This document shows, piece after piece, positions 1 to 64,000 of a stretch of DNA of 64,000 bases. The stretch comes from Naegleria gruberi (taxonomy: Eukaryota): NCBI GenBank assembly GCA_000004985.1, contig GG738879.1, one strand, 5' to 3'. The translations under genes and the position numbers were made by a program. Every line of letters starts with the position of its first letter. Position 1 is the first letter of the stretch. The notes under the pieces were generated by a model. That model was not told where the DNA came from. It did not search any database and worked only from the letters and a program-made list of their open reading frames with translations.

Positions 1-215
1 TCTTTCGAATAATCAGCCATGGGTATTTGGAGAGCCATCTTTGGATCGAGTAGTTGGACTCTTTTGAGGTGTGCTGCTTCCAAATTGCTAGCATTGGCTT
101 TTAGTAATTGTTTGGAGGTTTTAGGGTCTTTCGGATCATTTTCGAAAAGATTATGAGATTCTCTTGAGGGAGGTCGATATATTCTTGCTGACATTACGCC
201 ATTTGTTCTAAGCAT
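1..215 (-). CDS. 5' part of a minus-strand gene running off the window start (MLRTNGVMSARIYRPPSRESHNLFENDPKDPKTSKQLLKANASNLEAAHLKRVQLLDPK...); function unknown
   Basis: The reverse complement of 1..215 is an open frame from an ATG at 213-215 with no stop before position 1. It is not in the ORF track because it is partial. No recognisable domain. Confidence 0.3.
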   Translation of the reverse strand, partial: MLRTNGVMSARIYRPPSRESHNLFENDPKDPKTSKQLLKANASNLEAAHLKRVQLLDPKMALQIPMADYSK

Positions 216-542
216 TTTATTTTAAAATTGTTGATTTCCTCAACTGAACACTGTAGAGTTGTAATGACAGTTTGATGGAGATGGTGTTATTATCTCATCT
301 TAAAAGATGTATTGGAAATTTCACCTCTATAGTTCATGACAATCTCATGCTTTCTTTGGTTTGTTGTTCTTACTATTTTCAATGACATTCATGACATATT
401 GAAAGACTGAGGGAACGTTTATGTTGGATTTTATGTTCATTTCTTGTTACGATGCAAGGTCAATAAGAGTTATTTTGCTTTGTATTATTGGGAAATTGTA
501 TCTGAACTTGAAATAGTAAATTAAACAATTAAAAGTGATTTT

Positions 543-3500
543 TTAATCAACTATGGATTCTATTGGAGGTAAAACACTATCTTCTTCTTGTTTTACCTTT
601 TTAATATTTGTATTGTCATTTGCATAAAGTCTTTCTCTCTTAATTCCACCACTTGTATCTGTCTTGTAAATTAATTGGCTTGGTGATTGAGGAATTGTTT
701 GTTGAGGTGAGGAATGAGAAGGTGAAGGATTATCATAGAAATAGGATGGAGAAAGAGATGGAAATCCTGTCATTGGGGATACTAACATATGAGGTGGTGA
801 AGGACTTGTTGGATTGGTATGATAGGAAGGACTTCTACGGTCAATTCTAGGAGAAGGAGAATTTGAGAAACTATATAATGAAGGACTTGAAGATGACATA
901 AAATTTGGAGAGGATGACATGAGTGAGGAAGATCTCTTTGGATCACTTTCACCTAAAGTAGTATTTGTAGAGGTTGGTTTTGAATAGGATGGAGGTTTTG
1001 AAACATGTTGTAAATAATCACTAGGTTGAAATAGAGAAGTAAACTTTTTAGGGGTAGTGGTGGTATTTGAAATGTTGGAATTGGAGCCAATGCTATTCAT
1101 TGTTGTTGTTGATGATTGAATTGAAGGCATTTGAGATTGTGGATAGGAAGGAACATTTGACTTGTTTGAAGAATATTGATTAGGTGATGAATAAGAGTAA
1201 GGTGGTGATAAATTTGGCGATCGGCCTCCAAGTGGAGATGAATGGTGATGAGCAGGTGGACTTAGACCAGTACCACTAGCAATACTACTTGTTAAAATTT
1301 CTTGACTTGCAGATCTGTGAAGTGAAGCCATATTGTGTAGTGATGATGATTGAGTTGATTTTGGAGGTGGGTTCATCAGAGTATCAGATGCACTTGGATA
1401 ACAATTTGAAAGAGATGAATTATTATTAGCAGTGAGCAGAGAACCATGATGAATATTAGTGTTCATATTGCTATTTCCAATATTTCCAATAAGGTTTTGT
1501 GGAATATTCATCAAGTTATTATTACTGGACATGCTTGGTGGCATGTTACTACCCATCATATTATTTGGAATAGTATTAGGAATATTATTCATCATGTTAG
1601 GAGGCATTCCAGATGACATGTTATTTTGCATATTTGTAATATTGTTTGGAATACCATTTGGCATACCATTCATACCGTTTGATATGTTACTTGACATATT
1701 ACTTGGCATACTATTCATATTGTTTGGCATGTTATTTGGAATAGTATTTGGCATACTGCTCATTATATAATTATTAGGATTTTGATTGTAATTCAACACC
1801 TTATGAGATGCACTTGTTAGAATGTTATCATTTACATTCACTGATGATGGAGGCATCATATTTGGTATGTTTGGTTTCAGTTTTGATGCTGATTGAACAC
1901 TATTACTTGACGATACTCTAGACATTGGTTGTTTAGTTTCTTGATAAGAACTGACATTAGTGCTGGTATTGCCTGTACTTGATTGAATATTTTGGGGTGT
2001 TGTTGGCTTTGATTCTTGATTGAGGTTAATAACTGTCGATGAAGATTTGCTTTGCTTTGCTTTCTTTTCCGTTGTTTGTGATGCAACAATTGCACCATCT
2101 GATTCACTCAGTAAAGGATGGTTATGCGTTCCAAGACAAAGTAATAATCTTCTGTTATCAGCCTTATCAAGTGGTACATAGAAATGTAACTTGAAAGGAC
2201 ACTTTCCACTCTTTGTCAATGAATTATTGTTATGTTTCTGACAAGTGTGAAATCTCAATCTACATGGTCTAACAATACACGATTCACTGTCATCATCCTT
2301 GTGAGGACAATAATAAACACCCTGACATGTTCTTTCATAATGCATTACTTTACAATTCAAATAACTACAATGAACTTTCTTTTGAGTGGATGGAGTGCCA
2401 AATGAATAAGCAATCTTATCATAAAAACTATTCTTATCTGTCCAATTCTCAACATTGTAAATGTATAAAATTCCATGTTTTGGATATTCTACAGGTTCGT
2501 TTGGTGTTACACTTGTATCTGCTCGAATATTTCTAGTAATTTTAATTCCACCTTTTTGCCCTGCTTCTTGAGAAGCATCTCCTCCGGTTTCCTCTTCATT
2601 TGGCTGAGAATCCACTGCAGTTGCAGTTGGTTGTTGTTGGCTATTAGTAGGACTGGTTTCAGGTTTTACAAGTGTTGGTTGAACTATGGTTGTTTGTTGT
2701 ATTGTCCATTTTGGTTGGGTATTATTTTGGGCTTTTACCATTGTGGGCGTTGTAAACGAAATGGGTGTTGCTGAAGTGGAATTTTGCACTAGGACTCTGG
2801 AACCAACACTTGGATTGGATGATTGTTGCATGGCAGTTGTAGTTGAAGGTAGAGGAGTAGAATTTGGTGCATGTTTCATAGCATTGCCATTGTCATTATT
2901 GGAAAGTCGAAAGAAACTATTCACAGAGAATATATTATCTCCATCAACAATACGAGTTGGTGTTGGAGTGGAAGAATTTTGTAATTGGTGTTGAAGTGGT
3001 GTTTGATTCTGTTGAATGATCAATGCATCAGACGAAACTAAATTATTAGATGAATTATTTTGCACGTGATGATGAGATGTATCAATGGATTGATTACCCA
3101 TCATGACTTGGTAATTACTACCATTAAGATTATTCATATTATTATTGTTGCTATTGGTATTATTAAAATTGGAAGAAAGTTGATTATAGGATTGATTAGA
3201 TGACATTGGATAATTATTGTTCATCATGTTAGTATTGATTTGTTGCTGCATTAAACTATTGAACATGTTTTGTTGTTGATTATTATATAAACCCTGATGA
3301 TGATTATTCGAATTCCCTGTATTAAACCCAACAGAGTTATTGCCAAGTTGTTGCTGTTGTTGTGGAATATGATAACCTGACCCTCCGTGTTGTTGTTGTG
3401 GTTGAGCAACAGTTCTAAACTGTTGAGGAGGTGGTTGATGATGTTGTTGTACTACATTCCCATTACTGTTGCTAAATGTGTGTTGTTGCTGAAAATTCAT

Positions 3501-3788
3501 TGGCCATGAACTTGACACGACTTGCTGCTGATGATGGTGTAGGGAGGAAGGAGTTGTTGGACGTGATGATGTTGTTGCATAGAGATTATTAGAGGTAACA
3601 GAATTGTTATTGGTAGTGGAGACTGTCATCATCATGTTGGTATTATTATTATTATGGACTCCTACTGCAGTAATTTGATTAGTAATTGGTAAATTAGAGG
3701 ATTGTGGTGATGGTGAATTTGTTATTATTTGTTGTTGATGTTGATAGAGATTATGACCAGTATGTTGCTGGTTCTGCATATTTATCAA
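543..3788 (-). CDS. Q/N/S-rich nuclear protein with a divergent WRKY/GCM1-fold zinc-finger domain; putative transcription factor
   Basis: 1081-aa ORF with poly-Q, poly-N and NMPNN-type repeats. The central segment W-TDKNSFYDK...C-SYLN-C-KVMHYER...(Cys-rich insert)...RRLLLCLGTHNHPL matches the WRKY pattern W..K(9-10)C-x4-C-x3-HxER ... HNH, with the WRKYGQK heptad replaced. Confidence 0.5.
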   Translation of the reverse strand: MINMQNQQHTGHNLYQHQQQIITNSPSPQSSNLPITNQITAVGVHNNNNTNMMMTVSTTNNNSVTSNNLYATTSSRPTTPSSLHHHQQQVVSSSWPMNFQQQHTFSNSNGNVVQQHHQPPPQQFRTVAQPQQQHGGSGYHIPQQQQQLGNNSVGFNTGNSNNHHQGLYNNQQQNMFNSLMQQQINTNMMNNNYPMSSNQSYNQLSSNFNNTNSNNNNMNNLNGSNYQVMMGNQSIDTSHHHVQNNSSNNLVSSDALIIQQNQTPLQHQLQNSSTPTPTRIVDGDNIFSVNSFFRLSNNDNGNAMKHAPNSTPLPSTTTAMQQSSNPSVGSRVLVQNSTSATPISFTTPTMVKAQNNTQPKWTIQQTTIVQPTLVKPETSPTNSQQQPTATAVDSQPNEEETGGDASQEAGQKGGIKITRNIRADTSVTPNEPVEYPKHGILYIYNVENWTDKNSFYDKIAYSFGTPSTQKKVHCSYLNCKVMHYERTCQGVYYCPHKDDDSESCIVRPCRLRFHTCQKHNNNSLTKSGKCPFKLHFYVPLDKADNRRLLLCLGTHNHPLLSESDGAIVASQTTEKKAKQSKSSSTVINLNQESKPTTPQNIQSSTGNTSTNVSSYQETKQPMSRVSSSNSVQSASKLKPNIPNMMPPSSVNVNDNILTSASHKVLNYNQNPNNYIMSSMPNTIPNNMPNNMNSMPSNMSSNISNGMNGMPNGIPNNITNMQNNMSSGMPPNMMNNIPNTIPNNMMGSNMPPSMSSNNNLMNIPQNLIGNIGNSNMNTNIHHGSLLTANNNSSLSNCYPSASDTLMNPPPKSTQSSSLHNMASLHRSASQEILTSSIASGTGLSPPAHHHSSPLGGRSPNLSPPYSYSSPNQYSSNKSNVPSYPQSQMPSIQSSTTTMNSIGSNSNISNTTTTPKKFTSLFQPSDYLQHVSKPPSYSKPTSTNTTLGESDPKRSSSLMSSSPNFMSSSSPSLYSFSNSPSPRIDRRSPSYHTNPTSPSPPHMLVSPMTGFPSLSPSYFYDNPSPSHSSPQQTIPQSPSQLIYKTDTSGGIKRERLYANDNTNIKKVKQEEDSVLPPIESIVD

Positions 3789-5751
3789 GTAGAGGAGTGA
3801 AGGTATTATTGTTCTTGATCAACTATTAGTAGTCGTGATGGAGCAGTCGTCGCTTCCGTATTACAAATTAATTCTGATGTGGTGCCACAAGAGGGTATAA
3901 GCTTTGATATATTTCAATTAAAATTGGGTATTTGATGCATTGACTGAGTGCACTCAATTTTTGTATCTCTTATGTCTGTTGCTACTCAAATGTGTTTGTG
4001 TGTTCTTTATATTAAATTATTTGGTGCGTAATGATCTCCAACACAACACAAGAATGTGATGATATTATTTGGTGATGATAATGGTTGCTGTGACTTGTTG
4101 TGACTGCAACTCCAAATGGGAGAGGATGATGATGGTGCAGGAGGAATGAGAATCTTTACACAAAACACTTCAACTTAATCGTCCAATACTGATGGAATAA
4201 GAACGAAGAACTTGAACACTAGATGATGATGGTGCAAGACGCAGATATCTATGCTTTTCTTTTTCAAAAAGAGAATCTGACAGGAAAAGTCAACAGGAGG
4301 TCAAGAAGCTTGTGTCTCACCACTCTATGAAGTTACACCTGACTTTCAATATCTTCTAACAACTACAACTGCAAAGGAGAAGTGAGGAGTTGATTGTCTT
4401 GAGATTTTGTTTTCTGTTCAGGAATATTGTGAATGGGGTGTTATTGATGTGATGCTGTTGATGAATTACGTGTTGAACCTTTGTTGTTGGTGGAAGATGT
4501 GTAACGAACTACAGCAGGTGATGATAAATGTAAGTTGGTAATTGCTTGAGGTATGCGTGCGCATGGATCATGTGTAAGGTCTAAGAGGCATCGGTACAAA
4601 CTACCAAGCAGTTGTCTCTTAATTTTGTCCTTCTTGATACCTTGTTTGGAAAGGGTATTAGGAAATGCAGGATAAGTCCCTCAATGGACCGTGTGTTGGT
4701 GGCTGTTAAAAGCTCACACATATTGTTTACATGTTCCTTAATGTTTGGCAGATTTTGTGAGAAATAATGTTTTTAGGCATGCATAATTCTCAGTACTATT
4801 TTAGAAATGGTGACCCCAAATCTTGTATAAAATCGATTCTCCTTGTTTGTACATGGAACCTTAGACGCTATTTTGGCTTTATTCCAGCTGTATATACGTT
4901 CCAATAAAGAATGGAAAAATTACACTTGACTCACTAAAAAGTATATTAGAATTCCATTTGTGGTTGTTATTATTGAATTTAAAGAACAGCATATATGATT
5001 GGGTTGATTTTCCAATTTAATCCTTAATTTTCTGAAGTTTGAACTGTCTGTTGCATGTCATATAAAGTAGTGTCATTGCTTCAGATCCAAATATTGAACT
5101 ATTATTGTGAAGAATTTCTCACTTTGTGGATGTTCTTTCCTCAATAGTCGTCTTTATCCGTCTTCTTTTGACCAGGTTTATCCTTAGAGTTCAGTTTTCA
5201 TACTTCTTAAATAACCTAATTCCTTAACTTTTTGGATTGATTAATTTGCTCCAATTTATTGATGGTTCCTTGTGGTTTTAATACGATCTTCTGTATGTGG
5301 AATTTATAAGCATTTGCTAATCTCAAGAAAGGAGTGATGGAGGTATGTAGTTTTATTGCTTTATTGTTGCAAATTAATATCTGATCACAAATTTCTTGAT
5401 GTTCCTTATTATTATTTGGAACATCTTTTCATCTAATAAATTTCTTCTTTCTCTACAATCTTTTCCGATGATTTGACGAGATTATTTCCAGTACTCTTTG
5501 TTCATTCCTATTATTTAATTTAGAGAGAAAATGTTCTTTTCACAACTGTTTTTTTTGTTCTGTAAAATCTTCATGGTATCATGATCGGATGAAATTCTCT
5601 TTTTAATAAATTGATCCTCTTTGAGTTAATAATTGGAAAGGCCATCAGAGAAAATAAGAAGTAATTTCTGCTAGTATTTCTACTCCATTTGAAATACTAC
5701 AGCTCAAAGAAGAGAAAAGGCGCGAATTAAAAAATAATATTAAATAAAAAA

Positions 5752-6294
5752 ATGAGTCAACAACAAACTAGTGCTGAATCAACAACCCTCGTCGAAAAAG
5801 TAACCAAGTTCATCGTATCACCAGTATCTCTTGCTGTGATTTCTGTTGCTGGTGTTGCTGGAGCATATTTATTATATAAGAAATTTTCGCCAAAGAAAAA
5901 GACAAGTTCGATAACTGGTGATGATTATAGTGATACTTCTTCTGATAGCGATTCTGATAGTGATTCTGATGAAGAAGAAGTCGAAATCAAGGATTTCACT
6001 CTTGATGAATTACACACATTTGATGGTGTTATCAATCCAAAAGTTTATGTTAGTGTTTTAGGTAGTGTTTTTGATGTTACCGGAAGTGGATTTTATGGTC
6101 CTGGAGAAACCTACTCTCTTTATGCTGGACATGATGCTTCATTTGCCTTGGCAACTAATGACGTCACTGCCACCAACTTGGATAAATTGGATCTTTCTGA
6201 ATTGAAGGCAAACGAATTGGATCATTTACAATCCATGGTTGAACACTTTAGAATGAAGTATTTACATGTTGGTAACTTGCTGGAAATGCAATAA
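5752..6294 (+). CDS. Membrane-associated progesterone receptor component / Dap1-like cytochrome b5-type heme-steroid-binding protein (PGRMC family)
   Basis: N-terminal TM helix, acidic SDSDSD linker, then FTLDELHTFDG...VFDVTGSGFYGPGETYSLYAGHDASFALATN...HFRMKYLHVG, which tracks the PGRMC1/Dap1 cyt-b5-like domain closely. Confidence 0.85.
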   Translation: MSQQQTSAESTTLVEKVTKFIVSPVSLAVISVAGVAGAYLLYKKFSPKKKTSSITGDDYSDTSSDSDSDSDSDEEEVEIKDFTLDELHTFDGVINPKVYVSVLGSVFDVTGSGFYGPGETYSLYAGHDASFALATNDVTATNLDKLDLSELKANELDHLQSMVEHFRMKYLHVGNLLEMQ

Positions 6295-6668
6295 AAAAAC
6301 TAAAATTTCTTCATGTGTAGGTTGTTATTAATTTGCTTACATGTTGAGCTTTCCCGATGCTCATTTCTGAATTGAATTAGAGTTTAAATTCTTGAATGTG
6401 AAATGTATTAATGTTAAAAATGGCTTACACACAAATTTGTTAAGCGACATGTCTTGACAATTCATAATATACTATCTTTGTATGAAATTGAAGATTTCAC
6501 AAGCTGTTGAAATAGAAATTGAAATATTGTGTTGGTACTAATCAGTAACAAATATTTTTGTTAGGTAGAACAAAATTCATTTTTCCGTCCTTTCATTGTG
6601 TGACGAGATTTCAATCTATTTTAATCAAAAAAAAATACCATCACACCTAATATTAATTGGTTAGCAAC

Positions 6669-8264
6669 ATGTTGGCAACTACAACAACTATAGCAGATAT
6701 TCAACCAACTACAACAAGTAGAAAAAGAAGATTTTTCAAGAGAAATTCATCAATAACACCAAGTGTTTCTTCTTTGGGAGATACTGATTCAAATCGCAAT
6801 AGTGGGAGTATAGATCAACAAGAAACAATTCCACAAGTTGTTCAACAGCCAGAGTTGACTTCTTCAAAAAAGGCAAAGAAAAACAGAAGGTTTATTAAGA
6901 AGCAAAAAAAGAAATCCACCTCCACCACCACTCCAAAAACTCCAAAGAAATCAGAAACCACCAAAAAGAGAAAAAGAAACAATGAATCAAAATTAGATAA
7001 GGACAAGAATCCAAAAGAAGCAACTATCAAAGAAAACAATGGAAATAATGAAATGATTCTTTTAGCAAAGAAAGCCAAATTGATTCTCTCAAAAATCAAC
7101 AACACACCACTACTCATTCCAGAACAAAAACCCATCACTGAGAAATTCAAAGTAGAAGGTGAAATATCAATCAATGGTAGTTTTAATACCAATTCTCAAG
7201 TGAGAGATGATCTATTCATTGAAACTCTGTTGAAGAACAATCATCAAAAGATTCCAGAAGAAGGTGTGGTATGGCCACGAATTCGTAAAATAATTGCAAC
7301 ATGTTACAATGGACACATGCTAAATGGGAAGAAATTCTTCTCTGGAGAGGATGTTTGCGTTGCCTCATTACTCAACTGGTTGATTGAGCTGGTACCTGAG
7401 TTTTCCAGTTCCAATGTAGAAATATTCAAGATGGAGAGGCATTCATTGAGAAAGGCAGAAACGACAAGAGTATCTCTGGTTTTGAATATGTCCAATTTCT
7501 CTCTGTCATTTGACGGAATTTCGAAACATGATTTTGAAATTGCTGCCAAGCTGGTCGAATTATTGACCCAGTTGTTTTATTCGAATTTGAAACATTTAAT
7601 TGTAATTGGTATTGAAAAACGCCATTCTCTCTTTACCAAATTTATGGAAAAGGATACAAATATTCCATTATCTATCAAGGAGAGAATATGTAAGTTAATA
7701 TTAGAAAATAATAGTGGAATGATATCTCTTGAGTTGTATCCGAAACTTGCAAAGGAATTCAAGAATTATTCCAAATTACTTGCTTGTTTCTTTGCTATAA
7801 AACAAGATGAATTCAGACACTTTAGTTTGAATAAGGGAGATGTTTCAAAGTGGCCATGTTTCGCCAAGTATTCCCTTTTCAAACATGTTTTTTCATTGGC
7901 AATGAAAGAATCAGAAGTTTGTTCATTCCTCCAACTATATTTCCAGTTAAAGAAGGAATCAAATTTAGCCAAAATGGTTCAAAATCAACTCAAAATTTTG
8001 AGAAAAGGAAATTCTGATGGTGAATCCACTTTTGAATTGTGTATTATTTATTTGATTCTAAAAGCATCCAAGAAAATTAGAGAAAATTCCAAAGAAGAAA
8101 CTAATGAATTGAAATTATCCATTCAAGAATTTCAAGATTGTAAAGAGTTTTTAGTGAATGAATATGATAGCATCATTGAAAACTCACCAACTTATCAATA
8201 CAAGAAATGTGATGCGATTTTTGGCATTAAAATGATTAGAAAATTGAGAAAGTTTATCGAATAA
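6669..8264 (+). CDS. Hypothetical protein with a basic, NLS-like K/R-rich N-terminal region
   Basis: Long ORF; the track start 6657 is TTG, the first ATG is at 6669. KKAKKNRRFIKKQKKK and KKRKRNNESK basic clusters. No recognised domain. Confidence 0.5.
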   Translation: MLATTTTIADIQPTTTSRKRRFFKRNSSITPSVSSLGDTDSNRNSGSIDQQETIPQVVQQPELTSSKKAKKNRRFIKKQKKKSTSTTTPKTPKKSETTKKRKRNNESKLDKDKNPKEATIKENNGNNEMILLAKKAKLILSKINNTPLLIPEQKPITEKFKVEGEISINGSFNTNSQVRDDLFIETLLKNNHQKIPEEGVVWPRIRKIIATCYNGHMLNGKKFFSGEDVCVASLLNWLIELVPEFSSSNVEIFKMERHSLRKAETTRVSLVLNMSNFSLSFDGISKHDFEIAAKLVELLTQLFYSNLKHLIVIGIEKRHSLFTKFMEKDTNIPLSIKERICKLILENNSGMISLELYPKLAKEFKNYSKLLACFFAIKQDEFRHFSLNKGDVSKWPCFAKYSLFKHVFSLAMKESEVCSFLQLYFQLKKESNLAKMVQNQLKILRKGNSDGESTFELCIIYLILKASKKIRENSKEETNELKLSIQEFQDCKEFLVNEYDSIIENSPTYQYKKCDAIFGIKMIRKLRKFIE

Positions 8265-9111
8265 GCAAAAACCAATTTCTTGTAATATTTATTAAATAAA
8301 AGTATCTTTATTGTAAAATCTGGATAATTTCTTTCTTTCTCTACAATTGTATGTGTAAATGAATGAATACCAAGCTGTTTCCTGAGTCTTTGGAACTATA
8401 CTTCCCCTTTTCGAGATATCTTTGCAATTCCATTCCTTTTCAAATTCATGTCGTTGTTTGTGCTCCTGTGATGATGCTGAAGATGATGATGATGTCTTGC
8501 TTAATTGCAACAATGACTCAATGTTAGTAGTACTCTAAAATTGTTGTTGGGTCATTTTCTCAATGGGCACCTTTTACAATTTGCCCAAAATGAATGTTGT
8601 CTTGTCTTGGGGTGTGTCCTAATGATTTTTAATTTGGTTTTGCTGTATTGGAGTGTACTTGTTTGTAAAGAATATTTTCTTTATTAAGCGAATTTTTGTG
8701 AATCCCACAAATGACAGTAAAGAAGGTTCATATTAAGACCATATCACATCTGTCTGCAGCCAATTATTCAATATATTAAGACTCTCCTAATATTAAGGAG
8801 AGTCTGATATCGTTATCATAATTTTGAAAACTATCAATATCCAGTCAAGTGTTTTTCATTCCGATGATTAGAATATTCCACATAATATGGTGGAGAACAT
8901 GTTTGAAACACACTACTGTGTGCAAACCTTATATTACAGCAGGCAGGGAGAATTTATTGAGGAGGAGAAGGGAAAGGACAATTTCAAAGAAGCACACAAT
9001 TCAATGTGTGAACAAATAAGATCTTAACGGAAAAATTAAAGAGAGGACAAGATTGATACTATATTATTTTGATTCACTCAAATTGTGTCTATATTAAAAC
9101 ATTGTTCTTAT

Positions 9112-9693
9112 CTAAAAGTGTAATGCTCTGTAGCCATCTTGATGTTTCTCCTCAATGAGATTGAATATTGTGGAGAGAAGGAGAGGAAGGCAGCATCCAA
9201 AACAGTCAGCACAACACATGAGAGGACTCAACACAAATTGAGTAATGATGAATGAATGAAGACTTTCGAATAGTTCCCTATTTCTTATATTACATTCGCC
9301 AGAGTATGTTAATGAAGCAAGGGTTATCAGAACTATAATTAAAACTCCCCATAATAAGAAGGAACAACAACGAAATATTATTTGACAAGGTCTATTCTCA
9401 TGTTTCTTCTCCTCACTGGAATGTGTTCGAATAGAAAAGTAGAAACGATCCACGTATATTCCAATGAGTGCCATGAATAAATTCACTGCCAATAATAAAC
9501 CAATTGAAGAAAGTGATAAAACTAATTTTGAAATTGTATTTGCTTTGCATTGTAACGAGTCAACCATTGTAATGTCTGATGTTTTCAAATAAATATAAAC
9601 TCCCCAGAGCGAAATTCCCAAAACTAAAATCATTGAAATCATCAAATCAATACTCATTAATCCAATCCCTTTCCATCCTTTAAATATTTTCAT
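9112..9693 (-). CDS. Small four-TM cysteine-rich membrane protein (paralog A); juxtamembrane CCADCFGCC motif, conserved C-terminal DGYRALH tail
   Basis: 193-aa ORF with four hydrophobic helices. The CC..C..CC cluster in TM4 is a likely palmitoylation site. Its C-terminal half is paralogous to ORF 9709..9975. Confidence 0.55.
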   Translation of the reverse strand: MKIFKGWKGIGLMSIDLMISMILVLGISLWGVYIYLKTSDITMVDSLQCKANTISKLVLSLSSIGLLLAVNLFMALIGIYVDRFYFSIRTHSSEEKKHENRPCQIIFRCCSFLLWGVLIIVLITLASLTYSGECNIRNRELFESLHSFIITQFVLSPLMCCADCFGCCLPLLLSTIFNLIEEKHQDGYRALHF

Positions 9694-9708
9694 TTTTTAT
9701 TCTAAAGT

Positions 9709-10237
9709 TCAGTGATGAAGTGCCTTGTATCCTTCGTTAGATCTTTCTTGTTCCAAATTCTTAATAAACGAACCGAAACAACATGTTGTACAACAACCAC
9801 CACAAATCAAACAAACCAAAACAAGCATCATTACAAATTGAGTTATCAAAAATGGATGTAAATCATTGTAAAATTCCACAATAGTACTTTTACAGTCTGA
9901 TTGATAATTTAGAACTGAAATGGAAATTAAAACTGAAAAGGAAGCAAATCCAGCAATGAAATTCCAACACCTCACAAATAAACTTGTTACTTTGACATTG
10001 GAATCATCACCTGATAAGACAGTATTTATCTAAGAGTGTTCCAAATATTGAACAAATGCATAAAACTGCAGAAACATAGCATAATGTATTGTAGGTCAAT
10101 AAAAGTTGAGAAATTGTTCTGCCTTGACACTTGTCAGACAGATTAGTGGCATTCATTGAAAAATTTCCATGTATTACAAGTCCCCAAGTTCCCATTCCAA
10201 TAAGAATTAAAAAAGATATGATGGAATCCAAGCTCAA
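9709..10237 (-). CDS. Small four-TM cysteine-rich membrane protein (paralog B), two exons: complement(join(9709..9970,10011..10237))
   Basis: ORFs 10007..10237 and 9709..9975 correspond to the N- and C-terminal halves of paralog A. A 40-nt GTGATG...GAG intron at 9971..10010 joins them in frame (489 nt, 162 aa). GGCCTTCCF and EGYKALHH motifs mirror gene A. Confidence 0.5.
9971..10010 (-). other. Spliceosomal intron (40 nt) in four-TM paralog B
   Basis: GT...AG on the minus strand. Removing it restores the frame between the two ORFs and the similarity to paralog A. Confidence 0.45.
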
Positions 10238-10416
10238 TATGCTAATTTCAAGTTAGCTTTCGTTGTATTTCTAGTTAAAAAACTAAACCTACCTAATTCC
10301 AAGTAATTTCAATTTTTGCATTTTTTCTTCTACTATTTTGTATTCTTATGAAAGGTATTGATGTTTTATTTTGTAAGTTTTCAATCGGTTTTAGTGTTGA
10401 TTTACTATCAACCAAG

Positions 10417-12939
10417 TTAATTTTCACCAATTGGAATGAATTGTGTCATGAGAGGTGGATGTTCTGAAATAAGATTGTCAATATAGACAATTGTGGAATT
10501 GATTGGTTTGTATCGACAATGAGTATGATTTTTAGGTGACATGGCAATGTAATCAAATGTTGTGAAGGATTTAGAAGAATTATTTCTAATAATTTCATGA
10601 CTAATAACTGGATGCATATATGTCTGATTGAAAAAGTTATTGGTCGATTTGAAATTAAGATCTCCAACAAGGAACATGGTTTCAAATTGTCTATTTGCAA
10701 TTTTGCTTTCCTTCCATTCGGCCGTGAGTAAACGGCTGGCATAGAGAGCTTGCTTATTTTGTTCTTGGTGATTTCTGACAGAGAAACTGCTTGTGAAAAA
10801 GTAGAAATTGGTCATGTTAGAAGACATTAATACCTCAGGATCATTCACTCTCACATAGGCCTTTACCATTACAGCTTGTTCACTTTGATCAGAGGGAAGA
10901 AGGTAGAAGCCTCTTTCTCCCAGTGGATATGAGGAAAGAATTGAATTACCAAAGGAACCCTCTCTTAAACTTGGCCCATAATATTCATGCATATTAAGGT
11001 AGAAGCTCAAATATTCCAATAAATCGTTATTAGATGCTGAAATTCTATTCGTATCGCTGTCTTGTAATCCAATAACACTTGCTTTCAAATCTTTTAAGGT
11101 TTGTAAAACACGGTCAAAGTTATTTCTTCCATAAATATCATAACCATTGTGAACATTAAAGGTAACAATGATGAGCTTGTCTCCGTATTGGTTTGTTGGA
11201 GTTTTAAGGTACATTAGTCTATATCCTAAACTTGGAAGCACTGAAAATACGCTAATGATAATAATCACAGCCAATACACGCTTATTAATATGAGCAAATG
11301 GAGATTCTTTTTTTTCAGATTCATCCTCTCTTATCAACCATTTAACAAAACCCTTAAAAGTATATCTATTTTCCTTGCTGGTTGGCTTTTCAACGAGTGG
11401 ATCTTCCTTTCTTCCAATAACAGGTCGTCTAATGAGATTTCCCAATCCTATTCCAAATGTAGAAATTATTACAGAGCTGAAAATTAAAAGGGTGTGTGCT
11501 CTCTTATTAATAATTGTTGAAATCCAAACAACACTTGGATCTATTATGCTTGAAGGGGAGGAAAACTCCAATAAAATAACTTGAAACATGTATGTTGCAA
11601 GAGCTATGAAAGCACAAATTGCAGTTGAAAGATTTGATGTAGGATAGGCATAACCAGTATTTTTTCGGATCAATACATAAACCCATGCAGTTGGTAGAAC
11701 TATAGAAGCAATAATTGAGCTTGTTAGAATGACAATAGAAAATGAGGAATCATCTGTAGGTAAATAGGATAAAATAAAGCAAAATGTTAGCAATGATATA
11801 GCTCCAATTATAGATCTGAAAATAAGTGATACACTAGAAATCACTAGTCCAATATTTAGTGCAATCAAAATGCTCAAATTATATGGAAATCCTGGTAGAC
11901 CACTCCACCGAACAAGAGTAGTTGAAGAACTGAAAAGCCAATGAGTTAAAAATAATAGACACCCAAAGGCCAATCCTCTAGTTATTGCTAAATAGTAAAT
12001 TTTAAGGAAAGAGAAATCAAGGTGGTTGACTTCTTTCAATTGCTCATTTTCATCAATTTCATATCTTTCCTGTTCCATAGTGTCTTTTGAATCCTCTTCT
12101 TCTTGGTAAAGAATCCATCTTCTCCAAAAGAATACAATTATTTCCTCTGTTAAAGATACAATGGCGAATATAATGCAAAATATTAATGAAACTGTTGATA
12201 TTTTCCAAGTTCTTTCACCAATGAAAAGAGGATTGAGTGAACAATAGCCAAATCTCAGATTTACAATCAACACCCAACCAATAATAAATGACCAAAGTCC
12301 TCTTTCACATTGTTTCTTATGTGCATCTCTCATACAAATCACTAAATGGCCAATTAGAAATACTAATGAAACTCCAAGACAAATTACTCTATTTTGTACT
12401 TGTGGTCCATCAAATAAAGGTAAATTAGTTATTAATCCAGCACAACTGCACAAATAAAAGAAAGGCCTTCTACATATATGCAATATGGTATCAAGTTTTT
12501 CTCCAATTGTTCGTTTTTTTTCTTGTAAATATTCGAAATTATATTCTACAAAGTTATTTTCTTCGAGAACAGGTGCTGTCTTATTTGTTAAAGGTAATAA
12601 AAGTGGTGTCGATGAGCTAGTTACAATCATGTGAGTTGTATCAGTGCTCACACTATGCATTCTCATTCTTCGTCCCCTTATAACAGTATCATCCTCTGCC
12701 TCCAAAACTCTCATTAATGATTCATTTCTTCCAAAAATATGTGAAGAAGGAGAAGGATGTTGATAATAATAATCCTGATAGGATCCAGTACCACCTACTG
12801 AAATAGGATTACTCGAAGGAATAGTCAGATATGAAGATGCTTTTTTGTGAGGTAATGAATTATTGATACTTGGAGGATCTTTTTGTTCATTTTGTTGAAT
12901 AGAAGTGTTAGAAGGTTGTTCAGTTTTTGATCTTTCCAA
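10417..12939 (-). CDS. CWH43/PGAP2IP-like multi-pass membrane protein with a C-terminal endonuclease-exonuclease-phosphatase (EEP) domain
   Basis: 840 aa: Ser-rich N-terminus, more than 12 predicted TM helices, then an EEP-like domain (IIVTFNVHNGYD...GLQD...FLVGDLNF). This architecture matches yeast Cwh43, a GPI-anchor lipid remodelling protein. Confidence 0.5.
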   Translation of the reverse strand: MERSKTEQPSNTSIQQNEQKDPPSINNSLPHKKASSYLTIPSSNPISVGGTGSYQDYYYQHPSPSSHIFGRNESLMRVLEAEDDTVIRGRRMRMHSVSTDTTHMIVTSSSTPLLLPLTNKTAPVLEENNFVEYNFEYLQEKKRTIGEKLDTILHICRRPFFYLCSCAGLITNLPLFDGPQVQNRVICLGVSLVFLIGHLVICMRDAHKKQCERGLWSFIIGWVLIVNLRFGYCSLNPLFIGERTWKISTVSLIFCIIFAIVSLTEEIIVFFWRRWILYQEEEDSKDTMEQERYEIDENEQLKEVNHLDFSFLKIYYLAITRGLAFGCLLFLTHWLFSSSTTLVRWSGLPGFPYNLSILIALNIGLVISSVSLIFRSIIGAISLLTFCFILSYLPTDDSSFSIVILTSSIIASIVLPTAWVYVLIRKNTGYAYPTSNLSTAICAFIALATYMFQVILLEFSSPSSIIDPSVVWISTIINKRAHTLLIFSSVIISTFGIGLGNLIRRPVIGRKEDPLVEKPTSKENRYTFKGFVKWLIREDESEKKESPFAHINKRVLAVIIIISVFSVLPSLGYRLMYLKTPTNQYGDKLIIVTFNVHNGYDIYGRNNFDRVLQTLKDLKASVIGLQDSDTNRISASNNDLLEYLSFYLNMHEYYGPSLREGSFGNSILSSYPLGERGFYLLPSDQSEQAVMVKAYVRVNDPEVLMSSNMTNFYFFTSSFSVRNHQEQNKQALYASRLLTAEWKESKIANRQFETMFLVGDLNFKSTNNFFNQTYMHPVISHEIIRNNSSKSFTTFDYIAMSPKNHTHCRYKPINSTIVYIDNLISEHPPLMTQFIPIGEN

Positions 12940-13548
12940 ATATGAAACGATCAGTGATTTTGCTTTTGAATAAATAGCTAATATTACAAGTATAATACAT
13001 GGAATAAAGAATGCAAAAATAAGTGGAATAATTGGTGGAAGACTGGCAAACTCAACTTTGACATAACCTTGAAAAATCAGAGAATAAAACTCTATTAAAA
13101 AACTCCAAGTTAAGAATCCTTTCAGAATATCATGTCAATATTGAATCAAATATTGAACTAAAACATACCAAAATAAATATCAGAGCTAAAGCCAAACCAA
13201 TATAAACAATTCATCAATATCCGATATTTTGTTTGCTCGCTTTCTTTCCTATTTGTGTAATAGGAAAAGTAATTATCATAAAATTCATCTTGATGATTAT
13301 CACGTGTCTTGTTATTATTATTTAAATTGTCAAGAGATGCCGATGACAAATTGTGCCTAGAGGGTGATTTAGTTTTCAACATTTTAACACTATTTAAATA
13401 ATAATAACATTTCAAATACAAGTTCGATGAACTGAAAAAAGCAGTTGATGTTTTGTTTCTATCCGATCTAACAATAAAAACAACACTGAACACTTATTGC
13501 AAAGCAAATTAGGTATTTTTTTTACTTTGTGGAACGTATCTAAAGATT

Positions 13549-15495
13549 TTATCGTTGTTGCTTCTTGTTTTGAGTTGTGGTTGTTGGCATCTTAATGGAT
13601 GTAAACTTGCCAGCAGCAGGAGCAACAGAAGGGGAAGAATTGCTTGTAGAAGAACTAATTATGTCTCTATAAGTTGGTTGTTGAGGAGTTAAAGGCTGTG
13701 AAGTGGCAGTAGTGGTTGTGGAAGCACTGTTTGAGGAAGAACTGTTATCTCTTGAAATAATCTTAAATTGTGAATCAGTCACTGGTGAATCAAGCTTACC
13801 GGAAGGAACATCTGAATTGTGGAATGAAACTTTCAAATGTTTCTTTCCTATTTTATAGCTGTTCATCTTTGAGACAGCTTCCATGGCAGAGTCAATATTA
13901 CAATATTTAACAAAGCCATATCCTTTGCTTAGGTTTGTCTTAGGATCTCTAATGACTTTGACTGATTCAATTTCACCAAATTTAGAGAAAAGTTCCATTA
14001 ATTTTGAATCATCAACATCACCAGGAAGATGGAAAATAAACAAATTAGCGGTTTCGCCTGACTTTGAATTCTTATCTTCTGGAGAGCTACTTTCATTCTT
14101 TGAACGTTTGGTGTGGGTTTGTTCTTGATTTTCATTCATAGAAGATTCATCATACATTGGTACATGGTAGTATGGGTTATAGGGTGTATAAGGATTGAAA
14201 TATGGATTATAGTATGGATTGAAATTATGCAAGAAAGGTCCTTGATTATTTTGATCATCGGATTCATTTGATTTTTCGTTTTCTAATTTATCTTTGGAGA
14301 ATCTATCGGTAGGATGTGATGATACTGGAACACCCATGTGATGAGGTACAAAGTAGGTCATGTGATATGGAACATCGGAATGATATGTCATATCTTGGGA
14401 TGTTTCATCTTGTTGATCATCACGTCTCATTGCCATTTGATTGAACATTGGATATGAATAAAGGGATGGATTCATACCATTTGGATTTGAGAAACCAGTA
14501 TGATGAGAATGGACATATGGATTTGGAACATGTGTTGGAGGTCTGATGATTTGTCTTGTTTTTAACTTTCTCTTTTGTTTTTCATGTTCTGTTTCAGCGA
14601 ATCTAACAACCAGAGGAAGAATATCCTTTGATGAATCATCATCTAATTTGGAACCATTCATTTTTTGAATAGCAGAGAGAGCATCTTTACGATTTTCAAA
14701 TTTACAAAAACCGTAACACTTGCTCCTTTGTGTGTTGATATCGATCATAATCTTCACTTTTGAAATTGGACCAAATACTTCAAAAGCTTGTTTAAGTGTC
14801 TCTTCATCATAGTGAGGTGGAATATTTCTGATGAAAAGATTAGATTGTTGATCTTTTTCCTTATTCCCTGCACTATTGGAAAGCTTACAGAGCAATCTCT
14901 TATTTCCAATAGATTTTTCATTAAGTCCTTGAATAGCATCTTGAGCTTCATTTTCATTTGAAAATCTAACAAATCCAAATCCTAATGATGAATTTTCTCT
15001 TGTTTTATCAGTCATAACGTGGCAACTGACAATCTCTCCAAAAGGTGTGAATAACTCTCTTAAATCTTCATCAGAGAAATGAGGTGGAAGATATTTAACA
15101 AAAACGTTGCAAAGATCTGAATTTTCTGAATCTAGATATTCTTCCTCATCAATGCTTTCCTCTTCTTCCTCTGAGATCCTCTTTGGAATTTCTTGTTGAA
15201 TTTTTTCCTTGGAAATAAGCCCAACAGGACGTGTTCCATTGGAAGTCACCAAGTTGTTTGTAGTAGCAGTAGTGGTAATCTTTGTTTGAGTCTCTTTTCT
15301 TTGACTACTACCAATTCCAACACCAAGATTGATCTTGATGGCATTATTGTTATGTGATTTGGCGTCTTTTTCTAATTGTAAGATTACTGGAGGTTTTTCT
15401 TTTTGAAGAAGTTCAATTGTGTTGGTTGTTTTGTTCTTCTTATCATTTTGTTCAGATCCTGTTGTTGATGACATGTTTTCAAAAGAAGACCACAT
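13549..15495 (-). CDS. CELF/Bruno-like RNA-binding protein with three RRMs
   Basis: RRM1 NVFVKYLP...GFGFVRF; RRM2 NLFIRNIP...YGFCKFE; C-terminal RRM3 NLFIFHLPGDVDDSKLMELFSKFGEIESVKVIRDPKTNLSKGYGFVKY...KIGKKHLKVSF, which is very close to CELF RRM3. A Y/P/N-rich linker separates them. Confidence 0.75.
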   Translation of the reverse strand: MWSSFENMSSTTGSEQNDKKNKTTNTIELLQKEKPPVILQLEKDAKSHNNNAIKINLGVGIGSSQRKETQTKITTTATTNNLVTSNGTRPVGLISKEKIQQEIPKRISEEEEESIDEEEYLDSENSDLCNVFVKYLPPHFSDEDLRELFTPFGEIVSCHVMTDKTRENSSLGFGFVRFSNENEAQDAIQGLNEKSIGNKRLLCKLSNSAGNKEKDQQSNLFIRNIPPHYDEETLKQAFEVFGPISKVKIMIDINTQRSKCYGFCKFENRKDALSAIQKMNGSKLDDDSSKDILPLVVRFAETEHEKQKRKLKTRQIIRPPTHVPNPYVHSHHTGFSNPNGMNPSLYSYPMFNQMAMRRDDQQDETSQDMTYHSDVPYHMTYFVPHHMGVPVSSHPTDRFSKDKLENEKSNESDDQNNQGPFLHNFNPYYNPYFNPYTPYNPYYHVPMYDESSMNENQEQTHTKRSKNESSSPEDKNSKSGETANLFIFHLPGDVDDSKLMELFSKFGEIESVKVIRDPKTNLSKGYGFVKYCNIDSAMEAVSKMNSYKIGKKHLKVSFHNSDVPSGKLDSPVTDSQFKIISRDNSSSSNSASTTTTATSQPLTPQQPTYRDIISSSTSNSSPSVAPAAGKFTSIKMPTTTTQNKKQQR

Positions 15496-16017
15496 TAATA
15501 AATAATAAATATATTATAGAAGAGTAATATAAAAATTTGATGATGATGATATAAAGACTTGTATAAACTGTTAAATATATAAAGCAAACAGATAAAGTAA
15601 AATCTGCTGCTATTCAATATATATTATTATAAAATTTAAACCTATTTCCTCTCCAAATTAACAATATATCTGATGCTAGATTATTGTTACTCTTGGTGTT
15701 GATGCAAAGGTGGTGGAGAGAATATTTTTTAGAGAAAGTTTTTTCCACCACCAACATCAAATTGAACAAGGAAGTTTGGACAGCAAAAAGCGAATGAATC
15801 TTTTTGGGCGTTTAGCATATCTTGAGTGCTATCTATTCAATCTGGGCAGTAATAATGGCTTTTGTATCAATGAGACAGAACCATTAATGCTCCTTATCAT
15901 TGTTTCAACAGTTATAATTTGAAAAATCTTTAAGAATATCTGATTGTTTGTTGTGGGGAGTGGATGATGATGTGTATAGGAATTATATTATTAATTAATA
16001 AAACTTTTAAAACAAAA

Positions 16018-17978
16018 ATGTCCGAATTGTACCATCCATCACCATCAGACCTCATGTTGGCACCATCAAGTTTGTTGGTGTTTGACTTTGATAGTACATT
16101 GGTTAGAGAGGAAAGTTTGGTCACCATGTTGGAGTATGCTTTGAGAGAAGAATACGGAAATGATGAAGAAAAAATTGAGAAAGCTATTGAACAAATCAAG
16201 GAAATTACAAACAAGGGAATTAAAGGAGAAATTACAATGGATACTTCTTATGCAAACAGAGTTGGTACAGTTAAACCAACAAGAAAACATTTGGAAAAAT
16301 ATTTACAAAGACCAATTGATCAAATTTTAACTCCAAAAATGGATATTGTGAGTAAGTGTAATTTGTGGAATTAATATTTATTGGAAAATTTAGTTCAAAA
16401 TGTTAGAGAGCATTATCCTTCTGTTCAAATTCATGTTATTTCTCAAGGACCAAAAGTAATAGTTGAACATTATTCTAAATTATTATTTGGAATTCCAAGT
16501 GAAAATATTCATGCTGTAAATGTAAATTTCCCAGAGGATGGAGTAGATGTTTCAACTCATGAATATATTTCTCCTCAAGATGAAATGTTAGTGAAAGGAA
16601 AAAGTGGAATTTTACAAAAAGTTATTGATGGAATTAATTCACAATATACCACAACAGGAACAAAGGTTGAAAATATCATTGTCGTTGGAGATGGTGTATC
16701 AGATATGAATATGAAACACAAAGGACCTGCAACAGTTGCCATAGGTTTTGGTGCTCACTTACTTTTCCAAAAAACTAAGGAATTGGCAGATTATTATGTA
16801 ACTGATTGTGATCAATTGAATCAATTATTAATTGAAAGACTTTTAAGAGATATGGTAAGCTATAACTTCTTCCCTGGTCCTGCAACAATTCCAACTGAAA
16901 TCATGTTAAAAGTCAAAGATAATCTTGTTTGCTTTGATAGAGGTATTTCTGTTTTTGAATATTCACACCGTTCTCCAAAATTTTTAAATGTTTTAAGCAA
17001 TGCAGAAAAGAAACTCAGAAAAATTGTAGATATACCAGACGATTATGCTGTTCTCTTCTTACAGTAAGTTTTCATTTTACATATTTTGAAATATTTTGAA
17101 AAAGAGGAGGAGCCTATACTCAATTCTCAGCAATACCAATGAATCTTTGTGAAAATACTGATAATTCTGCCATTTATTTGGTATCTGGTATTTGGTCAAA
17201 GAAGGCCTATCAAGAAGCAAAGGAATTTATGGGTGGAAATGTTCAACAATTGAGTTTAGAAGAAGCTGATACAATTACATCCAATGAATTCTATACTCGT
17301 TGCTCTTATGTTTATTATTGTGATAATGAAACAGTTCATGGTGTTGAGAAGCCGAATGACTTCCTTGACCAAGTCTCCAAAGATGGTAAAATATTAGTTT
17401 GTGATATGAGTTCAAACTTTTTATCTAGACCTGTCAATGTTAGAAAGTATGGTCTCATTTATGCATGTGCCCAAAAGAATTTTGGTATTGCTGGGCTCAC
17501 AATTGTAATTATTAGAAAGGATTTAATTAAGGAAAGGGAAAATTATGTTCCTTCAATGCTCGACTATCAAGCATTATATGAAGAAAAATCACTTCTCAAT
17601 ACACCTGTCACTGCAGCAATTTATGTTGCTGACTTGGTATTTGATTGGATTATTGAGATTGGCGGATTATCTGCTCTGAATGAATTGGCTATTAAGAGAT
17701 CAAATCTGCTCTATGACACTTTAGAAAAATCATCATTCTTTGAAGTTCCAATCAAGGAGGACATTCGTTCAAGAATGAATGTTGTTTTCAAGATTAAGAA
17801 GGAAAGTTTAGAAAAGACTTTTGTTAAGGAAGCTGAAAAGGTTGGATTGATTGGATTGCCAGGTCACAGAAGTGTTGGAGGATTCAGAGCTAGTCTTTAT
17901 AATGGTATGTCAATGAAAGGAGTTGAGAGACTTTGCAAATTTATTCAAGCATTTGAAAACAAGTTCAATACTCAATAA
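16018..17978 (+). CDS. Bifunctional phosphoserine phosphatase (HAD, SerB-like) - phosphoserine aminotransferase (SerC-like) fusion, three exons: join(16018..16351,16394..17063,17105..17978)
   Basis: Exon 1 carries the HAD motif DFDSTL. Exon 2 carries ...VQIHVISQGPKVIVEH...GDGVSD..., then continues with no stop into the PSAT N-terminus MVSYNFFPGPATIP. Exon 3 carries YYCDNETVHGVE and the PLP-lysine motif AQKNFGIAGLTIV. Introns of 42 and 41 nt restore frame. Total 1878 nt, 625 aa. Confidence 0.7.
16352..16393 (+). other. Spliceosomal intron (42 nt), PSP region
   Basis: GTAAGT...AATTAAT...TTTAG. Splicing gives LTPKMDIV|IQNVREH, which matches the human PSPH alignment. Confidence 0.7.
17064..17104 (+). 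other. Spliceosomal intron (41 nt), PSAT region
   Basis: CA|GTAAGT...AAAAAG|A. Splicing gives VLFLQ-GGAYTQFSAIPMNL, which matches PSAT FLQGGGxGQFSAVPLNL. Confidence 0.7.
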
Positions 17979-18827
17979 TAACACTCACTAATTAGTATAA
18001 TTTATTATCATTGTGTTTACAAAATACAAAATCTTTAAAGAAACGATTTTTACTCTTAATGAGTTTTACCAGAATTTCTTACTCCGCATCCCCTTTTAGC
18101 ACTATTTTATTCCTTTCCTCATTTTCATATTTAATTACATGACTCTTTTAATGAAGTTGTCAAACTACACTCGCATAATATTTTCAAATGCAATTCTTTG
18201 AATTCAAACAAAATGAACTTGTTATGTATGAATCTTTCTACATCTAACTTCTGTCTGACTCAAAAGTCAAGTGGGAGATCAATGTCTTAGATTCTAAATT
18301 TATTCATGGTGAATGGATAATGAATCTCTCAGAGAGTACGATGATGTTCGTTGCCTTTACTCGCTGTAAATCATCGTTGTACATTTTTCTGCAAGCTTAA
18401 TGTGCAATAAAATCATTTATTAACTGATTTAATATGCAGCATGAATGTTGTTGAGGAGAGAGAGAAGAAGAGTGATGTTATCCATATTTCTCTTCATCAA
18501 CAACAATAATGAATAATGGATAATGAATCATCTACGAGACAATCATCAATAATCCATCATCCAACTGATGTGATCAATAATAAGCCACACGCTCACACTC
18601 CTAACAACAACATCAAAATCTCTTTGGATAATTTTAATAATGGGTAGGATGATGTTCTTTTGTGATGGATGGTAAGCTAGTGGCTAGCTTGTTTCAACAA
18701 CACAGTGATCGTTACCCAGTGCATTTAATTGATGCTCAACTTCCAATTAATCCACTATTATTATCAACAAAAAAAACAACGACAACCTTGAGTTCAGTCC
18801 AACACAACCAAGCCAACTCAATTGTAC

Positions 18828-18836
18828 TATATATAG
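18828..18836 (+). promoter_or_regulatory. TATA-like element (TATATATAG) about 120 nt upstream of the 18952 ATG
   Basis: Sequence match only. Confidence 0.25.
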
Positions 18837-18951
18837 ATATTAAATCTGCCACCTGCCTGTAAAATATATTGTATTCTAATACTAACAGTTTCTAATAACT
18901 AGTCCTCTCTAATTTCAAGCTTACAAGTGTCAACAATCAAAAATACTCAAA

Positions 18952-20202
18952 ATGCTTACTAATGAAACATTCTTATTAGAATCCGCTCATCAAACAAGTA
19001 GTAAACTAATCAGTAAGGCACCTAAATGTACTATTGAATCCTTTCAATTATTACTTGGTGCAATTGACTATATCAATGACAATGGCGGACAAGAAACCTT
19101 CCCTAAATTATTAATTTATGATGACACAGCAGCAACAGCAAATCATCATACTACAACAACAACAATAACCGAAGAACTTTCTAATAGTAATTCAATTGAA
19201 GAAGATTATGTACCTCCTTCTCTGACAATTAGTGACGAATCTGAGGATAAATCTTCGGAGGATGAACAAGCATCAACTACACAAACTCAAACTATCACAA
19301 CTCCAAAATCTAAATCAAATAATTCTAAACATTCGAATAGTAGTAATACAAATGGAAAGGCTAGAGGAGGTCATTACCGTAACGGTGTTGATGATTCTTC
19401 TTTAATATGTAGTTGTTGCAAAAGAGATTCATCATCAGTGAGTTTTCTCAAAAACTATAGTATTCATGCAGGTAATATTGACAATTACCGAAACACATTC
19501 CCAGACTATGATGTTGTACCTGGTATTTCATGCATGACATGTTATCATAAGAGTTGGAGATATAGCAAGGGTCTCTATGATCCAAACAAAGCAAGAGGAA
19601 CAGTTAATAAGAGAGAGGGAATTCAAAAGAGTCCTTCTCCATCTTCTTCAACTCCATCCTCCTCAACTCGTAAGAAGAACGCATCTCAAAAGAGAAAATC
19701 CAATAGTAATGCAGTTGTTGAACAACAACAACTTGATAATGAAGTAAACTCCTCTGAAGATGTCAAGAGTAAACCAAGAAAGATTTCAAAGAGAAGACAA
19801 AATTCCTCTCCTTCATCCAATCAATCTAATGGTAATGATAATTCAAATCAAAATGATTTGGAATTTGAAAATCAAATGAATGAAAATCAATCATACACCA
19901 CCTCTACATATGAAAATTCTCAGGGGTTACATCATTCTTTGAGATTGGTTTTGAAATTTGTTTGGATAGAGCAAGGTGATGATGGAGAAGTGTATTCTTG
20001 CCCAATGAGTTTAGATTTTGTTCCTACCACTCTAACTTCAATCAAATCTCTGGTTATTGGAAAATTAAAGACTAAATTGTCTGGTTATGAATGTGACTCA
20101 ATTGTGTGGTGTCACGATAATCAGAAAACTCTCCTAACTGATACTGAATTACAGCAAAAAGCTTTGAGAAATGATGATATTCTCATTGTGAATGTAAAAT
20201 AA
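18952..20202 (+). CDS. Hypothetical S/T/N-rich protein with a Cys cluster (CSCC...CMTC) and a C-terminal beta-grasp (ubiquitin-/PB1-like) region
   Basis: 416-aa ORF starting at an ATG; heavy low complexity; no recognised enzymatic domain. Confidence 0.5.
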   Translation: MLTNETFLLESAHQTSSKLISKAPKCTIESFQLLLGAIDYINDNGGQETFPKLLIYDDTAATANHHTTTTTITEELSNSNSIEEDYVPPSLTISDESEDKSSEDEQASTTQTQTITTPKSKSNNSKHSNSSNTNGKARGGHYRNGVDDSSLICSCCKRDSSSVSFLKNYSIHAGNIDNYRNTFPDYDVVPGISCMTCYHKSWRYSKGLYDPNKARGTVNKREGIQKSPSPSSSTPSSSTRKKNASQKRKSNSNAVVEQQQLDNEVNSSEDVKSKPRKISKRRQNSSPSSNQSNGNDNSNQNDLEFENQMNENQSYTTSTYENSQGLHHSLRLVLKFVWIEQGDDGEVYSCPMSLDFVPTTLTSIKSLVIGKLKTKLSGYECDSIVWCHDNQKTLLTDTELQQKALRNDDILIVNVK

Positions 20203-20679
20203 ATGCATTGAATAGTTCAAATTTTGTGTCTTTATCTAAACAACAAACATAGGAAAAGCTGTGGTAATCGATGCAAAAATGTCCTTAAAGCTGCAAATAA
20301 TTTATTGAACAAGTTTAAAACGGAGAGTTTCACCTTTTAGGGGATCATTCGAAACATGCTGGAATAAAGATTATTAAGGCTGGTCCAAAATGTGGTATAC
20401 TATCTGGGAGTATTTCATTCATAATCTCCACATTCAAATTATTATATTTTCAATTTCACAATAGTTTATTCGAATCTATTGTATTCGTTTAGTGGTGTGG
20501 AAATGTGAAAGAACCTCTACTAGTTTTGATATCATTTTTTCTAGCCTTTTTTTGAACAATGATTTGTATTGCAAAATAAAGCCTTCTGGAAGTGGCGCCA
20601 AACTTTGATTTAAAAAACTCAACACTGCAACACCAACCTGAAACAAACTCAAAAAAAAATACTCAACTCTTTCACTAAA

Positions 20680-22422
20680 ATGGTAAGTTTTCTCTTGTAT
20701 TATGTGAGTCACTAATCAAGCCTTAAAAATTAGTCTGCTGTTGCACAACAATCAAAGACGCAATCCATCACACATGAAGAGTCTTTGACTCTAATGAGAA
20801 ATTTGATGAGAACTGCAATATCTTCTGTTTGCTATTTGAGAAATTTATTTCCTGAGGATTGTTTTCAAGACAAGTCTCTGAGTGGAATCCAAATCAAGTC
20901 TCTTCAGCCTTCAAATGAGGAGGCAAGAACACTTATCGATTGGTTAGAGAAGGGTGTGTTTGAAGCCTTGAAGAAGAAATATCTGAGAACTATAATCTTT
21001 GGAGTCTGTTCTGATCCAAGTAGAGAAATTGATTCAATGCTTGAGAGCTATGAATGTAAGTATTACACAAACTGGTTTGTTCAATTATCTGCTCTATCAG
21101 TCAAAGTAACCTATCCGGATAAGGAAGAAGGCCAGTTGAACATCTCAAGAGCAGCTGATTCGAACAAGACTAATAAGAAGATTGGAATTAAAGGAACTCA
21201 AACCAAACAAGAAATTACTCAATCAATGGTTATGATGCTTAGAACCCTCATCACTCTTGCTCAGACACTTCAACCAATTCCAGAAACTAGATATATTACC
21301 ATGAAACTACTCTACTATGAAGATGTTACTCCTAGAGATTATGAGCCATCTTTCTTTAGAGCTTTGAGAGAGGATGAATCCAGAAAATTCAATCAAGATT
21401 TTGTCAAACTGAAGATTGGGCAAGTTCAAACTCAATATCACTCGTTGAATATTCGTGTAAGAACCGCATCTGAATCATTTGAAGATGAAGATGGTAAATC
21501 AGTCACCTCAGAGATGTTATCCTCCTGCCCTATAGACAAGAATAATTCACATCCAACCTCCTCTCAATGGGCTGTCAATGTACCAGAGAATAAGCTCGAA
21601 ACAAAGAAGGAATATGATAGCGATTCGACTCAGCTTTCCCAACAGGATGACAACACTAAGCAATCAAGCAGTTGTGAAGAGAAATTATTCCTTGCAGATT
21701 TGGAAAAGATTGGTTGGTTCAATTTCCAACTCAAATCTGTCAGTAAACTATTATCCAACAAGTATCCATCTGTCACGGGCGAAATAGCTAAAGAATTGGT
21801 AATTGCCAAGAGAACCAAACTGGTCAAAGATATGGAAGATCATGAGAAGACCTATTACAAAGCACTTGCATATGTTTTAGAAGAGGATCATATTACAGCA
21901 AGTTCTCTATCCAGTGAATTAGATATCAGTTCCTACTCAGCAACCAAGTTAATCTCCCAAATGGAAAAGGAGGGTCTCCTTAAAGCTGCCTCAACAAAGA
22001 GAAAAGGGAAGAAGGTAATGCACAACAATAAGAGACTTGAAGAAGCAAAAGAGTTCATTGAATTTGAACAGTATTTGAAGCAACCTAAGACTGAATCCAC
22101 CTCCTCTCCATCCAAATCACCAGAAGCTAAAAAGAAGCAAGAATTTGATTATTCGGACTCTGATTCAGAAATTTCAAATCATGAAGAGAGTGATATCAAA
22201 CCAACTCCCAAAAAGGCTGTTCATTCCTCACCAACCGTCACTAGTCCACCAAAGCAACCTGAATCAGTTGATAAAAGAGGTGTAAAGAGAAAGACTATTT
22301 CTCAATTTGAAGTCAGTCACAGTCAAGATGAAATAACTGCCAATGATAGAGAGAATGAAGAAAATCCATCATCTTCTAAGGTGGATTTGGATTCAATCAA
22401 CTACAGTTACTCAATTTTGTGA
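20680..22422 (+). CDS. HORMA-domain protein (Hop1/HORMAD-like meiotic chromosome-axis protein), two exons: join(20680..20682,20734..22422)
   Basis: EESLTLMRNLMRTAISSVCYLRNLFPEDCF...ALKKKYLRTIIFGVCSDPSREIDSMLESYECKYY aligns with the HORMAD1 N-terminus (SLVLVKRLLAVSVSCITYLRGIFPE...ALQKKYLRMVVLAVYTNPED). The ATG is followed at once by a 51-nt GTAAGT...ACTAAT...TTAG intron; the second exon, which starts upstream of track ORF 20785, then continues in frame. Confidence 0.7.
20683..20733 (+). other. Spliceosomal intron (51 nt) directly after the start codon of the HORMA gene
   Basis: ATG|GTAAGT...AG. The downstream frame (SAVAQQSKTQSITHEESLTLMRN...) is open and extends the homology to HORMAD N-termini. 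Confidence 0.55.
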
Positions 22423-22673
22423 AGAGAGAAATTGGCTGAAACACTGTCCCGCCAGCTTACAACGGCTCAAAATTATTTTTGTGGTGTTGAAAAAAATATT
22501 AGAACGATCTATTAGGTTGTGATAAACTAACAGCAGCGAGTGCCATCAAGTCTATCATCAAAACTTGTATCAACAGTTGTTTCAAGACATTTGTAAAATA
22601 GAATTAACCTTTCAACAACAATTGTAGTAGTTGGATAATTTAAATCTACATTTCGATACAACACGAACATCAA

Positions 22674-23021
22674 ATGAATAGAAACGACAAATTAATACCT
22701 GGTTACCCAGTAAAATCGGCAACAATCACTATTGATAATAAGAATGTTTTAATCAGTGATCTCTCCGAAACTCCTGGAGGTACAATTTATGGCACAACTC
22801 CTGGTGGTACAAGACGTATTTACACTAGAAACGCTTTGTTGTTATATCGTAATTCACCAATGGCTAAAAGTCCACCGATTAATTTACCAACCATTCCAGG
22901 TATTACCACTGATGAGGATCAATCTTCTTTGTACACCAAGAAGAAGAAGGAAGTTGAACAAAAAGAAGAAAGTGATGAAGAAATTTTGAGTGATGATGAA
23001 GATCAATTCCAAATGGATTAA
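22674..23021 (+). CDS. eIF4E-binding protein (4E-BP)
   Basis: TTPGGTRRIYTRNALLLYRNSPMAKSPPINLPTIPGIT parallels human 4E-BP1 [38 protein letters not shown]. It has the YxxxxLL eIF4E-binding motif and a C-terminal FQMD (TOS-like) motif. Confidence 0.9.
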   Translation: MNRNDKLIPGYPVKSATITIDNKNVLISDLSETPGGTIYGTTPGGTRRIYTRNALLLYRNSPMAKSPPINLPTIPGITTDEDQSSLYTKKKKEVEQKEESDEEILSDDEDQFQMD

Positions 23022-23524
23022 TTTAATTGAATCTTATTCTAACACCTAACACATACATATTTACTTTTTGAATTGGTTTTCATCATCTTCCGTAATATAT
23101 TAGGAGTTTTTCAACAGGCCTACAATTCCATTTCCCAACCCTAAACTTTTAGTCAGACTTTTTTGATAGTACTAAAATACTATTCAAATGATTTTACTCT
23201 CTACCCAATAGTTAACTCCCTGACTACGAAATTGTAAATAAAGAACCCTTTTTGATGATGAAAATTATTAAATGTTAACTATTCTTCTAGAGTTTGATAA
23301 AATCAAAAGTATCTTTCTCATCAAAATCTAAAGATATTATCCAAATAATGAATATATTTTGAAGAGACACAATGAACAGTTATCATCATCCAACACAAAA
23401 ATTCTGCACATGGTGATGATGGCCCAGAAGATATTGTACGTTCAATAATAGAGGTTGCAAGTAGTGTTGGGAACAAGCAGATAATTGCAACAACGGAGTG
23501 GATGTGAAGTTGAAATAACAAAAA

Positions 23525-26155
23525 ATGAGTGAAAAAGCTAGGTTGAGAACGGATGCTGTGAATAACAGCTATTCCAACTCTGCTGATGATCAACCAATTC
23601 AACAAGAATTATCACCTGAAGAGATTTCAAAGAAGCGTCAACAACTTTTTACTAAAATTCTCTATATAATTCTCGGACTTGCTATTGCTGCTATTTTATT
23701 GACTGTTGTTATTGTACTTGTTCTCACTTATGAGGAAAAACAAGTTAAAAGATCATTGGTTTTTAATGATATTTTCAATGGAACCTTTGCCACTCAAGGT
23801 TTATCTGCAACATGGTCAGCAAATCCATCAAAGGAAGGAATCTTTTATTATTGGAAGAATAGAAAGACACAAGCAAGAGAAAATGTTGTTAGAAATGTTT
23901 TTGAAAATATGATTAGTGTTACTTCATTGAAAGAACGTGCTGATCAATCAGGTTGTGATATCATCAAGTATGATACTGCCACAAATTCCGAAAAGGCATT
24001 TATTTCTTTTGAAACACTTTCCAAAGCAAACATTCCTTGTAATACTAACTTTTTAATTCAAGGTGAAGAACGTTTTGTTTCATTTGAATTGGATATTGAA
24101 CATGTTTGGCGTCATTCTAGTTTAAGTAGATTTGTTGTTTTGGATACTGTTACATCCACTATTACTGACCTTTCTCCAAATGCTCCAAAGCAATCTATTA
24201 TGAAATGGTGTTCTTCAAGTGGTAACTCTGCTGTTGGTTCTGATGCTGTTGCTGCTTTCATTCAAGATAACAATATTTATGTTAACATTTTTGATTCAAC
24301 AACTGGTAAATCAAAGTCTTTCAGACAAATTACTAGTGATGGATCATTTGAATTGATTTTTAATGGTATTGCTGATTGGGTTTATGAAGAAGAAGTTATT
24401 GCTGGTGTTGATACTTTTTTCTTCTCTCCAGATTGTTCCAAGATTTCCTATCTTAGATTGAATGATTCTCAAGTTCCGCTTATTCAACTTCCTCTCTATG
24501 ATATGACTCACTCAAATCCTGAATATCTCAAGATTAGAATTCCAACTCCAGGTGATCATAATCCTATTCCATCTATTCACGTTTATGATATTAATACTGA
24601 CAAGACTGTCAAGGTTGATATTGGACAAGATGAAAATCCAACCAAGATTGAAGATGAATATTATGTTTATGATTTATTGTGGGCTTCTAATTCTCAAGTT
24701 GCTGTTGTTCGTGTTAACAGATACCAAAATCAAAAGGATATTTTACTTGGTGATTTGAGTAAGGTTGTCGACGGTATTGTTCCATCATCTATCATTCATA
24801 CTGTTACAACTGACAGATGGATTCAATATGCTCAAGGATCATCATTCTTCATTTTGGATTCAACTATGTTTGTTGATATTATTCCATATCATGACCATTA
24901 TCATGTTGCTCTCTTCGATTACAGCAAGGGTACCAATAATACCTTTGTTAGATATTTGACAAGTGGTGATTTTGATGTTACTACAGTTTACAGAAAATTC
25001 TCTTCAAACATTAAGAAGATTTATTATCAAAGTACTGGTGATTCTAATGGTATTAACAGAAAGATTTATGCTGTTGATTTGGAAGCTACTCAAACTATTG
25101 AATTGACAAAGAATTCAACTGCTGAAAATGTTCACTTTGATGCCTCAATCAGTGCTGGTGGTAATTATGTTATCCTTACTTATAATGGTCCTGACTTCCC
25201 AACTAGTACTTTACATTCTGTTCAAGGATTGATTTCTGGAGGTGATAGTGGTGTAACTTTGAGTGAAAATAGTCAACTTCAAAAGAAGTTAGAAAATGAA
25301 GTTTTCATGCCAAAGTCTAAGGTTACTCAAGTTCAAAACGATAACGGTGACAAGTTGAATGTTCTCTTTGTTTATCCACCTCATTGGAATCCTCAAAATG
25401 AAGTCAAATACCCAGCTGTTATTTATTCATACAATGGTCCTGGTTCACAACTTGTTAACAATGATTGGCACTCAATGCACAATGGATTCTCCCTTTATTT
25501 GGCTTCTTTGGGATTCATTGTTGTTACTGTTGATGGTAGAGGTACTGGTTACAGAGGTGTTAACTTTATGACTCAAACCTATAAGAATTTGGGTTATTAT
25601 GAAGTTTTGGATCAAATTTCTGTTGCTAAATATTTGACTGGATTGTCCTATGTTGACTCATCAAAGATTGCTATTTGGGGTTGGTCTTATGGTGGTTATT
25701 TATCATCCAAGACTATTTCATTCTATGAAAATGCTACAAACTCTGAATCTTCCCCATTCAAACTTGCTCTCTCAGTTGCTCCAGTTACCGATTGGAAGTA
25801 TTATGATACTGCTTACACTGAAAGATATATGCTTTGGCCAGAAGTTAATCCAACTGGTTACAAGAGAAGCAGCGTTTTGAATCAAGTTAAGAATCCAAAA
25901 TGTCCAATCTTGCCAACTGCTCTCAGTAATGGAGATGTTCAACAATCATCCAAGAAGTTCGTTCTTGCCTTTGGTTCTAGAGACGATAACGTTCACCCAA
26001 TTAATAGTTTCAATTTAATGTCCATCTTGCAAGATAGTCTTGTACAATTTGATTTAATGGTTTATACCAATAAGGATCACTCAATTGACAATAGAAGACA
26101 TATCTACAAATTCCTTTCTCAACATTTAGTTGATATTTTGGACGTTAGTGCTTAA
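23525..26155 (+). CDS. Dipeptidyl-peptidase IV-like serine peptidase (family S9B), type II membrane protein
   Basis: N-terminal TM helix, a long beta-propeller-like region, and a C-terminal alpha/beta hydrolase with the catalytic Ser motif GWSYGGY plus downstream Asp/His context (DDNVHP). Confidence 0.85.
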   Translation: MSEKARLRTDAVNNSYSNSADDQPIQQELSPEEISKKRQQLFTKILYIILGLAIAAILLTVVIVLVLTYEEKQVKRSLVFNDIFNGTFATQGLSATWSANPSKEGIFYYWKNRKTQARENVVRNVFENMISVTSLKERADQSGCDIIKYDTATNSEKAFISFETLSKANIPCNTNFLIQGEERFVSFELDIEHVWRHSSLSRFVVLDTVTSTITDLSPNAPKQSIMKWCSSSGNSAVGSDAVAAFIQDNNIYVNIFDSTTGKSKSFRQITSDGSFELIFNGIADWVYEEEVIAGVDTFFFSPDCSKISYLRLNDSQVPLIQLPLYDMTHSNPEYLKIRIPTPGDHNPIPSIHVYDINTDKTVKVDIGQDENPTKIEDEYYVYDLLWASNSQVAVVRVNRYQNQKDILLGDLSKVVDGIVPSSIIHTVTTDRWIQYAQGSSFFILDSTMFVDIIPYHDHYHVALFDYSKGTNNTFVRYLTSGDFDVTTVYRKFSSNIKKIYYQSTGDSNGINRKIYAVDLEATQTIELTKNSTAENVHFDASISAGGNYVILTYNGPDFPTSTLHSVQGLISGGDSGVTLSENSQLQKKLENEVFMPKSKVTQVQNDNGDKLNVLFVYPPHWNPQNEVKYPAVIYSYNGPGSQLVNNDWHSMHNGFSLYLASLGFIVVTVDGRGTGYRGVNFMTQTYKNLGYYEVLDQISVAKYLTGLSYVDSSKIAIWGWSYGGYLSSKTISFYENATNSESSPFKLALSVAPVTDWKYYDTAYTERYMLWPEVNPTGYKRSSVLNQVKNPKCPILPTALSNGDVQQSSKKFVLAFGSRDDNVHPINSFNLMSILQDSLVQFDLMVYTNKDHSIDNRRHIYKFLSQHLVDILDVSA

Positions 26156-26170
26156 ATAAATAATAAAAGT

Positions 26171-26845
26171 TTATACAAATACATCTTTAACAGAATATTC
26201 ACCAGACATTGCTAGAGCCATCAATTCAAGTAGAGAATCAACACCACTGCTAGATTTTACTCTATTCGATCTTACACTTAATGTTACAAGTGAGGAATTA
26301 TTTTTTACAACATCCATTAGTGACCTAACTCCTTCTTCTCCAATTCGATTTCCAGTCAAATCTAAATGTTCCACACTTCTATTGACATTTGAACTACTGC
26401 TATCCTTATTATAAAATACTTTTATCAATTCATTTAATCCTTCTGCTCCCATATCATTCATTGATAAATTTAAATATTGTATTGTTGTATTTTGTGCTAG
26501 TATTTCTGCTAAAATATTGCAACTTGCAGCATTTCCTAATCTATTTCCTGTTAAATCCAAATACATTATTTGACACACATTGGCTGGATTAATATTTAAT
26601 TTAGGATTTAAAATAAAACTCTTCTCATATAAATAATGAATATCATCAAAATCAATTAATTGAAAATTTAATTTAATAAAAGTAGGATTTTTCTCCAATT
26701 CCGATTCAAATAATTTTAAAATTCCTTCCGATCGTTTTTGTTTTGATTTTTCATCAAGTGGTTGTTGTTTAGTATTACTTGGGCTTCTCTGCCGTCCATC
26801 TATGATAAGTCTTGTGGGTGTGCTTGATTCCTCCTGTACAGACAT
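26171..26845 (-). CDS. Leucine-rich repeat protein (ribonuclease-inhibitor-like LRRs)
   Basis: Repeats of LDLTGNRLG...L.L..N.IG..G type. Confidence 0.6.
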   Translation of the reverse strand: MSVQEESSTPTRLIIDGRQRSPSNTKQQPLDEKSKQKRSEGILKLFESELEKNPTFIKLNFQLIDFDDIHYLYEKSFILNPKLNINPANVCQIMYLDLTGNRLGNAASCNILAEILAQNTTIQYLNLSMNDMGAEGLNELIKVFYNKDSSSSNVNRSVEHLDLTGNRIGEEGVRSLMDVVKNNSSLVTLSVRSNRVKSSSGVDSLLELMALAMSGEYSVKDVFV

Positions 26846-26865
26846 TTTTTTTAATATTCTTTTAA

Positions 26866-27633
26866 ATGTTTAATAATAGATTTAATGATGTAAGAACGAA
26901 CACACAACAATTAAGAAAATTAATAATTTACAAAAAAATGTCTTCAAAAGAATTGAAAAAGTTATTGAAAGGTCTTCCGAAATTAAAAACACCATCCAAA
27001 AAATTACCCTTCGCATCATCAAGTAATAATAAATTTAATTTATCGGAATCTTCTAAAACAAAAGCTACTGTCGGTCATATCAGAGTTTCAGACAAATTAA
27101 AGGATTGTATCTTTGATTCAATCAAAATACGGAATTTAACAAGGGATATATTGAAATTTACACCACATAAAGATTATGGGGTGACAGTATTATTTTGTGG
27201 AAATAAGTATATTACATCTTTGAATGAAAAGGATAGAAAGAAGAAAGGCCCAACAGATATTCTCTCATATCCTGTTTATTCTCCAGATTTGGATCATAAT
27301 TTTGCATTGATGGAGAAGGATGCTGCTTTTAATGATGATTTGGCAAAATTACTAGCTGATGAACATAAAATCTTAATGGAAGAGGAAAAGTTTTTAGGAG
27401 ATATGGTCATTTCTCAACCTTACATTGTTGATTATTGTAAGGAAAATAATATTTCATTGGATCATCATATGGCTCTTTTATTGACTCATGGAATTTTACA
27501 CTTGATGGGCTATGATCATGAAACTGATTCAGATTATGCAATTATGAAAGAAAAGGAAGACGAAATATTGAGTGGTTTAGAAAAGAAGTATGGCAAAGAA
27601 GAATGGAGTAAACTTAAAGTAACAAAAAGCTAA
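26866..27633 (+). CDS. YbeY-family metal-dependent endoribonuclease (rRNA maturation factor); probably organellar
   Basis: Zinc-binding signature HGILHLMGYDHETD (H-x3-H-x5-H) and a YbeY-like core. The K-rich N-terminus may be a targeting sequence. The true start may be the second ATG (MSSKELKK, around 26938). Confidence 0.8.
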   Translation: MFNNRFNDVRTNTQQLRKLIIYKKMSSKELKKLLKGLPKLKTPSKKLPFASSSNNKFNLSESSKTKATVGHIRVSDKLKDCIFDSIKIRNLTRDILKFTPHKDYGVTVLFCGNKYITSLNEKDRKKKGPTDILSYPVYSPDLDHNFALMEKDAAFNDDLAKLLADEHKILMEEEKFLGDMVISQPYIVDYCKENNISLDHHMALLLTHGILHLMGYDHETDSDYAIMKEKEDEILSGLEKKYGKEEWSKLKVTKS

Positions 27634-28228
27634 TAAAGTGGAGAATATTTCTATACCCAATATCAAATAATTGGAATTGCAAATAATTGTCTACTTAGTA
27701 ATTCTTACACAAAAGAGAAGAATTTACCTGATAATCAGATTTTGTACACACCAGGAGTTGTTTATCGACATATTTACTTTCGGATCGCCTGTCGCTCATG
27801 AATTATCATCATTAACTGTACCAGATTTATTTCTATGCAGAAAATATTTTACTTGTGCTCAATATTTTTAATGTTATGGTTTTGATAAATATTCCTTCAA
27901 TTTGTTAATTAACAAATTAATTTCTTGCAAAAAGAAGAGTCAGACAAGACCGAAACTATACATTTGAAATGTTGTGAAATTTCATGGTAGGATCAAATAT
28001 TCATTACGTCATCATCCAGAGAATTTTCTTAATATTAAGAAAAATATCAATCTATCATTGGATTCATACCTTCATCGGAACCAAAGCTTGACAAAATCAT
28101 GAAGCAAGTTGGTTAAAAATTATTTGATGATTAAAATTTTGTCATCATAATTGTTGAATTTTAAAAAAATCAAACAAACGTTTGAAGAAATTGATACTAA
28201 CGAAACAATACCACTTCATCTCAATGAA

Positions 28229-29350
28229 ATGTATAATTTAGAGGAATCATCAATAAGTGCAATTTATTCATCGGATGAAGATGTGTTCGGAAGTGTGGAA
28301 AAATTAACAACATTATCAAGCAGTGTGAATAATAATCAAGTAACAACTGCCACTTCAACAACAACATCAGAGTTTAAACCAATTCTTTCCAATGAACTCT
28401 TTAGTGAAAATATGCAATCATCATCCAGTGGTCTGGGTAGAAGATTATCCAGAAATTCCTATGCATGTGTAATGTGTAATTGTACATTCCATAAGAAATC
28501 ACAATTGAGAGCACACGTTTTAGATGCCCATCGTGAAGCATCAGATGATTCTTCCTCTAATAACTCGGATGAAACTGATGAGGAACAAATAATTCCAAAA
28601 CCAAAGGATGTTGTTGTCACAGTTTATAAATGTCCTCATCAATCATGTGGAAAAGAATTTTATTCTGAAGGAAAATTGGATAAACATTTAAAAAAACATG
28701 AAGACAAACGACATTTATGTGGATTTCCTTCTTGTGGAAAACAATTTTCATTTAGACATGAACTGCTAGATCACATTAAGGATATGCATTCACCAAAACA
28801 GAGTGTTTGCACAATTTGTAATAAGGAATTTAAAGACCTACAATCATTACAAGTACATTTAAGAACGATACACAAGAATGAAAATAGAGTATTTAGATGT
28901 CATTATGATGGATGTAATAAGTTTTATACCAATAAGAGAAACTTGGATGATCACATCAAAACAACACATTTGAAAACTAAACAATTCAAATGTGATATTT
29001 GTCAGCGAATTCTCAAACACAAAGCAAGTTTAAGAAGACATTATAAGAATATTCACAATCAAGTTTATGTTGATCCAGTGTCGACACCAATACCTTCAGA
29101 TAATGAATTCAGTGAACTTTCACTCTTTACAGATGTAAGCAGTTCAAAGAATGAAGATGCCTTCTTTAATACAGAACCAGAATTCAAAAGTCCTGACAAT
29201 ATTGACTCTAAATCCACCTCCAAAAAACGATCCAAACCAAAGTCTTCAGACACTGCCAGCACTAGTAGTGAATCTTCTAAGAAAAAGATTAAAGTTGGCA
29301 ATGTCTTTCTTGATAGAATTTTGGGTGATGACATTAATAAACAACAATAA
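28229..29350 (+). CDS. C2H2 zinc-finger protein (six tandem fingers, TFIIIA-like spacing)
   Basis: Fingers such as YKCPHQSCGKEFYSEGKLDKHLKKH, FRCHYDGCNKFYTNKRNLDDHIKTTH and FKCDICQRILKHKASLRRHYKNIH. The track ORF starts at TTG 28151; the first ATG is at 28229. Confidence 0.6.
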   Translation: MYNLEESSISAIYSSDEDVFGSVEKLTTLSSSVNNNQVTTATSTTTSEFKPILSNELFSENMQSSSSGLGRRLSRNSYACVMCNCTFHKKSQLRAHVLDAHREASDDSSSNNSDETDEEQIIPKPKDVVVTVYKCPHQSCGKEFYSEGKLDKHLKKHEDKRHLCGFPSCGKQFSFRHELLDHIKDMHSPKQSVCTICNKEFKDLQSLQVHLRTIHKNENRVFRCHYDGCNKFYTNKRNLDDHIKTTHLKTKQFKCDICQRILKHKASLRRHYKNIHNQVYVDPVSTPIPSDNEFSELSLFTDVSSSKNEDAFFNTEPEFKSPDNIDSKSTSKKRSKPKSSDTASTSSESSKKKIKVGNVFLDRILGDDINKQQ

Positions 29351-29623
29351 GGTTCCTTGTTAATTTGTTCAAATTATCTAACATTCTAACATTATGTTCC
29401 AAAGTTTGCTGGAGGAGTTAATTCTTCCCTTGTCGTATTAAATATTTTCAGGAATGTAATCTCTTGAAACATCCTCTACCTCCTATTTTTGATAAGTGAG
29501 GAAAGAAGGATGTTTTGAGCTGGTAACTGCGTGCGCATTTTCTAGTAAGTTGTTACGCCAACAAAATATTTTAAATAACAATAAGCTCTTCTAATCACTA
29601 ACAAAGAACAAATACAAAAAAAA

Positions 29624-30742
29624 ATGTCATCCACTACTACAACTACTATTGCTAAAAAACTCTTCACTCCATTGAAACTTGGAGGATCAAAAATTACTCT
29701 CTCTCATCGTGTTGCTATGGCTCCATTGACTCGTTCAAGAGCTTTTGCTGGTGATTGTGAAGTGCCAGAACTTGGCCAATTGTATTACAGTCAGAGATCA
29801 ACTGAAGGAGGTTTGATTGTTAGTGAAGCAACACAAATCAGTAGAGAAGGACAAGGTTATCCAACAACACCTGGAATTTACTCTGATGCTCAAGTTGAAT
29901 CATGGAAGAAGGTTTTGGAAAAAGTTCATCAAAAAGGAGGAGCTATGTTTTGTCAATTGTGGCACGTTGGTAGATTGCGTTGGGAAGGAGCTGTTTCTGC
30001 ATCTGAAACACCACTTCTTGAAACTAAAATGACTGATTTGGCCAATTTGCAATCTGGAATTAATAATGTTCTTCCAAAACCACCTCGTGCCTTAACTCTT
30101 GAAGAAATTAAAAGAGTTGTTGCTGATTTCGGTAAAGGAGCCAAGAATGCAAAGGCAGCCGGATTTGATGGTGTTGAACTTCATGGTGCTAATGGTTATT
30201 TGATTGACCAATTTTTAAGAGATGGTATTAATAAGAGAACTGATGGATATGGTGGTTCAATTAAAAACAGATTGAGATTCCTCCAAGAAGTTTTGGAAGA
30301 AACTGCTAAACACTTCGATTCAGGAAGAATTGGTGTGAGACTTTCACCTTATTCCACACTTTATGAAATGAGTGATTCCACTGGAAAGGAACTTTGGGAA
30401 GAAGCTGCCAAGCTTTTGAATTCATACGATTTGGCTTACTTGCACGTCATGGAACCAAAGGGTGCTGGTGAAGCATTCGTTGCAGCAGAATTGAGACCTC
30501 ACTTTAAGAATCCAATTATGGTTAATACTGGTTTTGATGCTGAAACTGGTGAAGCAATTGTTCAAAAAGGTCATGCTGATTTGGTTTCATTTGGAAGACC
30601 TTTCATTGCTAATCCTGATTTAGTTTATCGTATGAAAAATAATTTACCATTGAATCAAGTTGATTATCAAACCTTGTATTATTCCCCTAATGTTAGTGGA
30701 GGTTATACTGATTATCCAACTTATGAACAAACTCAAAAATAA
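29624..30742 (+). CDS. Old Yellow Enzyme family NAD(P)H:flavin oxidoreductase (12-oxophytodienoate reductase-like)
   Basis: GFDGVELHGANGYLIDQFL...RTDGYGGSIKNRLRF is the OYE TIM-barrel FMN-binding signature. Confidence 0.9.
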   Translation: MSSTTTTTIAKKLFTPLKLGGSKITLSHRVAMAPLTRSRAFAGDCEVPELGQLYYSQRSTEGGLIVSEATQISREGQGYPTTPGIYSDAQVESWKKVLEKVHQKGGAMFCQLWHVGRLRWEGAVSASETPLLETKMTDLANLQSGINNVLPKPPRALTLEEIKRVVADFGKGAKNAKAAGFDGVELHGANGYLIDQFLRDGINKRTDGYGGSIKNRLRFLQEVLEETAKHFDSGRIGVRLSPYSTLYEMSDSTGKELWEEAAKLLNSYDLAYLHVMEPKGAGEAFVAAELRPHFKNPIMVNTGFDAETGEAIVQKGHADLVSFGRPFIANPDLVYRMKNNLPLNQVDYQTLYYSPNVSGGYTDYPTYEQTQK

Positions 30743-30824
30743 ATTGAATAAAACAATCACTCAATTTTAGATATTTCCTTAATATTATTGAATGAAAACA
30801 AAAAAAGGAAAGATTAAAAAGGTG

Positions 30825-30895
30825 TAGGAAGACAGGGAATCGAACCCTGATCTTAGGAACCACAATCCCATGTTCTACCACTGAACTATCTCCCT
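30825..30895 (-). tRNA. tRNA-His (anticodon GUG)
   Basis: The reverse complement AGGGAGATAGTTCAGTGGTAGAACATGGGATTGTGGTTCCTAAGATCAGGGTTCGATTCCCTGTCTTCCT-A folds as a cloverleaf: 7-bp acceptor, GTTC/GAAC D-stem, TGGGA/TCCTA anticodon stem, loop TTGTGGT (anticodon GTG), T-stem CAGGG/CCCTG with a TTCGATT loop. The discriminator is A73 and no G-1 is encoded. Confidence 0.85.
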
Positions 30896-31066
30896 TCATG
30901 TCATACCTTAAAATATGTCAAATGGAAGTTATACTCAATTTGATTGTCAAGATTTAATTGGTTATTGAGTGCAAACTTACTGCACCTTCGATTCTTCCAT
31001 AAGCCAAAGTACAAATGGATTACAATTGGAACATATTTGCTTTCTAAATTTAAAAAATAAGTCAAA

Positions 31067-31147
31067 ATGGCACTCACAGATGACGAGATTTCTTCGTTGG
31101 TTGCCTTTGTGATTTGTGCCGTTTTGTTGATGGCTTTTATTGTGTAG
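31067..31147 (+). CDS. Candidate 26-aa single-TM micropeptide, OST4-like (MALTDDEISSLVAFVICAVLLMAFIV)
   Basis: Small ORF with an AAAATGG start context. It resembles oligosaccharyltransferase subunit OST4 (M.TD.QL..LA...G...L...). Too short for the ORF track. A 49-nt GT...TTAAT...TTTAG intron-like element follows and could extend it. Confidence 0.25.
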   Translation: MALTDDEISSLVAFVICAVLLMAFIV

Positions 31148-31651
31148 GTTTACATGTATCGGAACATGACATTAATCGTATCTAATTTAGAATTTATGTA
31201 TTGTTTTCGAGTAGAATATTTGCCTTCGTCATCAGCAAACTATTGTGGTATTGGAAATTGAAGGCTAACAATGAATATTTATCAATTGGTATGTAATAGA
31301 AAATAATTATAATATTGAAAATATATAGGATCTCTTACGTTTGCACCACTTGGAGGAAAGGTTTGTTTTGTGGATTTGGATTTTTGTATTAATTCCGATG
31401 TGTAATAGATTTTATTTAGAGGAGTACAATATACTACCAAGAATGGATCTTTACAAATTATTGATGGATATATAGAAGTTTATTGGTGGTTTATAATTAA
31501 ATCGACTTGGCAAAAAACTAAAAAAGAATCAAGATTTAGATGTTATCTAAATGGTGTGGAATGGCTCATTTATAATAATGTGTCACGTTATGATCAAATT
31601 AATGCCAAAAAACTAAATTATAATTTAAGTGATAGTGAGGATGAGGATAAT

Positions 31652-34600
31652 ATGCAAAATGATGATAGAATTCATGATACCGAAGATGAAGGAAATAGAG
31701 ATATTATGGAGGAAGATAACATTCAAAGGTTTTTCAAATGGGCTAAGAATGTTGGTGTGGATGTTAGAAGAGGTTGTATAGCTATTGGAAATAGTGAATT
31801 GCCAATATCTTTGAGAATTGCTTTCAGAAGAGCATTGGCTACTGTTGGATTGGAAAAACCAAACTCTACATTGGACAAATACAAACTTAAAGCAGATATT
31901 AATTTTGAATATTTCAAAATTATGTTTATCGAGAATAATAACGTTCCACAGTACAATACTCCTCATTTCGAATTATCAAGAAAGAAAACTGAAGAAGAGT
32001 GAGTATTGAAATTAATTGTAATGTTTTTAACATAATTTAGTATCATTAAGGAGGTACAAAGACAATTTAAAGTTATCTTCAAAAATTCCAATTTTGATTT
32101 TATGAATGAGTTAAAAACAATGACAACTGAGAAGATTGATAAGGAACCTGAATATGTTTTTAATATGAAGGAAGCATCAGATAAAAAGTCAACAATAGTA
32201 GATCAAAAGAAAGTTTGCCTCTGTACAAAATTAAGAGTATGCTATTACTATGAAGAAGGAGGAGTCACTCCAGAGGATGAGAGTAGATCTCCCAATTTAA
32301 TGAGAAGTAACGATGATAACGTGCGAAGCAATTCTGAGCCATCACCAGTACATGGTGTCGAGTTGCATTTTGATAGATTTGTAGATGGTGCAGTTGTATA
32401 TGGACCTTGGGGAGACCACCAGAGAGCATTGCTTCAAGCTTTCTTCTTCCCTCCTCTCTATGAGAATGCAAAGTACTATAGAAAAACAGCAGGACGACAA
32501 AGAAAATCTGAAAAATTTGATGTTGAGTTCTATTTTAATGAAAAGACAACTTGGGTATTCCCTTTTATTGCAACACCAAAAACTTTAAGAGAAAAAAAAG
32601 AAAATAAGGGCGACGAACAAATTTTGACAATGATTTTTGACAAGAATTCCTTCCTTCACTGGAGTGGTGATATGTATGCTTCTTTAGCAACTAATGAAAC
32701 AATTACCAATATTGATTTCAATTTCCCAGGAATGAGTCTAATTACAAGCAATACGCAAGCCACCTTTGGTGAATCAGAGATAGGAAAAGGCCACTTCATT
32801 ATGAGAAACTCTGCTGAATGGAATGGCAGAAAGGACTGGACTTTCAATTTTGAAGCAAACAAGTCTACAGTTTATTACACGGCAGGTAAGTTATCAATAT
32901 ATTTTCTAATTCTAAAATCATTTATAGAACACATTGGATTCATTATGGATTTAATTAGGGATTGGAGAAATTATCCAAACCAAAAACAAGCAACTTTACT
33001 CGATTTTATTCCCTCTGTATATACATATAATTTTAAACTTTATAACTCAATGCTTAAGATGCATACTAACGACTTGAACATAGTGGAGTTTCCTAATGAC
33101 AGCTCCAAGAATCACTTTTTCTGTATTGATTACCCTCTAATGAGTATCAGTTTTACTGCTCCTGGAGAAGTTTTTTCCCCACCTTCTGTAGAATATTCAT
33201 TCAGTGTAGAGGTTAAGGGTGATGCACAAGTTGACCCTGGAGTACATATGGAATACCCAAAAGATCATCCTGTTCACGAAATGCAAATGGAACCAGGAAA
33301 AAAGTTTTTATGGGGCGAAAGAGCTCATGTACATGGAACCTATACAGTCCATGACAAAATCAATGTCGAAAATGTGGATTCCTGCATAATTAATGTTGAT
33401 TTATTCAATGTAAATTTAATGGTGAACGGATATCACCTCAATTATTTAATTACTATGTGGTTTGACCATTTCACTGCTGAAAGATTTTGGATGTCAGAAT
33501 CTGAATACATTGCAAATGGATATAAGAATGACAAGTCAAAGCAAATATCCAATTTACAATCCACTGATTTGTCGTCCATTCCTTATCCATCTAACCCAAC
33601 CGAATACTTTGTTACCATTAATATCAAACGAGGTATAGTACATTTGCCTCACTCTCTTTATTCGAGAGAAGAATGTACACAACTTATGGGTGAAGAATTT
33701 ACTATGGATATTAGATACGTACCTTCCAGTATTGATTTGTGTTTCAATCTTGGTCAACTTATGGCTGAAATACCAATTAACCCAGATGAAAAAGTAAGGC
33801 CTTCAAAGAAGTTTATTGGTTGTGAAGGAATCAAATTTTTAGCACAATTACCAATTGGACCAAATCCTGATGGGTTACTTTGGAGAAGAAAAATTCACTT
33901 TGATATTGGAGCAATAACTGGTGAAATCACTCCAAGTCAAATTGGTAATATTGTAAATATTGGTCTCAATTTTGTCTATCAGTGGAAATTGGCCTACTTC
34001 CCTAAACCTGACATTACTTTTAAAAAAAGTGATTATTCCAGAAGACAATATTCTTCTGAAGAGTTTGATGAATACTTGATTTGGGATGTTAGAGTAACCT
34101 TTGTTTCTATTTCTGCTGTCATTTCAATGACCAACGGTATGGTCAATATCGATTTAGACAAGGGAATTGATATTAATTTTGATTCACTCAATAATGGATC
34201 ATCCAATTCTAGGCTCAATGTATTGGTACCCTCCATACATGCCAGAATAATGAATGCAAGAGAAACAGGAATGAAAGTAGATGGTGATTGGGTTCAAATT
34301 GGAGAACTATTGTCTGGTCTTAAAGTTGGTATGGAAAAGAAAACTCACGACCTTAAAGAGCACTATTTCAGACAACAAAGGTTCATTCAAAATATGAACG
34401 GAGATTCGTTTGGATTGAATTTTAGTGCTGATAAACAAATGGAAACATCTCTTAACAAACGAGAGATGGAGACAAGTGCTTCAACAAGCAAGAAAAGGTC
34501 CAAAAAAAAGAATCCTTCAAAGAGATCTGTTGCTAAGACTACAACTGAAATTAGTGAAACAGATATTAGCGAAACAGACACAGATGCTGAATTTTTCGAT

Positions 34601-37600
34601 ATAGATGATGACGAATTGGAGCTGGAAGAGGAAGAAGAGAAGGTTCAAAAGGTCAGAAAAGTGTTTAATGGTCTAACTTTTCATGATACCGAACTGGGTA
34701 AAACAATTAGTGTAGACTATATTGATAGTATAATTTCAGAAGATGGAAGCCAATTTATAGAAAAGGATGTATTGGACGATAGAGCACAATGGAATCTTAT
34801 TTCGAAATCATCACCAAGTTTATCTACATATTCCAGTTATTTGAAAAATTATTACTATGAACAAGAAAGAGAAAGTCTTATGCCTTTAACATATAATGCT
34901 AAGCAATTTCTTACAGATAGATATCCTCACCATAGAATGGGAATGTACTCTCCTTTCCCTGAATATCACTTAAGAAGAAATAAGAATACTGAAGATTCAA
35001 ATGAGTTACTACCAATAGTATCAAAATTCAGCAAACTTGACATGAAAGATTTTAGAGGACAATTCTATTCATTTTCTTCTGGAAAGGACCGTGAGAATAT
35101 TGAGAGAATTTTGCAAATCGAAAGTAACTTTACCTCCCAAGAAAAAATTGATCAACAACATATCAACATTGAATTTTTAAAGAATATTGATATTAGCTTT
35201 TCACCAAATGTAATCTCTCTAGTACACCAATTAATCAAATATATAATACTTCCAGATTCAAACCTTCATGCTACAGCTGATCATATCGAAAAGTCAAAGA
35301 AAGTATTCCATCAGGATGTCCCAGAGGAATTATTAGAAGAGAAGAAAACTATTCCAAAATGGGATTTAAAGAAAATTATCTTTTCTGGTGGTGTTAAATG
35401 TGTTAATGTTAACGTTTTACAATCACTCTCTGTACCTAATATTATACCTGAGTCACCTTTACAAGGAACAGTTTCTGCATATTCTATCAAACTTTTTGCT
35501 ACTGATTTTGTAGCTTCTGGATCTGTAACTTTGAGAAAAGTGGAAGAGGAAAAGAAAGTAAGCTCTGAACTATTTTCTATTGAAGGTTTTGGAAAATGTC
35601 TAGAGGTTGGAGGTATTTCTCAGTGCTTAGATAGTAAAACATACCATTACAAAGGTATTGATCCTTCTGAGTTACCACTTTACTTCTTACAAAGGGTAAA
35701 TCTAATACCAGACGCACCAATAGTTGCAGCAATTCTTGTAGAGGACGTTCATTTCCAAGGTAAAAATAATATCAAGGAGGAAAACTCTCAGGGAAGATTT
35801 ACCTGTACAGTAGGAAAGCAAGGTTCTCTAGGATCAGGTGTTTCTGTACTCTTTACTCATGATATAATTGTAATTTCATATTCACTTGTAGAAGTGTGGA
35901 GAAAAGTTATCACAGATATGGTATTGAATGTTAGAAACTATTTGAGGTTACGACACGTCTATGATTTGCTACTACTTAGTCAAGTTTCAAAGAAAGCTGT
36001 ATCCAATACATCAGAAAACCTCTATGGAGTCTTGGAAAAAAAGCAAGCTTTGAAACATTTAAGAGCTTCTCTCTACTCTTTAACTTTTGCTGACTGTAGA
36101 AGTATTCAAAAGTTTATGCATTCTCATATAGGAATGGAAGTTGATTCAAAGGTAGAAATGAGAGCAATAAGAAATGAATACTCTGAATTGATAGAAGACG
36201 AAGACCATGCCCCTCAAATTCATACAAGCAAAACCTCTGTGAGATTGAGAACTGATATCTCTTTCCACTTGGAACGACTTGACCTTTCAGTTCATTCTGT
36301 TGATTTTAAAACAAAAGTTTACACAAAGAGTATTGCAAAGTTTAATGATATTTTAATGAGAGGAAAAGTAGAACATAGTTTGAATCCACTTTTCGAAACT
36401 GAGTACAAGAAATTTGAATCAGAAAATGCACAAAAGATAAGAGATATTTCTCTTATTTTATCAGTGAATTGTAGAGCCTTTAGTATTGATATTCACTCTC
36501 AAACTCTCATCCTTTTAACTTCAGCGCTTGGAGTATTCTTAATTGTTAAAAACAAACCTTTCATTAAAAAGTTGAGAGAAAAAGAAAAAAAGAACAAAAA
36601 CAAAAATCCTCAACAAAACCACGGAGAAATTAAGGAGATAACACACGATGTTTCTGCATCAACCCATGAACCAGAGGGTGAAAAAGAAATACCAGTGTAC
36701 CAAGAAAAAGTAGTCCTAAAACTGAATGTATTTACAAATGTTAATGTACAAAAAGCAACCGCTAGAGCATGGATGGACAAGAATAGTTTTGCAGAACTCA
36801 GTATTGATAAGTTTTCTCTACTCTTCAATCAACCTAAAAGCTCAGAAGAGCACATGCTAGCCATCAATAATGAGGAAAACAAGTCAGAGAAGAAGAGTAA
36901 TCTTAAAATGGTACATAGTAGTAATATTTCCATTAACAAAATTCTATTCCAGTTCAATTATACAACTCCTGAAAAAACAAACGAGAGAACAAAAGAGTTT
37001 ATTTCTCTCTTTGATGTTACTGTGAATGATATTAGACTTAATGAATTTTTATTCAAAGAAAAGGACTTGAATGTGCATGCCTATTTTGCATTTGATAAGC
37101 TTTTAATTAATCTTCCATTTGCTGATGTTTGGTCTGCATCTTCAGTACAATTTAGGCTGTTTGTGAAAACATGGTATGAAGCTATCAAAAGAAAGCCTAA
37201 TTTACCAAGCTTTGACATTTCAAAAGATTCTTCTCAACCAAAACAAGACCAAGAGCAACCCAAATCACCTATTAATTTCAATATTCCTGCAATTAATATT
37301 GTTCTTGATTTGAATGATATTTCTGCATACTTCAAGTTGGTAGATTCTTTCCAAATGAGATATAGTCTCACGAAACTAACAGCTCACTTCAAGCAAAATT
37401 CAAAACTTGACAATAACTTTATGGTACACTTGTTCCCGCATTCGTTTACTTTGAAATCAAAGAATGATGAAGAATTTCCAAACTCCAACAAGTGGGAAGG
37501 TCCAAGAAGCACAACACTTGGTTCGAATGAATTCAGAAAGATTTTCATTCTTCCTGAAGTTATTGTTTCTGGAAGTTTAGAAAATAAGGACAATAATGGT

Positions 37601-40600
37601 ACTACACAGAGAATACTTTCCACTTTAATAGCTATTGATTACTTTGAAAATGTGGTTACAAGTGATTTGTTAAATCATGTTATTGTCATTCAATCCGCTG
37701 TTACAAAAGAGATTAACAAGATCATTGAAAGCTTGAATAAGGGTGTTGAAGATTTAGAAAAAATCAAAAACGAATTACCAAAAGCTAAAAAGAATGTCAG
37801 ATCTCTCAATCTTTTCTTTGATGTAAAGCTTTTGTTTGAAGGAATTAGAATCACAGCTCTTGGACCATCTACAGCTCTGGTTGTTGACTCTGGATCAGTT
37901 AATGTTACAGCTTCCAACATTGAACATGTACGAGTCAAGATGTCACTCAAAGGTCTAAATATTAATATGGTAGACACCCACAACATCAAATGGGCAAGTA
38001 CAAGAAAGTACAACAATAGATATTCTGAAACAAGTGAGTGTTACCAGTGGGCCCAATTCCAATCAAACCTTCAAGTTCAAAACTTCCTGGATACTAAATT
38101 ATCTACAACAGACAAACAATCCACCAAGAATTTCACTCTCGATATTTCAAATACCCATCTATACCTTAGACCTGGATGTATAGAGCAAGCACTATTTTTA
38201 TTTAAAGATTACAAGCAATCAGTCCAAACTGTGTTTGAAAAGTTAAAAGAGGCTAGACAAAAGAATAGATCTGAAGCTTTAACTTCCCTCATCAAGACTG
38301 GAGAAGAATATTATTCATTATATTCTCATCAAATCAAAGAAAAAGTTGCTTCAGATGCTAGTACATTTATTAATTCAGGAGTGGTAAGAATTATGAATAC
38401 CACCCTATCTATGCCATTCGGAGATAATCCATACTTTGGATTCCTCACAAATGAGGGTCCTAATTTCAAACCTACATGCTGTTTACAAGTAATTATTCCA
38501 GCAGTTGGTCTCTCAACAATGTCAGAATCAGAAGATGATGTTAGTGCTACACTAGATACATTGATTTCAACAGGAAAAGACAGTGTTTCCAGTCAAAGAG
38601 TTGCCACTTGTAAGGTGAAGTCTATCAATATTTATCTCGATGAAAAACCCCTAAAGAAATCTAAATATTCCTTTAGTATGCCAACACTTCATGACTTTGA
38701 TCAAGCAAAAACAAAAGGAAAGATTGAGAAAATAATGATGAGCTTGAAGCTAAGAGTCACAACCAACGAAATCAATGGTTCTGGTGTTATTCATGTACCT
38801 GGTCCTGATTTGAATATTTCACCAGTTATAGTTAGAAGAGCTCTTGAACTTGGATATGATTGGTTTAATCCAAAACGAAAAATTTTCAATTCATATGTTG
38901 AATCTCCTAAGACCCAACCACAAAAACAAGACCAAGGTGTAATTACGCCAACGAAAGTAAGAGAACTCACAAAAAGAAAAATTTATTTCCTCATTACTGC
39001 CAACATTCAACCTGGTGTATTTAATTTAGTTCACAATATGACACCAAATACACTCGTTAGACGTAAAATTACAGACGAAACAGCTGTTGCAGTAGAAGGA
39101 AAATTGCCATCAGTTACAGTTACAGCCTTACACAAAAATCCAGGTACGAACACAAACCGATCTACAACACATATTCAAACAGGCATTCATTGGGATGGTG
39201 TTAAACTTCTTCCAAAATCATTATTCTTTGTATTGGAGGCAGTTCATGAGTTTAAACTTTGGTCAAAGGAAGAGCAAAAAAGAAGACAAAATTCTGCAAC
39301 CTACAAGTCAAAAGATCAAAATACTACCGAAATTGAGGATACCAAGGAGGTATTCAAACCTGTTGCATGGATGAGAATGCTTAAATCCGTTCTCCTTGTA
39401 CAAAGAATTTACAGAGGGTTTAGAGCAAGACAACTCGTTAAAAAACTCAGATCCGACAAGAACTTGAGAAGTACTTATCTTAAAAAAACAACAAAGAAGG
39501 AAATCAAAAAGAAAGAAAATGCTTCTCTCCAATCTGATTCCTTCAGTTTGCAATGTAGAATCAATCCTTTTAGAGTTGAACTTTCTTGCTTCCCTCTTGC
39601 AGAAACGGTTACTTGCTTTGAATTCACATCTCCATTCGATATTATTTTGAGTAGAACATTGAGAACTGTACAAACGGGTAATACCAAGGGTACTGCCATT
39701 TACCTTAACGTTTGCCTTTCTTGCCCTATTGCCTTGATAAGATGCTACCATCCTCTATCTCCTACACCATTTGTTATTTTGACAGTAGCAGGAATTATTG
39801 GAAACTTGGGCAGTGGATTTGGAAATTATCTTAGATCTGATGACACTCCGGTATATTCAGGAACTCTTCACGTAAAAAAGGTTTCAGTAGAGGTTAGTCT
39901 ACCACAAATGAACCACTTCTTTATTATGTACACAATTTGGATGGATAAATATGAAGAAGCCAGGAAGTCTCTCAAGATTGTAAGAGGAGATATCAAAACA
40001 ACACCTAAAACTCAATTAGTTGTTCTGACGAACGAAGAGAAAGAAGAGAAAGATCAAAAGAGAAAGAAAATTATTATGGAAGAAATATCCCTTGAATCTA
40101 CCTCATCTAAATTTGGTCAATTATTAATCTCCTCATTCGAAATTGTTAGTGATATGGGTCCAACTCTTGGTAAGCAGAAATTGTATGCTGAAGAAATTTC
40201 CTTGTTCTGCAAAGATAAGGGACGTATAGTTAATGAAATTGAAAGAGAACCATTACATATTGGTGGATACTTAGGAAAATTTGAGGGAACATTTGTTGGA
40301 AGACTTCAAGGTAATATATCGATGAATGGTATTGTAGTTGGGCTAAATAGAACATTCAAGAAAGGAGGTTCATCTCCTACGTATAAGGGATCTAGTGAAG
40401 TGTTTATTACAGCTTTACCAACTCTAATAGATTTGGAGCTCAACTCTGCCAAGATACTCAACATCTCACTCAACACATTATCCATTACATTCTGCGATAT
40501 ATTTGACTCTACAGATGGTAGACAATACCATGTGGAAACATCTGTAAACTCATCTGGAGCAACAGTTCGTCTTTCTAAAATATCTGCATCTGCTTTCATA

Positions 40601-41545
40601 TACGTATTCTATAAGATCAAAGAGTTAGCCACTGAAAGAAAGAAAGCTGCATTAGATACTCTCCAAGGATCTGTTAATTTTTATAATACAGAGGATGCCT
40701 CTGAAAAAGAAACAGAAGAAGAAAAATCATTCGAAATCAAATCTCTAAAAATTCAATCTCCAACGAAACAATTTTTATCACTCATTCCAATTGGTGATAT
40801 AGTTTTTAAGGGTGTAAATCTCAAAGTTTACCTTTATGAAAAGTTTACAGTTGAAAAAGATCAATTCGTTCCAGCAGGAGATTGGTTAGAGTTTGGAATG
40901 GATGACTACCAACTAAAGTTCAAACGTAAAGGACTTATGGAGGATAAATCTGTAGAAAGGTCACTGACATTGTTTTTAGCCAAAGTAGCTCTGGATAGAA
41001 TGACTACTCCAAACAAGCGATCATTTATTTTGGAGGTCCCTGGAGCTCACTTAACAATGAACTCATTACAAACAAGATCTATTCCAGATGTAATTAATTA
41101 TACATTCAAAACCAAGTTCCCTAAGGCCATTACAGTCACCACCAATTTGAATGAATATACATTCTTACAAGGTTTGATGAAGCTCTACAAATCAGAAGTT
41201 ACAAACGAATTGGAGGAACATAAGAAATCTGTACAACAACAATCATCATCTGTAATTTCCCTCACTTCTCAAAAACAAACAACAACAGATACTCAAATAT
41301 CCATATTTGGAATTCCAAAGAGAAAATTCGAAGGTACAATTCAACTAAATCCTAAGCTAAATGTTTTAGGAGATTTAACTCCTCAAGTTCAAACAGTTTT
41401 GTCATGGCTTGGAATTTCTGAAAGTATTATACCAAGAGCAGCTCATGAAGGAGTATCTGACTCTCTTGAGTCAATATTTATCATTTGTTATAGAGCTTCT
41501 GAATTGATGGATAATTTATTTGTTGAATCAACTTATGAAAAATAA
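31652..41545 (+). CDS. Giant protein (about 3283 aa) of unknown function with an IQ calmodulin-binding motif, two exons: join(31652..31998,32041..41545)
   Basis: ORF 31556..32002 ends at GA|GTGAGT. A 42-nt intron (GTGAGT...AATTAAT...TTTAG) joins it in frame to ORF 32102..41545 with no intervening stop. The first ATG of the upstream exon is at 31652. IQ motif LVQRIYRGFRARQLVKKLR at about residue 2440. Mixed beta-rich repeats, K/E-rich linkers, and no TM helices or nucleotide-binding motifs that I could recognise. Confidence 0.55.
31999..32040 (+). other. Spliceosomal intron (42 nt) joining ORF 31556..32002 to the giant ORF
   Basis: GTGAGT donor, AATTAAT internal motif, TTTAG acceptor. The frame continues open for 60 nt into the track ORF start at 32102. 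Confidence 0.5.
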
Positions 41546-41569
41546 ATAATTTAATTACTCGATATGCAT

Positions 41570-43591
41570 TTAGTCTGAAATTCCTTCATTCCTCTGCCGC
41601 ACTATTTCTTTAGCTTTCTTCACTCTCTTGCTAAGCTTTGCTTTCATCTTTGAAAGAAGCATAAATCTGTCTACAACTTTCATTTCACGACCAACAGTAA
41701 TAGCGCCAGCAATTTCTTGGTCTGTTGAAATTTCAATCTTATCAACTTGAGTAACAAATGGCCATTTACCATTCATTGTTATCCAAGCATGTTCCTTAAT
41801 CTCCTTAATTGTAATTCTTCTATGTGGATCCTTGCAGAATAACCTAGTTAATAAATCTTGCAGATCTGGCTCTATATTTTCAGGTATTTCTGGCTCGTCA
41901 TTAAGAATAGCATTATACATTCCAAGAATACCTGGTCCAAAAAATGGCAGTCTACCATACAGCATAACAAATAATGTAACACCTGCTGCCCAAATATCAG
42001 ATGCATAGCCACTGTACGATCCAACATGACAAGCTTCTGGCGAAAGGAAAGCCGGAGTACCGGGTGCTGTGTTAAAAGTATCATTGTCTCCTTCTAACAT
42101 TGAACTAACACCAAAATCTGTAATCTTTAATCTGTCATCCTTTGTTACTAACACATTTTCAGGCTTAATATCTCTATGTACAATTTTGTTTTCGTGCAAA
42201 TATTCTAATCCGCAAATAAGGTCTCGGTAATATCTTCTACACGTTTCTTCTGTAAAAGCTGGTCTATCGGTTTTATCTTTAGATATAATTTTCATTAAAC
42301 ATCCACTTTCAATATATTCAAAAACAAGGAACAGCTTATCAATCTTTGGATCGTCTATCACTTCATAAAGTTCCACGACATTTGGATGATGAAGTTTCTT
42401 AAGAATTGAAACTTCTTTCATCAATATCATTAAACTTGAATTATCCTTATCCTTAACTGGCCTTCCTAGCTTGTCCTTCTTTTTCAAATCTTTCAAAATG
42501 GACTTGTTAATAATTTTCAAAGCACATAATTCACCAGTATCACTCTTCTTACAAAGCTTAACTTTTCCATGCATACCTCTACCAATCTTTTTAATAACGA
42601 CATACTCATTGACAGTTTTCTTACCATCTTGATCTACACCTGTAGATAAAGTGGTTGTCATGTGAACTTGTCTCTTTGTTCTTGGTGAAGACCCTTCGGT
42701 TTCAGATCCACCAGTTGAAAGTGCACCTGAACTACTGTAACCTTCTTCATCAGAATAAGGTGAGAGCCCATTTGGAATATTCAACTTTGGCTCTTGTAGT
42801 ATAGTAGATGAAGCAGGATTTTCCTTTTCTTCCTTTCCAGTATCTTCTTGTTCTGGTTTATCATCTTCAATTTCAAACTTTTTCAAGCTCCTAGATTTTG
42901 GACTAGCAATATTTACAATTGATTTTCTATCATCTGCATCCTGACCATTATCAGAATCGATGAATTTATCTTTAGATATACTTCTATTCACTGAAGAAGC
43001 ATTAGATCGTTTCCTTCTTAATTTCTTGCCTGAATTCTTCATCGATCTTGTTGAGGTTCTTACAGGTTGTTCAATTTCCTCCGAAGAAGATGAAGAATGA
43101 GAAGCTATTGGATTACCAATAGCAAAATCATCCTTAGTGAATGTGAATGAGCTCGCCTGTTGTATTGTTTTATGAGACCAGAAACGTCTTAATTCCTGTG
43201 GCGATTCCGTTTGAACACCTTTATCTTGTGGAGGTCCTTTTGATATTAATTGTTGTAATAATTGCAATTGCTCAGAATTTATCATTACTAAAATATTTTC
43301 CAATCCAACAACCTCCTGATTTTGTTGAAGGTTAATATATTGTGAGCTTGAATTTGGTAAGTTACTATTTGTTGTGGGAAGTAAAAAAGAAGATGAAGAG
43401 GATTCATGTTGAGTTGATGCACTAATCCCCTTAGTCGGGTGATAACGATGAGAACCTCTCTCTGATGAATCATTATTTAGAAAAGGTTGGTTAAGTTGAA
43501 CGTAATCGTTGTCATCTTTAGCCTCCCCAGGAATAACACGATTAGAATGATGTGGAACACAGCAAGCTTGTCCCATGATACTTTGTTCCAC
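41570..43591 (-). CDS. Ser/Thr protein kinase of the CaMKK family (Ca2+/calmodulin-dependent protein kinase kinase-like)
   Basis: Kinase core with GMHGKVKLCKK...ALKIINK, DDPKIDKLFLVFEYIESGCLM (CaMKK DDPxxDxLYMVFE), IVHRDIKPENVLV, DFGVS and GTPAFLSPEA. Preceded by a Q/S-rich N-terminus and a basic RP-like insert. Confidence 0.8.
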   Translation of the reverse strand: MEQSIMGQACCVPHHSNRVIPGEAKDDNDYVQLNQPFLNNDSSERGSHRYHPTKGISASTQHESSSSSFLLPTTNSNLPNSSSQYINLQQNQEVVGLENILVMINSEQLQLLQQLISKGPPQDKGVQTESPQELRRFWSHKTIQQASSFTFTKDDFAIGNPIASHSSSSSEEIEQPVRTSTRSMKNSGKKLRRKRSNASSVNRSISKDKFIDSDNGQDADDRKSIVNIASPKSRSLKKFEIEDDKPEQEDTGKEEKENPASSTILQEPKLNIPNGLSPYSDEEGYSSSGALSTGGSETEGSSPRTKRQVHMTTTLSTGVDQDGKKTVNEYVVIKKIGRGMHGKVKLCKKSDTGELCALKIINKSILKDLKKKDKLGRPVKDKDNSSLMILMKEVSILKKLHHPNVVELYEVIDDPKIDKLFLVFEYIESGCLMKIISKDKTDRPAFTEETCRRYYRDLICGLEYLHENKIVHRDIKPENVLVTKDDRLKITDFGVSSMLEGDNDTFNTAPGTPAFLSPEACHVGSYSGYASDIWAAGVTLFVMLYGRLPFFGPGILGMYNAILNDEPEIPENIEPDLQDLLTRLFCKDPHRRITIKEIKEHAWITMNGKWPFVTQVDKIEISTDQEIAGAITVGREMKVVDRFMLLSKMKAKLSKRVKKAKEIVRQRNEGISD

Positions 43592-43919
43592 ACAATATAA
43601 ACTTTGTTTTTTTTCTTTTGATATTGATATACAGTTATCAGTAAGGGCCGAGCGAAAATGTGGTTCTTTCAGTTGGTGGCAGTTTGGTAATCCTTATTCT
43701 CCAACTTGCCTATTTTTGTTGAAATATGTGAGTAGTGTGTTTGTTGTTGAAAACTTGGAAGCGAACTGAATTGTAATAAGTAACATGAACATTATATTTA
43801 CAATGTCTCGATAACCATTAAGGTTTCAAGTAGGTTTTATAATCAATGTACAATATTGGATCAATAATTTGATTCCATAAAAAAGAATACAATAGATATT
43901 TGAATTAGATGTTGTAAAA

Positions 43920-44621
43920 TTACTCAACTTCTTCCAAATAATCTTTAACTTCAGCTGGTGTCAAAACACGGAAAAGCTTATCCTTTCCAACAATACCAAT
44001 TTCAATATTCTTACTGTTGATTTGTCCATCAAAACCTTCTTTCAAGGTTAAAATAGCTGTGTGAATAGCATCTTCCAATTCAATATCAGAGGAATAACGC
44101 TTTTCCAAAAATGTATTAGCATTGACCATGTTCTTTCCAATTGCTGAAGCTTTCCAAGCCCAATATGATCCACTAGGATCAACTTGATACAAATGTGGAC
44201 CAGTATCATCAAAACCAGCAATTAATAAACTCACTCCAAATGGTCTGACACCACCACTTTGTGTGTATTCTTGCATCACTGAGGCAAGATGTTTGACTAA
44301 TTGAGAGACTGGAATACGTTCCTTATAAATTCTATAGTATTCTTCGGCGTGTTTTCTTCCTTGTTTTGCCAGAACACGTGAATCTGGACCCATTCCACTG
44401 TAAACCATTCCAATATGATCAGTGAGTGGAGTAACCTTTTGAAGAGAATTATGATCAACAAGTGGAGAAGGAAGCTTCTTTTCAGTTGCAACTACAACAC
44501 CATTTGTTGCTTTTATAGCCAAAGATGTACTACCAGCCTGTACTGCATTAAGAGCATATTCGATTTGTACAAGTTTTCCGGAAGGTGAAAATGTAGTTAA
44601 TGAAAATGATGTATCAGACAT
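43920..44621 (-). CDS. PSMA2: 20S proteasome subunit alpha type-2 (PSMA2)
   Basis: [20 protein letters not shown]...[14 protein letters not shown]...[26 protein letters not shown]...[18 protein letters not shown] is near-identical in pattern to human PSMA2. Confidence 0.9.
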
Positions 44622-44916
44622 TTTTTATGATTGATTAAACTAAAATATTTTATTGTATGAATTAAAAATAGCACATTTTTGCGGTCAAGTAAAAAAGACT
44701 TGGTACAGCTGGATACAAATGTTTGATACTATGTGCTAATTCTGAAATAAAATTAGCATGTGTTGTTTTTTTGTTTTAATGTTAATTGGTTCATCATCAC
44801 TAGCAGGATGAGTAAGCTGTAGATTTACAATGCATCTTTTCCGGAAGGTGAAAATGTATTTAATGAAAATGGATGTTCTCAAGACGTTTCTGTACCAACC
44901 TCATCAACAATAAAAA

Positions 44917-46481
44917 ATGGCTCCAATACCAGAGTTAGAGGATGATGGTTCACTTCATGATTCGGAGAGAGACGTTTCTATGAAGGAAACACCTGCTCCT
45001 ACAAGAAAGAAAAACCAAAGCCACAAGAGAAAGAGTACAGATGATGAAGCTGTAGAGGATGCTAAAAAGAGAAAATCAAACCCTACGGAAGAGGAACAAA
45101 CAATATTGGAAGAGGAAACTTTTAGAACGGATACACCTTTCCAATCTCCTGATGTTAGGAGAAAATCAACAGGATTAAGAACTAAACCACAACAACTTAA
45201 TCAACAAGTATTCGTAAATCGCAAACATAAAAGTGTGCCTAGTAATGTTTTGGATGCAAACACATCCTATCAAACCCCTAAGAAAACTAATATTGAAGCT
45301 GAAGTTCCCCCATCCATTTCAACATTCATTCCAGAGAAACAATTCGCTATTTCAAGAAATAAGGCATCTAAAACGGGCACTTACACTATTTTAGCATCTC
45401 TAGTAGCTATTATTTCTATTGTATATTTAATATACGTTCAATATGTAACATTAGATATTCCTAAAACTAACGTAACTGAAGAAAGTAACTTATCCAATAA
45501 TACTCAAAACTCTGCTCCAATAATTAAGTACTTTTATGTAACTAACAATGTTACTAGTAATGTAAATCACTCTGAAATCTTTGAAAAATTAATTGAAAAA
45601 CATTCAAAACAATTCAAAAATAATATGCTAGATTTAATTGATACTAGATTGTATGAATTAGAAAGAAAGCTCAATAATAATATTAGAAGTTCAATCTCAA
45701 GCTCATCTGTTTCAGTGAAGAAGGAACAACAAAAAGAATTGGAAAAATTGAAAGAATCTCTTTTATCTAAAATATCAACAGAAGTTGACATTATTTTAAG
45801 TCAAAAACTCAAATCCATTAATGATATCAACGAACAATCAATCAGCGAAATCAAAGGAAGACTAGATACTATCATACCAGGTGTTAAGAATTTGATTGAT
45901 GAATCTCTTGATAAATATGATGCTGACAAGATTGGTTTGACAGATTATGCACTCAGTAGTCTTGGTTCAAAGATTGTTGAACATTCTCCAACTTATTCAC
46001 CATCAAAGTTTTGGCCTCAACTCTTTGTTCCTGTAAAGACACCCGACATGATAATCAAACCAGATACAACTATTGGTAATTGTTGGCCTATGAAAGGATC
46101 TAGTGGTTTTGTTGTTATTGAAATAGCTCATTCTATTATTCCAACCTCTTTTTCAATTGATCACGTTCCAAAAGCTCTTTCTCCAAATATTTCATCTGCT
46201 CCTAAACAAATTTCAGTCTTTGGATATGAAAATGAAACTACCTTAACTAAGCTGTCTGCATTTGAGTATGATGTTCATGGCTCTCCTACCCAAACCTTCC
46301 CAGGTAAGCATTATTTTTGTTTTGAATTGTTTTACCTTATTTTTATTTAGTAAATGAAAGTACAAATAAGAAATATAACAAATTCAGATTCCAAATCAGT
46401 GGTAACTATGGAAATAGTTTTTATACATGCATTTACAGATTCAGAATTCATGGTGACTCACAAGCTATGATGTTACATTAA
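44917..46481 (+). CDS. SUN-domain (Sad1/UNC-84) nuclear-envelope protein, two exons: join(44917..46303,46351..46481)
   Basis: Basic N-terminus, one TM helix, coiled coil, then a C-terminal SUN domain GNCWPMKGSSGFVVIEIAHSIIPTSFSIDHVPKALSPNISSAPKQISVFGYENE (human SUN1: GNCWAFQGPQGFAVVRL...EHVPKALSPNSTISSAPKDFAIFGFDED). A 47-nt GTAAGC...TTTAG intron adds ...YGNSFYTCIYRFRIHGDSQ, which matches SUN1 ...EYTCIYRFRVHGEP. Confidence 0.85.
46304..46350 (+). other. Spliceosomal intron (47 nt) in the SUN-domain gene
   Basis: G|GTAAGC...TTTATTTAG. Splicing restores the conserved SUN-domain C-terminus. Confidence 0.75.
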
Positions 46482-46530
46482 AATTGCTCAACTGAAAGCC
46501 AAGTCTGGCTTTAATAAAAATCTTTAAAAA

Positions 46531-47255
46531 ATGAACGAAAGTGATAAAACTTTTGCTGATGGCTTGATAAGAGTTTTGGAGGTTTGTGATCATTTGTACT
46601 TGTTAACATGACAATTCCGAAATAAAGCCTCTAACAACAGAATATGATTCAAAAGTGAAGGATATTCAAATCAGTCAAACTAAATTAGCTGAAGAAATAG
46701 ATAGACTTGCAAAGAAATTAGATTCATGTAAAGAGGAAGCACAATTCGTTAACGTTGCTCCATACCTTCAAAAATTAGCAAATTCAAGAAAACGTGTAAT
46801 TAATATATCAACAACTCTAGGACACATATCCGATAGATTATCAAGATTGAACAAATTAGCAAAACAAAAGTATGTGTTAATAATTCCTTACCTTTTAATC
46901 AAACAATCATAACAGATATCCAGAACTCGAACAACTTCGCCAACAACGTGAACGATTAAAACAACAGGGATCATCGGGTAAACTTGTTGTCCAGCAACAA
47001 TCTTCATCGTCTTCTGAAGTAGTGCCTGCAACAAGTACCACTACTCCATCTTCTACCACCGAGCAACAATCATCATCCACAACAACACCAACCGAACAAA
47101 CACCACCAGAACAATCCAGCACAACTCTGTCAAATGAAGATGAAACAACCAAATCAACTCCATCAACTTCCGAAGAAGCACAAGATACTAATACCAACAT
47201 TACAACTTCCTCTGCAACAACAGAAAACCCTGTTGAAGCTGTTGATCAGCAATAA
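46531..47255 (+). CDS. Small coiled-coil protein with an S/T-rich tail (possibly a BLOC-1-subunit-like protein), three exons: join(46531..46581,46628..46869,46916..47255)
   Basis: ATG exon MNESDKTFADGLIRVLE, a 46-nt GTTTGT...ATAAAG intron, exon 2 (track ORF 46655), a 46-nt GTATGT...TAACAG intron, exon 3 (track ORF 47022). 633 nt, 210 aa. Functional call is weak. Confidence 0.5.
46582..46627 (+). other. Spliceosomal intron (46 nt)
   Basis: GAG|GTTTGT...GTTAACATGA...ATAAAG|CCT; frame-preserving. Confidence 0.45.
46870..46915 (+). other. Spliceosomal intron (46 nt)
   Basis: AA|GTATGT...CTTTTAATC...TAACAG|A; joins ORF 46655 to the frame of ORF 47022. Confidence 0.5.
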
Positions 47256-47299
47256 ATGGACTTTGCCGCCAAAAACATTTACGTTTTTATCATCAAAAA

Positions 47300-49616
47300 A
47301 TGCAAACAGTGCATAAACTCAAGTCAATCAAACAATTACGAGAGAATCAACCCTACAGTGGTTTACTATTGGAATGTATTCCCAATCCTGTAATTTTTGA
47401 ATACTATGAGGAGTTTGGAAAATATGAAATGGTATTGGAGATTTTAAATAGATCTGCAATACCTACAGCAATCCGACAAAAATCAAATTCTTCCAAATAT
47501 TTCAAAGTGAGAAGAGTGGATGCTAGTGAGGGTAAAATTGCTCCAGGATTATCAGCCAAATTCTTAGTATCTTTTTTCCCTGATTCACTTCTGGATTTTA
47601 CTGATGAAATAACATTTATCAGTGCATCCAAAGATGAAGTAGTTTTACCACTTCTAGGGAGAAGGAAAAGACCTTTACTTACCCTTCCGAGAATAATTAA
47701 TCTAGGTTATTGTTTAACAGGAACTGAAATTAGCAAGCAAATAGTGTGTAAAAATCAAGGAGGAAAAGGAAAATTTATATTTCAACAAGAATACTCGGAT
47801 CAAACAAACATCAAATTCCTTTTCTCAACACAAAATGAATTTGAGAAGGATATGGAAATTGTGGAAAAAGCACCATTTTTCGTTTCCCCAAAGTATTTCA
47901 GCCTTAATGAAGAAGAAGAGGCGCTCGTGACAGTTACCTTTAGACCAGAAGTAGTAGGGGAACAAAGCCAATCAATATTTATTATATTTGACAATGAGCA
48001 GGTATTTGAAATTCAATTAGTAGCTGAGGCTCAATATCCTAGGATTAATCTTTGCTCAATGGCAAAGAGAAAAGACTTCTTACCAGAAAGAGATTCAACT
48101 CTATTGTGTTTTGAAACAGTCTATCCATATCAAAAATCAGAATCCCAATTACTTACTCATTACAATAGCAGTGATGTGTCAGTTGAATTCGAGTGGAGAT
48201 ATATCAATGAATACGCTGACACTCCAATCTCATCGAATGGGATTAATCTTCCTTTCATGGTTAAACCAAGTATTGGAAAGATTAAACCAAGAAGTTGTAT
48301 GGCATTTGAAGTTACATTTACCCCTCAGTCATTGGGAGTATTCTCGGGATACTTCATTCTGTTTGTAAATAATGTACCTTTGCCGGTTTCCTCTGACCAC
48401 CCTTATTTTTATTACTTTAAATCGGGATTTTCATGGTTTAGAGACAGTATTCTAAATTCTCTAAAGACCTCTGATCCTCTCAGATACTTTACCCCTTACA
48501 GCTCTGAGGTTGCTGAAATTGAGAATGAATCAAAAGCAATTGCCTTAGGAGAGTCAAACTTGGTTAGTTTTGGTTCTGTACCAGTGTTTCATTGTAGACT
48601 ATTTGGTGACACAAAGAAATTGGAGGTAACTCTAAATCCACCAATTATCAATTTGAGCAATAGTATTTTTATTGGGGAAATTGTGGAAAAACAAGTGGTG
48701 ATTGTGAATAGTTCTGATTTTGATGCTTATTTTAGATGGCTTGTTTGTGAGGAGGATGATGGTCTAAAGACAGAATTTGATCCTCCTAGTGGAGTTATAG
48801 GGCCAAAAGAAAGAGTTCCAATTAAGATTTTCATTTCATGTTCAAAGCCTCAAGCATTCAACCTTTCTTGCATTTGTGAAATTGCAAACTCCGAAGAAAT
48901 AGAGCTACTGTTAAGAGGAGAAAGCAAGCCTCAGACTTTAAGAATTGACACACCATGTCTAGATATGGGGATAATTGAAACTGGAAAAGTTGTTACCGAT
49001 TGTGTGCAGATAACAAACACTTCTTCCTTAGATTTAAATTGGGCTTGTTCAACAATAGAGAATAATGCTGTCACAGTTATTCCATTCGAGGGATGCTTGC
49101 CAATAGGTAAAAGTTGTCTTGTAAACGTAAGAGTTAAGTCAGCTTATCCTCAATTCATTCAACAAATATTACGATTCGATGTTGAAAATGGAATTTCTCA
49201 ATATGTTGGTCTTAACGCCGAAATCCAATCACCTCAAGTGGTATTGGAGGAATATTTCTTTAATGTTGGAGAAATAACAATTGGCGAGTAAGTATTTATT
49301 GTTTTTGTTTGTTACTCACAACATTTTCAGTGTTGTCACAAGAACTATTAGAATGAAAAGCGTTTCTAGCATTAGTACTGAATTCTGCTGGTATGATCTC
49401 AAATTAATAGAAGACAGACCATACGAAATAGAATTCATAAATGAGAAAGGAAAATTGCAATTGGGAGAGGAAGCCGAAACAATTATAGAAATAAGAGCAA
49501 TTGCAAAAGCAGCATTATTCGAAGAACTTTTCCCATGTTTTCTTCAAGATAGCAAAGATAATTATTTTGGAATCAAGATAGTAGGAAGTATAAAGGAAGA
49601 AAATACACTAGATTAG
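47300..49616 (+). CDS. ASH/MSP (PapD-like) domain repeat protein, possibly a cilia/flagella-associated (CFAP/Hydin/DLEC1-like) protein, two exons: join(47300..49287,49331..49616)
   Basis: Repeated Ig-like units LECIPNPVIFEYYEEFGKYEMVLEILNRSAIPTAIRQ...KFLVSFFP and PPIINLSNSIFIGEIVEKQVVIVNSSDFDAYFRW.. fit the ASH-domain pattern. A 43-nt GTAAGT...TTTCAG intron at 49288..49330 joins track ORFs 47300 and 49281. Confidence 0.5.
49288..49330 (+). other. Spliceosomal intron (43 nt)
   Basis: GA|GTAAGT...TTACTCACAAC...TTTTCAG|T; restores frame to ORF 49281..49616. Confidence 0.55.
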
Positions 49617-49631
49617 ATTATGAGGTAATTG

Positions 49632-50678
49632 TTATATATTTTGTCCTGAAAAAGGTGAAATGAATTGGCCTTGAATAATCAAAGAATCCTCAGTACTAAA
49701 CAAATATCCATTCGTATGTTTTGTTGGTGGAGCGAGTGATGTCGTAATTGAAAATGAAACAATATATTCACTCAGTGAAAGTGTTTTCTCATCTTTTGTT
49801 AGCGAAACTCCCACTAAATCAATAAGAGGATGCAAGGCAATTGTGAATAAATCAATATTACAATAGCCAAGCAGTTCATCCTCTTTTTTATCTTTCGTTT
49901 TCTCGAATACTCTAATACTAACATAATCCTTAGTCAGATCCGAAATCATTGACTTGCTCGGAATAATTAAATTTGTGAAATGTTCATCAGCACTACTTGC
50001 TTCCTCCATCTCTAGTAAGTCCGAGATTGAAACGCTGGATCTCATTAGTTTTTTAGAAGTTACTTTGTCATAAACAAACTCCACATCACAGTCTTTCCAC
50101 TCAAGAAATTCATTCTTGGTTAATAGAGGGAGCTTGTAGCAAAAATTGGAAAATTCATCACCTTGGTTAAGTTGGGCAATTATATAAAGTTCAGAGGATG
50201 GACTTGCTGTTTGAGCTTCCTCTTTGATATTCAGTAATTTCAAATCTCCAACTGATATATATTTAAATGGCTTGATTGGCTTCGTACTAGTGTGTTGACT
50301 TTCATGACTATCTGCAATATAAGATGAATAGTATCTTGGTGTTTTTTGATTTTGAGGAAGTAATTGAGAGTCAATAATATTATTTAATTCCTCTTCATCT
50401 TCATCAGATTCTGTATCCTTTGGAGGTTCAATTATTTCTTCAGTCCCCTTCTTTTTCCTTCTAAAACTAAGAAAACTCCTTCTTTTCTTTTTTTCAACCG
50501 TTGATGTGCTATCAAGACTTTTTCTTGTAGGTTCAATGGTATCATGAGCTGATGGGACGTCCAAGCTTTGTCTTTCCTCGAATCGGACCGAATTATTATT
50601 GTTGTTATTATTTCCTTCATTCGGAATGTCCTTGTTTTTTTTAGACTTTTTCTTTAAACCTAATATTCCTCGAATCAT
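49632..50678 (-). CDS. Hypothetical protein with a poly-N/basic N-terminus and a C-terminal beta-rich (possibly C2-like) domain
   Basis: 348-aa ORF; no confident domain. Confidence 0.45.
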   Translation of the reverse strand: MIRGILGLKKKSKKNKDIPNEGNNNNNNNSVRFEERQSLDVPSAHDTIEPTRKSLDSTSTVEKKKRRSFLSFRRKKKGTEEIIEPPKDTESDEDEEELNNIIDSQLLPQNQKTPRYYSSYIADSHESQHTSTKPIKPFKYISVGDLKLLNIKEEAQTASPSSELYIIAQLNQGDEFSNFCYKLPLLTKNEFLEWKDCDVEFVYDKVTSKKLMRSSVSISDLLEMEEASSADEHFTNLIIPSKSMISDLTKDYVSIRVFEKTKDKKEDELLGYCNIDLFTIALHPLIDLVGVSLTKDEKTLSLSEYIVSFSITTSLAPPTKHTNGYLFSTEDSLIIQGQFISPFSGQNI

Positions 50679-51109
50679 TCTTGTTTATTGTTTTTTATTG
50701 TCATTAAAATTGAAAGATTGCTTCCTCCGTTGTGTTGATGTTGTTGATGATTGATCTATTTTTTTTGATTATCTTTTTGGTGACCGTTTTGGCTTCTAAT
50801 GATGGTTCTGATTTTTGCTTTGAGCAGTTGAACAAGTGCGAACAAAACCTATCAGTATCAATGCATGTTGGTCGTCACTTCGACATTGTCAAAAAGGAAG
50901 GCCTTTGGATTTCAAATTGATGAAGACTATTTGTTTACTAGAAATCAATTCTCAACCAACTATTGAATACAATTTAGTATTTTCAGGAAGCTTATTGATT
51001 TTGGCGCAAAAAGAATAAAATTTGGCGGGAACAAACTACAAAAAAATACAAACAAAAGCTTTGCTCACTTTTTCTCCAAGTAAATAACACAAACATCATC
51101 AAATCGAGA

Positions 51110-53133
51110 ATGAGTCAAGTTTGTTATAAGAATCGTAAAGGAGATGCGGAGGATGAATTTTCGAGGTTTTCTTCCTTCACTCTTGACCATACAACACTTC
51201 GGAAGTTGTTAGTAAATTATGGTGAATATCCTTCAAAATATAGAATGCTAATTTGGAGGTTTTTATTGAATATTCCTGAAAACAAAGAGTCCTTTGAAGT
51301 ACTCTACTCTAAGGGAATTCATTTTACTCAGTACAGCCTTCACAAACGATATCCAATAAGTAATTCATCAATATTTAGGAAAATACAGAGAATCATTTCA
51401 GCTATGGCAAATCTATCACCAATTTTTGGTGCCGTGGAATATTTGCCTGAATTAATATTTCCGTTCTTAAAAGTGTTCAATCAAAGTAGCTCAACTATCT
51501 TCGAAATAGTATTAACATTCTTTGGTATGTAACAATACTTTAAAATTACGTATTAATTGATTGAATAGTTAATTGGGGAAAGGAATGGTTTGAATTCTTC
51601 CCTAATCCACCAGCAACTGTTCTTAACTATGTTGCTTCCTTGCTTCAAATTTATGACAATGACGTACTGGAGCATTTGTCATCTCTTGGGGTGTCTTCTG
51701 CTTCTTTTGCTTGGCCAATGTTAAAAAGCTTATTTACTGAGCTCTTTACAACTGATCAATGGCTAAGAGTATTTGATCATATATTTTCTAATCCTCCCTC
51801 TTTTATATTTATGTTTATTGTATCATATCTGAATTATTTTAGGAGAAGTCTTTTCCAAATTAAAGAAAGAAGAGAAGCAGAAAACTTCTTCCACAGTATT
51901 CACGCTTGTGATCTTGAAAAGATTCTAGCTTTTGCTTATGACATTCAAAAAACTCAATATGAAAGTTCTGTACAAAAGTTGATTGCCAAATCATATGGTT
52001 CATTTAGTTTCTTGCCGAAAGGTCATTATAATATTTCTATTCGCTTTCCTGAATACTCTGTAGATTATCAATTAAAGCAAAGAGAAAGAATTGTAAAAAG
52101 TGAAGAGGATTTTGATAGAGCCAGAAACAATTATATTCAATTGAAAAAGCATAATGAGGAGTTTGAAATAGAGCATAGGAACTGGTTAATAAGACAAAAA
52201 GCATTAATTGAAGTAAGCAAAACGCAAGAAGAAGCTTCAAAGAAAATGGAAAGAGAAATATTGGAGGAAAAAGAGAGAGTTAGACAAATGGAATTGGAGG
52301 AGCGCTTAAAAAATGTAGAATACTTGCAAGAAAGAAGAAAGATGTTAGCCAATTTACATGAGGCTGAATTGAATGCGAAGACATTAAATCAACAAAGATA
52401 CATGGAAAATCTAACAATTGACACACATAATGAGATCAAACACAAAATGACGGAAATGCAATTAGGGGAAATCGAAAAAATGGAGCAAGCTAAATTGCAA
52501 GATATTGAGTGTTTCGTAAATCCTCCATCCAATTACTATTTTACAAAGAACCCATCTGCAACTTCACCAAGAAAACCAGAAACTGTAAATATCAAACCAC
52601 TTGCAAAAGAGGTTATTATCCCTGTATTTATCCCACCTGAACAGGCAAAACAGCCAGTTTCAGAAGCGATAACAAAGGACACGACAGAGATTAACTCTCC
52701 TGAAATGTCAGAGCCGAATTCTAAAGAATCAAGTTTTGCAGATTGTCTTCAAGTGCATCTACTAGGAAATGAAATTAATTCCTTAGAAAAAGAAATAGAA
52801 TCAACAGGAAAGAATCTGACTCCAAAAGATATCAAACTTCAGGCCATCATACAACCTGAAATCCCTCAAAAGAAAAAAGTGAAAAAAAAGAAAAAATTGG
52901 TAGAAAAGTCTAATGAACAAACATTAAAACAGAAGAAGAAAGAAGCATCTCCAAAAAAGGCTGTTACACTTCCTTCGCTCAAACAGATGAACTCACGAAT
53001 GAGAAAACAAAACAAAAAGTATTACCAGAAAAGCAAAGGCAAGCAAAATCTCCAAAAAGAAAGAGCCCAAAGAAGAAGGAAATCAAAGAAAGCAATCTTA
53101 AGGAGAAACCACAAGAAATGGTCACCCCGTTAG
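51110..53133 (+). CDS. TBC (Rab-GAP-like) domain protein with a long C-terminal coiled coil and K-rich tail, two exons: join(51110..51524,51569..53133). It may be catalytically inactive: no IxxDxxR arginine finger was seen.
   Basis: YRMLIWRFLLNIP and ...NWGKEWFEFFPNPP...LLQIYDNDVLEHLSSLGVSSASFAWPMLKSLFTELF are TBC-domain helices. A 44-nt GTATGT...ATTAAT...GAATAG intron joins the two track ORFs. The 3' end is uncertain; see the frameshift finding. Confidence 0.6.
51525..51568 (+). other. Spliceosomal intron (44 nt) in the TBC gene
   Basis: G|GTATGT...GTATTAATTG...AATAG|TT; phase 1 on both sides. Confidence 0.6.
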
Positions 53134-53262
53134 GTCATACTTCCCAAATTTCAACAAGTTCAAACTCATCCCAACCGGATGAGGATCGATTCAGATTATT
53201 ACAAGAACAAATATCAAAACAAAAATCAGAGCTCAAAAAATCAGATAGGACTATGAAACATA

Positions 53263-54132
53263 TTGAATCGATTGCATCAAACATTTCCAAACCATCAAGT
53301 AAATCCTTCAAACATTTCAAGGAGTATTTCATCATCCCCATCTATTGAGAGCTTAAAGAACACCAATGTTTTTAATAGGTTTGATTATTTAAAGAGCGTA
53401 GATTCTAGAGTTGATGATTTAATTCAAAAGAAGTTTAAGGAGTTTATTACAAGAAAGGTTGAACAACCAAGAGAAAAGAGTTTTAATGTTGAAGAGCAAA
53501 ACCTTTCGTTCCCTACAAGCATATCAAACACAAACAGCGCATCAATACTTAACTCCTCTGCATCAACACAGTCACCAAATCCAACACGAAATAGCACTCT
53601 CAGAGGAACAATATCTGCCACTCTTAACCCAAGTTTTTCTCAAACTTCTTACTTGGCTCCTTCTTCATGTATTGATAAATCCAGTGACAATGAGAGCTCT
53701 TCAGATGTGAACTCTTTATTAAGACATAGTAGCGAATTTGAGACAACATCCTCTAAAAGAATGAACCTTTCTTCTGATTCACATTTATACTCAGCATCCC
53801 CAAGATCCTATTCTGGAAGTTCAGGTTACAAATCGAAGACTACAACAGGTACATCCGGATCTCATGTAATTAATGCATATGTTTCCATTTCTGAAGCTCC
53901 TTATCATACCAAGACATCAGATGAAATAGTTAATGAGATTTCAGATACAAGAAGTATTGATGAATTACTTGAGAGTTTCAACACGTCCTATCCTTCAATT
54001 TCAAGCAGTATAGAATCAATTAAGATCAAGCCACAAGACTATTCCTCCCTTGATCTAAGTTTTTTTAGTGACGAAGATGAAGTTACGACAAGTGTAAATA
54101 CTTCAGCATTAATGACAGAAAAAGAATTTTAA
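53263..54132 (+). CDS. Ser-rich low-complexity ORF with no in-frame ATG start; probably a frame-shifted continuation of the upstream reading frames (53118..53348 and the TBC gene)
   Basis: Three overlapping forward ORFs (TBC frame to 53133, frame A 52917..53348, frame B 53257..54132) all read as plausible protein. No 38-51 nt GT..AG element explains the shifts. Confidence 0.3.
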   Translation: MNRLHQTFPNHQVNPSNISRSISSSPSIESLKNTNVFNRFDYLKSVDSRVDDLIQKKFKEFITRKVEQPREKSFNVEEQNLSFPTSISNTNSASILNSSASTQSPNPTRNSTLRGTISATLNPSFSQTSYLAPSSCIDKSSDNESSSDVNSLLRHSSEFETTSSKRMNLSSDSHLYSASPRSYSGSSGYKSKTTTGTSGSHVINAYVSISEAPYHTKTSDEIVNEISDTRSIDELLESFNTSYPSISSSIESIKIKPQDYSSLDLSFFSDEDEVTTSVNTSALMTEKEF

Positions 54133-57100
54133 TTCTTAATAAATTTCTCAGCTTCAAGTTCAGCATCAACATTGTGAGTTTCAATAATAGGTATTGGTTG
54201 TTGGTTTTGCTTCATGTTATCGTCTCCTATTGGAATAACAATATCATACTTATCAATATCTCGTTTCATACTCTTAGACATTTCTTCTAAAGAGATGTCC
54301 GTTTCGTTTGGAATAGGATGTTGGTAATGTTTCTCTTTGAGAATGTAGGTAGTAATTTGTCCTTTACCTTTGATTTCAACACCTTTTCTCTCATCGAATT
54401 CAAAGATATCATAGACTCTTTCGTAGGTTTGTCTGGTTACTTGGATTTTACCTGGAATACCAGTTGATTCCATTTTAGATGCAAGAGTAACATTTTCACC
54501 CCACAAATCATAAGCAAATTTCAATGTACCAATACAACCAGCAATTACACTTCCTGTGTGTAACCCAATTCTAATATTTAAAGTTGTTTTCTTTTCTAGA
54601 TTATACGCATAAATAACAGAATACATCTCCATAGCAAATCTTAATACTTTTTCTGGATGGTCTGATTGTTGAAGATGTAAACCTCCAACACAAAAGTAAG
54701 CATCACCACTAAATTGTAATTCAGATTATTATCTAATTTTCAAGCAACTTACATTGTTTTAATTTTTTCGAGTCCAAATTTGCTAATACCTCTATCGAAT
54801 CCGTTAATAATAGCATTCAACATTTGAATCAAATCAATAGCTGACATGCCTGATGACATTTTGGTAAAGTTAACCATATCACTAAATAAGCAAGTGGTAT
54901 CATCAATTTTTTCTGAAATGTAGGTTTCACCAGCTTTTAACTATTATTTTACAGTAAATGTTCAATAACAAAACTTACTCTTGCAGCTACTTGCTCAGGA
55001 AGAATATTCAAAAGTAAAGAATCACTCTTCTTCTTTTCTTCTTCAATTAACATATTATGTTTCTTCTCTGAAGTGATATCTTTGATAAACAAACTGATTA
55101 GGTTACTCTTTTCAAATGATGAGACACTCATGGATACTTGAGCAGGGAATGTTGTTCCATTCTTTCTTTTAGCTTCCACCTCAAAAGACTCTCCATAACT
55201 TCTTATGGCATTACCCATCGATGTTACTGTATCTCTTATCTTATTAGAGCTTGCATCTGTAAATAAAAGAGATGGTGGCTTTCCTAATATTTCATCAGCC
55301 TTATAACCCAACATATTCAAAGCACTTGGATTGATAATATCAACAAACCCTGTTTTGCTATTCAACACAACAGCTCCATCAACAGCAGCATCTACAAAAA
55401 GTTTAGAACATGAGCAGGCTTGAAAACTTACCCAAAATAGCTTTTGTCTTTGAAAATTTCTCTCCTTTTGCAGCCTTCTTACCATCAGAAAATGTAAAGT
55501 ATAAAATATAGTTCCTAATCTCCTCGAATTGCTCCAAAACATCATATTGAATGAAATTAAACATCCTTCTTAATTGGTGGTTTTCATTATCGAATCTTTT
55601 GACTTGTAAATACTTTGTGTAAGTCAATATAAGTAATATTGCAACAGAAACGCTTGTTATTGCTGGACTGATAATTCTAGTAGGTGATTTGTAAGTGTCT
55701 ACATATCCAGTAAGTACAGAATACATTTTGGAAGTGAATTCACTGGAAATGGCAAAAATTCCAATAAATCTTTCTACCAAAACACTATTAATATATGTAT
55801 GTCTGTATGCATCCTCATTGAATCTATCTGCTGATAAAGTATATGCATCCATGAGTTGATCCAATCCATAACAAGTGTAGTTTTCTGCAGTGCAGTTTTG
55901 GCTCAAAATCTTGATATCTAAAGAAGAAACTCCTGTTATGCCAGAAAATCCATTCTCAATTGTACCGTAACGATAATCTAACCAGGCTTCCATCATCTGT
56001 TGTGAATGTTGAATTATTTCATCGTGGAATGATTTCATGCTAGTTTGTAATATTGAAGAGTCACCTAATAAAAGTTCTCCAAGTTTAAATTTAGCTCTTT
56101 GTGAAATTTGTAATACCTTTGTACCATGCTCTACCTTTAACATAGTGTTGAATGAAGTCTGCATCATGTCCAAGCACTCATAAAGGAGTAAAGCACTTGC
56201 AATAGCAGTGAAGAGGAAAATAGCAATAATGAGTGCTGAAATTATTCTCTTAGGAGTGAAAATAGATTTTTGGATTTTCACAATCTTATCCTCGGATTTT
56301 TGTTCCAAATGGTGAAATACTGTACCCACAATATCCTTAGGAAGCTTTGCAAAAAGCTTTGTTAATTTTTCCATATGAAGTAAGTGAATATAAGAGAAAA
56401 TTGTGTAGACAATAATGAATAGCACGTATACCACAAACACACCAACAAGGGTAAAAATGAAAACATTCTTTTCCTGATTAAGAAAAGTGTCACTTCTTGC
56501 GATCAAAGTGCCACAAAAACTTTCCAGACCACCAGTAATGGCTATTCTGTTTAGCCATATATACAAGAACTCATAATTTTCATAAATATTCATGTAATCA
56601 TCAAGTTTCCAAGCATATAGCTTTGTAGCAATAGTGTGGAGCTCATTTGTAATATCAGATAAGGAAGTATTTTTAGGGGTTGATATAAGACTGGATACAG
56701 ATCCTGTTTGTAGTACTGGAACAAGAACTATTTTGTCTGCATAAACAAACTGCTTCATACTCTCTACCTCAAATCTTTGTTCGTTCATAATATCTTTAAC
56801 CTTTTGTGTAATTGTCACTATGCTCTTAACTCTTGCCTTGTGGTTTGCCCATTCTGATTTAAATCTATTGGTAGTGTTGGTTGGAGATAATATCTGAATG
56901 TACCTAATACCTGAAAGAATTAAGTAGGGAACAGGAGACACTTGGCAAAATTGATTTACAGTAGTAATACGGTCGCTATCATCTGCAAGTCCCAGATTCA
57001 ACCCTAAAACAATTGCAATAATAGCAATTGATATAAATCCCAATGATTGAAGGAAAATAAATTTCTTTTTGCTTTCGTTTGGCTTGTTGATGGCTGACCT

Positions 57101-59120
57101 GTATATAGTTTGTTTGTCTTTTTTGTAATCTCCATATTGACTAGCTGATTCCAAATTTTCCATATCGTTCTCATCTTGTTTTGGTTCTAAGTAATTTGGA
57201 CCATCATCTACATAATTGACAGGTAACACCTTGTTGCCTGGTAAATTACGTTTCTTAAATTCTGACTTTGAGTCAGAGGAAAATCTTCGTTTCTTTGATT
57301 GTTCATCCTCCAAAATGTTTGCTTCAGCATAAAATTCATCTGCCAATTCAGCTTCAAAAAGGAATTCTTCTAAAAACTTTGCATAGCTTCTCAATACTTG
57401 GGCGTTATTATGGAAATTAACAAGTAAGTTATTGAACGTTGTACTTGAATTTTCCATGTATGTGTGCATCATTTTAACCAAACTATATACCTTTTCCGAG
57501 TTTTCCTCATTAGACACAAAGTGTTTCCAGAATAGCTTTTGATATTGTCTTAATCTTTCCTGTTGTTTCTCCACAGTGTCAAGAATGTGTCTAAGTTCTA
57601 AAGAATTTTTTCCTGTTGAAATTGAAGCCTCTATTTCCTTAGTTCTTTGGTAAACAAGGTAACGTAATACAAGATTAGAGTTCTTTTTACCTGCCTTTGC
57701 AAGTAGGTGAAGGCAAAAGCTTGGTGAATATTGATCTCCCATCATTTTCTTAAATATATATAAAGATGAAATTATCAGAGTGTAGGTATCTAATTCTAAT
57801 CTTTGATTTGTAGCAACCTTTATCAAGTTGGTTATTAACTCATCTTCTTTAGTTTTGATAGAGAATTTCAAATATAAGTTTAAAAATTTTGGATTGACTA
57901 ATTCATTAACACTAGTTTGAACGGTGATATTCTCGTTCTTGAAATCAGTTAATCTTCTTCTGACATATCTCATAACTATCTGTGTATAAATTTCAACAAT
58001 AGAAAATCCAATAAAGAAAAATATAATCACAGAGCCAAATCCAACACCAAAAAGATAACCCAAACCAACATCTTCACTTACAGGATCATTCGCTACAATG
58101 GCCAGTATGCTGGATATTGCAGCACCTGCTTTAGATAAGTACAACCCACCAAAAATCGAATTCACAATTCTATAGTGAAATGGTAAATCATAAATTAGAA
58201 AACCAAATATAAGGAGTGTGAAAAATAAAAAGAGTAAAGGTCTTGCAATAAATGCTTGGGGTGGTAATATTTGAGAAATGATTAAGTGGATTTGGTTGAT
58301 TACTACAGCAGAAGCAAATACAACAGGGCTGTCCATACTTAGCCAAGACTTACCCTCAACCCATGTGTCACACGATAGAAGTATTCCAAGAAATGTGAGA
58401 GGTAATTGTAATATCATAAATAAAAGTGATATGGCTGCAAAGGAACCATTTAAAGGACTCCAACAACCTATGGTAGGAAACCTTCTTAGAGCATATTGAG
58501 CAACTCCATCCACTACTAGACCTTGTTTAGAATAATCACAAGCCCAAAAAGCGGTCAAGCAAAATACAAATCCAAGTCCGAACACTCCAAAGAACATGCA
58601 TATAGCTCTAATTGTATTCTTGATTTTTGATGAATGCTTACTTCCTCTATGAAGAGCTTTATAAGCATAGTAGATTGCAACCAGAGCTATCAACTCTAAC
58701 ACAGCAAGTATTACAGCAACGGCAAGAAAGAGCTCATAAGGATACCAACTGGCACCTAATGTTCTTGGAACTGCAATAATCCTAACACCTAATTTTGCAG
58801 ACTCACCCCAATTAAATTCTAAGATGGTTAATAAATACATTATTTCAGGAATACTTACCAGACTCCCAACCTAGAGCTATTGATTGCTCGACCAATACTA
58901 TATTCAATAATATGAAAAGCCAATTTGGTAATGCTTTTGGCAATTTTATAGAAACTAGAAAGAAGAATAATGTATCTTCTAATTTTCCAACAATACTACT
59001 ACCCCGAGTGAGGGTTGTATTACTAGTTTTTGATCTACTAGAAGAGCCTTTTGAAAAAACCGACTCTCCATCATGTCCTACGGGTGAATGATCACTAGAG
59101 TCTCGCATCGAGTAGGCCAT
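54129..59120 (-). CDS. Membrane-bound PAS-domain adenylyl cyclase (class III nucleotidyl cyclase), five exons: complement(join(54129..54708,54753..54940,54979..55391,55432..58818,58859..59120)), about 1609 aa
   Basis: Exon 1 is a Ser-rich cytoplasmic N-terminus. Exon 2 is a region of about 1100 aa with two TM clusters and two large inter-TM domains. Exon 3 is a PAS domain (AILGDAAVDGAVVLNSKTGFVDIINPSALNMLGYKADEILGK). Exons 3 to 5 form the cyclase domain: LLNILPEQVAARLKAGETYISEKIDDTTCLFSDMVNFT...GLEKIKTIGDAYFCVGGLH...IRIGLHTGSVIAGCIG...YDLWGENVTLASKMESTG. Substrate-specifying residues are Lys (before TIGD) and Asp (YDLWG), which indicates adenylyl cyclase. Introns of 40, 40, 38 and 44 nt. Total 4830 nt. 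Confidence 0.75.
54709..54752 (-). other. Spliceosomal intron (44 nt) in the cyclase catalytic domain
   Basis: Minus strand: ...AAAACAAT|GTAAGT...AATTAGATAATAAT...TTTAG|TGGTGATGC. Splicing yields KIKT-I-GDAYF. Confidence 0.75.
54941..54978 (-). other. Spliceosomal intron (38 nt) between the PAS and cyclase exons
   Basis: Minus strand: GCAAGA|GTAAGT...AATAATAG|TTAAAAGCT. Splicing yields QVAAR-LKAGETYIS. Confidence 0.7.
55392..55431 (-). other. Spliceosomal intron (40 nt) before the PAS exon
   Basis: Minus strand: ATTTTGG|GTAAGT...TTTTGTAG|ATGCTGCTG. Splicing yields KAILG-DAAVDG. Confidence 0.7.
58819..58858 (-). other. Spliceosomal intron (40 nt) after exon 1 of the cyclase gene
   Basis: Minus strand: GAGTCTG|GTAAGT...ATTTATTAACC...CTTAG|AATTTAATTGG. 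Joins ORF 58845..59120 to ORF 55403..58840 (…GWES-EFNWGESAK…). Confidence 0.7.
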
Positions 59121-59416
59121 TTGTTATAAATTGTAGTGATATTATCCTATTGTTAATGTTGTGTATTTTTCTTGTAGTTAAAATTGGCGGTATAAAAAAT
59201 AACTGTTTTTAGGTTGGCTTTTTTTGGGTGAATTTAAGTGAGTAGATTTATAGCGTATAAATCGGGTTATTGAGTTCTTCATTAACTTCGCACTGTATTT
59301 TGTCCTACTTACATGAGCCTTAGAATTGGTATCATTAACAGTACTCCAATATTAAATTACAACAAAATATTCATGGTACTGTTAATAACGCAAATTATTA
59401 TCATCAAAATTAAAAA

Positions 59417-60241
59417 ATGATGCGCTTCAGAGCAAGTGTAAAGTTATTGAATAGGTTTGTTAGTGATTACACAAGCACAAAATACCTTTCGGAAGAAACT
59501 GAACTTCTATGCAAAATAGTTGCCAATTCAACTTTAGGAAATTATAAGAAATTAGAAAATGATTGGAAATTAATTCAACAACATCCAACAAAGAGCAGAA
59601 TGTTATCCATGATGGCCATAGAATTAATTTCAATGAATTTTTGTTTTGTTGGATTTCCAAAAGTTTTAAATTCCTTGTCAACTTTAAAATCCATCTCTAC
59701 TAAATCACATGACAATCAAAAGCCATTTTTTACCGAAGATGAATGGCTTGAATTGACTAAATTATCGGATTCTGATTCTTTCCATCAAGATAGAATTAAG
59801 AGACAACATTTAGGAGAACAAACAATGAAGAAAATTTATGGAGAATCAAATTATTCAAAGTTAGCTGCAAAGTTTAAAACACTTCATCCATTAGTCAACC
59901 AAAATATTCACATGAATGCTTATGGAATGGTATTACAAGATAGAAGTCATGTTTTTCTTGCAATGAGAGAGCTTTCCTCGGTTGTGAGTTTGTGTTATTT
60001 TGTAGATACATGTGGCCCTCAATTAGTTGCTCATATGAAAGGTTTTACCAGAGTGTACGATGAAAAGGAATTAGGATATTCCATCCCACTAATGAATCCT
60101 CATGTTATTGAAACAGAAAGTCGTGCCAAGTTGTGTTTGAAAGGAGTTTTCGAATTGACCAGTGAAATGTATGGCCTTAAAGAACCTTTGAATGAAATGT
60201 GGCAATCTCTAGAAACCTCAAATAAGAAATATACTCTCTAG
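59417..60241 (+). CDS. Hypothetical protein, possibly mitochondrial (N-terminal MMRFRASVKLLNRFV presequence-like segment)
   Basis: 274-aa ORF; no confident domain. Confidence 0.45.
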   Translation: MMRFRASVKLLNRFVSDYTSTKYLSEETELLCKIVANSTLGNYKKLENDWKLIQQHPTKSRMLSMMAIELISMNFCFVGFPKVLNSLSTLKSISTKSHDNQKPFFTEDEWLELTKLSDSDSFHQDRIKRQHLGEQTMKKIYGESNYSKLAAKFKTLHPLVNQNIHMNAYGMVLQDRSHVFLAMRELSSVVSLCYFVDTCGPQLVAHMKGFTRVYDEKELGYSIPLMNPHVIETESRAKLCLKGVFELTSEMYGLKEPLNEMWQSLETSNKKYTL

Positions 60242-60517
60242 TGAACTGATCGCCATCCTCCTTATTGACCTCCTTACTCTATTCCTTCCGTAATACACAT
60301 ACAGTATTGTCTAGTGATAAACCTTATCGTCGTCAACACACTTACCATTCCAAAAGGAATATGATTTTTGGTCACCTCCAAAAGAAAGCTACTTTCCAAT
60401 TGGGTTCTTTGTTCTATTTTAAGATTCTAAATTGTGATTCAAATAGAGGCAACATTCCAATCTCAATCAAAAAACAACACGAAAAAATATTTCAACCGAT
60501 AAACAATAACAACAATA

Positions 60518-61528
60518 ATGGAACAACAAGCTGAAGAACAAGTGATAATTAAATTATATCTTTCCAAAGAACATATTAGAAGATTTACAATTCCAAAGAT
60601 CGCATCTTATGAAGATTTAAAGAGTAGAATTATTCAATTCTATGATGAAGTTGGTCAGACAATTAACCCATCCGAAGATTTAGATTTACAATATTGTGAC
60701 GATGATAATGAATGGACTGTGTTGAGAAATGAAGATGATTGGTATTGTTGTAAGGCAATTTGTCCAACAAATATTAAAATCAGAAAGCCTTCAATGTGGA
60801 TGAAAGCACAATTTACTTACAAGTCAGGGCAACAAGCTGTTATTCAATCTTTCAACAAGGAAAAGAAATATTTGGTAGAAAAGAGCAAGCAAATCTTCTC
60901 TCAAGTTAATGAAGAATTCCAAAAATTGAGTTCAAATCAAGAAGTTAAAAAGCTTGAAAGTACTATGTCACATGCTGTTAATGACTTTATTGAAACTGTC
61001 ACACCATTATTACAAACAGCCACAAATACCACTTGTGAATTCATTTCATCAGTTGAAAACTCACTGAAAACTAGTGCTTCCTCAAGTGAACCTCAATTGA
61101 TCAGAACTGATGATGTAGTTGAGGAACCAATTGATGAAGAAGAAGAGCAATTAATTGCTCAACAAACTGTACAACCAACCGTTCAAGGTGATACTATGGA
61201 AAAATCAGGATATGTCTGGGTTTTAGCTGATAATGAAAAGACTCAAGTCGTTGCTCAACAACAAGCTGAACCTGTTGTTGAAACACCAGTTGTTGAAGAA
61301 CCTGCTGTTATTGAAACACCAGAAGTTGTTGAACCAGTTGCTGAAGAACAACCTGCTGCTGTTGTTGAAACTATTCCTGAACCAGTTGTTGAAACACCAG
61401 TTCAATTCGCTGAACAAATGAAGATGTTAAGCTTAATGGGTTTCACTGATGTCCAAAAGAATATTGAATTATTGACCAAACACAATGGAAACCTTTCACT
61501 CGTTGTTGATGCCTTATTAGCTATGTAA
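60518..61528 (+). CDS. PB1- and UBA-domain protein (p62/SQSTM1/NBR1-like selective-autophagy receptor candidate)
   Basis: N-terminal PB1-like fold (IKLYLSKEHIRRFTI...LQYCDDDNEWTVLRNEDDW). C-terminal UBA (FAEQMKMLSLMGFTDVQKNIELLTKHNGNLSLVVDALLAM). Central LIR-like GYVWVL and a P/E/V-rich tandem repeat. Confidence 0.6.
   Translation: MEQQAEEQVIIKLYLSKEHIRRFTIPKIASYEDLKSRIIQFYDEVGQTINPSEDLDLQYCDDDNEWTVLRNEDDWYCCKAICPTNIKIRKPSMWMKAQFTYKSGQQAVIQSFNKEKKYLVEKSKQIFSQVNEEFQKLSSNQEVKKLESTMSHAVNDFIETVTPLLQTATNTTCEFISSVENSLKTSASSSEPQLIRTDDVVEEPIDEEEEQLIAQQTVQPTVQGDTMEKSGYVWVLADNEKTQVVAQQQAEPVVETPVVEEPAVIETPEVVEPVAEEQPAAVVETIPEPVVETPVQFAEQMKMLSLMGFTDVQKNIELLTKHNGNLSLVVDALLAM
61268..61403 (+). repeat. Imperfect tandem coding repeat (about 27-30 nt units; PVVETPVVEEPAVIETPEVVEPVAEE...)
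   Basis: Repeated GAACCTGTTGTTGAAACACCAGTTGTTGAAGAA-like units visible directly in the sequence. Confidence 0.6.
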
Positions 61529-61555
61529 ATATTCGTGTAAAAAAACAATAAATAT

Positions 61556-64000
61556 TTATTCAATTAAATCAAATACACTTTGAACAACCTCTGCATGTCT
61601 TTCAGAGAATGTGTTGATTAAGAACATGATAAGCTTCTTTTGCAAGTCTGGAGTTAATTTCGATTTTCTATCCTTATTATTATTAATAATTTTGTATAAA
61701 ATAGAGTCACGAATCATATTTTCCTCATTTCCAGAATTAGCCTCCTTGATGAGATGGAGGAGTTGAACTGAAACATAGAATGATGATGTGTAAATATTGA
61801 GAAGAATATCTAGTTTGGTTTGTTCCTCGACTTCTGTTTCCTTTTCATAGAAATCACAATAAATATCTGTTGCAATCAAAAGTCTATCCAATAACTTTTG
61901 TTGATTTTCCATAATTACCCTATTATCTGATGGAATACCTTTGTAGATAGAAATTAATAAATCAACAGCACCCTTATAGCTCTCATTTGCCCAATTTTGG
62001 TTTGGTTCCTCAATAGCAAGATCAGTTGCAAGTTGGGCTTGATAGTATGTTAGTTTGAGGAAATAAGAGGCAGAATTTGCTGTGTTAAAATTATTGTTAG
62101 CAACGGATGCAAGTTTCAACAGAGATAATCTGTTTCTGGTGGTTCCAAGCTCTCCTAATGGAAGGATGTTTTGTGAGTAGTCATCTGACAAATCAGCCAA
62201 AGAGGATTCAACTTCACCCAAGTTTCCAACTTGGATATAGTGCAACCATTTGAGGTTGGAGTTTGGTTCAATAACTGAGGCCATTTGTTCTCCACATCTG
62301 AAACTCCAATTGTTTGCCAATAACTCGTGATACTTTTTAGAATCTCTAAGATATGTTAATAGATATGTTGCAAAGTCTTTGTATCTCTTTACATAATGAG
62401 AATATTTAACAGTTCTTTCCTTTTCAGTTGGATAGTTCTCCTCTGCTATTTGTATCAAGTGTTTGAAATCTCTATATTTTTCTGCTAAGGTTAAGGCAAA
62501 AGTCTTTGGTGAAATTTCTCCAACATCCTTCATCTTTCTGAATGTACCAATTATTAAATCTCTTTTAGCCTCAAAATTGAATGTCTGGAAATGAGAAACC
62601 TCTTTTTCTTTCATGGTTTGAAGAATTGAAAATGTAAAATCTGCTATTTCATACATTTGGTTGAGTATTTGAGGGACTGATTTACTTTCTGAAGCGCTAA
62701 GATTACTGGCTGATCTTTCAAATTGTTCAAAAAATCTTGTAATAAGGAGACCTGGCTTATCAATTGTCCACGTACTTCCACATTCTTTAATATTGGTACC
62801 AAATCTATTCAATACCTTCCTAAATTCAAGTATCCCTTCTGAAAAGCATAAAAAGACTTGATTTACAAGAGATAATGTGTTATAAGTGGTTTGACTAGAA
62901 ATAATCTTTTCAGATTGAATTTGATAAATCAAACTTTCAACTCTTGAAACAAGAATGTAGAAATTTTCAACATTACATTGCGATTTGGTAAAATTAGCCT
63001 CTTCACAGCATAAGTTCATAGCTTGAATAATCAAATCTTGAGATGATTTTGATCCAAGTTGATTTTGTAACTCTCTTAACTTGATGCAAACAAAGAGCTT
63101 TTCACCATTTTGTAAAATTATTCTTAAATCCTCTTCTGAAAGGTTTTCAATAATTTGGTAGTCAACTAGGTATTGTAAGAAGTCCATATATTCATCCATC
63201 TTTTTTTGCAATGATCTTAAAATCAAAATAGATAGTTTGTCGTAATAAATCATTTCAGCATCAATAATCAAACTACCGGATGTTGGAATGCTATCTACCA
63301 ACATTTGACTAGCTCTAACAATAGATGGTCCAAAAACAGAGGAGCGAATGAAATTTAAAGAGCTGATTTTCTCACGTTTTCTAAAATTGCTTAAAACCTT
63401 ATTAGCAAGAGTAGTTTCTGCTTCTTTTGGATCAGAATCCGATTCTTGATCCATGGATTGATCTACACAGTTTGATGCCAGACTCATACTATCTTCCAAT
63501 TTAACAATCCTCAGTGCCTTGAAATTTCCTGATTTATCAATTAAGCAACCATCCAAACCATCAATCATAATATCTCCTAGAGAAATAATACCATTGTAAT
63601 CACATTGTGTAATAATTTTGTTGTCTTCAATTACAGTAATACTATTCAAAGTATGTACATAAAGTCTATTGCAACTCTTCATAATTTGACATTTGGAATA
63701 GAATTTAGAGTTGATTTCACTAAAATCACACTTATCTAAGCGGATAGGTGATTCTACAACAATATTGTCGTTAATTTGGATTGGCCATAAAAGATATTCG
63801 ATAGTTGAACTACTTCTGGCAGTATCAAGTGGTTCTGGAACCATACATGTTAAAAGATAAATCTGTTCAGTTTGTTCATCAAAATTAAAATCTAACAGTC
63901 TCAATGAATAGTTTCTTATCATGTTCAAGCTTTGTAACTCATGAGAAATGTCCTTTCTCCAACAAAGATCCTTTCCTTGCTCTGTATATTTCGAGATACA
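61556..64000 (-). CDS. Nucleoporin Nup133-like protein (C-terminal alpha-solenoid plus part of the N-terminal region). It is truncated: the reading frame continues beyond the window end at 64000.
   Basis: ...TFALTLAEKYRDFKHLIQIAEEN...YVKRYKDFATYLLTYL...LKWLHYIQVGNLGEVESSL resembles the NUP133 C-terminal region (FALELAEKYCDFDILVQMCEQ...) as I recall it. The track ORF 61556..63928 starts at a TTG, with no in-frame stop between it and the window edge. Confidence 0.5.
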   Translation of the reverse strand, partial: CISKYTEQGKDLCWRKDISHELQSLNMIRNYSLRLLDFNFDEQTEQIYLLTCMVPEPLDTARSSSTIEYLLWPIQINDNIVVESPIRLDKCDFSEINSKFYSKCQIMKSCNRLYVHTLNSITVIEDNKIITQCDYNGIISLGDIMIDGLDGCLIDKSGNFKALRIVKLEDSMSLASNCVDQSMDQESDSDPKEAETTLANKVLSNFRKREKISSLNFIRSSVFGPSIVRASQMLVDSIPTSGSLIIDAEMIYYDKLSILILRSLQKKMDEYMDFLQYLVDYQIIENLSEEDLRIILQNGEKLFVCIKLRELQNQLGSKSSQDLIIQAMNLCCEEANFTKSQCNVENFYILVSRVESLIYQIQSEKIISSQTTYNTLSLVNQVFLCFSEGILEFRKVLNRFGTNIKECGSTWTIDKPGLLITRFFEQFERSASNLSASESKSVPQILNQMYEIADFTFSILQTMKEKEVSHFQTFNFEAKRDLIIGTFRKMKDVGEISPKTFALTLAEKYRDFKHLIQIAEENYPTEKERTVKYSHYVKRYKDFATYLLTYLRDSKKYHELLANNWSFRCGEQMASVIEPNSNLKWLHYIQVGNLGEVESSLADLSDDYSQNILPLGELGTTRNRLSLLKLASVANNNFNTANSASYFLKLTYYQAQLATDLAIEEPNQNWANESYKGAVDLLISIYKGIPSDNRVIMENQQKLLDRLLIATDIYCDFYEKETEVEEQTKLDILLNIYTSSFYVSVQLLHLIKEANSGNEENMIRDSILYKIINNNKDRKSKLTPDLQKKLIMFLINTFSERHAEVVQSVFDLIE

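Follow-up and report, generated by a model that had tools for sequence, protein, structure and literature searches.

Minimal-size intron classes are known from fission yeast, Pneumocystis, Paramecium (about 25 nt) and Blastocystis (about 30 nt), and in-frame introns without a stop codon (length divisible by three) are reportedly avoided in Paramecium. The genome of Naegleria gruberi was annotated and published in 2010. Longer introns have been published for the genus Naegleria, with 1.7 exons per gene and a mean intron length of 203 nt in N. gruberi, mean lengths of 126-144 nt in N. fowleri (PMC8296547), and a genome-wide median of 80 nt in N. lovaniensis (PMC6125883). The window analyzed here, a gene-dense stretch of 64 kb, was nuclear DNA of N. 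gruberi NEG-M (Heterolobosea, Discoba). Three of its proteins matched N. gruberi proteins exactly (XP_002675300.1, XP_002675220.1 and XP_002675213.1), and its GC content (0.33) was the same as the published value for this species (PMC8296547). These exact protein matches exclude the candidate lineages named in the preliminary description of the sequence (dictyostelids, other Amoebozoa, and Schizosaccharomyces- or Pneumocystis-like fungi).

Overall, the window held at least 20 well-supported GT-AG introns and one doubtful intron, distributed across 10 genes (Table 1). The 14 introns counted previously were thus too few, as the BLTP1/Csf1 gene had five (A to E), the HORMA gene a second one, and the tandem membrane-protein gene at least one. 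The 20 supported introns measured between 38 and 51 nt (mean = 44.4 nt, sd = 3.7), exactly the range given in the preliminary description, the shortest being cyclase intron 3 and the longest including HORMA intron 1. Within the window, the length distribution was narrow and close to a lower bound (n = 20). We are highly confident in identifying these segments as ordinary U2-type GT-AG spliceosomal introns, close to minimal in size, of the N. gruberi NEG-M nuclear genome. As such, they belong to a type of feature that was known before, in a genome annotated earlier, rather than being new biology; the mildly new point is that they are consistently shorter than their N. lovaniensis orthologs.

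Table 1. Introns located in the 64-kb window of N. gruberi NEG-M, in order of position. TMa is the upstream copy of a tandem membrane-protein pair.
Intron	Coordinates	Strand	Length (nt)	Ends	Phase	Remarks
TMa-b	9971..10010	-	40	GTGATG...GAG		doubtful second intron; both ends non-consensus
TMa	10242..10292	-	51	GTAGGT...TAG	2	
PGAP2IP/CWH43-like	13119..13168	-	50	GTATGT...AAG	1	joins 111-codon and 905-codon ORFs
PSP-PSAT 1	16352..16393	+	42	GTAAGT...TAG	1	
PSP-PSAT 2	17064..17104	+	41	GTAAGT...AAG	2	within aminotransferase domain
HORMA 1	20683..20733	+	51	GTAAGT...TAG		immediately 3' of start codon (20680-20682)
HORMA 2	21056..21100	+	45	GTAAGT...CAG	1	in frame, stop-free
BLTP1/Csf1 A	31144..31190	+	47	GTAGGT...TAG		
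BLTP1/Csf1 B	31289..31328	+	40	GTATGT...TAG		BLTP1_N / Csf1_N match continuous across junction
BLTP1/Csf1 C	31361..31408	+	48	GTTTGT...TAG		same basis as intron A
BLTP1/Csf1 D	31999..32040	+	42	GTGAGT...TAG		joins 197-codon and 3169-codon ORFs
BLTP1/Csf1 E	32886..32927	+	42	GTAAGT...TAG		probable; in frame, stop-free, 83% AT
SUN domain	46304..46350	+	47	GTAAGC...TAG	1	
Snapin 1	46582..46627	+	46	GTTTGT...AAG		
Snapin 2	46870..46915	+	46	GTATGT...CAG		
ASH/HYDIN-like Ig	49288..49330	+	43	GTAAGT...CAG		
TBC (RabGAP)	51525..51568	+	44	GTATGT...TAG		
PAS-guanylate cyclase 4	54709..54752	-	44	GTAAGT...TAG	2	within catalytic domain
PAS-guanylate cyclase 3	54941..54978	-	38	GTAAGT...TAG	0	
PAS-guanylate cyclase 2	55392..55431	-	40	GTAAGT...TAG	1	PAS domain start
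PAS-guanylate cyclase 1	58819..58858	-	40	GTAAGT...TAG	1	

The evidence consisted of sequence signals, restoration of the reading frame, completion of protein domains, and conservation of position (and of phase, where determinable) in a second species, N. lovaniensis (GCA_003324165.2, contig PYSW02000040.1). The spliced models of the PSP-PSAT, HORMA, SUN, Snapin, ASH, cyclase, BLTP1 and PGAP2IP genes all had a length divisible by three and one terminal stop, and excision made whole the Pfam domains of the guanylate cyclase, SUN, TBC and Snapin proteins as well as the N-terminus of BLTP1/Csf1. The TBC model was likewise divisible by three with a single stop, but it ended at 53133, before the homologous 3' part of the gene.

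Among plus-strand genes, the junction of PSP-PSAT intron 1 aligned without gaps to the fusion orthologs of Naegleria, Willaertia and Acrasis, and that of intron 2 (FLQGG|AYTQF) fell amid columns invariant from bacteria to plants; their N. lovaniensis counterparts measured 55 nt (same place) and 49 nt, respectively. The three-exon PSP-PSAT model was identical to RefSeq XP_002675213.1, itself a predicted model, so both introns have been annotated since 2010. HORMA intron 1 directly follows the ATG, as previously proposed; the upstream ATG exon is needed because conserved coding sequence (SAVAQQSKTQS...) precedes the first methionine of the ORF, and a 71-nt intron of N. lovaniensis lies two codons downstream of this position. 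The match to the Pfam BLTP1_N profile, at positions 83-263 (41.9 bits) without BLTP1 exons 1-3, spanned 25-263 (91.3 bits) once these were added, and Csf1_N matched across the intron D junction in a single unbroken stretch (profile positions 3-431).

In the SUN-domain gene, the Sad1_UNC match covered profile positions 6-95 (78.7 bits) before splicing; after splicing it reached 6-131 of 132 (126.7 bits), and the ...YTCIYRFRIHG segment was recovered. This intron was found in N. gruberi only; the N. lovaniensis ortholog lacks it and reads straight across the junction, which shows that the excision is precise. Removal of Snapin intron 1 extended the Snapin_Pallidin match from 11-88 (72.8 bits) to 2-88 (83.3 bits), and its 115-nt N. 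lovaniensis counterpart occupied the same place and also began with GTTTGT, while the exon downstream of Snapin intron 2 started with a segment (YPELEQLRQQRERLKQQ) 85% identical to N. lovaniensis, where an 85-nt intron lies at the same place. The 94-codon exon downstream of the ASH intron shared 46% identity with N. lovaniensis, which has a 50-nt intron at the same position, and the Ig-domain match across this junction was sub-threshold. In the TBC gene, the RabGAP-TBC match grew from 138-215 to an unbroken 52-215, and the N. lovaniensis counterpart of the intron (61 nt) was at the same place.

Minus-strand genes gave similar results. All four cyclase introns had the position and phase of an intron in the N. 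lovaniensis ortholog P0130, whose structure was reconstructed exactly, measuring 63 nt for intron 1 (ALGWES|EFNWGE compared to SLGWES|EFAWGE), 49 nt for intron 2 (KTKAIL|DAAVDG in both species, with the PAS match crossing the junction), 52 nt for intron 3 (EQVAAR|LKAGET in both), and 51 nt for intron 4, whose junction lies in the motif KIKT|IGDAYF. Splicing extended the Guanylate_cyc match from 57-182 (133.8 bits) to 3-182 of 183 positions (192.1 bits). The exons beside the PGAP2IP intron shared 92% and 61% identity with N. lovaniensis, where a 126-nt intron follows the same ...ATTTATTTTG|GTATGT context. The TMa intron had CTAAC 11 nt from its 3' end and connected the conserved body of the gene to a short exon bearing the ATG. 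In the single N. lovaniensis ortholog of the membrane-protein pair, a phase-2 intron of 94 nt lies within a few codons of the start.

All 20 supported introns were bounded by GT (5') and AG (3'). Their donors were GTAAGT (10), GTATGT (4), GTAGGT (2), GTTTGT (2), GTGAGT (1) and GTAAGC (1), with G at position +5 in every case and T at position +6 in 19, and their acceptors were TAG (14), AAG (3) and CAG (3). The patterns first proposed were hence too strict: GT(A/T/G)(A/T)GT does not accommodate the SUN donor or the two GTAGGT introns, and (T/A)AG does not accommodate the CAG of Snapin intron 2, ASH and HORMA intron 2. Introns were richer in A+T than exons (76% compared to 66%) and had no real polypyrimidine tract. 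Eleven introns had a YTAAY motif at a distance of 8-25 nt from their 3' end (5.0±1.9 in shuffled introns; P ~0.0025) and 12 had YTRAY in the same interval (P = 0.0075 against shuffles), the other eight having degenerate candidates only. A branch-like motif was thus enriched, but describing it as present in most introns was generous and it was not universal. U12-type introns (/RTATCCTT donor, TCCTTAAC branch site) were rejected, as none of the 20 donors resembled RTATCC.

The splice pattern by itself was unspecific. A bare search pattern, requiring low GC and a consensus-like donor followed by an acceptor 38-51 nt away, gave 35 matches on the sense strand of the gene spans, 19 of them exact introns. 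The antisense strand gave 20 matches and shuffled sequence 25.8±5.3, so that some 20-26 matches per strand can be expected by chance. What raises the 20 introns above chance is frame restoration, domain completion, shared position (and phase, where determinable) in N. lovaniensis, and the depletion of GTAAGT in exons. This hexamer occurred 3 times in exons in sense orientation and 12 times in antisense, for 18.6 expected, with 10 further copies serving as intron donors. Its near-absence from the exon sense strand fits selection against cryptic donors.

The N. lovaniensis locus had the same gene order as in N. gruberi, likewise short introns, and the same donor types (GTAAGT, GTATGT, GTAGGT and GTTTGT). 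Fourteen of the 20 introns had a counterpart at the same position (HORMA intron 1 being displaced by two codons), with the same phase wherever determinable. Introns unique to N. lovaniensis numbered at least seven (four in the cyclase gene and a single one in each of the ASH, RRM and membrane-protein genes, leaving out a second PGAP2IP intron), and N. gruberi reads through at the positions of the four cyclase introns and the ASH intron. In N. lovaniensis, intron length was greater and varied more (range 44-126 nt, median 52, n = 22 including orthologous and neighboring introns), and the N. gruberi intron was the shorter in all 14 orthologous pairs (median 44 compared to 58 nt; Wilcoxon P ~0.0005). 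Describing the size as a lineage signature is therefore overstated at the genus level, given the wider range in N. lovaniensis.

Published N. gruberi introns average 203 nt, about 4.5 times the mean of the window, in a summary that gives no mode (PMC8296547). This gap, together with the published values for the two other species (126-144 and 80 nt; PMC8296547, PMC6125883), is what a sampling or ascertainment effect would predict, N. gruberi introns being in general longer and more variable than those recovered here. The sample comprised 20 introns from 10 genes in one 64-kb region, the scan for in-frame stop-free introns covered 33-63 nt only, and three regions without gene models (3818-5731, 8261-9115 and 17978-18913) could hide exons split by long introns. 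We nevertheless regard such an effect as rather unlikely. The ORF-joining search of the window allowed segments of 25-300 nt, yet a segment of 38-51 nt solved every junction and none needed a longer intron, and the conserved domains and N. lovaniensis-homologous blocks were all explained without long introns. Means can moreover be inflated by a few long or mis-predicted introns, and the same syntenic genes in N. lovaniensis had a median of 52 nt, below the genome-wide 80 nt (PMC6125883), which suggests that the published figures overstate the mode.

A tentative extension, in which we place somewhat less than even trust, is that nearly all N. gruberi introns are compressed to about 38-51 nt, systematically shorter than their N. 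lovaniensis orthologs despite the larger genome of N. gruberi, the 203-nt mean being largely due to a few long or mis-predicted introns. If this were so, N. gruberi and its relatives would make a clean within-genus system in which to measure at what rate and in which direction introns change in length, or are gained and lost, close to the smallest size that the spliceosome can handle. Should the shortening relative to N. lovaniensis hold genome-wide, it would be a clean, if modest, example of intron size evolution in a free-living excavate.

Seven of the 20 introns had a length divisible by three, close to the one-third expected, and two of these seven (a small sample) were stop-free, namely HORMA intron 2 and BLTP1 intron E. 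Being in frame and without stops, both are invisible to ORF reading, and were probably missed for this reason in the preliminary description, which names only the post-ATG intron of the HORMA gene. They are also the main segments that might instead be coding insertions or optionally retained, since the frame stays open and would add 15 (HORMA) or 14 (BLTP1) residues, and among the forms of alternative splicing in non-animal eukaryotes, N. gruberi included, intron retention is the most frequent (PMC6142364). We consider this quite improbable: both segments start with GTAAGT, a hexamer otherwise nearly missing from exons, and Pfam scores rise once they are removed. HORMA intron 2 corresponds to about 15 nearly unconserved residues, the sole such stretch within a 79%-identical alignment, with edges at GTAAGT and CAG; the N. 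lovaniensis gene as annotated can be reproduced only if an intron of 48 nt is taken out at this spot, and the Pfam HORMA score was about 6 bits higher without the segment, in a test sequence that approximated the spliced junction. BLTP1 intron E is probably an intron as well, judging from its sequence signals and a Pfam gain of 14 bits: its donor was one of only five GTAAGT hexamers left in the provisional exons, its AT-rich body ends in TATAG with CTAAT 18 nt upstream, and without it Csf1_N scored 43.3 instead of 28.7 bits and BLTP1_N 39.2 instead of 25.2 bits.

That the interrupted ORFs are unspliced, being distinct genes, fragments of decaying pseudogenes or frames disrupted by assembly errors, would suit the TBC 3' half, with two frame changes without any intron signal, and the in-frame TGA codons of TMa, where the only candidate is a poor GTGATG...GAG segment, but is highly implausible for the 20 introns, which all have GT/AG ends, a consensus-like donor and a 14-nt length range, split the cyclase, SUN, TBC, PSAT and BLTP1_N domains exactly where these become continuous upon removal, and include 14 with an N. 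lovaniensis counterpart of other length and sequence at the same position and one cleanly absent there, patterns that random frameshifts or errors would not produce. The spliced TBC model has an integral number of codons and one stop, but it ends before the part in which the frame changes occur, where the 1144-aa N. lovaniensis ortholog is continuous; not all frame breaks in the window are thus introns. In TMa, the doubtful intron TMa-b would be needed to skip two in-frame TGA codons, at a place where N. lovaniensis and the downstream paralog are continuous, and this gene copy may be decaying instead of having a second intron.

As ordinary spliceosomal introns, the segments resemble those of minimal-intron genomes in their narrow lengths near a lower limit, strong 5' splice sites, AT-rich bodies and little or no polypyrimidine tract, with recognition presumably across the intron. 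They differ in belonging to an unrelated lineage and in a size class centered at 44 nt rather than 25-30 nt, and the 20 introns of the window, a small sample, gave no sign of a Paramecium-like avoidance of in-frame stop-free introns. Judging from their anatomy and from general knowledge of short introns, the whole intron would be the likely unit of recognition ('intron definition'), marked by a strong 5' splice site (GTAAGT or a similar sequence), the AT-rich body, a 3' splice site that is mostly TAG and, in about half of them, a YTAAY branch-like motif 9-21 nt from the 3' end. Excision would then join the exons in frame, yielding full-length proteins. Removal from the mRNA, branch-point use and the mode of recognition are, in this scheme, what we infer from sequence.

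These introns also bear on gene annotation. The claim that the ORF track under-calls multi-exon genes here was borne out: a stop-to-stop track splits about one-third of the genes, and in-frame introns such as those of HORMA and BLTP1 become false coding sequence. When 12 other spliced model variants were compared to the deposited N. gruberi proteins, none was identical, PSP-PSAT alone matching exactly, and the public annotation therefore differs somewhere in those genes. Part of this mismatch may come from start codons. Several deposited models at the locus appear unlike those that the domains and orthologs support. For N. gruberi, a gene finder that takes splicing into account would require a minimum intron length below 38 nt.

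Screening for stretches of 25-300 nt bounded by GT...AG and linking two open frames returned consensus-like intron candidates at every point where adjacent same-strand ORFs form one gene. The 14 introns listed first here agreed with those of the preliminary description, and the total was higher, with 20 supported introns and a doubtful 21st. The additional introns comprised three at the 5' end of the BLTP1 gene, one close to the start of TMa (the upstream member of a tandem pair of membrane-protein genes), and one each in the HORMA and BLTP1 genes; the last two are invisible to ORF reading because their lengths are divisible by three and they contain no in-frame stop. The 20 supported introns kept within the range of 38-51 nt noted earlier (mean 44.4, sd 3.7, median 44), and their GC content was 0.24 vs 0.34 in exons. 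These introns are real, and the earlier list of them is incomplete. A homology search with the BLTP1 N-terminus returned no match.

Positions of features in the window, and Pfam profile ranges matched before and after splicing
Feature	Position	Strand	Unspliced match	Spliced match	Remark
Doubtful intron, TMa	9971-10010	-			GTGATG...GAG
Additional intron, HORMA	21056-21100
Additional intron, BLTP1 (E)	32886-32927
Membrane-protein gene pair	9112-10321	-
PSP-PSAT fusion gene	16018-17978	+			625 aa
DPP4-like serine peptidase gene	23525-26155	+
tRNA-His (GTG) gene	30824-30895	-
ORF-poor segment	3818-5731				~1.9 kb
Guanylate_cyc			57-182, 133.8 bits	3-182 of 183, 192.1 bits
Sad1_UNC			6-95, 78.7 bits	6-131 of 132, 126.7 bits
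RabGAP-TBC			138-215	52-215
BLTP1_N			83-263, 41.9 bits	25-263, 91.3 bits
Snapin_Pallidin			11-88, 72.8 bits	2-88, 83.3 bits

All spliced models had a length divisible by three and a single terminal stop (the TBC model being truncated at 53133), as had been claimed, and the claimed recovery of domains was borne out by Pfam matches that splicing lengthened in the cyclase, SUN and TBC genes. The cyclase junction fell within the catalytic motif KIKT/IGDAYF (slash at the junction), the spliced SUN product regained the C-terminal YTCIYRFRIHG, and intron D of BLTP1 was spanned by a Csf1_N match. Junction 2 of PSP-PSAT, a phosphoserine phosphatase-aminotransferase fusion gene, was flanked by residues invariant in phosphoserine aminotransferases from bacteria to plants. 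The intron immediately following the HORMA start codon is also real, since conserved coding sequence is found 5' of the first internal Met and the alternative first intron of 30 nt (GTGAGT at 20704) is sterically implausible, being under the observed minimum and having its branch-like CACTAATC 3 nt from the donor.

Exact sequence matches were obtained for the proteasome subunit (XP_002675300.1), the reductase (XP_002675220.1) and the three-exon PSP-PSAT model (XP_002675213.1), the last of which already includes two of the present introns. As these are proteins of N. gruberi NEG-M, whose published genome GC of 33% agrees with the window (PMC8296547), the lineages first suggested as candidates (Amoebozoa, fission-yeast-like or Pneumocystis-like fungi) were wrong. 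No identical deposited protein was found for 12 other model variants (SUN, Snapin, YbeY, HORMA, ASH, PGAP2IP, TBC, TMa and cyclase), so the public annotation may differ from the present models at starts or introns.

Among the 20 supported introns, the donors were GTAAGT (10), GTATGT (4), GTAGGT (2), GTTTGT (2), GTGAGT (1) and GTAAGC (1), a tally that leaves three introns outside the proposed consensus GT(A/T/G)(A/T)GT, among them the SUN intron on which the preliminary description had relied. Acceptors were TAG in 14 introns, AAG in three and CAG in three; the last, which include the ASH intron, do not fit the (T/A)AG ending ascribed to all. A branch-like motif had been attributed to most introns, and it was indeed enriched: a YTAAY whose A lies 8-25 nt before the 3' end occurred in 11 of the 20, a bare majority, vs 5.0 ± 1.9 in shuffled introns (P about 0.0025). 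Within the 53 kb of exons, GTAAGT was found three times in sense and 12 times in antisense orientation, with about 19 copies expected from base composition, and the ten copies beyond those in exons were intron donors. The scarcity in exon sense strands looks like selection against cryptic donors.

The sequence pattern taken alone was weak evidence. A consensus-like donor followed by an acceptor 38-51 nt downstream, combined with low GC, had 35 sense-strand matches in gene spans (19 of them exact introns), 20 antisense matches, and 25.8 ± 5.3 matches in shuffled sequence; detection by pattern only was dropped as evidence in itself, the antisense and shuffled matches being about as numerous as the non-intron sense matches. 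Several matches inside ORFs were rejected because they encode conserved residues, such as the segment 17397-17447 in PSAT, which codes for conserved VCDMSSNFLSRP, and 44183-44234, within the conserved core of the proteasome subunit. The segment 50035-50079 in the gene model G22 was rejected as the single-exon N. lovaniensis ortholog aligns across it, and those at 7690 (G3), 19438 (G8) and 59984 (G26a) were too short or frame-breaking.

The gene structures were further compared with three syntenic, overlapping loci of N. lovaniensis. The annotated cyclase ortholog was rebuilt exactly with eight introns of 44-63 nt, four of which matched the four N. gruberi introns in both position and phase and were flanked by identical peptides. 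The HORMA, membrane-protein, PGAP2IP, RRM, ASH and TBC structures were solved from gene ranges and product lengths, and the PSP-PSAT and Snapin intron boundaries by direct reading of the sequence. A same-site counterpart was found for 14 N. gruberi introns, and at HORMA intron 1 the N. lovaniensis intron was shifted by two codons. The SUN intron had no counterpart; N. lovaniensis is continuous across its junction, as expected from precise excision. Conversely, the N. gruberi sequence ran continuously through several sites with introns in N. lovaniensis only (four in the cyclase gene and one each in the ASH, RRM and membrane-protein genes; L004 6001-11279 and L003, excluding a second PGAP2IP intron).

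The N. lovaniensis introns in the region (n=22) ranged over 44-126 nt, with a median of 52 nt, and in each of the 14 orthologous pairs the shorter intron was that of N. gruberi (medians of 44 vs 58 nt; Wilcoxon P about 0.0005). Published values are mean intron lengths of 203 nt for N. gruberi and 126-144 nt for N. fowleri (PMC8296547), and a median of 80 nt for N. lovaniensis (PMC6125883). As a hypothesis from one 64-kb window, these lengths suggest that a tail or mis-predictions inflate the published means, and that N. gruberi introns may have been compressed beyond those of N. lovaniensis despite a larger genome. The literature searched, with the 2010 genome paper outside the search, stated no median, mode, or 40-50 nt mode for N. 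gruberi introns.

The anatomy of these segments was that of canonical U2-type introns, presumably recognized across the intron. The 5' site is strong, the body is very AT-rich and lacks a pyrimidine tract, the branch motif is loosely conserved at 9-21 nt from a TAG, and the total length is near the smallest generally handled by spliceosomes. Their excision from mRNA, the choice of branch point and the mode of recognition are all inferred here. None of the introns examined resembled the U12 type. Spliceosomal introns of N. gruberi have reportedly been annotated since the genome paper, and size-constrained short introns are familiar in other compact genomes. The finding is thus already known in kind, and the within-genus shortening is a modest, testable side observation.

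In the 3' half of the TBC gene (52800-53350, + strand), two frame changes (0 to 2 to 0) are needed to maintain homology with the N. lovaniensis ortholog, which is continuous over its 1144 aa. One lies near 53295-53305 and the other within the lysine-rich, A-run-rich 52800-53100. No consensus intron candidate was found for them; removal of the best one, 53324-53378 (GTATTT), would cost sequence conserved with N. lovaniensis. Assembly error, an allelic indel and real truncation are possible explanations. The small membrane-protein genes form a paralogous tandem pair, whereas N. lovaniensis has one copy, in reversed orientation relative to PGAP2IP. TMa, in which two in-frame TGA codons are bridged only by the poor segment of the doubtful intron, may be a decaying duplicate. 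In N. lovaniensis, the SUN and Snapin genes are joined in one 775-aa model (L003 7147-9801; cf. window 44917-47255) containing both Pfam domains. In N. gruberi the SUN stop (46479-46481) precedes the Snapin ATG (46531), and the fusion of the two in one model is probably a mistake in the annotation.

The PSP-PSAT gene joins a HAD-enzyme phosphatase (DFDSTL motif) to an aminotransferase, the two activities forming the final two steps of serine synthesis. Naegleria is a heterolobosean. The two enzymes are likewise fused in N. lovaniensis (73% identity), Willaertia magna (58%) and Acrasis kona (47%), so the fusion appears to be a heterolobosean one.

The window lies on a 384,281-bp scaffold, is AT-rich (GC 0.31-0.35) and is densely filled with eukaryotic genes, including those for cytochrome b5, a PGAP2IP/CWH43-like protein, a multi-RRM protein, the PSP-PSAT fusion, a HORMA protein, 4E-BP, a DPP4-like peptidase, YbeY, an old-yellow-enzyme reductase, a 3400-residue BLTP1/Csf1 protein, a kinase, a proteasome alpha subunit, a SUN protein, Snapin, an ASH/HYDIN-type Ig protein, a TBC RabGAP, a large TmcB-TPR/PAS/guanylate-cyclase protein and a PB1/NBR1-like protein. 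Rfam and tRNA scans of the window returned nothing besides the tRNA-His gene, which lies in the 320 nt separating the reductase gene from the start codon of BLTP1. The ORF-poor segment, unusually long for so gene-dense a region, lacked a convincing ORF on both strands, gave no Rfam match and was not homologous to any part of the N. lovaniensis loci, with which synteny stops left of ~9100. The DPP4-like gene, between 4E-BP and an LRR gene in N. gruberi, was absent at the matching position of the otherwise collinear N. lovaniensis locus. Finally, a 1.7-kb contig (ENA assembly ERZ929261, run ERR1078381) from a metagenome-labelled sample showed 99.3% DNA identity to 43114-44729, which indicates that the sample contained N. 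gruberi or a very closely related strain.

What the first reader, a model, noticed from the sequence alone, without database searches (positions are those of the whole stretch)
543..3788. Divergent WRKY-like zinc finger embedded in a 1081-aa Q/N-rich protein
WRKY/GCM1-fold DNA-binding domains are rare outside plants. The central C-x4-C...HYER...(insert)...GTHNHPL module here lacks the WRKYGQK heptad (it reads W-TDKNSFYDK) and carries a Cys-rich insert of about 40 aa between the beta-strands. It would be a non-plant WRKY-type transcription factor with prion-like Q/N tracts.
Basis: partly seen in the sequence, partly recalled or inferred. Interest (0 to 1): 0.55.

Follow-up and report, generated by a model that had tools for sequence, protein, structure and literature searches.

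The report
GCM/WRKY-type two-zinc DNA-binding protein, Naegleria
A 1078-residue, glutamine/asparagine-rich protein of the amoeba Naegleria gruberi carries one small basic domain, so far unannotated, whose predicted fold is that of the WRKY (plant) and GCM (animal) zinc DNA-binding domains, so it is most likely a transcription factor of a new family in that superfamily.

Summary
The ORF is real. Window 543-3788, minus strand, has 1081 codons. From its first ATG it is identical to N. gruberi XP_002675296.1, annotated as hypothetical. The Cys/His module is real and is the only conserved part (residues 413-560).

No Pfam WRKY, FAR1, GCM or FLYWCH model hits it or any of about 50 relatives, even at E <= 10. 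By sequence it belongs to none of those families.

Eight ligand positions are conserved from Heterolobosea to Euglena, enough for two zinc sites: C488, C494, C504, C516, H519, C530, H555, H557. The 41-residue insert lies between the two core cysteines, as in GCM.

The "C-x4-C" (C474/C479) is not conserved. The WRKYGQK-equivalent strand is YSFGTPSTQKK, not W-TDKNSFYDK.

Verdict: a new, mainly discoban family of the WRKY-GCM1 superfamily with GCM-like architecture, probably a sequence-specific transcription factor. Zinc and DNA binding are inferred, not shown.

The parts
543..3788 (-). Whole ORF of 1081 codons, stop codon included. The real CDS runs from the ATG at 3779 and gives 1078 aa. It is a single exon and equals N. 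gruberi XP_002675296.1 / NAEGRDRAFT_80403.
2553..3779 (-). N-terminal low-complexity region, residues 4-412. Q+N is 31.5% and there is no Cys. Residues ~83-282 hold at least 30 Q/N per 80 aa (maximum 42). Inferred to be an activation or self-association region.
   Evidence: poorly conserved against N. fowleri and Willaertia
2907..2933 (-). Short conserved motif IFSVNSFFR (residues 286-294). It reads LFSVDRFFR in N. fowleri and LFSVKEFFR in P0028.
2109..2552 (-). The conserved globular domain, residues 413-560. It is basic (pI 9.0, 21 K+R against 13 D+E). It is a predicted two-zinc WRKY-GCM1-fold DNA-binding domain.
2325..2411 (-). Residues 460-488, AYSFGTPSTQKKVHCSYLNCKVMHYERTC. This is the beta1-beta2 hairpin of the core, the position taken by WRKYGQK...YYRC in WRKY, and it ends at the first core ligand, C488. 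G464 and T468 are invariant and K470 is nearly invariant.
   Evidence: hhalign registers
2202..2324 (-). The 41-residue insert between the two core cysteines, residues 489-529. It carries conserved C494, C504, C516 and H519 (H519 is Cys in P0024). It is predicted to form a small beta-rich second zinc site. The same loop is an insertion hot spot in relatives.
2118..2201 (-). Residues 530-557: C530, then beta3 (KLHFYVP), beta4 (RRLLLCL), then H555-N-H557. The C-x24-H-x-H spacing is WRKY-like. This stretch aligns with WRKY GCPVRKHVER...EGKHNHD.
546..2108 (-). C-terminal low-complexity region, residues 561-1081. S+T+P is 40.5% and N 13.6%. It contains a 45-bp tandem repeat at 1658-1757.
984..1022 (-). 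Short conserved motif SDYLQHVSKPPSY (residues 923-935). It is shared with N. fowleri, Willaertia magna and P0026.
558..644 (-). C-terminal tail. It holds a basic cluster, KRERL...KKVK (1050-1066), which looks like a bipartite NLS (inferred). It also holds the terminal LPPIE motif (1073-1077). LP[PS]I[S]-type motifs lie near the C-terminus in 12 core-family proteins.

Best explanation
The gene most likely encodes a sequence-specific transcription factor. Its only folded part, residues 413-560, is a previously unannotated family of the WRKY-GCM1 zinc-finger superfamily.

Proposed mechanism:
2. Inferred: eight conserved ligands bind two structural Zn2+ ions. Site 1 (C488, C530, H555, H557) is the canonical C...C...HxH site and clamps beta2, beta3 and beta4. 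Site 2 (C494, C504, C516, H519) organises the insert. GCM has the same layout, with a zinc-binding module between its two core cysteines.
3. Inferred from the solved GCM-DNA and WRKY-DNA complexes: the beta1-beta2 hairpin (PSTQKKVHC...KVMHYERTC) enters the major groove edge-on and reads a short site. The basic insert adds backbone contacts.
4. Inferred: the Q/N-rich N-terminal and S/P/N-rich C-terminal disordered regions recruit the transcription machinery or drive self-association. The C-terminal KRER...KKVK cluster directs nuclear import. The terminal LPPI(E/S) motif docks a conserved partner.
For: Fold.
- AF2 model 1 has pLDDT 80.5 and model 2 has pLDDT 85.0 and pTM 0.76.

Ligands.
- C488, C494, C504, C516, C530, H555 and H557 are invariant in 16 sequences from Heterolobosea to Euglena.
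- H519 changes only to Cys, in P0024.
- The C530-x24-HxH spacing matches the WRKY core.

Profile-profile comparison.
- Against WRKY: P = 0.0025 and 0.00055. Against GCM: P = 0.0039 and 0.0027, in the expected register.
- 0/60 column-shuffled nulls reach the observed score in either test.
- GCM against WRKY gives only P = 0.02-0.07.

Selection and chemistry.
- The domain is about 80% identical between N. gruberi and N. fowleri or Willaertia, against 39% over the whole protein.
- The domain is basic, pI 9.0.

Architecture. A single DNA-binding domain with long low-complexity flanks and an NLS-like cluster is typical of eukaryotic transcription factors; GCM proteins also have a DBD plus transactivation domains and an NLS (PMC2172107).
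Against: - No sequence profile of any known family detects the domain.
- Foldseek against PDB finds nothing significant. The best hit is a NAC domain at E 0.5.
- The structures are predictions from shallow alignments of 7 and 22 sequences.
- I could not inspect coordinates, so the clustering of the eight ligands into two tetrahedral sites is unverified. An alternative partition, {C488, C494, H555, H557} plus {C504, C516, H519, C530}, is not excluded.
- There is no experimental evidence for zinc binding, DNA binding, nuclear localisation or any target sequence.
Confidence: 0.7

Rival explanations
1. It is a true member (orthologue or sister) of the animal GCM family. GCM-type domains would then predate Metazoa, and this protein would bind DNA as GCM does.
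For: - The architecture is the same: a metal-ligand insert between the two core cysteines, eight ligands, and a C-x5-C (TCQGVYYC against SCLGVVVC).
- hhalign with the broad profile aligns 94 columns at P = 0.0027.
Against: - Pfam GCM (PF03615) gives no hit at E <= 10 for 16 members.
- hhalign probability is only 1-11%.
- The family scores at least as well against WRKY.
- The insert ligand pattern (C-x9-C-x11-C-x2-H) is not the pattern of the GCM insert, which Babu et al. describe as a Zn-ribbon module with four conserved cysteines.
- The GCM-specific loop after the second cysteine appears absent: beta3 starts 3 residues after C530.
- All named GCM hits are metazoan. Babu et al. 2006 report the family only in animals.
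Confidence: 0.1
2. [quoted passage not shown] It would have been recruited as a host factor in Discoba and would resemble GCM only through a convergent insert.
For: - The insert lies between the conserved cysteines, the hallmark of that family, and transcription factors have repeatedly arisen from its transposases (PMC1702500).
- The distant relatives are multi-copy in repeat-rich fungal genomes (Phlyctochytrium, Rhizophagus, Cetraspora) and carry variable, larger inserts.
- A retroelement Pol gene lies near one copy.
Against: - No transposase, SWIM, MULE or FAR1 Pfam domain occurs in any of 53 relatives or in the C-terminal 493 aa of the chytrid protein.
- The conserved Trp in strand 4 that is typical of that family is absent (RRLLLCLG).
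- Among representatives clustered at 50% identity, only one N. gruberi protein was hit, which suggests a single copy. The domain is under strong conservation.
Confidence: 0.2
3. The zinc module is not a DNA reader. It would mediate protein-protein or RNA interactions, and the protein would be a scaffold or condensate component rather than a transcription factor.
For: - Function is inferred from fold alone.
- The protein is about 86% low-complexity sequence.
- Conserved short linear motifs suggest partner binding.
- From general knowledge, some superfamily members such as FLYWCH also mediate protein interactions.
Against: - All the closest structural matches are DNA-binding domains, and three of the top four were solved with DNA or are DNA-binding domains of transcription factors.
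- The domain is basic.
- The most conserved surface-type residues lie in the beta1-beta2 hairpin, which is the DNA-reading element in WRKY and GCM (PMC1702500).
Confidence: 0.12
4. The resemblance is an artefact. A Cys/His-rich beta-rich domain would match GCM and WRKY by chance or through AlphaFold bias, and the domain would have an unrelated fold.
For: - Foldseek finds nothing significant.
- No sequence-profile hits.
- The multiple alignments are shallow.
Against: - Two models built from different alignments both rank GCM first of 48,164 chains.
- The ligand order and the C-x24-HxH spacing agree independently with the superfamily.
- hhalign scores exceed 60/60 shuffled nulls against both GCM and WRKY.
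Confidence: 0.05

Closest known systems
GCM (glial cells missing) domain, Pfam PF03615, PDB 1ODH
   Same: - The domain is about 150 residues, with a large beta-sheet subdomain and a small one.
- A metal-ligand-bearing insert lies between the two core cysteines.
- Eight conserved Cys/His are enough for two Zn.
- A C-x5-C follows beta2 and the domain ends in G-x-H-x-H-P.
- The host protein is a DNA-binding domain plus low-complexity regions of transactivation type.
   Different: - There is no sequence-profile membership: Pfam gives no hit and hhalign probability is at most 11%.
- The insert ligand pattern is CCCH with different spacing.
- The GCM loop after the second core Cys is missing.
- The family occurs in Discoba and some fungi rather than animals.
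- The DNA target is unknown.
Plant-type WRKY domain, Pfam PF03106 (for example AtWRKY1 6J4E, WRKY4 1WJ2)
   Same: - The C...C-x24-H-x-H ligand logic is shared.
- The C-terminal half aligns at P = 0.0005-0.0025: KCPFKLHFYVP...LGTHNHPLL on GCPVRKHVER...EGKHNHDLP.
   Different: - There is no WRKYGQK; beta1 reads PSTQKKV, preceded by YSFG.
- The Cys dyad is split by a 41-residue insert with a zinc site.
- There is a ~50-residue N-terminal extension.
- Pfam WRKY gives no hit.
- There is no reason to expect W-box (TTGAC) specificity.
Insert-containing WRKY-GCM1 family (MULE transposase DBDs, FAR1/FHY3, yeast Rcs1/Aft2, Candida Rbf1; Babu et al. 2006)
   Same: - The insert lies between the two conserved cysteines.
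- Relatives are multi-copy in fungal genomes.
- These are eukaryote-specific, lineage-restricted transcription factors.
   Different: - The conserved Trp in strand 4 is absent.
- No transposase or SWIM partner was detected.
- The insert here carries four conserved metal ligands rather than being merely basic.

Membership tests
Classical WRKY (PF03106) | Significant match to the Pfam WRKY profile | tested here: not met
   No hit at E <= 10 for the whole protein, the isolated domain or 16 family members.
Classical WRKY (PF03106) | WRKYGQK (or a close variant) heptad in the first strand | tested here: not met
Strand 1 reads T468-QKKVHC and is preceded by AYSFGTPS.
Classical WRKY (PF03106) | Contiguous C-x4-7-C-x22-23-H-x-H/C zinc site | tested here: not met
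   The core cysteines are separated by 41 residues (C488...C530). Only the C-x24-H-x-H half is WRKY-like.
Classical WRKY (PF03106) | Four-stranded antiparallel sheet fold | tested here: met
   [not shown]
GCM (PF03615) | Significant match to the Pfam GCM profile or a GCM alignment | tested here: not met
   Pfam gives no hit. hhalign against a 24-sequence GCM profile gives P = 0.054, 0.0039 and 0.0027, with probability 1-11%. That is above the shuffled null but below family-level significance.
GCM (PF03615) | Two-subdomain fold with a zinc-binding module inserted between the two core cysteines | tested here: met
   [not shown]
GCM (PF03615) | Two structural Zn2+ ions bound by eight conserved Cys/His | tested here: inconclusive
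   Eight ligand positions are conserved in 16 sequences, seven of them invariant, with one His-to-Cys swap.
GCM (PF03615) | Restricted to animals (Babu et al. 2006) | tested here: not met
   Members come from Naegleria, Willaertia, Acrasis, Pharyngomonas and Euglena, and distantly from chytrid and glomeromycete fungi. All named true GCM hits are metazoan.
GCM (PF03615) | Binds 5'-ATGCGGGT-3'-type sites | not testable with these tools
   This needs EMSA, SELEX or PBM.
WRKY-GCM1 superfamily (Babu et al. 2006, PMC1702500) | Four-strand core stabilised by a C...C...H-x-H metal site, with the first Cys at the end of strand 2, the second before strand 3 and HxH after strand 4 | tested here: met
   [not shown]
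Insert-containing WRKY-GCM1 / MULE-FAR1 type (PF03101) | Insert of 20-70 residues between the conserved cysteines | tested here: met
   The insert is 41 residues here and about 180 residues in the fungal relatives.
Insert-containing WRKY-GCM1 / MULE-FAR1 type (PF03101) | Conserved Trp in strand 4; association with a MULE transposase or SWIM; Pfam FAR1 hit | tested here: not met
   Strand 4 is RRLLLCLG. None of 53 relatives has a Pfam domain, and neither does the chytrid C-terminal region.
Prion-like Q/N-rich domain | At least 30 Q/N in 80 consecutive residues (compositional criterion, from general knowledge) | tested here: met
   The maximum is 42/80, and 118 windows starting at residues 83-202 pass.
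Prion-like Q/N-rich domain | Self-propagating aggregation | not testable with these tools
   This needs in vivo or in vitro aggregation assays.

The most novel reading that the evidence does not exclude
This family is the closest non-animal relative of the GCM domain. The two-zinc, insert-bearing GCM architecture would then not be an animal invention. It would either have existed early in eukaryote evolution, surviving in Discoba, early-diverging fungi and Metazoa, or have moved between lineages on mobile elements. The family would also link WRKY and GCM in sequence space.
Probability: 0.15. Interest if true: 0.7.

Novelty: new variant of a known kind. Interest (0 to 1): 0.5.

Why it matters
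**Few transcription factors are known in Discoba.** Naegleria's recognised repertoire is dominated by C6 fingers (PMC3537659). The regulators of its rapid amoeba-to-flagellate programme are unknown (PMC12183034).

**This is a defined candidate.** The family is conserved, appears to be single-copy in N. gruberi and occurs across Heterolobosea, including the pathogen N. fowleri. It offers a concrete DNA-binding regulator to test.

**It bears on the origin of GCM.** The family is invisible to Pfam, yet it scores better against both WRKY and GCM than they score against each other. It also shows a GCM-like zinc-bearing insert outside animals. Babu et al. 2006 proposed that a zinc module entered an insert-containing ancestor in animals, and this finding bears directly on that proposal.

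**It fills an annotation gap.** The roughly 50 relatives now gathered would suffice to seed a new domain model.

Tried and rejected
- **Pfam** on the whole protein, the domain and 36 relatives gave nothing relevant. The only marginal hits were MNNL, CBM_14 and zf-SAP30, at E from 0.025 (zf-SAP30, one member) to >= 0.6, which I treat as noise.
- **phmmer of the domain against PDB sequences** found nothing.
- **The afdb50 fold library** was unavailable, so I could not look for annotated AlphaFold-DB neighbours.
- **The GCM structure paper** (PMC154474) is not held. The exact GCM zinc ligands are therefore cited only through Babu et al. and the review PMC2172107.
- **Transposase origin.** The C-terminal 493 aa of the chytrid relative has no Pfam hit at E <= 10. 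Its locus shows only a neighbouring Pol_BBD gene. This is inconclusive and I dropped it.
- **Paralogue in the window.** tblastn finds none.
- **Literature.** Searches for the gene identifiers, and for Naegleria with WRKY or WRKY-GCM1, found no prior description.
- **Neighbouring genes** (RRM protein, HORMA protein, kinase, tRNA-His) give no functional clue.
Full report
**1. The observation**

The window is nuclear DNA of Naegleria gruberi NEG-M. Several of its ORFs are exact matches to N. gruberi RefSeq proteins.

The ORF at 543..3788 on the minus strand has 1081 codons. Its bacterial-code TTG start is an artefact of the ORF tool. From the first ATG (codon 4, window 3779) the 1078-aa product is identical to XP_002675296.1 / NAEGRDRAFT_80403, 'hypothetical protein', so the gene is a single exon. 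An open frame of this length at 34% G+C has a chance probability of about 2e-35.

Nine of the 10 cysteines fall within residues 413-560 (p = 1e-7). The protein is the most Q/N-rich long ORF in the window, at 22% against 7-14% for the others. Residues 83-282 hold up to 42 Q/N per 80 residues.

**2. Sequence-level identity**

Pfam finds nothing in the whole protein or the isolated domain, even at E <= 10. phmmer against PDB sequences also finds nothing.

A word-seeded search of 5.8 billion proteins found six relatives. An exhaustive HMM search of 1.84 billion cluster representatives found only 34, of which 15 had E < 1e-30. A broader profile found 53. None of these carries any precomputed Pfam domain. 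None of 36 scanned directly hits WRKY, FAR1, GCM, FLYWCH or MULE.

Named members:
- N. fowleri (959 aa, the orthologue);
- Willaertia magna;
- Acrasis kona;
- Pharyngomonas kirbyi, with two paralogues;
- more distantly, Euglena gracilis;
- more distantly still, multi-copy proteins of the chytrid Phlyctochytrium arcticum and of the Glomeromycota (Rhizophagus, Cetraspora, Scutellospora).

Only one N. gruberi protein was recovered, and the window holds no paralogue. Among N. gruberi, N. fowleri and Willaertia, the only strongly conserved block is residues 410-562. N. gruberi and N. fowleri are 39% identical over the whole protein but about 79% identical over the domain.

**3. Anatomy of the domain**

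In a 16-sequence alignment that spans Heterolobosea and the Euglena-type members, the invariant residues are F455, G464 and T468 plus C488, G490, C494, C504, C516, C530, H555 and H557. H519 is replaced only once, by Cys in P0024, which is the kind of swap expected at a metal ligand. That makes exactly eight ligand positions, enough for two zinc ions.

C479 varies within the core family and C474 is lost in the Euglena-type members.

The conserved signature is [YF]SFGxP[ST]TQK ... MHYERTCQGVYYC ... C ... R.R...C..H ... KC..KLHFYVP.D..RR ... G.HNH. The domain is basic, with pI 9.0 and net charge +8.

**4. Fold**

AF2 model 1 used a 7-sequence alignment and reached pLDDT 80.5 and pTM 0.73. Model 2 used 22 sequences and reached pLDDT 85.0 and pTM 0.76, with the insert region at pLDDT 80-91.

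The strands in model 2, in ORF numbering, are:
- two N-terminal strands;
- beta1, 468-474 (TQKKVHC);
- beta2, 479-488 (ending at C488);
- a short strand, 491-493;
- small beta elements inside the insert;
- beta3, 533-539 (KLHFYVP);
- beta4, 546-552 (RRLLLCL), followed by H555-N-H557.

| Chain | Model 1 | Model 2 |
|---|---|---|

A better model therefore raised the superfamily hits (GCM, WRKY1, WRKY33), and the superfamily then filled ranks 1-4. Foldseek against PDB found nothing significant; its weak top hit, a NAC domain, has a related sheet.

**5. Calibrated profile-profile tests**

I verified a GCM reference sequence against 1odh_A. I then built a 24-sequence GCM profile from 120 metazoan PF03615 proteins. 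I built a 5-sequence WRKY profile from sequences printed from PDB.

| Comparison | P | Score or coverage |
|---|---|---|
| Core family vs GCM | 0.054 | - |
| Extended family vs GCM | 0.0039 | score 23.9 |
| Broad profile vs GCM | 0.0027 | 94 columns aligned |
| Extended family vs WRKY | 0.0025 | score 21.8 |
| Broad profile vs WRKY | 0.00055 | probability 30% |
| GCM vs WRKY (accepted relatives) | 0.02-0.07 | - |

- The shuffled null for the extended family against GCM had mean score 13.4, SD 2.7 and maximum 21.1. None of 60 shuffles reached 23.9.
- None of 60 shuffles reached the observed score against WRKY either.
- The WRKY alignment places C530 on the second WRKY cysteine and HNH on HNH.

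The new family thus lies between WRKY and GCM in sequence space. The similarity is real but weak, in the correct register, and below family-level significance.

**6. Interpretation**

Babu et al. 2006 define the WRKY-GCM1 superfamily. [quoted passage not shown] They suggest it derived from an 'insert-containing' family (PMC1702500).

The Naegleria domain has that logic. The first core Cys, C488, ends beta2. A 41-residue insert carries four conserved ligands. The second core Cys, C530, sits immediately before beta3. The domain then has C-x24-H-x-H, compared with x22-23 in WRKY and x26 in GCM.

I therefore assign site 1 as {C488, C530, H555, H557} and site 2 as {C494, C504, C516, H519}. The alternative partition, which uses the C488-x5-C494 dyad for site 1, cannot be excluded without coordinates.

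By analogy with the GCM-DNA and WRKY-DNA complexes, the beta1-beta2 hairpin with invariant T468 and near-invariant K470 is the likely major-groove reader. The basic insert is a likely backbone clamp. These are inferences.

Several features outside the domain fit a transcription factor:
- the Q/N-rich N-terminal region;
- the S/P/N-rich C-terminal region;
- the basic cluster KRER...KKVK;
- the conserved motifs IFSVNSFFR and SDYLQHVSKPPSY;
- the near-terminal LP[PS]I[S] motif, present in 12 family members.

GCM proteins likewise combine the DNA-binding domain with transactivation domains and an NLS (PMC2172107).

**7. Membership**

- It is not a WRKY-family member: no profile hit, no WRKYGQK, and a split dyad.
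- It is not a GCM-family member by sequence: no Pfam hit, hhalign probability at most 11%, a different insert ligand pattern, and a non-animal distribution.
- It does meet the fold and ligand definition of the WRKY-GCM1 superfamily.
- The architecture it works most like is GCM.

**8. Novelty and limits**

I found no paper that mentions the gene or a WRKY/GCM-type domain in Naegleria or Heterolobosea. No Pfam model covers the family.

I rate it a new variant (a new family) of a known kind. It is of moderate interest because it shows a GCM-like two-zinc architecture outside animals and provides a candidate regulator in a lineage with few known transcription factors.

Limits:
- the structures are predictions and their coordinates could not be inspected;
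- AFDB was unavailable;
- zinc binding, DNA binding and the 'prion-like' behaviour are all untested.

Noticed in passing
Loci and proteins outside the window: P0031/P0034-36 (Phlyctochytrium arcticum), P0033 (Cetraspora), P0045 and P0201-P0208 (Rhizophagus spp.); L004:6001-9696: These fungal relatives of the domain are multi-copy. They keep the C-x5-C ... C.VKF.K ... G.H.HPPPP register but carry an extra Cys-rich insert of about 140 aa in the same loop. No transposase domain was detected. A Pol_BBD (retroelement) gene lies about 5 kb upstream of one copy (L004:1-886). They may be linked to mobile elements.
   Followed up: partly
P0022 (1074 aa, environmental), residues ~265-325: This core-family member has a further insertion of about 60 residues directly after the C-x5-C. 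The loop between the two core cysteines is therefore an insertion hot spot across the family.
   Followed up: no
window 558-644, 984-1022 and 2907-2933 (minus strand): Short linear motifs are conserved outside the domain among heterolobosean orthologues: IFSVNSFFR, SDYLQHVSKPPSY, a basic KRER...KKVK cluster, and an LP[PS]I[S] motif near the C-terminus. The last is found in 12 family proteins. Their partners are unknown.
   Followed up: partly
window 1658-1757: A 45-bp tandem repeat (2.2 copies, 81% match) lies inside the CDS. It encodes the MPNNM/NSMPSNM-type repeats of the C-terminal low-complexity region and is likely to vary in length between strains.
   Followed up: no
window 32102-41545 (+): An uninterrupted 3147-aa ORF has no Pfam family at E <= 1e-5.
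   Followed up: no
window 5752-6294 (+): This 180-aa ORF is transcribed divergently, about 2 kb from the start of the finding's gene. By eye it reads like a cytochrome b5 / MAPR-type heme- or steroid-binding domain (FYGPGETYSLYAGHDASFALA) after a TM segment and a D/S-rich acidic tract. It gave no Pfam hit at E <= 1e-5.
   Followed up: no
window 20785-22422 (+): This is a HORMA-domain protein (E 4e-59). Residues 352-406 give a sub-threshold match to the FtsK gamma domain (26 bits against a cut-off of 30.6).
   Followed up: no
window 30824-30895 (-): A single tRNA-His (GTG) gene, the only tRNA in the window.
   Followed up: no

What the first reader, a model, noticed from the sequence alone, without database searches (positions are those of the whole stretch)
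16018..17978. Apparent in-frame fusion of phosphoserine phosphatase (SerB/PSPH) and phosphoserine aminotransferase (SerC/PSAT1) in one gene
The HAD phosphatase C-terminus (…YVTDCDQLNQLLIERLLRD) runs without a stop codon straight into the PSAT N-terminus (MVSYNFFPGPATIP…) inside track ORF 16381..17067. Two tiny introns complete a 625-aa reading frame that carries every catalytic motif of both enzymes: DxDST and GDGxxD for the phosphatase, and the PLP-lysine motif for the aminotransferase. These are the last two steps of the phosphorylated serine pathway. I am not aware of a described fusion of this pair.
Basis: partly seen in the sequence, partly recalled or inferred. Interest (0 to 1): 0.7.

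Follow-up and report, generated by a model that had tools for sequence, protein, structure and literature searches.

The report
Fused serine-pathway enzyme gene in Naegleria
One Naegleria gruberi gene really does join the last two enzymes of serine synthesis (phosphoserine phosphatase and phosphoserine aminotransferase) into a single 625-residue protein; the fusion is conserved in related amoebae and sits in databases labelled only as the aminotransferase, and no paper I could search describes it.

Summary
Exons 16018-16351, 16394-17063 and 17105-17978 (+), with introns of 42 and 41 nt, give a 625-aa protein. Its HAD phosphatase half (aa 1-264) runs without a stop into a full-length PSAT half (aa 265-625) inside exon 2.

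The protein is 100% identical to GenBank XP_002675213.1 / UniProt D2VL37 of Naegleria gruberi NEG-M, named only "phosphoserine aminotransferase". So the gene model is not new.

The fusion is genuine and old. It occurs in N. fowleri, N. lovaniensis, Willaertia magna, Acrasis kona and several uncultured relatives, and three of these encode it as one uninterrupted ORF. The junction Met is not conserved and the linker length varies, which argues against a conserved internal start.

All HAD catalytic motifs and the Glu and Arg that bind phosphoserine in human PSPH are invariant, as is the PSAT PLP-lysine.

A profile search of 1.84 billion representative proteins found this architecture in only about five clusters.

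The papers I could search describe PGDH-PSAT fusions, and an algal enzyme that joins a PSP-like domain to GPDH, but no PSP-PSAT fusion.

Verdict: a real, lineage-restricted bifunctional enzyme. Both activities and any substrate channelling are inferred, not shown. Interest is moderate.

The parts
16018..16351 (+). Exon 1: start codon and aa 1-111 of the HAD phosphatase half. Includes motif I DFDST (16084-16098), Glu32 (16111-16113) and Arg81 (16258-16260).
   Evidence: Invariance of these residues.
16352..16393 (+). Intron 1, 42 nt, GTAAGT...TTTAG. Its length is a multiple of three and it carries an in-frame stop.
   Evidence: N. lovaniensis has the same exon break at aa 111.
16394..17063 (+). 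Exon 2: the rest of the HAD half (Ser128, Lys181, GDGVSD 16687-16704), the domain junction, and the first ~70 aa of PSAT (NFFPGPA, SHR).
   Evidence: Stop-free ORF 16381-17067.
16849..16854 (+). Domain junction: Asp264 (last HAD residue) followed by Met265 (first PSAT residue), with no linker.
   Evidence: The Met is not conserved in relatives (C/F/N/K/Q/R/S) and the linker is 0 to ~12 aa longer elsewhere.
17064..17104 (+). Intron 2, 41 nt, GTAAGT...AAAAG. It splits the Gln335 codon in the motif FLQ/GG.
   Evidence: N. lovaniensis and Willaertia have the same break at aa 334/335.
17105..17978 (+). Exon 3: the remainder of PSAT, including Trp365, Thr411, Asp435, Gln458-Lys459 (PLP lysine, 17475-17477), the NTP and GHRSVGGFRAS motifs, and the stop TAA at 17976-17978.
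16018..16851 (+). HAD-IB phosphoserine-phosphatase-like domain (aa 1-264; includes intron 1).
   Evidence: Pfam HAD family, weak. Best NCBIfam match is serB TIGR00338, 1.8e-14, below cut-off. Human PSPH 1.5e-15 and Francisella 3kd3 1.8e-15. A model of the relative P0129 (HAD half only) has top Foldseek hits 3kd3 and human PSPH.
16852..17975 (+). Phosphoserine aminotransferase domain (aa 265-625; includes intron 2).
   Evidence: NCBIfam PRK05355, 430.6 bits against cut-off 253. Arabidopsis PSAT1 6czx 5.7e-94, aligned from residue 4 to 357. Foldseek TM-score normalised to target length ~0.87 against solved PSATs, using the N. lovaniensis model.

Best explanation
This is a single nuclear gene of Naegleria gruberi (the annotated model XP_002675213.1). 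It encodes one polypeptide of roughly 70 kDa (estimated from 625 residues). An N-terminal Mg-dependent HAD-IB phosphatase of the phosphoserine-phosphatase type is joined, with essentially no linker, to the natural N-terminus of a complete PLP-dependent phosphoserine aminotransferase.

Proposed mechanism, inferred from the known chemistry of the two families:
- The C-terminal half converts 3-phosphohydroxypyruvate plus glutamate to O-phospho-L-serine plus 2-oxoglutarate. Lys459 carries the PLP.
- The N-terminal half then hydrolyses phosphoserine to serine plus phosphate. Asp23 is the nucleophile and Asp25 the acid/base. Ser128 and Lys181 bind the phosphate. Asp211 and Asp215 bind Mg. Glu32 and Arg81 hold the amino and carboxylate groups of the substrate.
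- Solved PSATs are homodimers (from memory, not tested here), so the expected assembly is a PSAT-centred dimer carrying two phosphatase domains.

The fusion enforces 1:1 expression. It places the irreversible last step next to the enzyme that makes its substrate. This should pull the pathway forward and may channel phosphoserine.

The fusion arose once, in an ancestor of the Naegleria, Willaertia and Acrasis lineage (Heterolobosea, Tetramitia), and has been kept since.

Shown here: gene structure, domain identities, conservation of catalytic residues, conservation of the fusion. Inferred: both activities, the dimer, and any channelling.
For: Gene structure and identity
- Spliced model of 625 aa, 100% identical to the public N. 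gruberi model.

PSAT half
- NCBIfam PRK05355 430.6 bits against a cut-off of 253.
- End-to-end alignment to solved PSATs, with AQK(N) and GHRSVGG.RAS conserved.

HAD half
- The best NCBIfam match is serB.
- The best PDB sequence hits are human PSPH and the Francisella PSP-like protein.
- In that alignment D23/D25/E32/R81/S128/D211/D215 match human D20/D22/E29/R65/S109/D179/D183.
- These residues, plus K181, are invariant in 10 fusion HAD halves. They are invariant or nearly so when bacterial stand-alone relatives are added.
- The fold of a relative's HAD half is closest to 3kd3, human PSPH, SerB2 and M. jannaschii PSP.

The fusion is real
- A stop-free ORF runs from the GDG motif through NFxxGP in all 7 loci.
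- Complete uninterrupted ORFs exist in L003/L004, L005 and L006.
- Naegleria and Willaertia share intron positions and the gene order PGAP2IP-RRM-fusion. Naegleria species also share HORMA downstream.
- Further ORF fragments from metagenomes read through the junction.

No conserved internal start
- Met265 is replaced in every relative and the linker length varies.

Association with the serine pathway
- The same HAD-IB subfamily is fused to PGDH in Brevundimonas-like bacteria.
- A PGDH gene lies 3 kb from the fusion in L003.

Single origin
- The PSAT halves of 10 fusions form one split in a neighbour-joining tree, 69/100 bootstraps.
- The HAD halves have no stand-alone relative above ~30% identity.
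Against: - No transcript, protein or enzyme data were available. Every fusion seen is a genomic ORF or gene model.
- The HAD half scores well below the SerB equivalog cut-off (53.9 against 144.15 bits), and motif II reads SQG rather than the usual SGG.
- PSP-like HAD domains can change substrate. The algal bidomain GPDH (PDB 6iuy, hit; PMC7468427) contains a phosphoserine-phosphatase domain joined to glycerol-3-phosphate dehydrogenase. I recall, without checking, that this domain acts on glycerol-3-phosphate.
- The relative orientation of the two domains in the AlphaFold model is uncertain (pTM 0.59), so nothing supports a defined channel.
- I could not check whether Naegleria also has stand-alone PSP or PSAT genes.
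- Bootstrap support for a single origin of the PSAT halves is only moderate (69%).
Confidence: 0.82

Rival explanations
1. One gene, two proteins. The transcript spans both halves, but a separate PSAT is made by internal initiation at Met265 (or from an internal promoter), or the polyprotein is cleaved at the junction. The enzymes would then act as separate polypeptides.
For: In N. gruberi a Met sits exactly where stand-alone PSATs begin: NFxxGPA is at residues 4-6 of solved PSATs, and Met265 lies 4 residues before it. Nothing in the data excludes proteolysis.
Against: - Met265 is not conserved. It is Cys in N. lovaniensis, Phe in Willaertia, and Asn/Gln/Lys/Arg/Ser elsewhere (DNA).
- The next shared Met would remove the invariant NFxPGP N-terminus.
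- Linkers are short, variable and without a recognisable cleavage motif.
- The HAD C-terminal helix is modelled as running straight into PSAT.
Confidence: 0.07
2. The fusion is real, but the HAD half is not a phosphoserine phosphatase. It would hydrolyse another phosphoester or act as a regulatory or scaffolding module. The protein would then be a PSAT with an accessory domain, not an enzyme covering two pathway steps.
For: - Below the SerB equivalog cut-off.
- The closest solved relative, 3kd3, is only 'PSP-like' and, as far as I know, uncharacterised.
- The algal PSP-like domain fused to GPDH shows that such domains can be joined to other enzymes (PMC7468427).
- Motif II is SQG, not SGG.
Against: - All four HAD catalytic motifs are invariant, so the domain is very probably an active phosphatase.
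- Glu32 and Arg81 are invariant. They align with human PSPH Glu29 and Arg65, which I recall as the residues that bind the amino and carboxylate groups of phosphoserine.
- The domain is fused to the enzyme whose product is phosphoserine, and relatives are fused to PGDH.
- In the algal precedent I recall the phosphatase acting on the product of its fusion partner. Applied here, the same logic predicts phosphoserine.
Confidence: 0.1
3. Artefact. Two adjacent genes were merged by an assembly error, a lost stop codon in this strain, or an over-extended gene model.
For: None beyond the general frequency of merged gene models in protist annotations.
Against: - The same in-frame junction occurs in independent assemblies of N. 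gruberi, N. lovaniensis, N. fowleri, Willaertia and Acrasis, and in metagenomic and Logan contigs.
- Three are complete single ORFs found by intron-blind gene callers.
- A 97%-identical environmental variant of exon 2 also reads through.
Confidence: 0.01

Closest known systems
Stand-alone phosphoserine aminotransferase (SerC_1 type; E. coli SerC, human PSAT1, Arabidopsis PSAT1)
   Same: The C-terminal 361 aa align end to end (44-48% identity to plant and bacterial PSATs). The PLP lysine, SHR, W, D, NTP and GHR..R motifs are present. The predicted fold matches, with target-normalised TM-score ~0.87.
   Different: The N-terminus is not free. It is covalently preceded by a 264-aa phosphatase domain. 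No solved structure covers both domains.
Phosphoserine phosphatase of the HAD-IB subfamily (human PSPH, M. jannaschii PSP, SerB; nearest: Francisella 'PSP-like' 3kd3)
   Same: Motifs I-IV, a helical cap domain, and residues aligning with the phosphoserine-binding Glu and Arg of human PSPH.
   Different: Only ~25-30% identity. Below the TIGR00338 cut-off. Motif II is SQGP rather than SGG. There is an insertion between motifs II and III. It is never seen as a stand-alone protein within this clade, except possibly P0129.
PGDH-PSAT fusion proteins of oomycetes, brown algae and Thecamonas (PMC5715807, PMC2705460)
   Same: Two consecutive enzymes of the phosphorylated serine pathway are fused in one polypeptide in a protist lineage, with PSAT as the C-terminal partner.
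   Different: The partner there is step 1 (PGDH), not step 3 (PSP). The stramenopile fusions use the SerC_2 type of PSAT and are mitochondrial. Here PSAT is SerC_1. Most relatives start directly at HAD motif I, which leaves little room for a targeting peptide; targeting was not tested.
Algal bidomain glycerol enzyme: PSP-like domain fused to GPDH (Dunaliella DsGPDH, PDB 6iuy; PMC7468427)
   Same: The same architectural logic. An N-terminal PSP-like HAD domain is fused to a C-terminal enzyme that produces a phosphoester. The HAD fold is related (rank 10, E = 0.002).
   Different: The C-terminal partner and presumably the phosphatase substrate differ (glycerol-3-phosphate there, from memory). 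It occurs in a different lineage, the green algae.
Bacterial HAD-IB-PGDH fusions (Brevundimonas-like; P0151-P0154)
   Same: The HAD half belongs to the same subfamily as the Naegleria HAD half, as recovered with the profile of fusion HAD halves. It is likewise fused to a serine-pathway enzyme.
   Different: The partner is PGDH rather than PSAT. These are bacterial, with ~22-26% identity.
The proposed human 'serinosome', a non-covalent PHGDH-PSAT-PSP assembly (PMC11139964, PMC12318971)
   Same: It brings PSAT and PSP together physically in order to drive serine synthesis.
   Different: It is proposed to be reversible and non-covalent. Here the link is covalent and 1:1, and it does not include PGDH.

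Membership tests
Phosphoserine aminotransferase (SerC_1, class-V aminotransferase fold) | Scores above the curated family threshold | tested here: met
   NCBIfam PRK05355 430.6 bits against cut-off 253. Pfam Aminotran_5 134 bits against 21.5. TIGR01364 scores 429.1 bits, just under its stricter cut-off of 443.6.
Phosphoserine aminotransferase (SerC_1, class-V aminotransferase fold) | PLP-binding lysine and the other active-site residues (SHR, Trp, Asp, Gln-Lys, Asn-Thr, His-Arg...Arg) | tested here: met
   K459 lies in AQKN and aligns with the same motif in Arabidopsis and human PSAT. The residues are invariant across the fusion proteins.
Phosphoserine aminotransferase (SerC_1, class-V aminotransferase fold) | Full-length PSAT fold | tested here: met
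   The AlphaFold model of the N. lovaniensis orthologue (72% identical) matches about 365 alignment columns of solved PSATs, with target-normalised TM-score 0.82-0.87.
Phosphoserine aminotransferase (SerC_1, class-V aminotransferase fold) | Catalyses 3-phosphohydroxypyruvate + Glu <-> phosphoserine + 2-oxoglutarate | not testable with these tools
   Requires an enzyme assay or complementation of a serC mutant.
Phosphoserine phosphatase (HAD superfamily, subfamily IB; SerB/PSPH) | HAD motifs I (DxDxT), II (S/T), III (K) and IV (GDxxxD) | tested here: met
   D23-F-D25-S-T27, S128, K181 and G210-D-G-V-S-D215 are all invariant in the fusion HAD halves. They are invariant or nearly so when bacterial relatives are added.
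Phosphoserine phosphatase (HAD superfamily, subfamily IB; SerB/PSPH) | Substrate-binding Glu after motif I and Arg in the cap (human E29 and R65; M. jannaschii E20 and R56, residue roles recalled from the published structures) | tested here: met
   E32 and R81 align with human E29 and R65 in the phmmer alignment. Both are invariant.
Phosphoserine phosphatase (HAD superfamily, subfamily IB; SerB/PSPH) | Scores above the curated SerB equivalog threshold | tested here: not met
   TIGR00338 scores 53.9 bits against a cut-off of 144.15. It is the best-scoring HAD model but far below threshold. The domain should be filed as a PSP-like HAD-IB domain, not as a SerB equivalog.
Phosphoserine phosphatase (HAD superfamily, subfamily IB; SerB/PSPH) | PSP-type fold (Rossmannoid core plus helical cap) | tested here: met
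   Model of the HAD-only relative P0129 (pLDDT 91). Top Foldseek hits are 3kd3, human PSPH, M. avium SerB2 and M. jannaschii PSP. This was tested on a 36%-identical relative, not on the window protein itself.
Phosphoserine phosphatase (HAD superfamily, subfamily IB; SerB/PSPH) | Hydrolyses O-phospho-L-serine | not testable with these tools
   Requires an assay or complementation of a serB mutant.
PGDH-PSAT fusion proteins (oomycete / brown alga / Thecamonas type) | N-terminal 2-hydroxyacid dehydrogenase (PGDH) domain fused to PSAT | tested here: not met
   The window protein has no 2-Hacid_dh domain. This is a different fusion. A true PGDH-PSAT (P0221) was seen for comparison.
Conserved heterolobosean PSP-PSAT fusion (the group defined here) | HAD-IB half and PSAT half in one reading frame, junction a few residues before NFxxGP | tested here: met
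   Window and seven related loci. The exhaustive profile search found about five representative clusters with both halves.
Conserved heterolobosean PSP-PSAT fusion (the group defined here) | A single mRNA and a single polypeptide in vivo | not testable with these tools
   No transcript or proteome data could be reached. All supporting contigs are genomic.

The most novel reading that the evidence does not exclude
The PSP-PSAT protein is the only source of both activities in Naegleria and its relatives. It would work as a covalent two-step module that channels phosphoserine from the PLP site to the HAD site within a PSAT-centred dimer. This would be a natural, hard-wired version of the 'serinosome' proposed for human cells. 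It would also be a shared derived character of tetramitian Heterolobosea, and a structurally distinct target in the pathogen N. fowleri.
Probability: 0.25. Interest if true: 0.55.

Novelty: new variant of a known kind. Interest (0 to 1): 0.4.

Why it matters
Fusions of consecutive pathway enzymes are classic evidence that the partners work together.

- A natural PSP-PSAT fusion gives independent evolutionary support for close functional coupling of these two enzymes. This is the idea behind the human 'serinosome'.
- It offers a tractable single-chain system for testing whether phosphoserine is channelled.
- It corrects an incomplete annotation. These proteins are named only as aminotransferases, so pathway reconstructions for Naegleria, including N. 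fowleri, may score phosphoserine phosphatase as missing.
- It provides a candidate rare genomic change for heterolobosean phylogeny.
- It also links the poorly characterised Francisella-type 'PSP-like' HAD-IB subfamily to serine synthesis, through two independent fusions (with PSAT here and with PGDH in bacteria).

It is not a new enzyme chemistry, and the gene model itself has been public for years.

Tried and rejected
- The first splice model, with the GTGAGT donor at 16348, gave a frameshift. It was replaced by GTAAGT at 16352.
I used an alignment of database fusions instead.
- The AlphaFold-database Foldseek library was unavailable, so I could not list fused architectures by organism from AFDB.
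- The word-indexed homologue search with the HAD half alone returned only ORF fragments. A profile of ten HAD halves was needed to reach bacterial relatives.
- Literature searches for a described PSP-PSAT or SerB-SerC fusion found nothing relevant. 'serC-serB' in PMC7260847 is an expression cassette, not a fusion. The Roseburia paper concerns missing serB. GapMind 2026 describes other SerB replacements.
- An intron at the donor-like GTAAGC (16855) just after the junction Met was considered and rejected. It would delete the invariant NFxPGP segment, which is conserved coding sequence in all relatives.
- The full-length AlphaFold model gave no reliable inter-domain geometry (pTM 0.59), so I make no structural claim about a channel.
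Full report
**1. What is in the sequence**

The region 15500-18500 was read directly and its ORFs listed. An ATG at 16018 opens a frame that is interrupted twice.

- My first guess for intron 1 (donor at 16348) broke the frame.
- The canonical GTAAGT donor at 16352, with the acceptor TTTAG ending at 16393, gives a 42-nt intron.
- A second GTAAGT...AAAAG intron spans 17064-17104 (41 nt).
- The three exons (16018-16351, 16394-17063, 17105-17978) join into 1878 nt, giving 625 aa and a TAA stop.
- The boundary ...DQLNQLLIERLLRD|MVSYNFFPGPATIP... lies in the middle of exon 2, inside the stop-free ORF 16381-17067. The Met codon is at 16852-16854.

**2. Identity of the locus**

The spliced protein is 625/625 identical to XP_002675213.1 / EFC42469.1 / UniProt D2VL37, 'phosphoserine aminotransferase [Naegleria gruberi strain NEG-M]'.

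The window is therefore N. gruberi nuclear DNA (33% G+C). The fused model has been public since that genome was annotated, under a name that mentions only one of its two halves.

**3. The two halves**

*C-terminal half (aa 265-625).*
- It is an unambiguous SerC_1-type PSAT: NCBIfam PRK05355 430.6 bits (cut-off 253) and Pfam Aminotran_5.
- It scores E = 5.7e-94 against Arabidopsis PSAT1. The alignment runs from residue 4 to residue 357 of the half and includes SHR, AQK(N) with the PLP lysine K459, NTP and GHRSVGGFRAS.
- In stand-alone PSATs the NFxxGPA motif sits at residues 4-6. The phosphatase is therefore attached to the natural N-terminus with about three residues to spare.

*N-terminal half (aa 1-264).*
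- It is a divergent HAD-IB phosphatase. Pfam HAD models match only weakly.
- The best NCBIfam model is serB (TIGR00338, 1.8e-14), but at 53.9 bits it is far below the 144.15-bit cut-off.
- The best solved relatives by sequence are human PSPH (1.5e-15) and the Francisella 'phosphoserine phosphohydrolase-like' protein 3kd3 (1.8e-15).
- In the alignment to human PSPH, D23, D25, E32, R81, S128, D211 and D215 fall on D20, D22, E29, R65, S109, D179 and D183.
- From the published PSP structures (my knowledge, not a tool result), these are the nucleophile, the acid/base, the residues that hold the amino and carboxylate groups of phosphoserine, the phosphate-binding serine, and the Mg ligands.
- K181, in GKSGIL, fits motif III by pattern.

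**4. Is the fusion real?**

A homologue search returned full-length two-domain proteins:
- N. lovaniensis (628 aa, 72% identity)
- Willaertia magna (624 aa, 58%)
- Acrasis kona (613 aa, 46%)
- four unnamed environmental or Logan proteins (612, 646, 482 and 606 aa)
- N. fowleri (631 aa), in the N. lovaniensis cluster

I fetched the DNA for six of these.
- At every locus a stop-free ORF runs from the GDG motif of the phosphatase through NFxxGP of PSAT.
- In L003/L004, L005 and L006 the entire fusion is one uninterrupted ORF of 646, 612 and 606 codons, found by intron-blind gene callers.
- N. lovaniensis and Willaertia share both intron positions with the window.
- They also share the upstream gene order PGAP2IP, RRM protein, fusion. 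N. lovaniensis additionally shares an unknown gene and HORMA downstream. These are orthologous loci.
- Further ORF fragments from metagenomes also read through the junction, including a 97%-identical variant of exon 2.

An assembly or annotation artefact is excluded.

**5. Internal start?**

In the alignment of eight fusions, Met265 is replaced by Cys, Phe, Asn, Lys, Gln, Arg or Ser. The linker is 0 to about 12 residues longer in other lineages. The N. lovaniensis DNA reads ...AGA GAT TGT GTA ACA TTT AAT....

There is therefore no conserved initiation codon for a separate PSAT. The next shared Met would delete the invariant N-terminal motif.

A donor-like GTAAGC right after the Met codon cannot be an intron, for the same reason.

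**6. Conservation of catalytic residues**

The following are invariant across the fusions:
- FDFDSTL, E32, R81, SQGP (S128), GK (K181) and GDGVSDM
- in PSAT, SHR, W365, NET (T411), CDMSSN (D435) and AQKN (K459)

When twenty sequences including bacterial stand-alone relatives are aligned, the two Asp, Ser-Thr, Glu, Arg and Lys residues and GD..D remain invariant.

Both halves therefore look catalytically competent and under purifying selection.

**7. Relatives of the phosphatase half**

A profile of ten HAD halves found no close stand-alone homologue.
- The nearest are ~215-230-aa HAD-IB proteins of Francisella and Pseudofrancisella, named phosphoserine phosphatase by UniRef, at 27-29% identity.
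- It also found HAD-IB proteins fused to a 2-hydroxyacid dehydrogenase in Brevundimonas-like bacteria. One of these scores as serB plus phosphoglycerate dehydrogenase.

So the same phosphatase subfamily has been fused independently to two different serine-pathway enzymes. That is guilt-by-association evidence for a role in serine synthesis.

An AlphaFold model of the HAD-only relative P0129 (pLDDT 91) is closest to 3kd3, human PSPH, M. avium SerB2 and M. jannaschii PSP.

It also hits the PSP-like domain of the Dunaliella bidomain GPDH (6iuy).
- That enzyme is a useful architectural precedent: a phosphatase fused in front of the enzyme that makes its substrate (PMC7468427).
- It is also a caution that PSP-like domains can sit in other enzymatic contexts.

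**8. How rare is it?**

A profile of six full-length fusions was run with HMMER over 1.84 billion representative proteins.
- Only P0005, P0003, P0002, P0006 and P0177 matched across both halves (674 bits or more). The fragment P0125 also crosses the junction.
- The next hit drops to 439 bits and is PSAT only.
- Other long hits carry different additions: P0221 is a PGDH-PSAT fusion, and the others have unrelated extensions.

All named carriers belong to Heterolobosea, Tetramitia.

In a neighbour-joining tree with 55 sampled PSATs, the PSAT halves of ten fusions form one group in 69 of 100 bootstraps. Taken with the distinct HAD clade and the identical junction position, this favours a single origin.

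**9. Structure**

The AlphaFold model of the N. lovaniensis orthologue has mean pLDDT 82 but pTM 0.59.
- The last HAD helix (residues 252-267) is modelled as running straight into the first PSAT strand.
- The domain orientation is not reliable.
- Foldseek against the PDB finds only PSAT chains covering about 365 columns, so no two-domain structure has been solved.

**10. Mechanism**

The best-supported reading is a bifunctional enzyme for steps 2 and 3 of the phosphorylated serine pathway.
- PSAT makes phosphoserine and the attached HAD domain hydrolyses it.
- PSATs are dimers (general knowledge, not tested here), so a PSAT-centred dimer with two phosphatase domains is expected.
- The fusion guarantees equal amounts of the two activities and places the irreversible step beside its substrate source.
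- Channelling is possible but unsupported.
- Most relatives start directly at motif I (MSLVFDFD...). This leaves little room for a targeting peptide, but localisation was not tested.

**11. Known or new?**

The searchable open-access literature describes:
- PGDH-PSAT fusions in oomycetes, brown algae and Thecamonas (PMC5715807, PMC2705460)
- the algal enzyme that joins a PSP-like domain to GPDH (PMC7468427)
- a proposed non-covalent human serinosome

Searches for Naegleria plus phosphoserine or serine biosynthesis, for the protein accessions, and for fusion names such as SerB-SerC and PSP-PSAT found no description of this architecture.

Subscription papers on Naegleria metabolism could not be searched, so an earlier mention cannot be excluded.

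I rate it a new variant of a known kind (fused serine-pathway enzymes). It is real, lineage-restricted, under-annotated and of moderate interest.

Noticed in passing
L003:5005-6416 (Logan SRR32315873 contig); fusion ORF at L003:102-2042: In this uncultured relative a phosphoglycerate dehydrogenase gene lies about 3 kb downstream of the intronless PSP-PSAT ORF. The gene scores 438 bits on PRK11790, above the cut-off of 404, and is split by a probable intron. All three serine-pathway activities are therefore encoded within about 6.5 kb.
   Followed up: partly
P0151-P0154 (Brevundimonas-like bacteria, soil metagenome): HAD-IB phosphatases of the same subfamily as the Naegleria HAD half are fused to phosphoglycerate dehydrogenase. 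This is an apparent SerB-SerA fusion in bacteria.
   Followed up: partly
P0221 (701 aa, representative library): A PGDH-PSAT fusion whose PSAT half matched the profile built from these SerC_1-type fusion proteins strongly (388 bits). The published stramenopile fusions are reported to be SerC_2-type. Its organism is unknown.
   Followed up: no
window 10417-15495 (-) and 20785-22422 (+): The gene order PGAP2IP-like, three-RRM protein, PSP-PSAT is conserved between the window, N. lovaniensis (L001) and Willaertia magna (L007). An unknown gene and a HORMA protein follow downstream in the window and in N. lovaniensis.
   Followed up: yes
window 32102-41545 (+): A 3147-aa uninterrupted ORF with no Pfam match at E <= 1e-4.
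   Followed up: no
window 30824-30895 (-): A tRNA-His (GTG) gene, the only tRNA found in the window.
   Followed up: no
window 16855-16860: A donor-like GTAAGC follows the junction Met codon directly. It lies in conserved coding sequence, so it is very unlikely to be used as a splice site.
   Followed up: yes
P0129 (251 aa, Logan contig of 1590 nt): This member of the fusion HAD clade has an ORF that stops right after the phosphatase domain. It may be followed by an intron, or it may be a stand-alone version. The contig was not examined.
   Followed up: no
window 20785-22422 (+): The HORMA-domain protein also gives a weak match to the FtsK gamma domain, below the cut-off (26 bits against 30.6).
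   Followed up: no

What the first reader, a model, noticed from the sequence alone, without database searches (positions are those of the whole stretch)
54129..59120. Five-exon gene for a roughly 1600-aa multi-pass membrane protein that fuses a PAS domain to a single class III adenylyl-cyclase catalytic domain
The ORF track shows three unconnected minus-strand ORFs plus an apparently non-coding gap. Four 38-44 nt GT..AG introns join them in frame into one 4830-nt CDS. The central exon encodes about 1100 aa with two TM clusters and two loop domains of roughly 180 aa each, which could be extracellular sensors. A PAS domain and a cyclase domain follow, with Lys/Asp specificity residues that indicate ATP as substrate. 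A single catalytic domain implies a homodimeric enzyme. The canonical transition-state Asn and Arg appear as Thr and Lys (WGENVTLASKM versus WGNTVNVASRM), so activity or regulation may be non-canonical. This differs from the 12-TM two-domain metazoan ACs and from the dictyostelid ACA, ACG and AcrA architectures I know. It may be an unusual sensory cyclase.
Basis: partly seen in the sequence, partly recalled or inferred. Interest (0 to 1): 0.8.

Follow-up and report, generated by a model that had tools for sequence, protein, structure and literature searches.

The report
Naegleria membrane PAS adenylyl cyclase gene
This is a correctly reconstructed five-exon gene of the amoeba Naegleria gruberi for a large membrane receptor-type adenylyl cyclase; the gene is already in GenBank and belongs to a big family typical of these amoebae, and its one unusual feature is that two normally invariant catalytic residues are replaced in it and in its orthologues.

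Summary
Four GTAAGT..TAG introns (40, 40, 38 and 44 nt) join five minus-strand exons into a 4830-nt, 1609-aa ORF. All four junctions align without gaps to orthologues. Pfam finds one complete cyclase domain, a PAS domain and a TmcB-type TPR domain.

The window is Naegleria gruberi. The gene is already public as NAEGRDRAFT_69664.

The architecture is not unusual for this lineage. At least 47 database representatives share the same N-terminal module and also carry a cyclase-domain match, nearly all with PAS. The named ones come from Naegleria, Willaertia, Acrasis, Pharyngomonas and Phalansterium.

The metal-binding Asp pair and the Lys/Asp ATP-specificity pair are canonical. Asn→Thr and Arg→Lys are real. 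They are conserved in N. fowleri and N. lovaniensis, and Willaertia has Ile/Lys. None of the 151 related cyclase domains compared has Lys at the Arg position, and 99% keep Asn.

Verdict: a new member of a known kind, of modest interest. Whether the protein is catalytically active remains untested.

The parts
54129..59120 (-). Whole gene from ATG to TAA: 4830-nt spliced CDS encoding 1609 aa. It is N. gruberi NAEGRDRAFT_69664.
58859..59120 (-). Exon 1 (aa 1-87 plus 1 nt): Ser-rich cytosolic N-terminus and a weak first TM helix.
58819..58858 (-). Intron 1, 40 nt, GTAAGT..TAG.
   Evidence: also used in public model P0300
55432..58818 (-). Exon 2 (aa 88-1216): the whole membrane and sensor module.
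55392..55431 (-). Intron 2, 40 nt, GTAAGT..TAG. It lies at the start of the PAS domain.
   Evidence: The ENA ORF call P0003 reads through the equivalent intron after KTKAIL. The N. lovaniensis gene is interrupted at the same place.
54979..55391 (-). Exon 3 (aa 1217-1354): PAS domain and most of the helical linker.
54941..54978 (-). Intron 3, 38 nt, GTAAGT..TAG.
54753..54940 (-). Exon 4 (aa 1355-1416): first part of the cyclase domain, including metal-binding Asp1375 and Lys1415.
54709..54752 (-). Intron 4, 44 nt, GTAAGT..TAG. It lies between Thr1416 and Ile1417.
54129..54708 (-). Exon 5 (aa 1417-1609 plus stop): the rest of the cyclase domain and a poorly conserved C-terminal tail.
57971..58967 (-). 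First TM cluster (aa about 52-370, spanning intron 1). The model shows seven helices, and exon 1 adds one weak one. The TM2-TM3 loop carries a beta-hairpin with conserved Cys181 and Cys206.
57272..57970 (-). Cytosolic all-helical TPR-like domain (aa 371-603). Pfam TPR_TmcB matches aa 494-596. A disordered linker follows at aa 604-650.
56369..57070 (-). TM8, loop 1 and TM9 (aa 671-904). Loop 1 is aa 702-869 (window 56474-56977), a helical bundle with a beta-hairpin and conserved Cys712 and Cys856.
55607..56266 (-). TM10, loop 2 and TM11 (aa 939-1158). Loop 2 is aa 974-1132 (window 55685-56161), a four-helix bundle with conserved Cys1063 and Cys1070.
55072..55444 (-). PAS domain (aa 1213-1323, spanning intron 2). 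It lacks the FixL-type haem-binding His, and I saw no LOV-type Cys motif.
54917..55071 (-). Helical linker between PAS and the cyclase domain (aa 1324-1362, spanning intron 3). It is the most conserved segment, 97% and 85% identical to the two orthologues, and gives a weak match to the C-terminal end of HNOBA. It corresponds to the cyclase transducer element.
   Evidence: The transducer-element assignment rests on my own knowledge (Ziegler et al. 2017).
54336..54916 (-). Class III cyclase homology domain (aa 1363-1541, spanning intron 4). Key residues are D1375, K1415, D1419, R1463, D1484, T1491 and K1495.
54474..54488 (-). Codons Thr1491 (ACT, 54486-54488) to Lys1495 (AAA, 54474-54476). These are the positions of the canonical transition-state Asn and Arg.
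58172..58483 (-). Coding segment aa 200-303 (TM3-TM5). The public 1471-aa model wrongly removes it as an intron.
   Evidence: Columns are conserved in A1.
57980..58081 (-). Coding segment aa 334-367 (TM7). The public model wrongly removes it, using an in-frame GTAAGT..CAG.

Best explanation
This is Naegleria gruberi gene NAEGRDRAFT_69664. It belongs to a large heterolobosean family of receptor-type class III adenylyl cyclases.

Shown by tool results:
- Five exons encode 1609 aa.
- The N-terminal 1200 aa form a membrane module. It has about eight TM helices, then a TPR-like (TmcB-type) helical domain, then TM8, loop 1, TM9, TM10, loop 2 and TM11.
- The two loops fold as four-helix bundles and carry family-conserved cysteine pairs.
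- The C-terminus holds a PAS domain, a highly conserved helical linker and one complete cyclase homology domain. That domain has both metal-binding Asp residues and the Lys/Asp pair that specifies ATP.

Inferred:
- The topology is N-in and C-in with 12 TM helices, the TPR domain on the cytosolic side and both bundles outside the cell.
- The protein dimerises through the cyclase domain.
- A signal sensed by the extracellular double bundle, and/or by the PAS domain, passes through TM11, PAS and the coiled-coil linker to the catalytic dimer. This changes the rate of cAMP synthesis.
- The orthogroup-specific Asn→Thr/Ile and Arg→Lys replacements remove the ribose-orienting Asn. They keep only a positive charge at the phosphate-stabilising position. 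I therefore expect a low-turnover enzyme whose domain is still functional, not a dead relic.
For: Gene model.

Domains: Guanylate_cyc E=1.3e-55, PAS_9 E=4.7e-16, TPR_TmcB E=1e-11.

Solved relatives by sequence: AC9, AC8 and AC5 (C1 and C2 domains) and mycobacterial Cya/Rv1625c.

Catalytic residues: D1375, D1419, K1415 and D1484 are canonical. T1491 and K1495 stand at the Asn and Arg positions. The roles of the six residues follow PMC4174876.

Orthologues: N. lovaniensis 67%, Willaertia 54%, and N. fowleri FDP41_009996. A convergent RabGAP-TBC neighbour is present in both genomes.

Family: 230 representatives match the N-terminal profile. Of the best 150 listed, 47 new ones also carry a cyclase-domain match, nearly all with PAS. 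Named members come from Naegleria, Willaertia, Acrasis, Pharyngomonas and Phalansterium.

Purifying selection: the cyclase domain is 87% and 72% identical to the two orthologues, and the linker 97% and 85%. These are the most conserved parts of the protein.

Topology: the six cysteines conserved in 78-100% of family members all lie in predicted extracellular segments.
Against: There are no transcript data, no enzyme assay and no topology experiment.

Asn and Arg are otherwise near-invariant: 99% and 100% of 151 related domains. From my own knowledge, mutating them in mammalian and mycobacterial enzymes lowers kcat by one to two orders of magnitude (Yan et al. 1997 J Biol Chem; Guo et al. 2001 EMBO J). 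Real catalytic output may therefore be negligible.

The function of the first eight-TM cluster and of the TPR domain is unknown. Foldseek found no PDB match at E<=1e-3.
Confidence: 0.72

Rival explanations
1. The protein is a regulatory or heterodimerising subunit, not an autonomous enzyme. Paired with a canonical paralogue, it would donate its intact metal-binding Asp residues to one fully canonical active site. Its own Thr/Lys half-site would form a degenerate, possibly regulatory, nucleotide pocket. This would be analogous to the C1/C2 asymmetry of mammalian cyclases.
For: The Thr/Ile and Lys replacements are restricted to this orthogroup. They are conserved across Naegleria and Willaertia. 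All paralogues with the same architecture whose motif could be read keep Asn/Arg, so many potential partners exist in the same cell. The metal-binding Asp residues are intact. The one-canonical-site, one-pseudo-site precedent is described in PMC4174876.
Against: The Lys1415/Asp1484 specificity pair of the supposedly degenerate half-site is fully conserved in all orthologues. A site that had lost its function would not be expected to keep it. There is no evidence of heterodimers in this family. Lys preserves the positive charge.
Confidence: 0.2
2. The N-terminal module is a transporter or channel fused to a cyclase, not a ligand receptor. Precedents, from my own knowledge, are the K+-channel cyclases of Paramecium and Plasmodium and the P-type ATPase guanylyl cyclases of alveolates.
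For: The first cluster of about eight TM helices has no assigned function. The weak top Foldseek rows include SUR1 and glutamate-transporter chains, E 0.06-0.5. The ATPase-cyclase precedent appears in PMC6592433, which I saw only as a listed abstract.
Against: None of those Foldseek matches is significant, and there is no Pfam transporter or channel domain. The only confident fold similarity is to sensor-type four-helix bundles.
Confidence: 0.08
3. The ORFs are separate genes or a pseudogene, or the enzyme is a guanylyl cyclase.
For: None beyond the raw ORF track.
Against: The spliced product aligns end to end with 1582-1626-aa orthologues in four other species-level genomes. The cyclase profile is matched across introns 3 and 4 without a break. 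Lys/Asp, not Glu/Cys, occupy the specificity positions.
Confidence: 0.02

Closest known systems
Heterolobosean TmcB-like PAS cyclases. Orthologues: N. fowleri FDP41_009996, N. lovaniensis C9374_010202, Willaertia magna ABK040_006139. Paralogues include N. gruberi NAEGRDRAFT_73946, N. fowleri FDP41_007387 and Acrasis kona KAL0483827 'adenylate cyclase'.
   Same: Same full architecture over 1400-1800 aa: TM cluster, TPR_TmcB domain, two TM-flanked loops, PAS and one cyclase domain. All are known only from genome annotation; I found no functional study.
   Different: The paralogues keep the canonical Asn/Arg (DLWGDTINVASRM). Only the orthogroup of this gene has Thr/Ile and Lys, plus Val→Cys at position 1475.
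Cyanobacterial GAF/PAS adenylyl cyclases. These are the Microcoleus and Oscillatoria hits; from my own knowledge the type is Anabaena CyaB1.
   Same: The PAS, helical linker and single class III cyclase domain module is up to 45% identical over 86% of the PAS-cyclase query. All carry the canonical D/N/R pattern at the substrate-Asp, Asn and Arg positions.
   Different: They are soluble and have GAF or receiver domains in place of the 1200-aa membrane module. They keep canonical Asn/Arg.
Mycobacterial membrane cyclase Rv1625c/Cya (PDB 1yk9, 4p2f, 7yzk)
   Same: Membrane anchor plus one cyclase domain that must dimerise. The same six-residue catalytic scheme, D256/D300, K296/D365 and N372/R376.
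   Different: It has only six TM helices, with no TPR domain, no loop bundles and no PAS. Asn and Arg are present.
Mammalian membrane adenylyl cyclases (AC9, AC8, AC5)
   Same: Best-scoring solved relatives of the catalytic domain, E about 1e-70. They are ATP-specific with Lys/Asp.
   Different: They have two cyclase domains (C1 and C2) in one chain, 2x6 TM helices, no PAS, and G-protein regulation. Here there is one domain and a different membrane module.
Dictyostelium TmcB/TmcC ('tiny macrocysts' proteins), which give Pfam PF25474 its name
   Same: They share the TPR_TmcB domain (E=1e-11).
   Different: I could not retrieve these proteins or any paper on them. Whether they share the rest of the membrane module or any cyclase domain was not tested.
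Four-helix-bundle sensor domains of bacterial chemoreceptors and sensor kinases (Tar, Tsr, PcaY, NarQ, TorS) and the NasR NIT domain
   Different: Sequence identity is 6-14%. Designed bundles score nearly as high, so this is a resemblance of fold and arrangement, not demonstrated homology. Here two bundles sit in one chain, and they carry disulfide-type cysteine pairs.

Membership tests
Class III nucleotidyl cyclase (Pfam PF00211) | Full-length match to the cyclase homology domain profile | tested here: met
   188 bits, E=1.3e-55, profile positions 3-182 of 183, aa 1363-1541. PDB relatives at E about 1e-70.
Class III nucleotidyl cyclase (Pfam PF00211) | Two metal-binding aspartates | tested here: met
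   D1375 (FSDMVNF) and D1419 (IGDAYF) align with the AC9 C1 aspartates. They are conserved in 97% and 93% of 151 related domains.
Class III nucleotidyl cyclase (Pfam PF00211) | Transition-state Asn (ribose-orienting) | tested here: not met
   Thr1491 here, and Thr in N. lovaniensis and N. fowleri, Ile in Willaertia. The position is Asn in 99% of 151 related domains.
Class III nucleotidyl cyclase (Pfam PF00211) | Transition-state Arg (phosphate-binding) | tested here: not met
   Lys1495 here and in all four orthologues. The position is Arg in 100% of 151 related domains.
Class III nucleotidyl cyclase (Pfam PF00211) | Catalysis as a head-to-tail dimer | not testable with these tools
   There is only one cyclase domain per chain. 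Whether the dimer is homo- or heteromeric is unknown.
Adenylyl (as opposed to guanylyl) cyclase | Lys and Asp at the two substrate-specifying positions (guanylyl cyclases have Glu and Cys/Ser) | tested here: met
   K1415 (KIKTIGD) and D1484 (YDLWG) align with the AC9 C2 Lys and Asp. They are conserved in all orthologues.
Adenylyl (as opposed to guanylyl) cyclase | Measured cAMP synthesis | not testable with these tools
   This needs an enzyme assay.
PAS domain | Profile match above the curated cut-off | tested here: met
   PAS_9 scores 59.4 bits against a cut-off of 27, and PAS scores 34.6 against 22.6. The closest solved relatives are FixL haem-PAS domains at E=1.8e-4, but the haem-ligating His is absent.
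Heterolobosean TmcB-like membrane PAS cyclases (database family, not described in the literature) | Homology across the whole 1100-aa N-terminal module, followed by PAS and a cyclase domain | tested here: met
   The profile of aa 89-1216 hits 230 representatives, many of them over positions 1 to about 1120. Of the best 150 listed, 47 new ones carry a cyclase-domain match, nearly all with PAS. Pfam TPR_TmcB scores 45.2 bits against a cut-off of 27.
Metazoan-type membrane adenylyl cyclase | Two cyclase domains (C1 and C2) and 2x6 TM helices in one chain | tested here: not met
   There is one cyclase domain only. The TM layout is 8+1+2+1, with TPR and loop domains.
Four-helix-bundle (4HB_MCP / NIT-like) extracytoplasmic sensor domains | TM-flanked antiparallel four-helix bundle with sequence-profile membership | tested here: inconclusive

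The most novel reading that the evidence does not exclude
The Thr/Lys orthogroup (N. gruberi, N. fowleri, N. lovaniensis; Ile/Lys in Willaertia) could be a natural intermediate between symmetric homodimeric and asymmetric heterodimeric class III cyclases. In that reading the subunit keeps an intact metal half-site and a nucleotide-specific but non-catalytic half-site. It would work only together with a canonical paralogue, or as a nucleotide-sensing regulator. Alternatively, it could be a cyclase that really uses Lys in place of the invariant Arg.
Probability: 0.2. Interest if true: 0.55.

Novelty: new member of a known kind. Interest (0 to 1): 0.3.

Why it matters
In practical terms, the reconstruction corrects a public gene model. 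NAEGRDRAFT_69664 / XP_002675302 lacks 138 residues, which is four transmembrane helices.

Biologically, Naegleria has one of the largest cyclase repertoires known; the genus pangenome paper PMC9928731 counts at least 81. None of its membrane PAS cyclases has been studied.

This orthogroup is a clean natural experiment on two of the six canonical catalytic residues. It is conserved in the brain-eating N. fowleri. Testing it would show whether Lys can replace the invariant Arg, or whether single-domain cyclases can evolve asymmetric partnerships.

The predicted double four-helix-bundle ectodomain also gives a concrete handle for finding ligands. None of this is surprising in kind, so the finding is of moderate to low interest.

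Tried and rejected
- Alternative splice combinations: 80 in-frame, stop-free GT..AG sets exist. I rejected them because only the GTAAGT set matches the orthologues without gaps.
- Word-index searches with the full protein and with the N-terminus found only 3-4 relatives of the membrane module. The exhaustive profile search was needed.
- Literature on TmcB or 'tiny macrocysts' gave no relevant paper.
- No paper mentions the locus tags NAEGRDRAFT_69664, XP_002675302, D2VL52 or FDP41_009996.
- Fritz-Laylin & Cande 2010 (expression during differentiation) is not held. I did not locate the Cell 2010 genome paper.
- The search for the cyclase transducer element gave nothing useful.
- Foldseek against the PDB gave no match at E<=1e-3.
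- The afdb50 library is unavailable.
- Haem-PAS idea: the closest solved PAS domains are FixL and EcDOS, but the proximal His position is not His.
- LOV idea: I saw no NCRFL-type Cys motif in the PAS sequence.
- Second cyclase in the window: none.
- The intron motif count is only marginally above chance, so I did not use it as evidence.
Full report
**Observation**

The minus strand between 54129 and 59120 carries ORFs of 91, 1145, 198, 42 and 167 aa that are not connected. Reading the sequence and enumerating GT..AG introns shows four short introns that all start GTAAGT and end TAG. They are 58858-58819 (40 nt), 55431-55392 (40 nt), 54978-54941 (38 nt) and 54752-54709 (44 nt).

Other in-frame combinations are possible (80). 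Only this set reproduces the orthologue sequences without a gap at all four junctions (GWES|EFNWGE, KTKAIL|DAAVDG, QVAAR|LKAGETY, EKIKT|IGDAYF). Only this set lets the Pfam cyclase profile match from position 3 to 182 of 183 without interruption across introns 3 and 4. A count of the bare intron motif in the window is only marginally above chance, 11 against 5.1 expected, so I do not rely on it.

**Identity of the locus**

The window has 33% G+C and short introns. Its other genes are ordinary eukaryotic ones: CFAP65/HYDIN-like, SUN domain, protein kinase, RabGAP-TBC, HORMA, DPP-IV peptidase, OYE-type flavin oxidoreductase and RRM proteins.

The best relatives of the spliced protein are hypothetical proteins of N. 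lovaniensis (1619 aa, 67% identity, 98% coverage) and Willaertia magna (1582 aa, 54%). The 90% cluster of a 100%-identical ENA fragment contains N. gruberi XP_002675302.1 / NAEGRDRAFT_69664 / UniProt D2VL52, a 'predicted protein' of 1471 aa. The window is therefore N. gruberi, and the gene is already public.

That model uses the same four introns. It additionally splices out aa 200-303 (window 58483-58172) and aa 334-367 (58081-57980). Both segments are transmembrane helices with many invariant columns in the orthologue alignment.

The N. fowleri orthologue is FDP41_009996 (1626 aa). In N. lovaniensis the gene is interrupted at positions equivalent to introns 2 and 3. It has the same convergent RabGAP-TBC neighbour as the window. 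An environmental metagenome contig is 99.5% identical to window 52433-57788.

**Anatomy**

Pfam finds three domains:

| Domain | Residues | E-value |
|---|---|---|
| Guanylate_cyc | 1363-1541 | 1.3e-55 |
| PAS_9 | 1223-1323 | 4.7e-16 |
| TPR_TmcB | 494-596 | 1e-11 |

There is also a weak match of aa 1329-1355 to the C-terminal end of HNOBA.

I predicted two AlphaFold models, and both are confident:

| Model | Residues | Sequences aligned | pLDDT | pTM |
|---|---|---|---|---|
| 1 | 89-1216 | 44 | 84.6 | 0.63 |
| 2 | 665-1165 | 40 | 88.5 | 0.82 |

Hydropathy and these models give the following layout:
- a weak TM helix in exon 1;
- seven TM helices (aa about 115-362), with a beta-hairpin in the TM2-TM3 loop;
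- an all-helical TPR-like domain (aa about 371-603);
- a disordered stretch (604-650);
- TM8 (671-698), loop 1 (702-869), TM9 (870-904);
- a short cytosolic turn;
- TM10 (939-973), loop 2 (974-1132), TM11 (1133-1158);
- PAS, a helical linker and the cyclase domain.

With the cyclase in the cytosol, this implies 12 TM helices with both termini inside, the TPR domain cytosolic and both loops outside. This topology is an inference. It is supported by the cysteines. The only cysteines conserved in 78-100% of 44 family members are C181/C206, C712/C856 and C1063/C1070. All six lie in the predicted extracellular segments.

**The loop domains**

**Catalytic centre**

I aligned the domain to AC9 C1 and C2. 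I took the six-residue scheme from the Rv1625c structures: D256/D300 for metal, K296/D365 for substrate, N372/R376 for the transition state (PMC4174876).

| Role | Canonical residue | This protein |
|---|---|---|
| Metal binding | Asp | D1375 |
| Metal binding | Asp | D1419 |
| Substrate specificity | Lys | K1415 |
| Substrate specificity | Asp | D1484 |
| Transition state (ribose) | Asn | T1491 |
| Transition state (phosphate) | Arg | K1495 |

R1463 and the KGKG motif are also present. The ATP assignment and the N→T and R→K observation are both correct.

I then compared 151 related cyclase domains, namely the closest PAS-cyclases and the paralogues with the same N-terminus. Asn is present in 99% and Arg in 100%. 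The orthogroup has T/T/I and K/K/K. N. fowleri also has WGETVTLASKM. The only other orthogroup-specific change at a highly conserved column is Val→Cys at 1475. The remaining differing columns are conservative or confined to one orthologue.

The cyclase domain (87% and 72% identity to the two orthologues) and the preceding linker (97% and 85%) are the most conserved parts of the protein. The domain is therefore under strong constraint and is not decaying.

**Family context**

A profile of aa 89-1216 searched against 1.84 billion representatives finds 230 proteins at E<=1e-3. Many are 1400-1800 aa and match over the whole module. Of the best 150 listed, 47 new ones also contain a cyclase-domain match, nearly all with PAS. 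Every one with a readable motif has the canonical DxWGDxxNxxSRM.

Named members come from N. gruberi, N. fowleri, N. lovaniensis, Willaertia magna, Acrasis kona (annotated 'adenylate cyclase'), Pharyngomonas kirbyi and the amoebozoan Phalansterium. Several public models are split or truncated at introns.

The PAS-linker-cyclase portion is next most similar to cyanobacterial GAF/PAS cyclases, up to 45% identity. The large number of membrane cyclases in Naegleria is published: at least 81 in the genus pangenome (PMC9928731). I found no paper on this architecture or on this gene.

**Mechanism**

Best-supported reading: a receptor-type adenylyl cyclase that dimerises through its single catalytic domain. 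It is regulated by its extracellular double bundle and/or its PAS domain, through the conserved coiled-coil linker. From my own knowledge this linker is the cyclase transducer element of class IIIa/b enzymes.

The PAS ligand is unknown. The nearest solved PAS domains are FixL-type (E=1.8e-4), but the haem-binding His is absent.

The Thr/Lys replacement should lower turnover. From my own knowledge, mutating the Asn or the Arg costs 30-100-fold in kcat in mammalian IIC2 and abolishes activity in Rv1625c.

Because Lys1415 and Asp1484 remain strictly conserved, the half-site probably still binds ATP. I judge a low-turnover homodimeric enzyme most likely. The main rival is a heterodimer with a canonical paralogue: one canonical site and one pseudo-site, as in mammalian C1/C2. 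I give that about 0.2. Separate genes, a pseudogene and a guanylyl cyclase are excluded by the data.

**Verdict**

The observation and most of the interpretation are correct, and the gene model improves on the public one. However, the gene is already known as a predicted protein. Its architecture is the standard one of a large heterolobosean family, and class III receptor cyclases with PAS domains are a known kind.

The conserved orthogroup-specific loss of the transition-state Asn and Arg is the only unusual feature, and it is worth a bench test. Novelty: new member of a known kind. Interest: about 0.3.

Noticed in passing
window 58172-58483 and 57980-58081 (minus strand): The public N. gruberi model NAEGRDRAFT_69664 / XP_002675302.1 (1471 aa) treats these two in-frame stretches as introns. 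The orthologues show that they encode conserved TM helices (aa 200-303 and 334-367), so the database model lacks 138 residues.
   Followed up: yes
window 53263-54132 (+) and 51640-53133 (+): A convergent plus-strand ORF ends at 54132 and overlaps the cyclase stop codon by 4 nt. The ORF upstream of it carries the C-terminal half of a RabGAP-TBC domain. N. lovaniensis has a convergent RabGAP-TBC gene at the same place, so synteny is conserved. The two window ORFs are probably exons of one gene.
   Followed up: partly
window 52695/52696; locus L001 5094-5123: A metagenome contig (ENA ERZ929261) is 99.5% identical to the window over 5.1 kb. It carries a 30-nt insertion inside the neighbouring RabGAP-like gene, so an N. 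gruberi-like strain is present in that environmental sample.
   Followed up: no
window 32102-41545 (+): An uninterrupted 3147-aa ORF with no Pfam match at E<=1e-5. It is a giant protein of unknown function.
   Followed up: no
window 543-3788 (-), 6657-8264 (+), 18952-20202 (+), 49632-50678 (-), 59417-60241 (+), 61556-63928 (-): Six further long ORFs (274-1081 aa) have no Pfam domain at the thresholds used.
   Followed up: no
window 47300-49291 (+), 44917-46350 (+), 20785-22422 (+): A CFAP65/HYDIN-like Ig-repeat protein (a flagellar protein), a SUN-domain protein and a HORMA-domain protein lie in the same window. This fits an amoeboflagellate genome.
   Followed up: no
protein clusters of P0174 and P0169 (N. 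fowleri FDP41_007427/007428 and FDP41_003060): Several public paralogue models in N. fowleri and N. gruberi are split into adjacent genes or truncated: a 1512-aa 'PAS domain-containing protein' next to a 178-aa 'Guanylate cyclase domain-containing protein', and a 951-aa TmcB-only model. The family appears to be systematically mis-modelled at its short introns.
   Followed up: partly
window 54534-54536 (Cys1475): Besides Thr1491 and Lys1495, the orthogroup has Cys where 97% of related cyclase domains have Val (AGCIG against AGVIG). This third orthogroup-specific change lies close to the active site.
   Followed up: no
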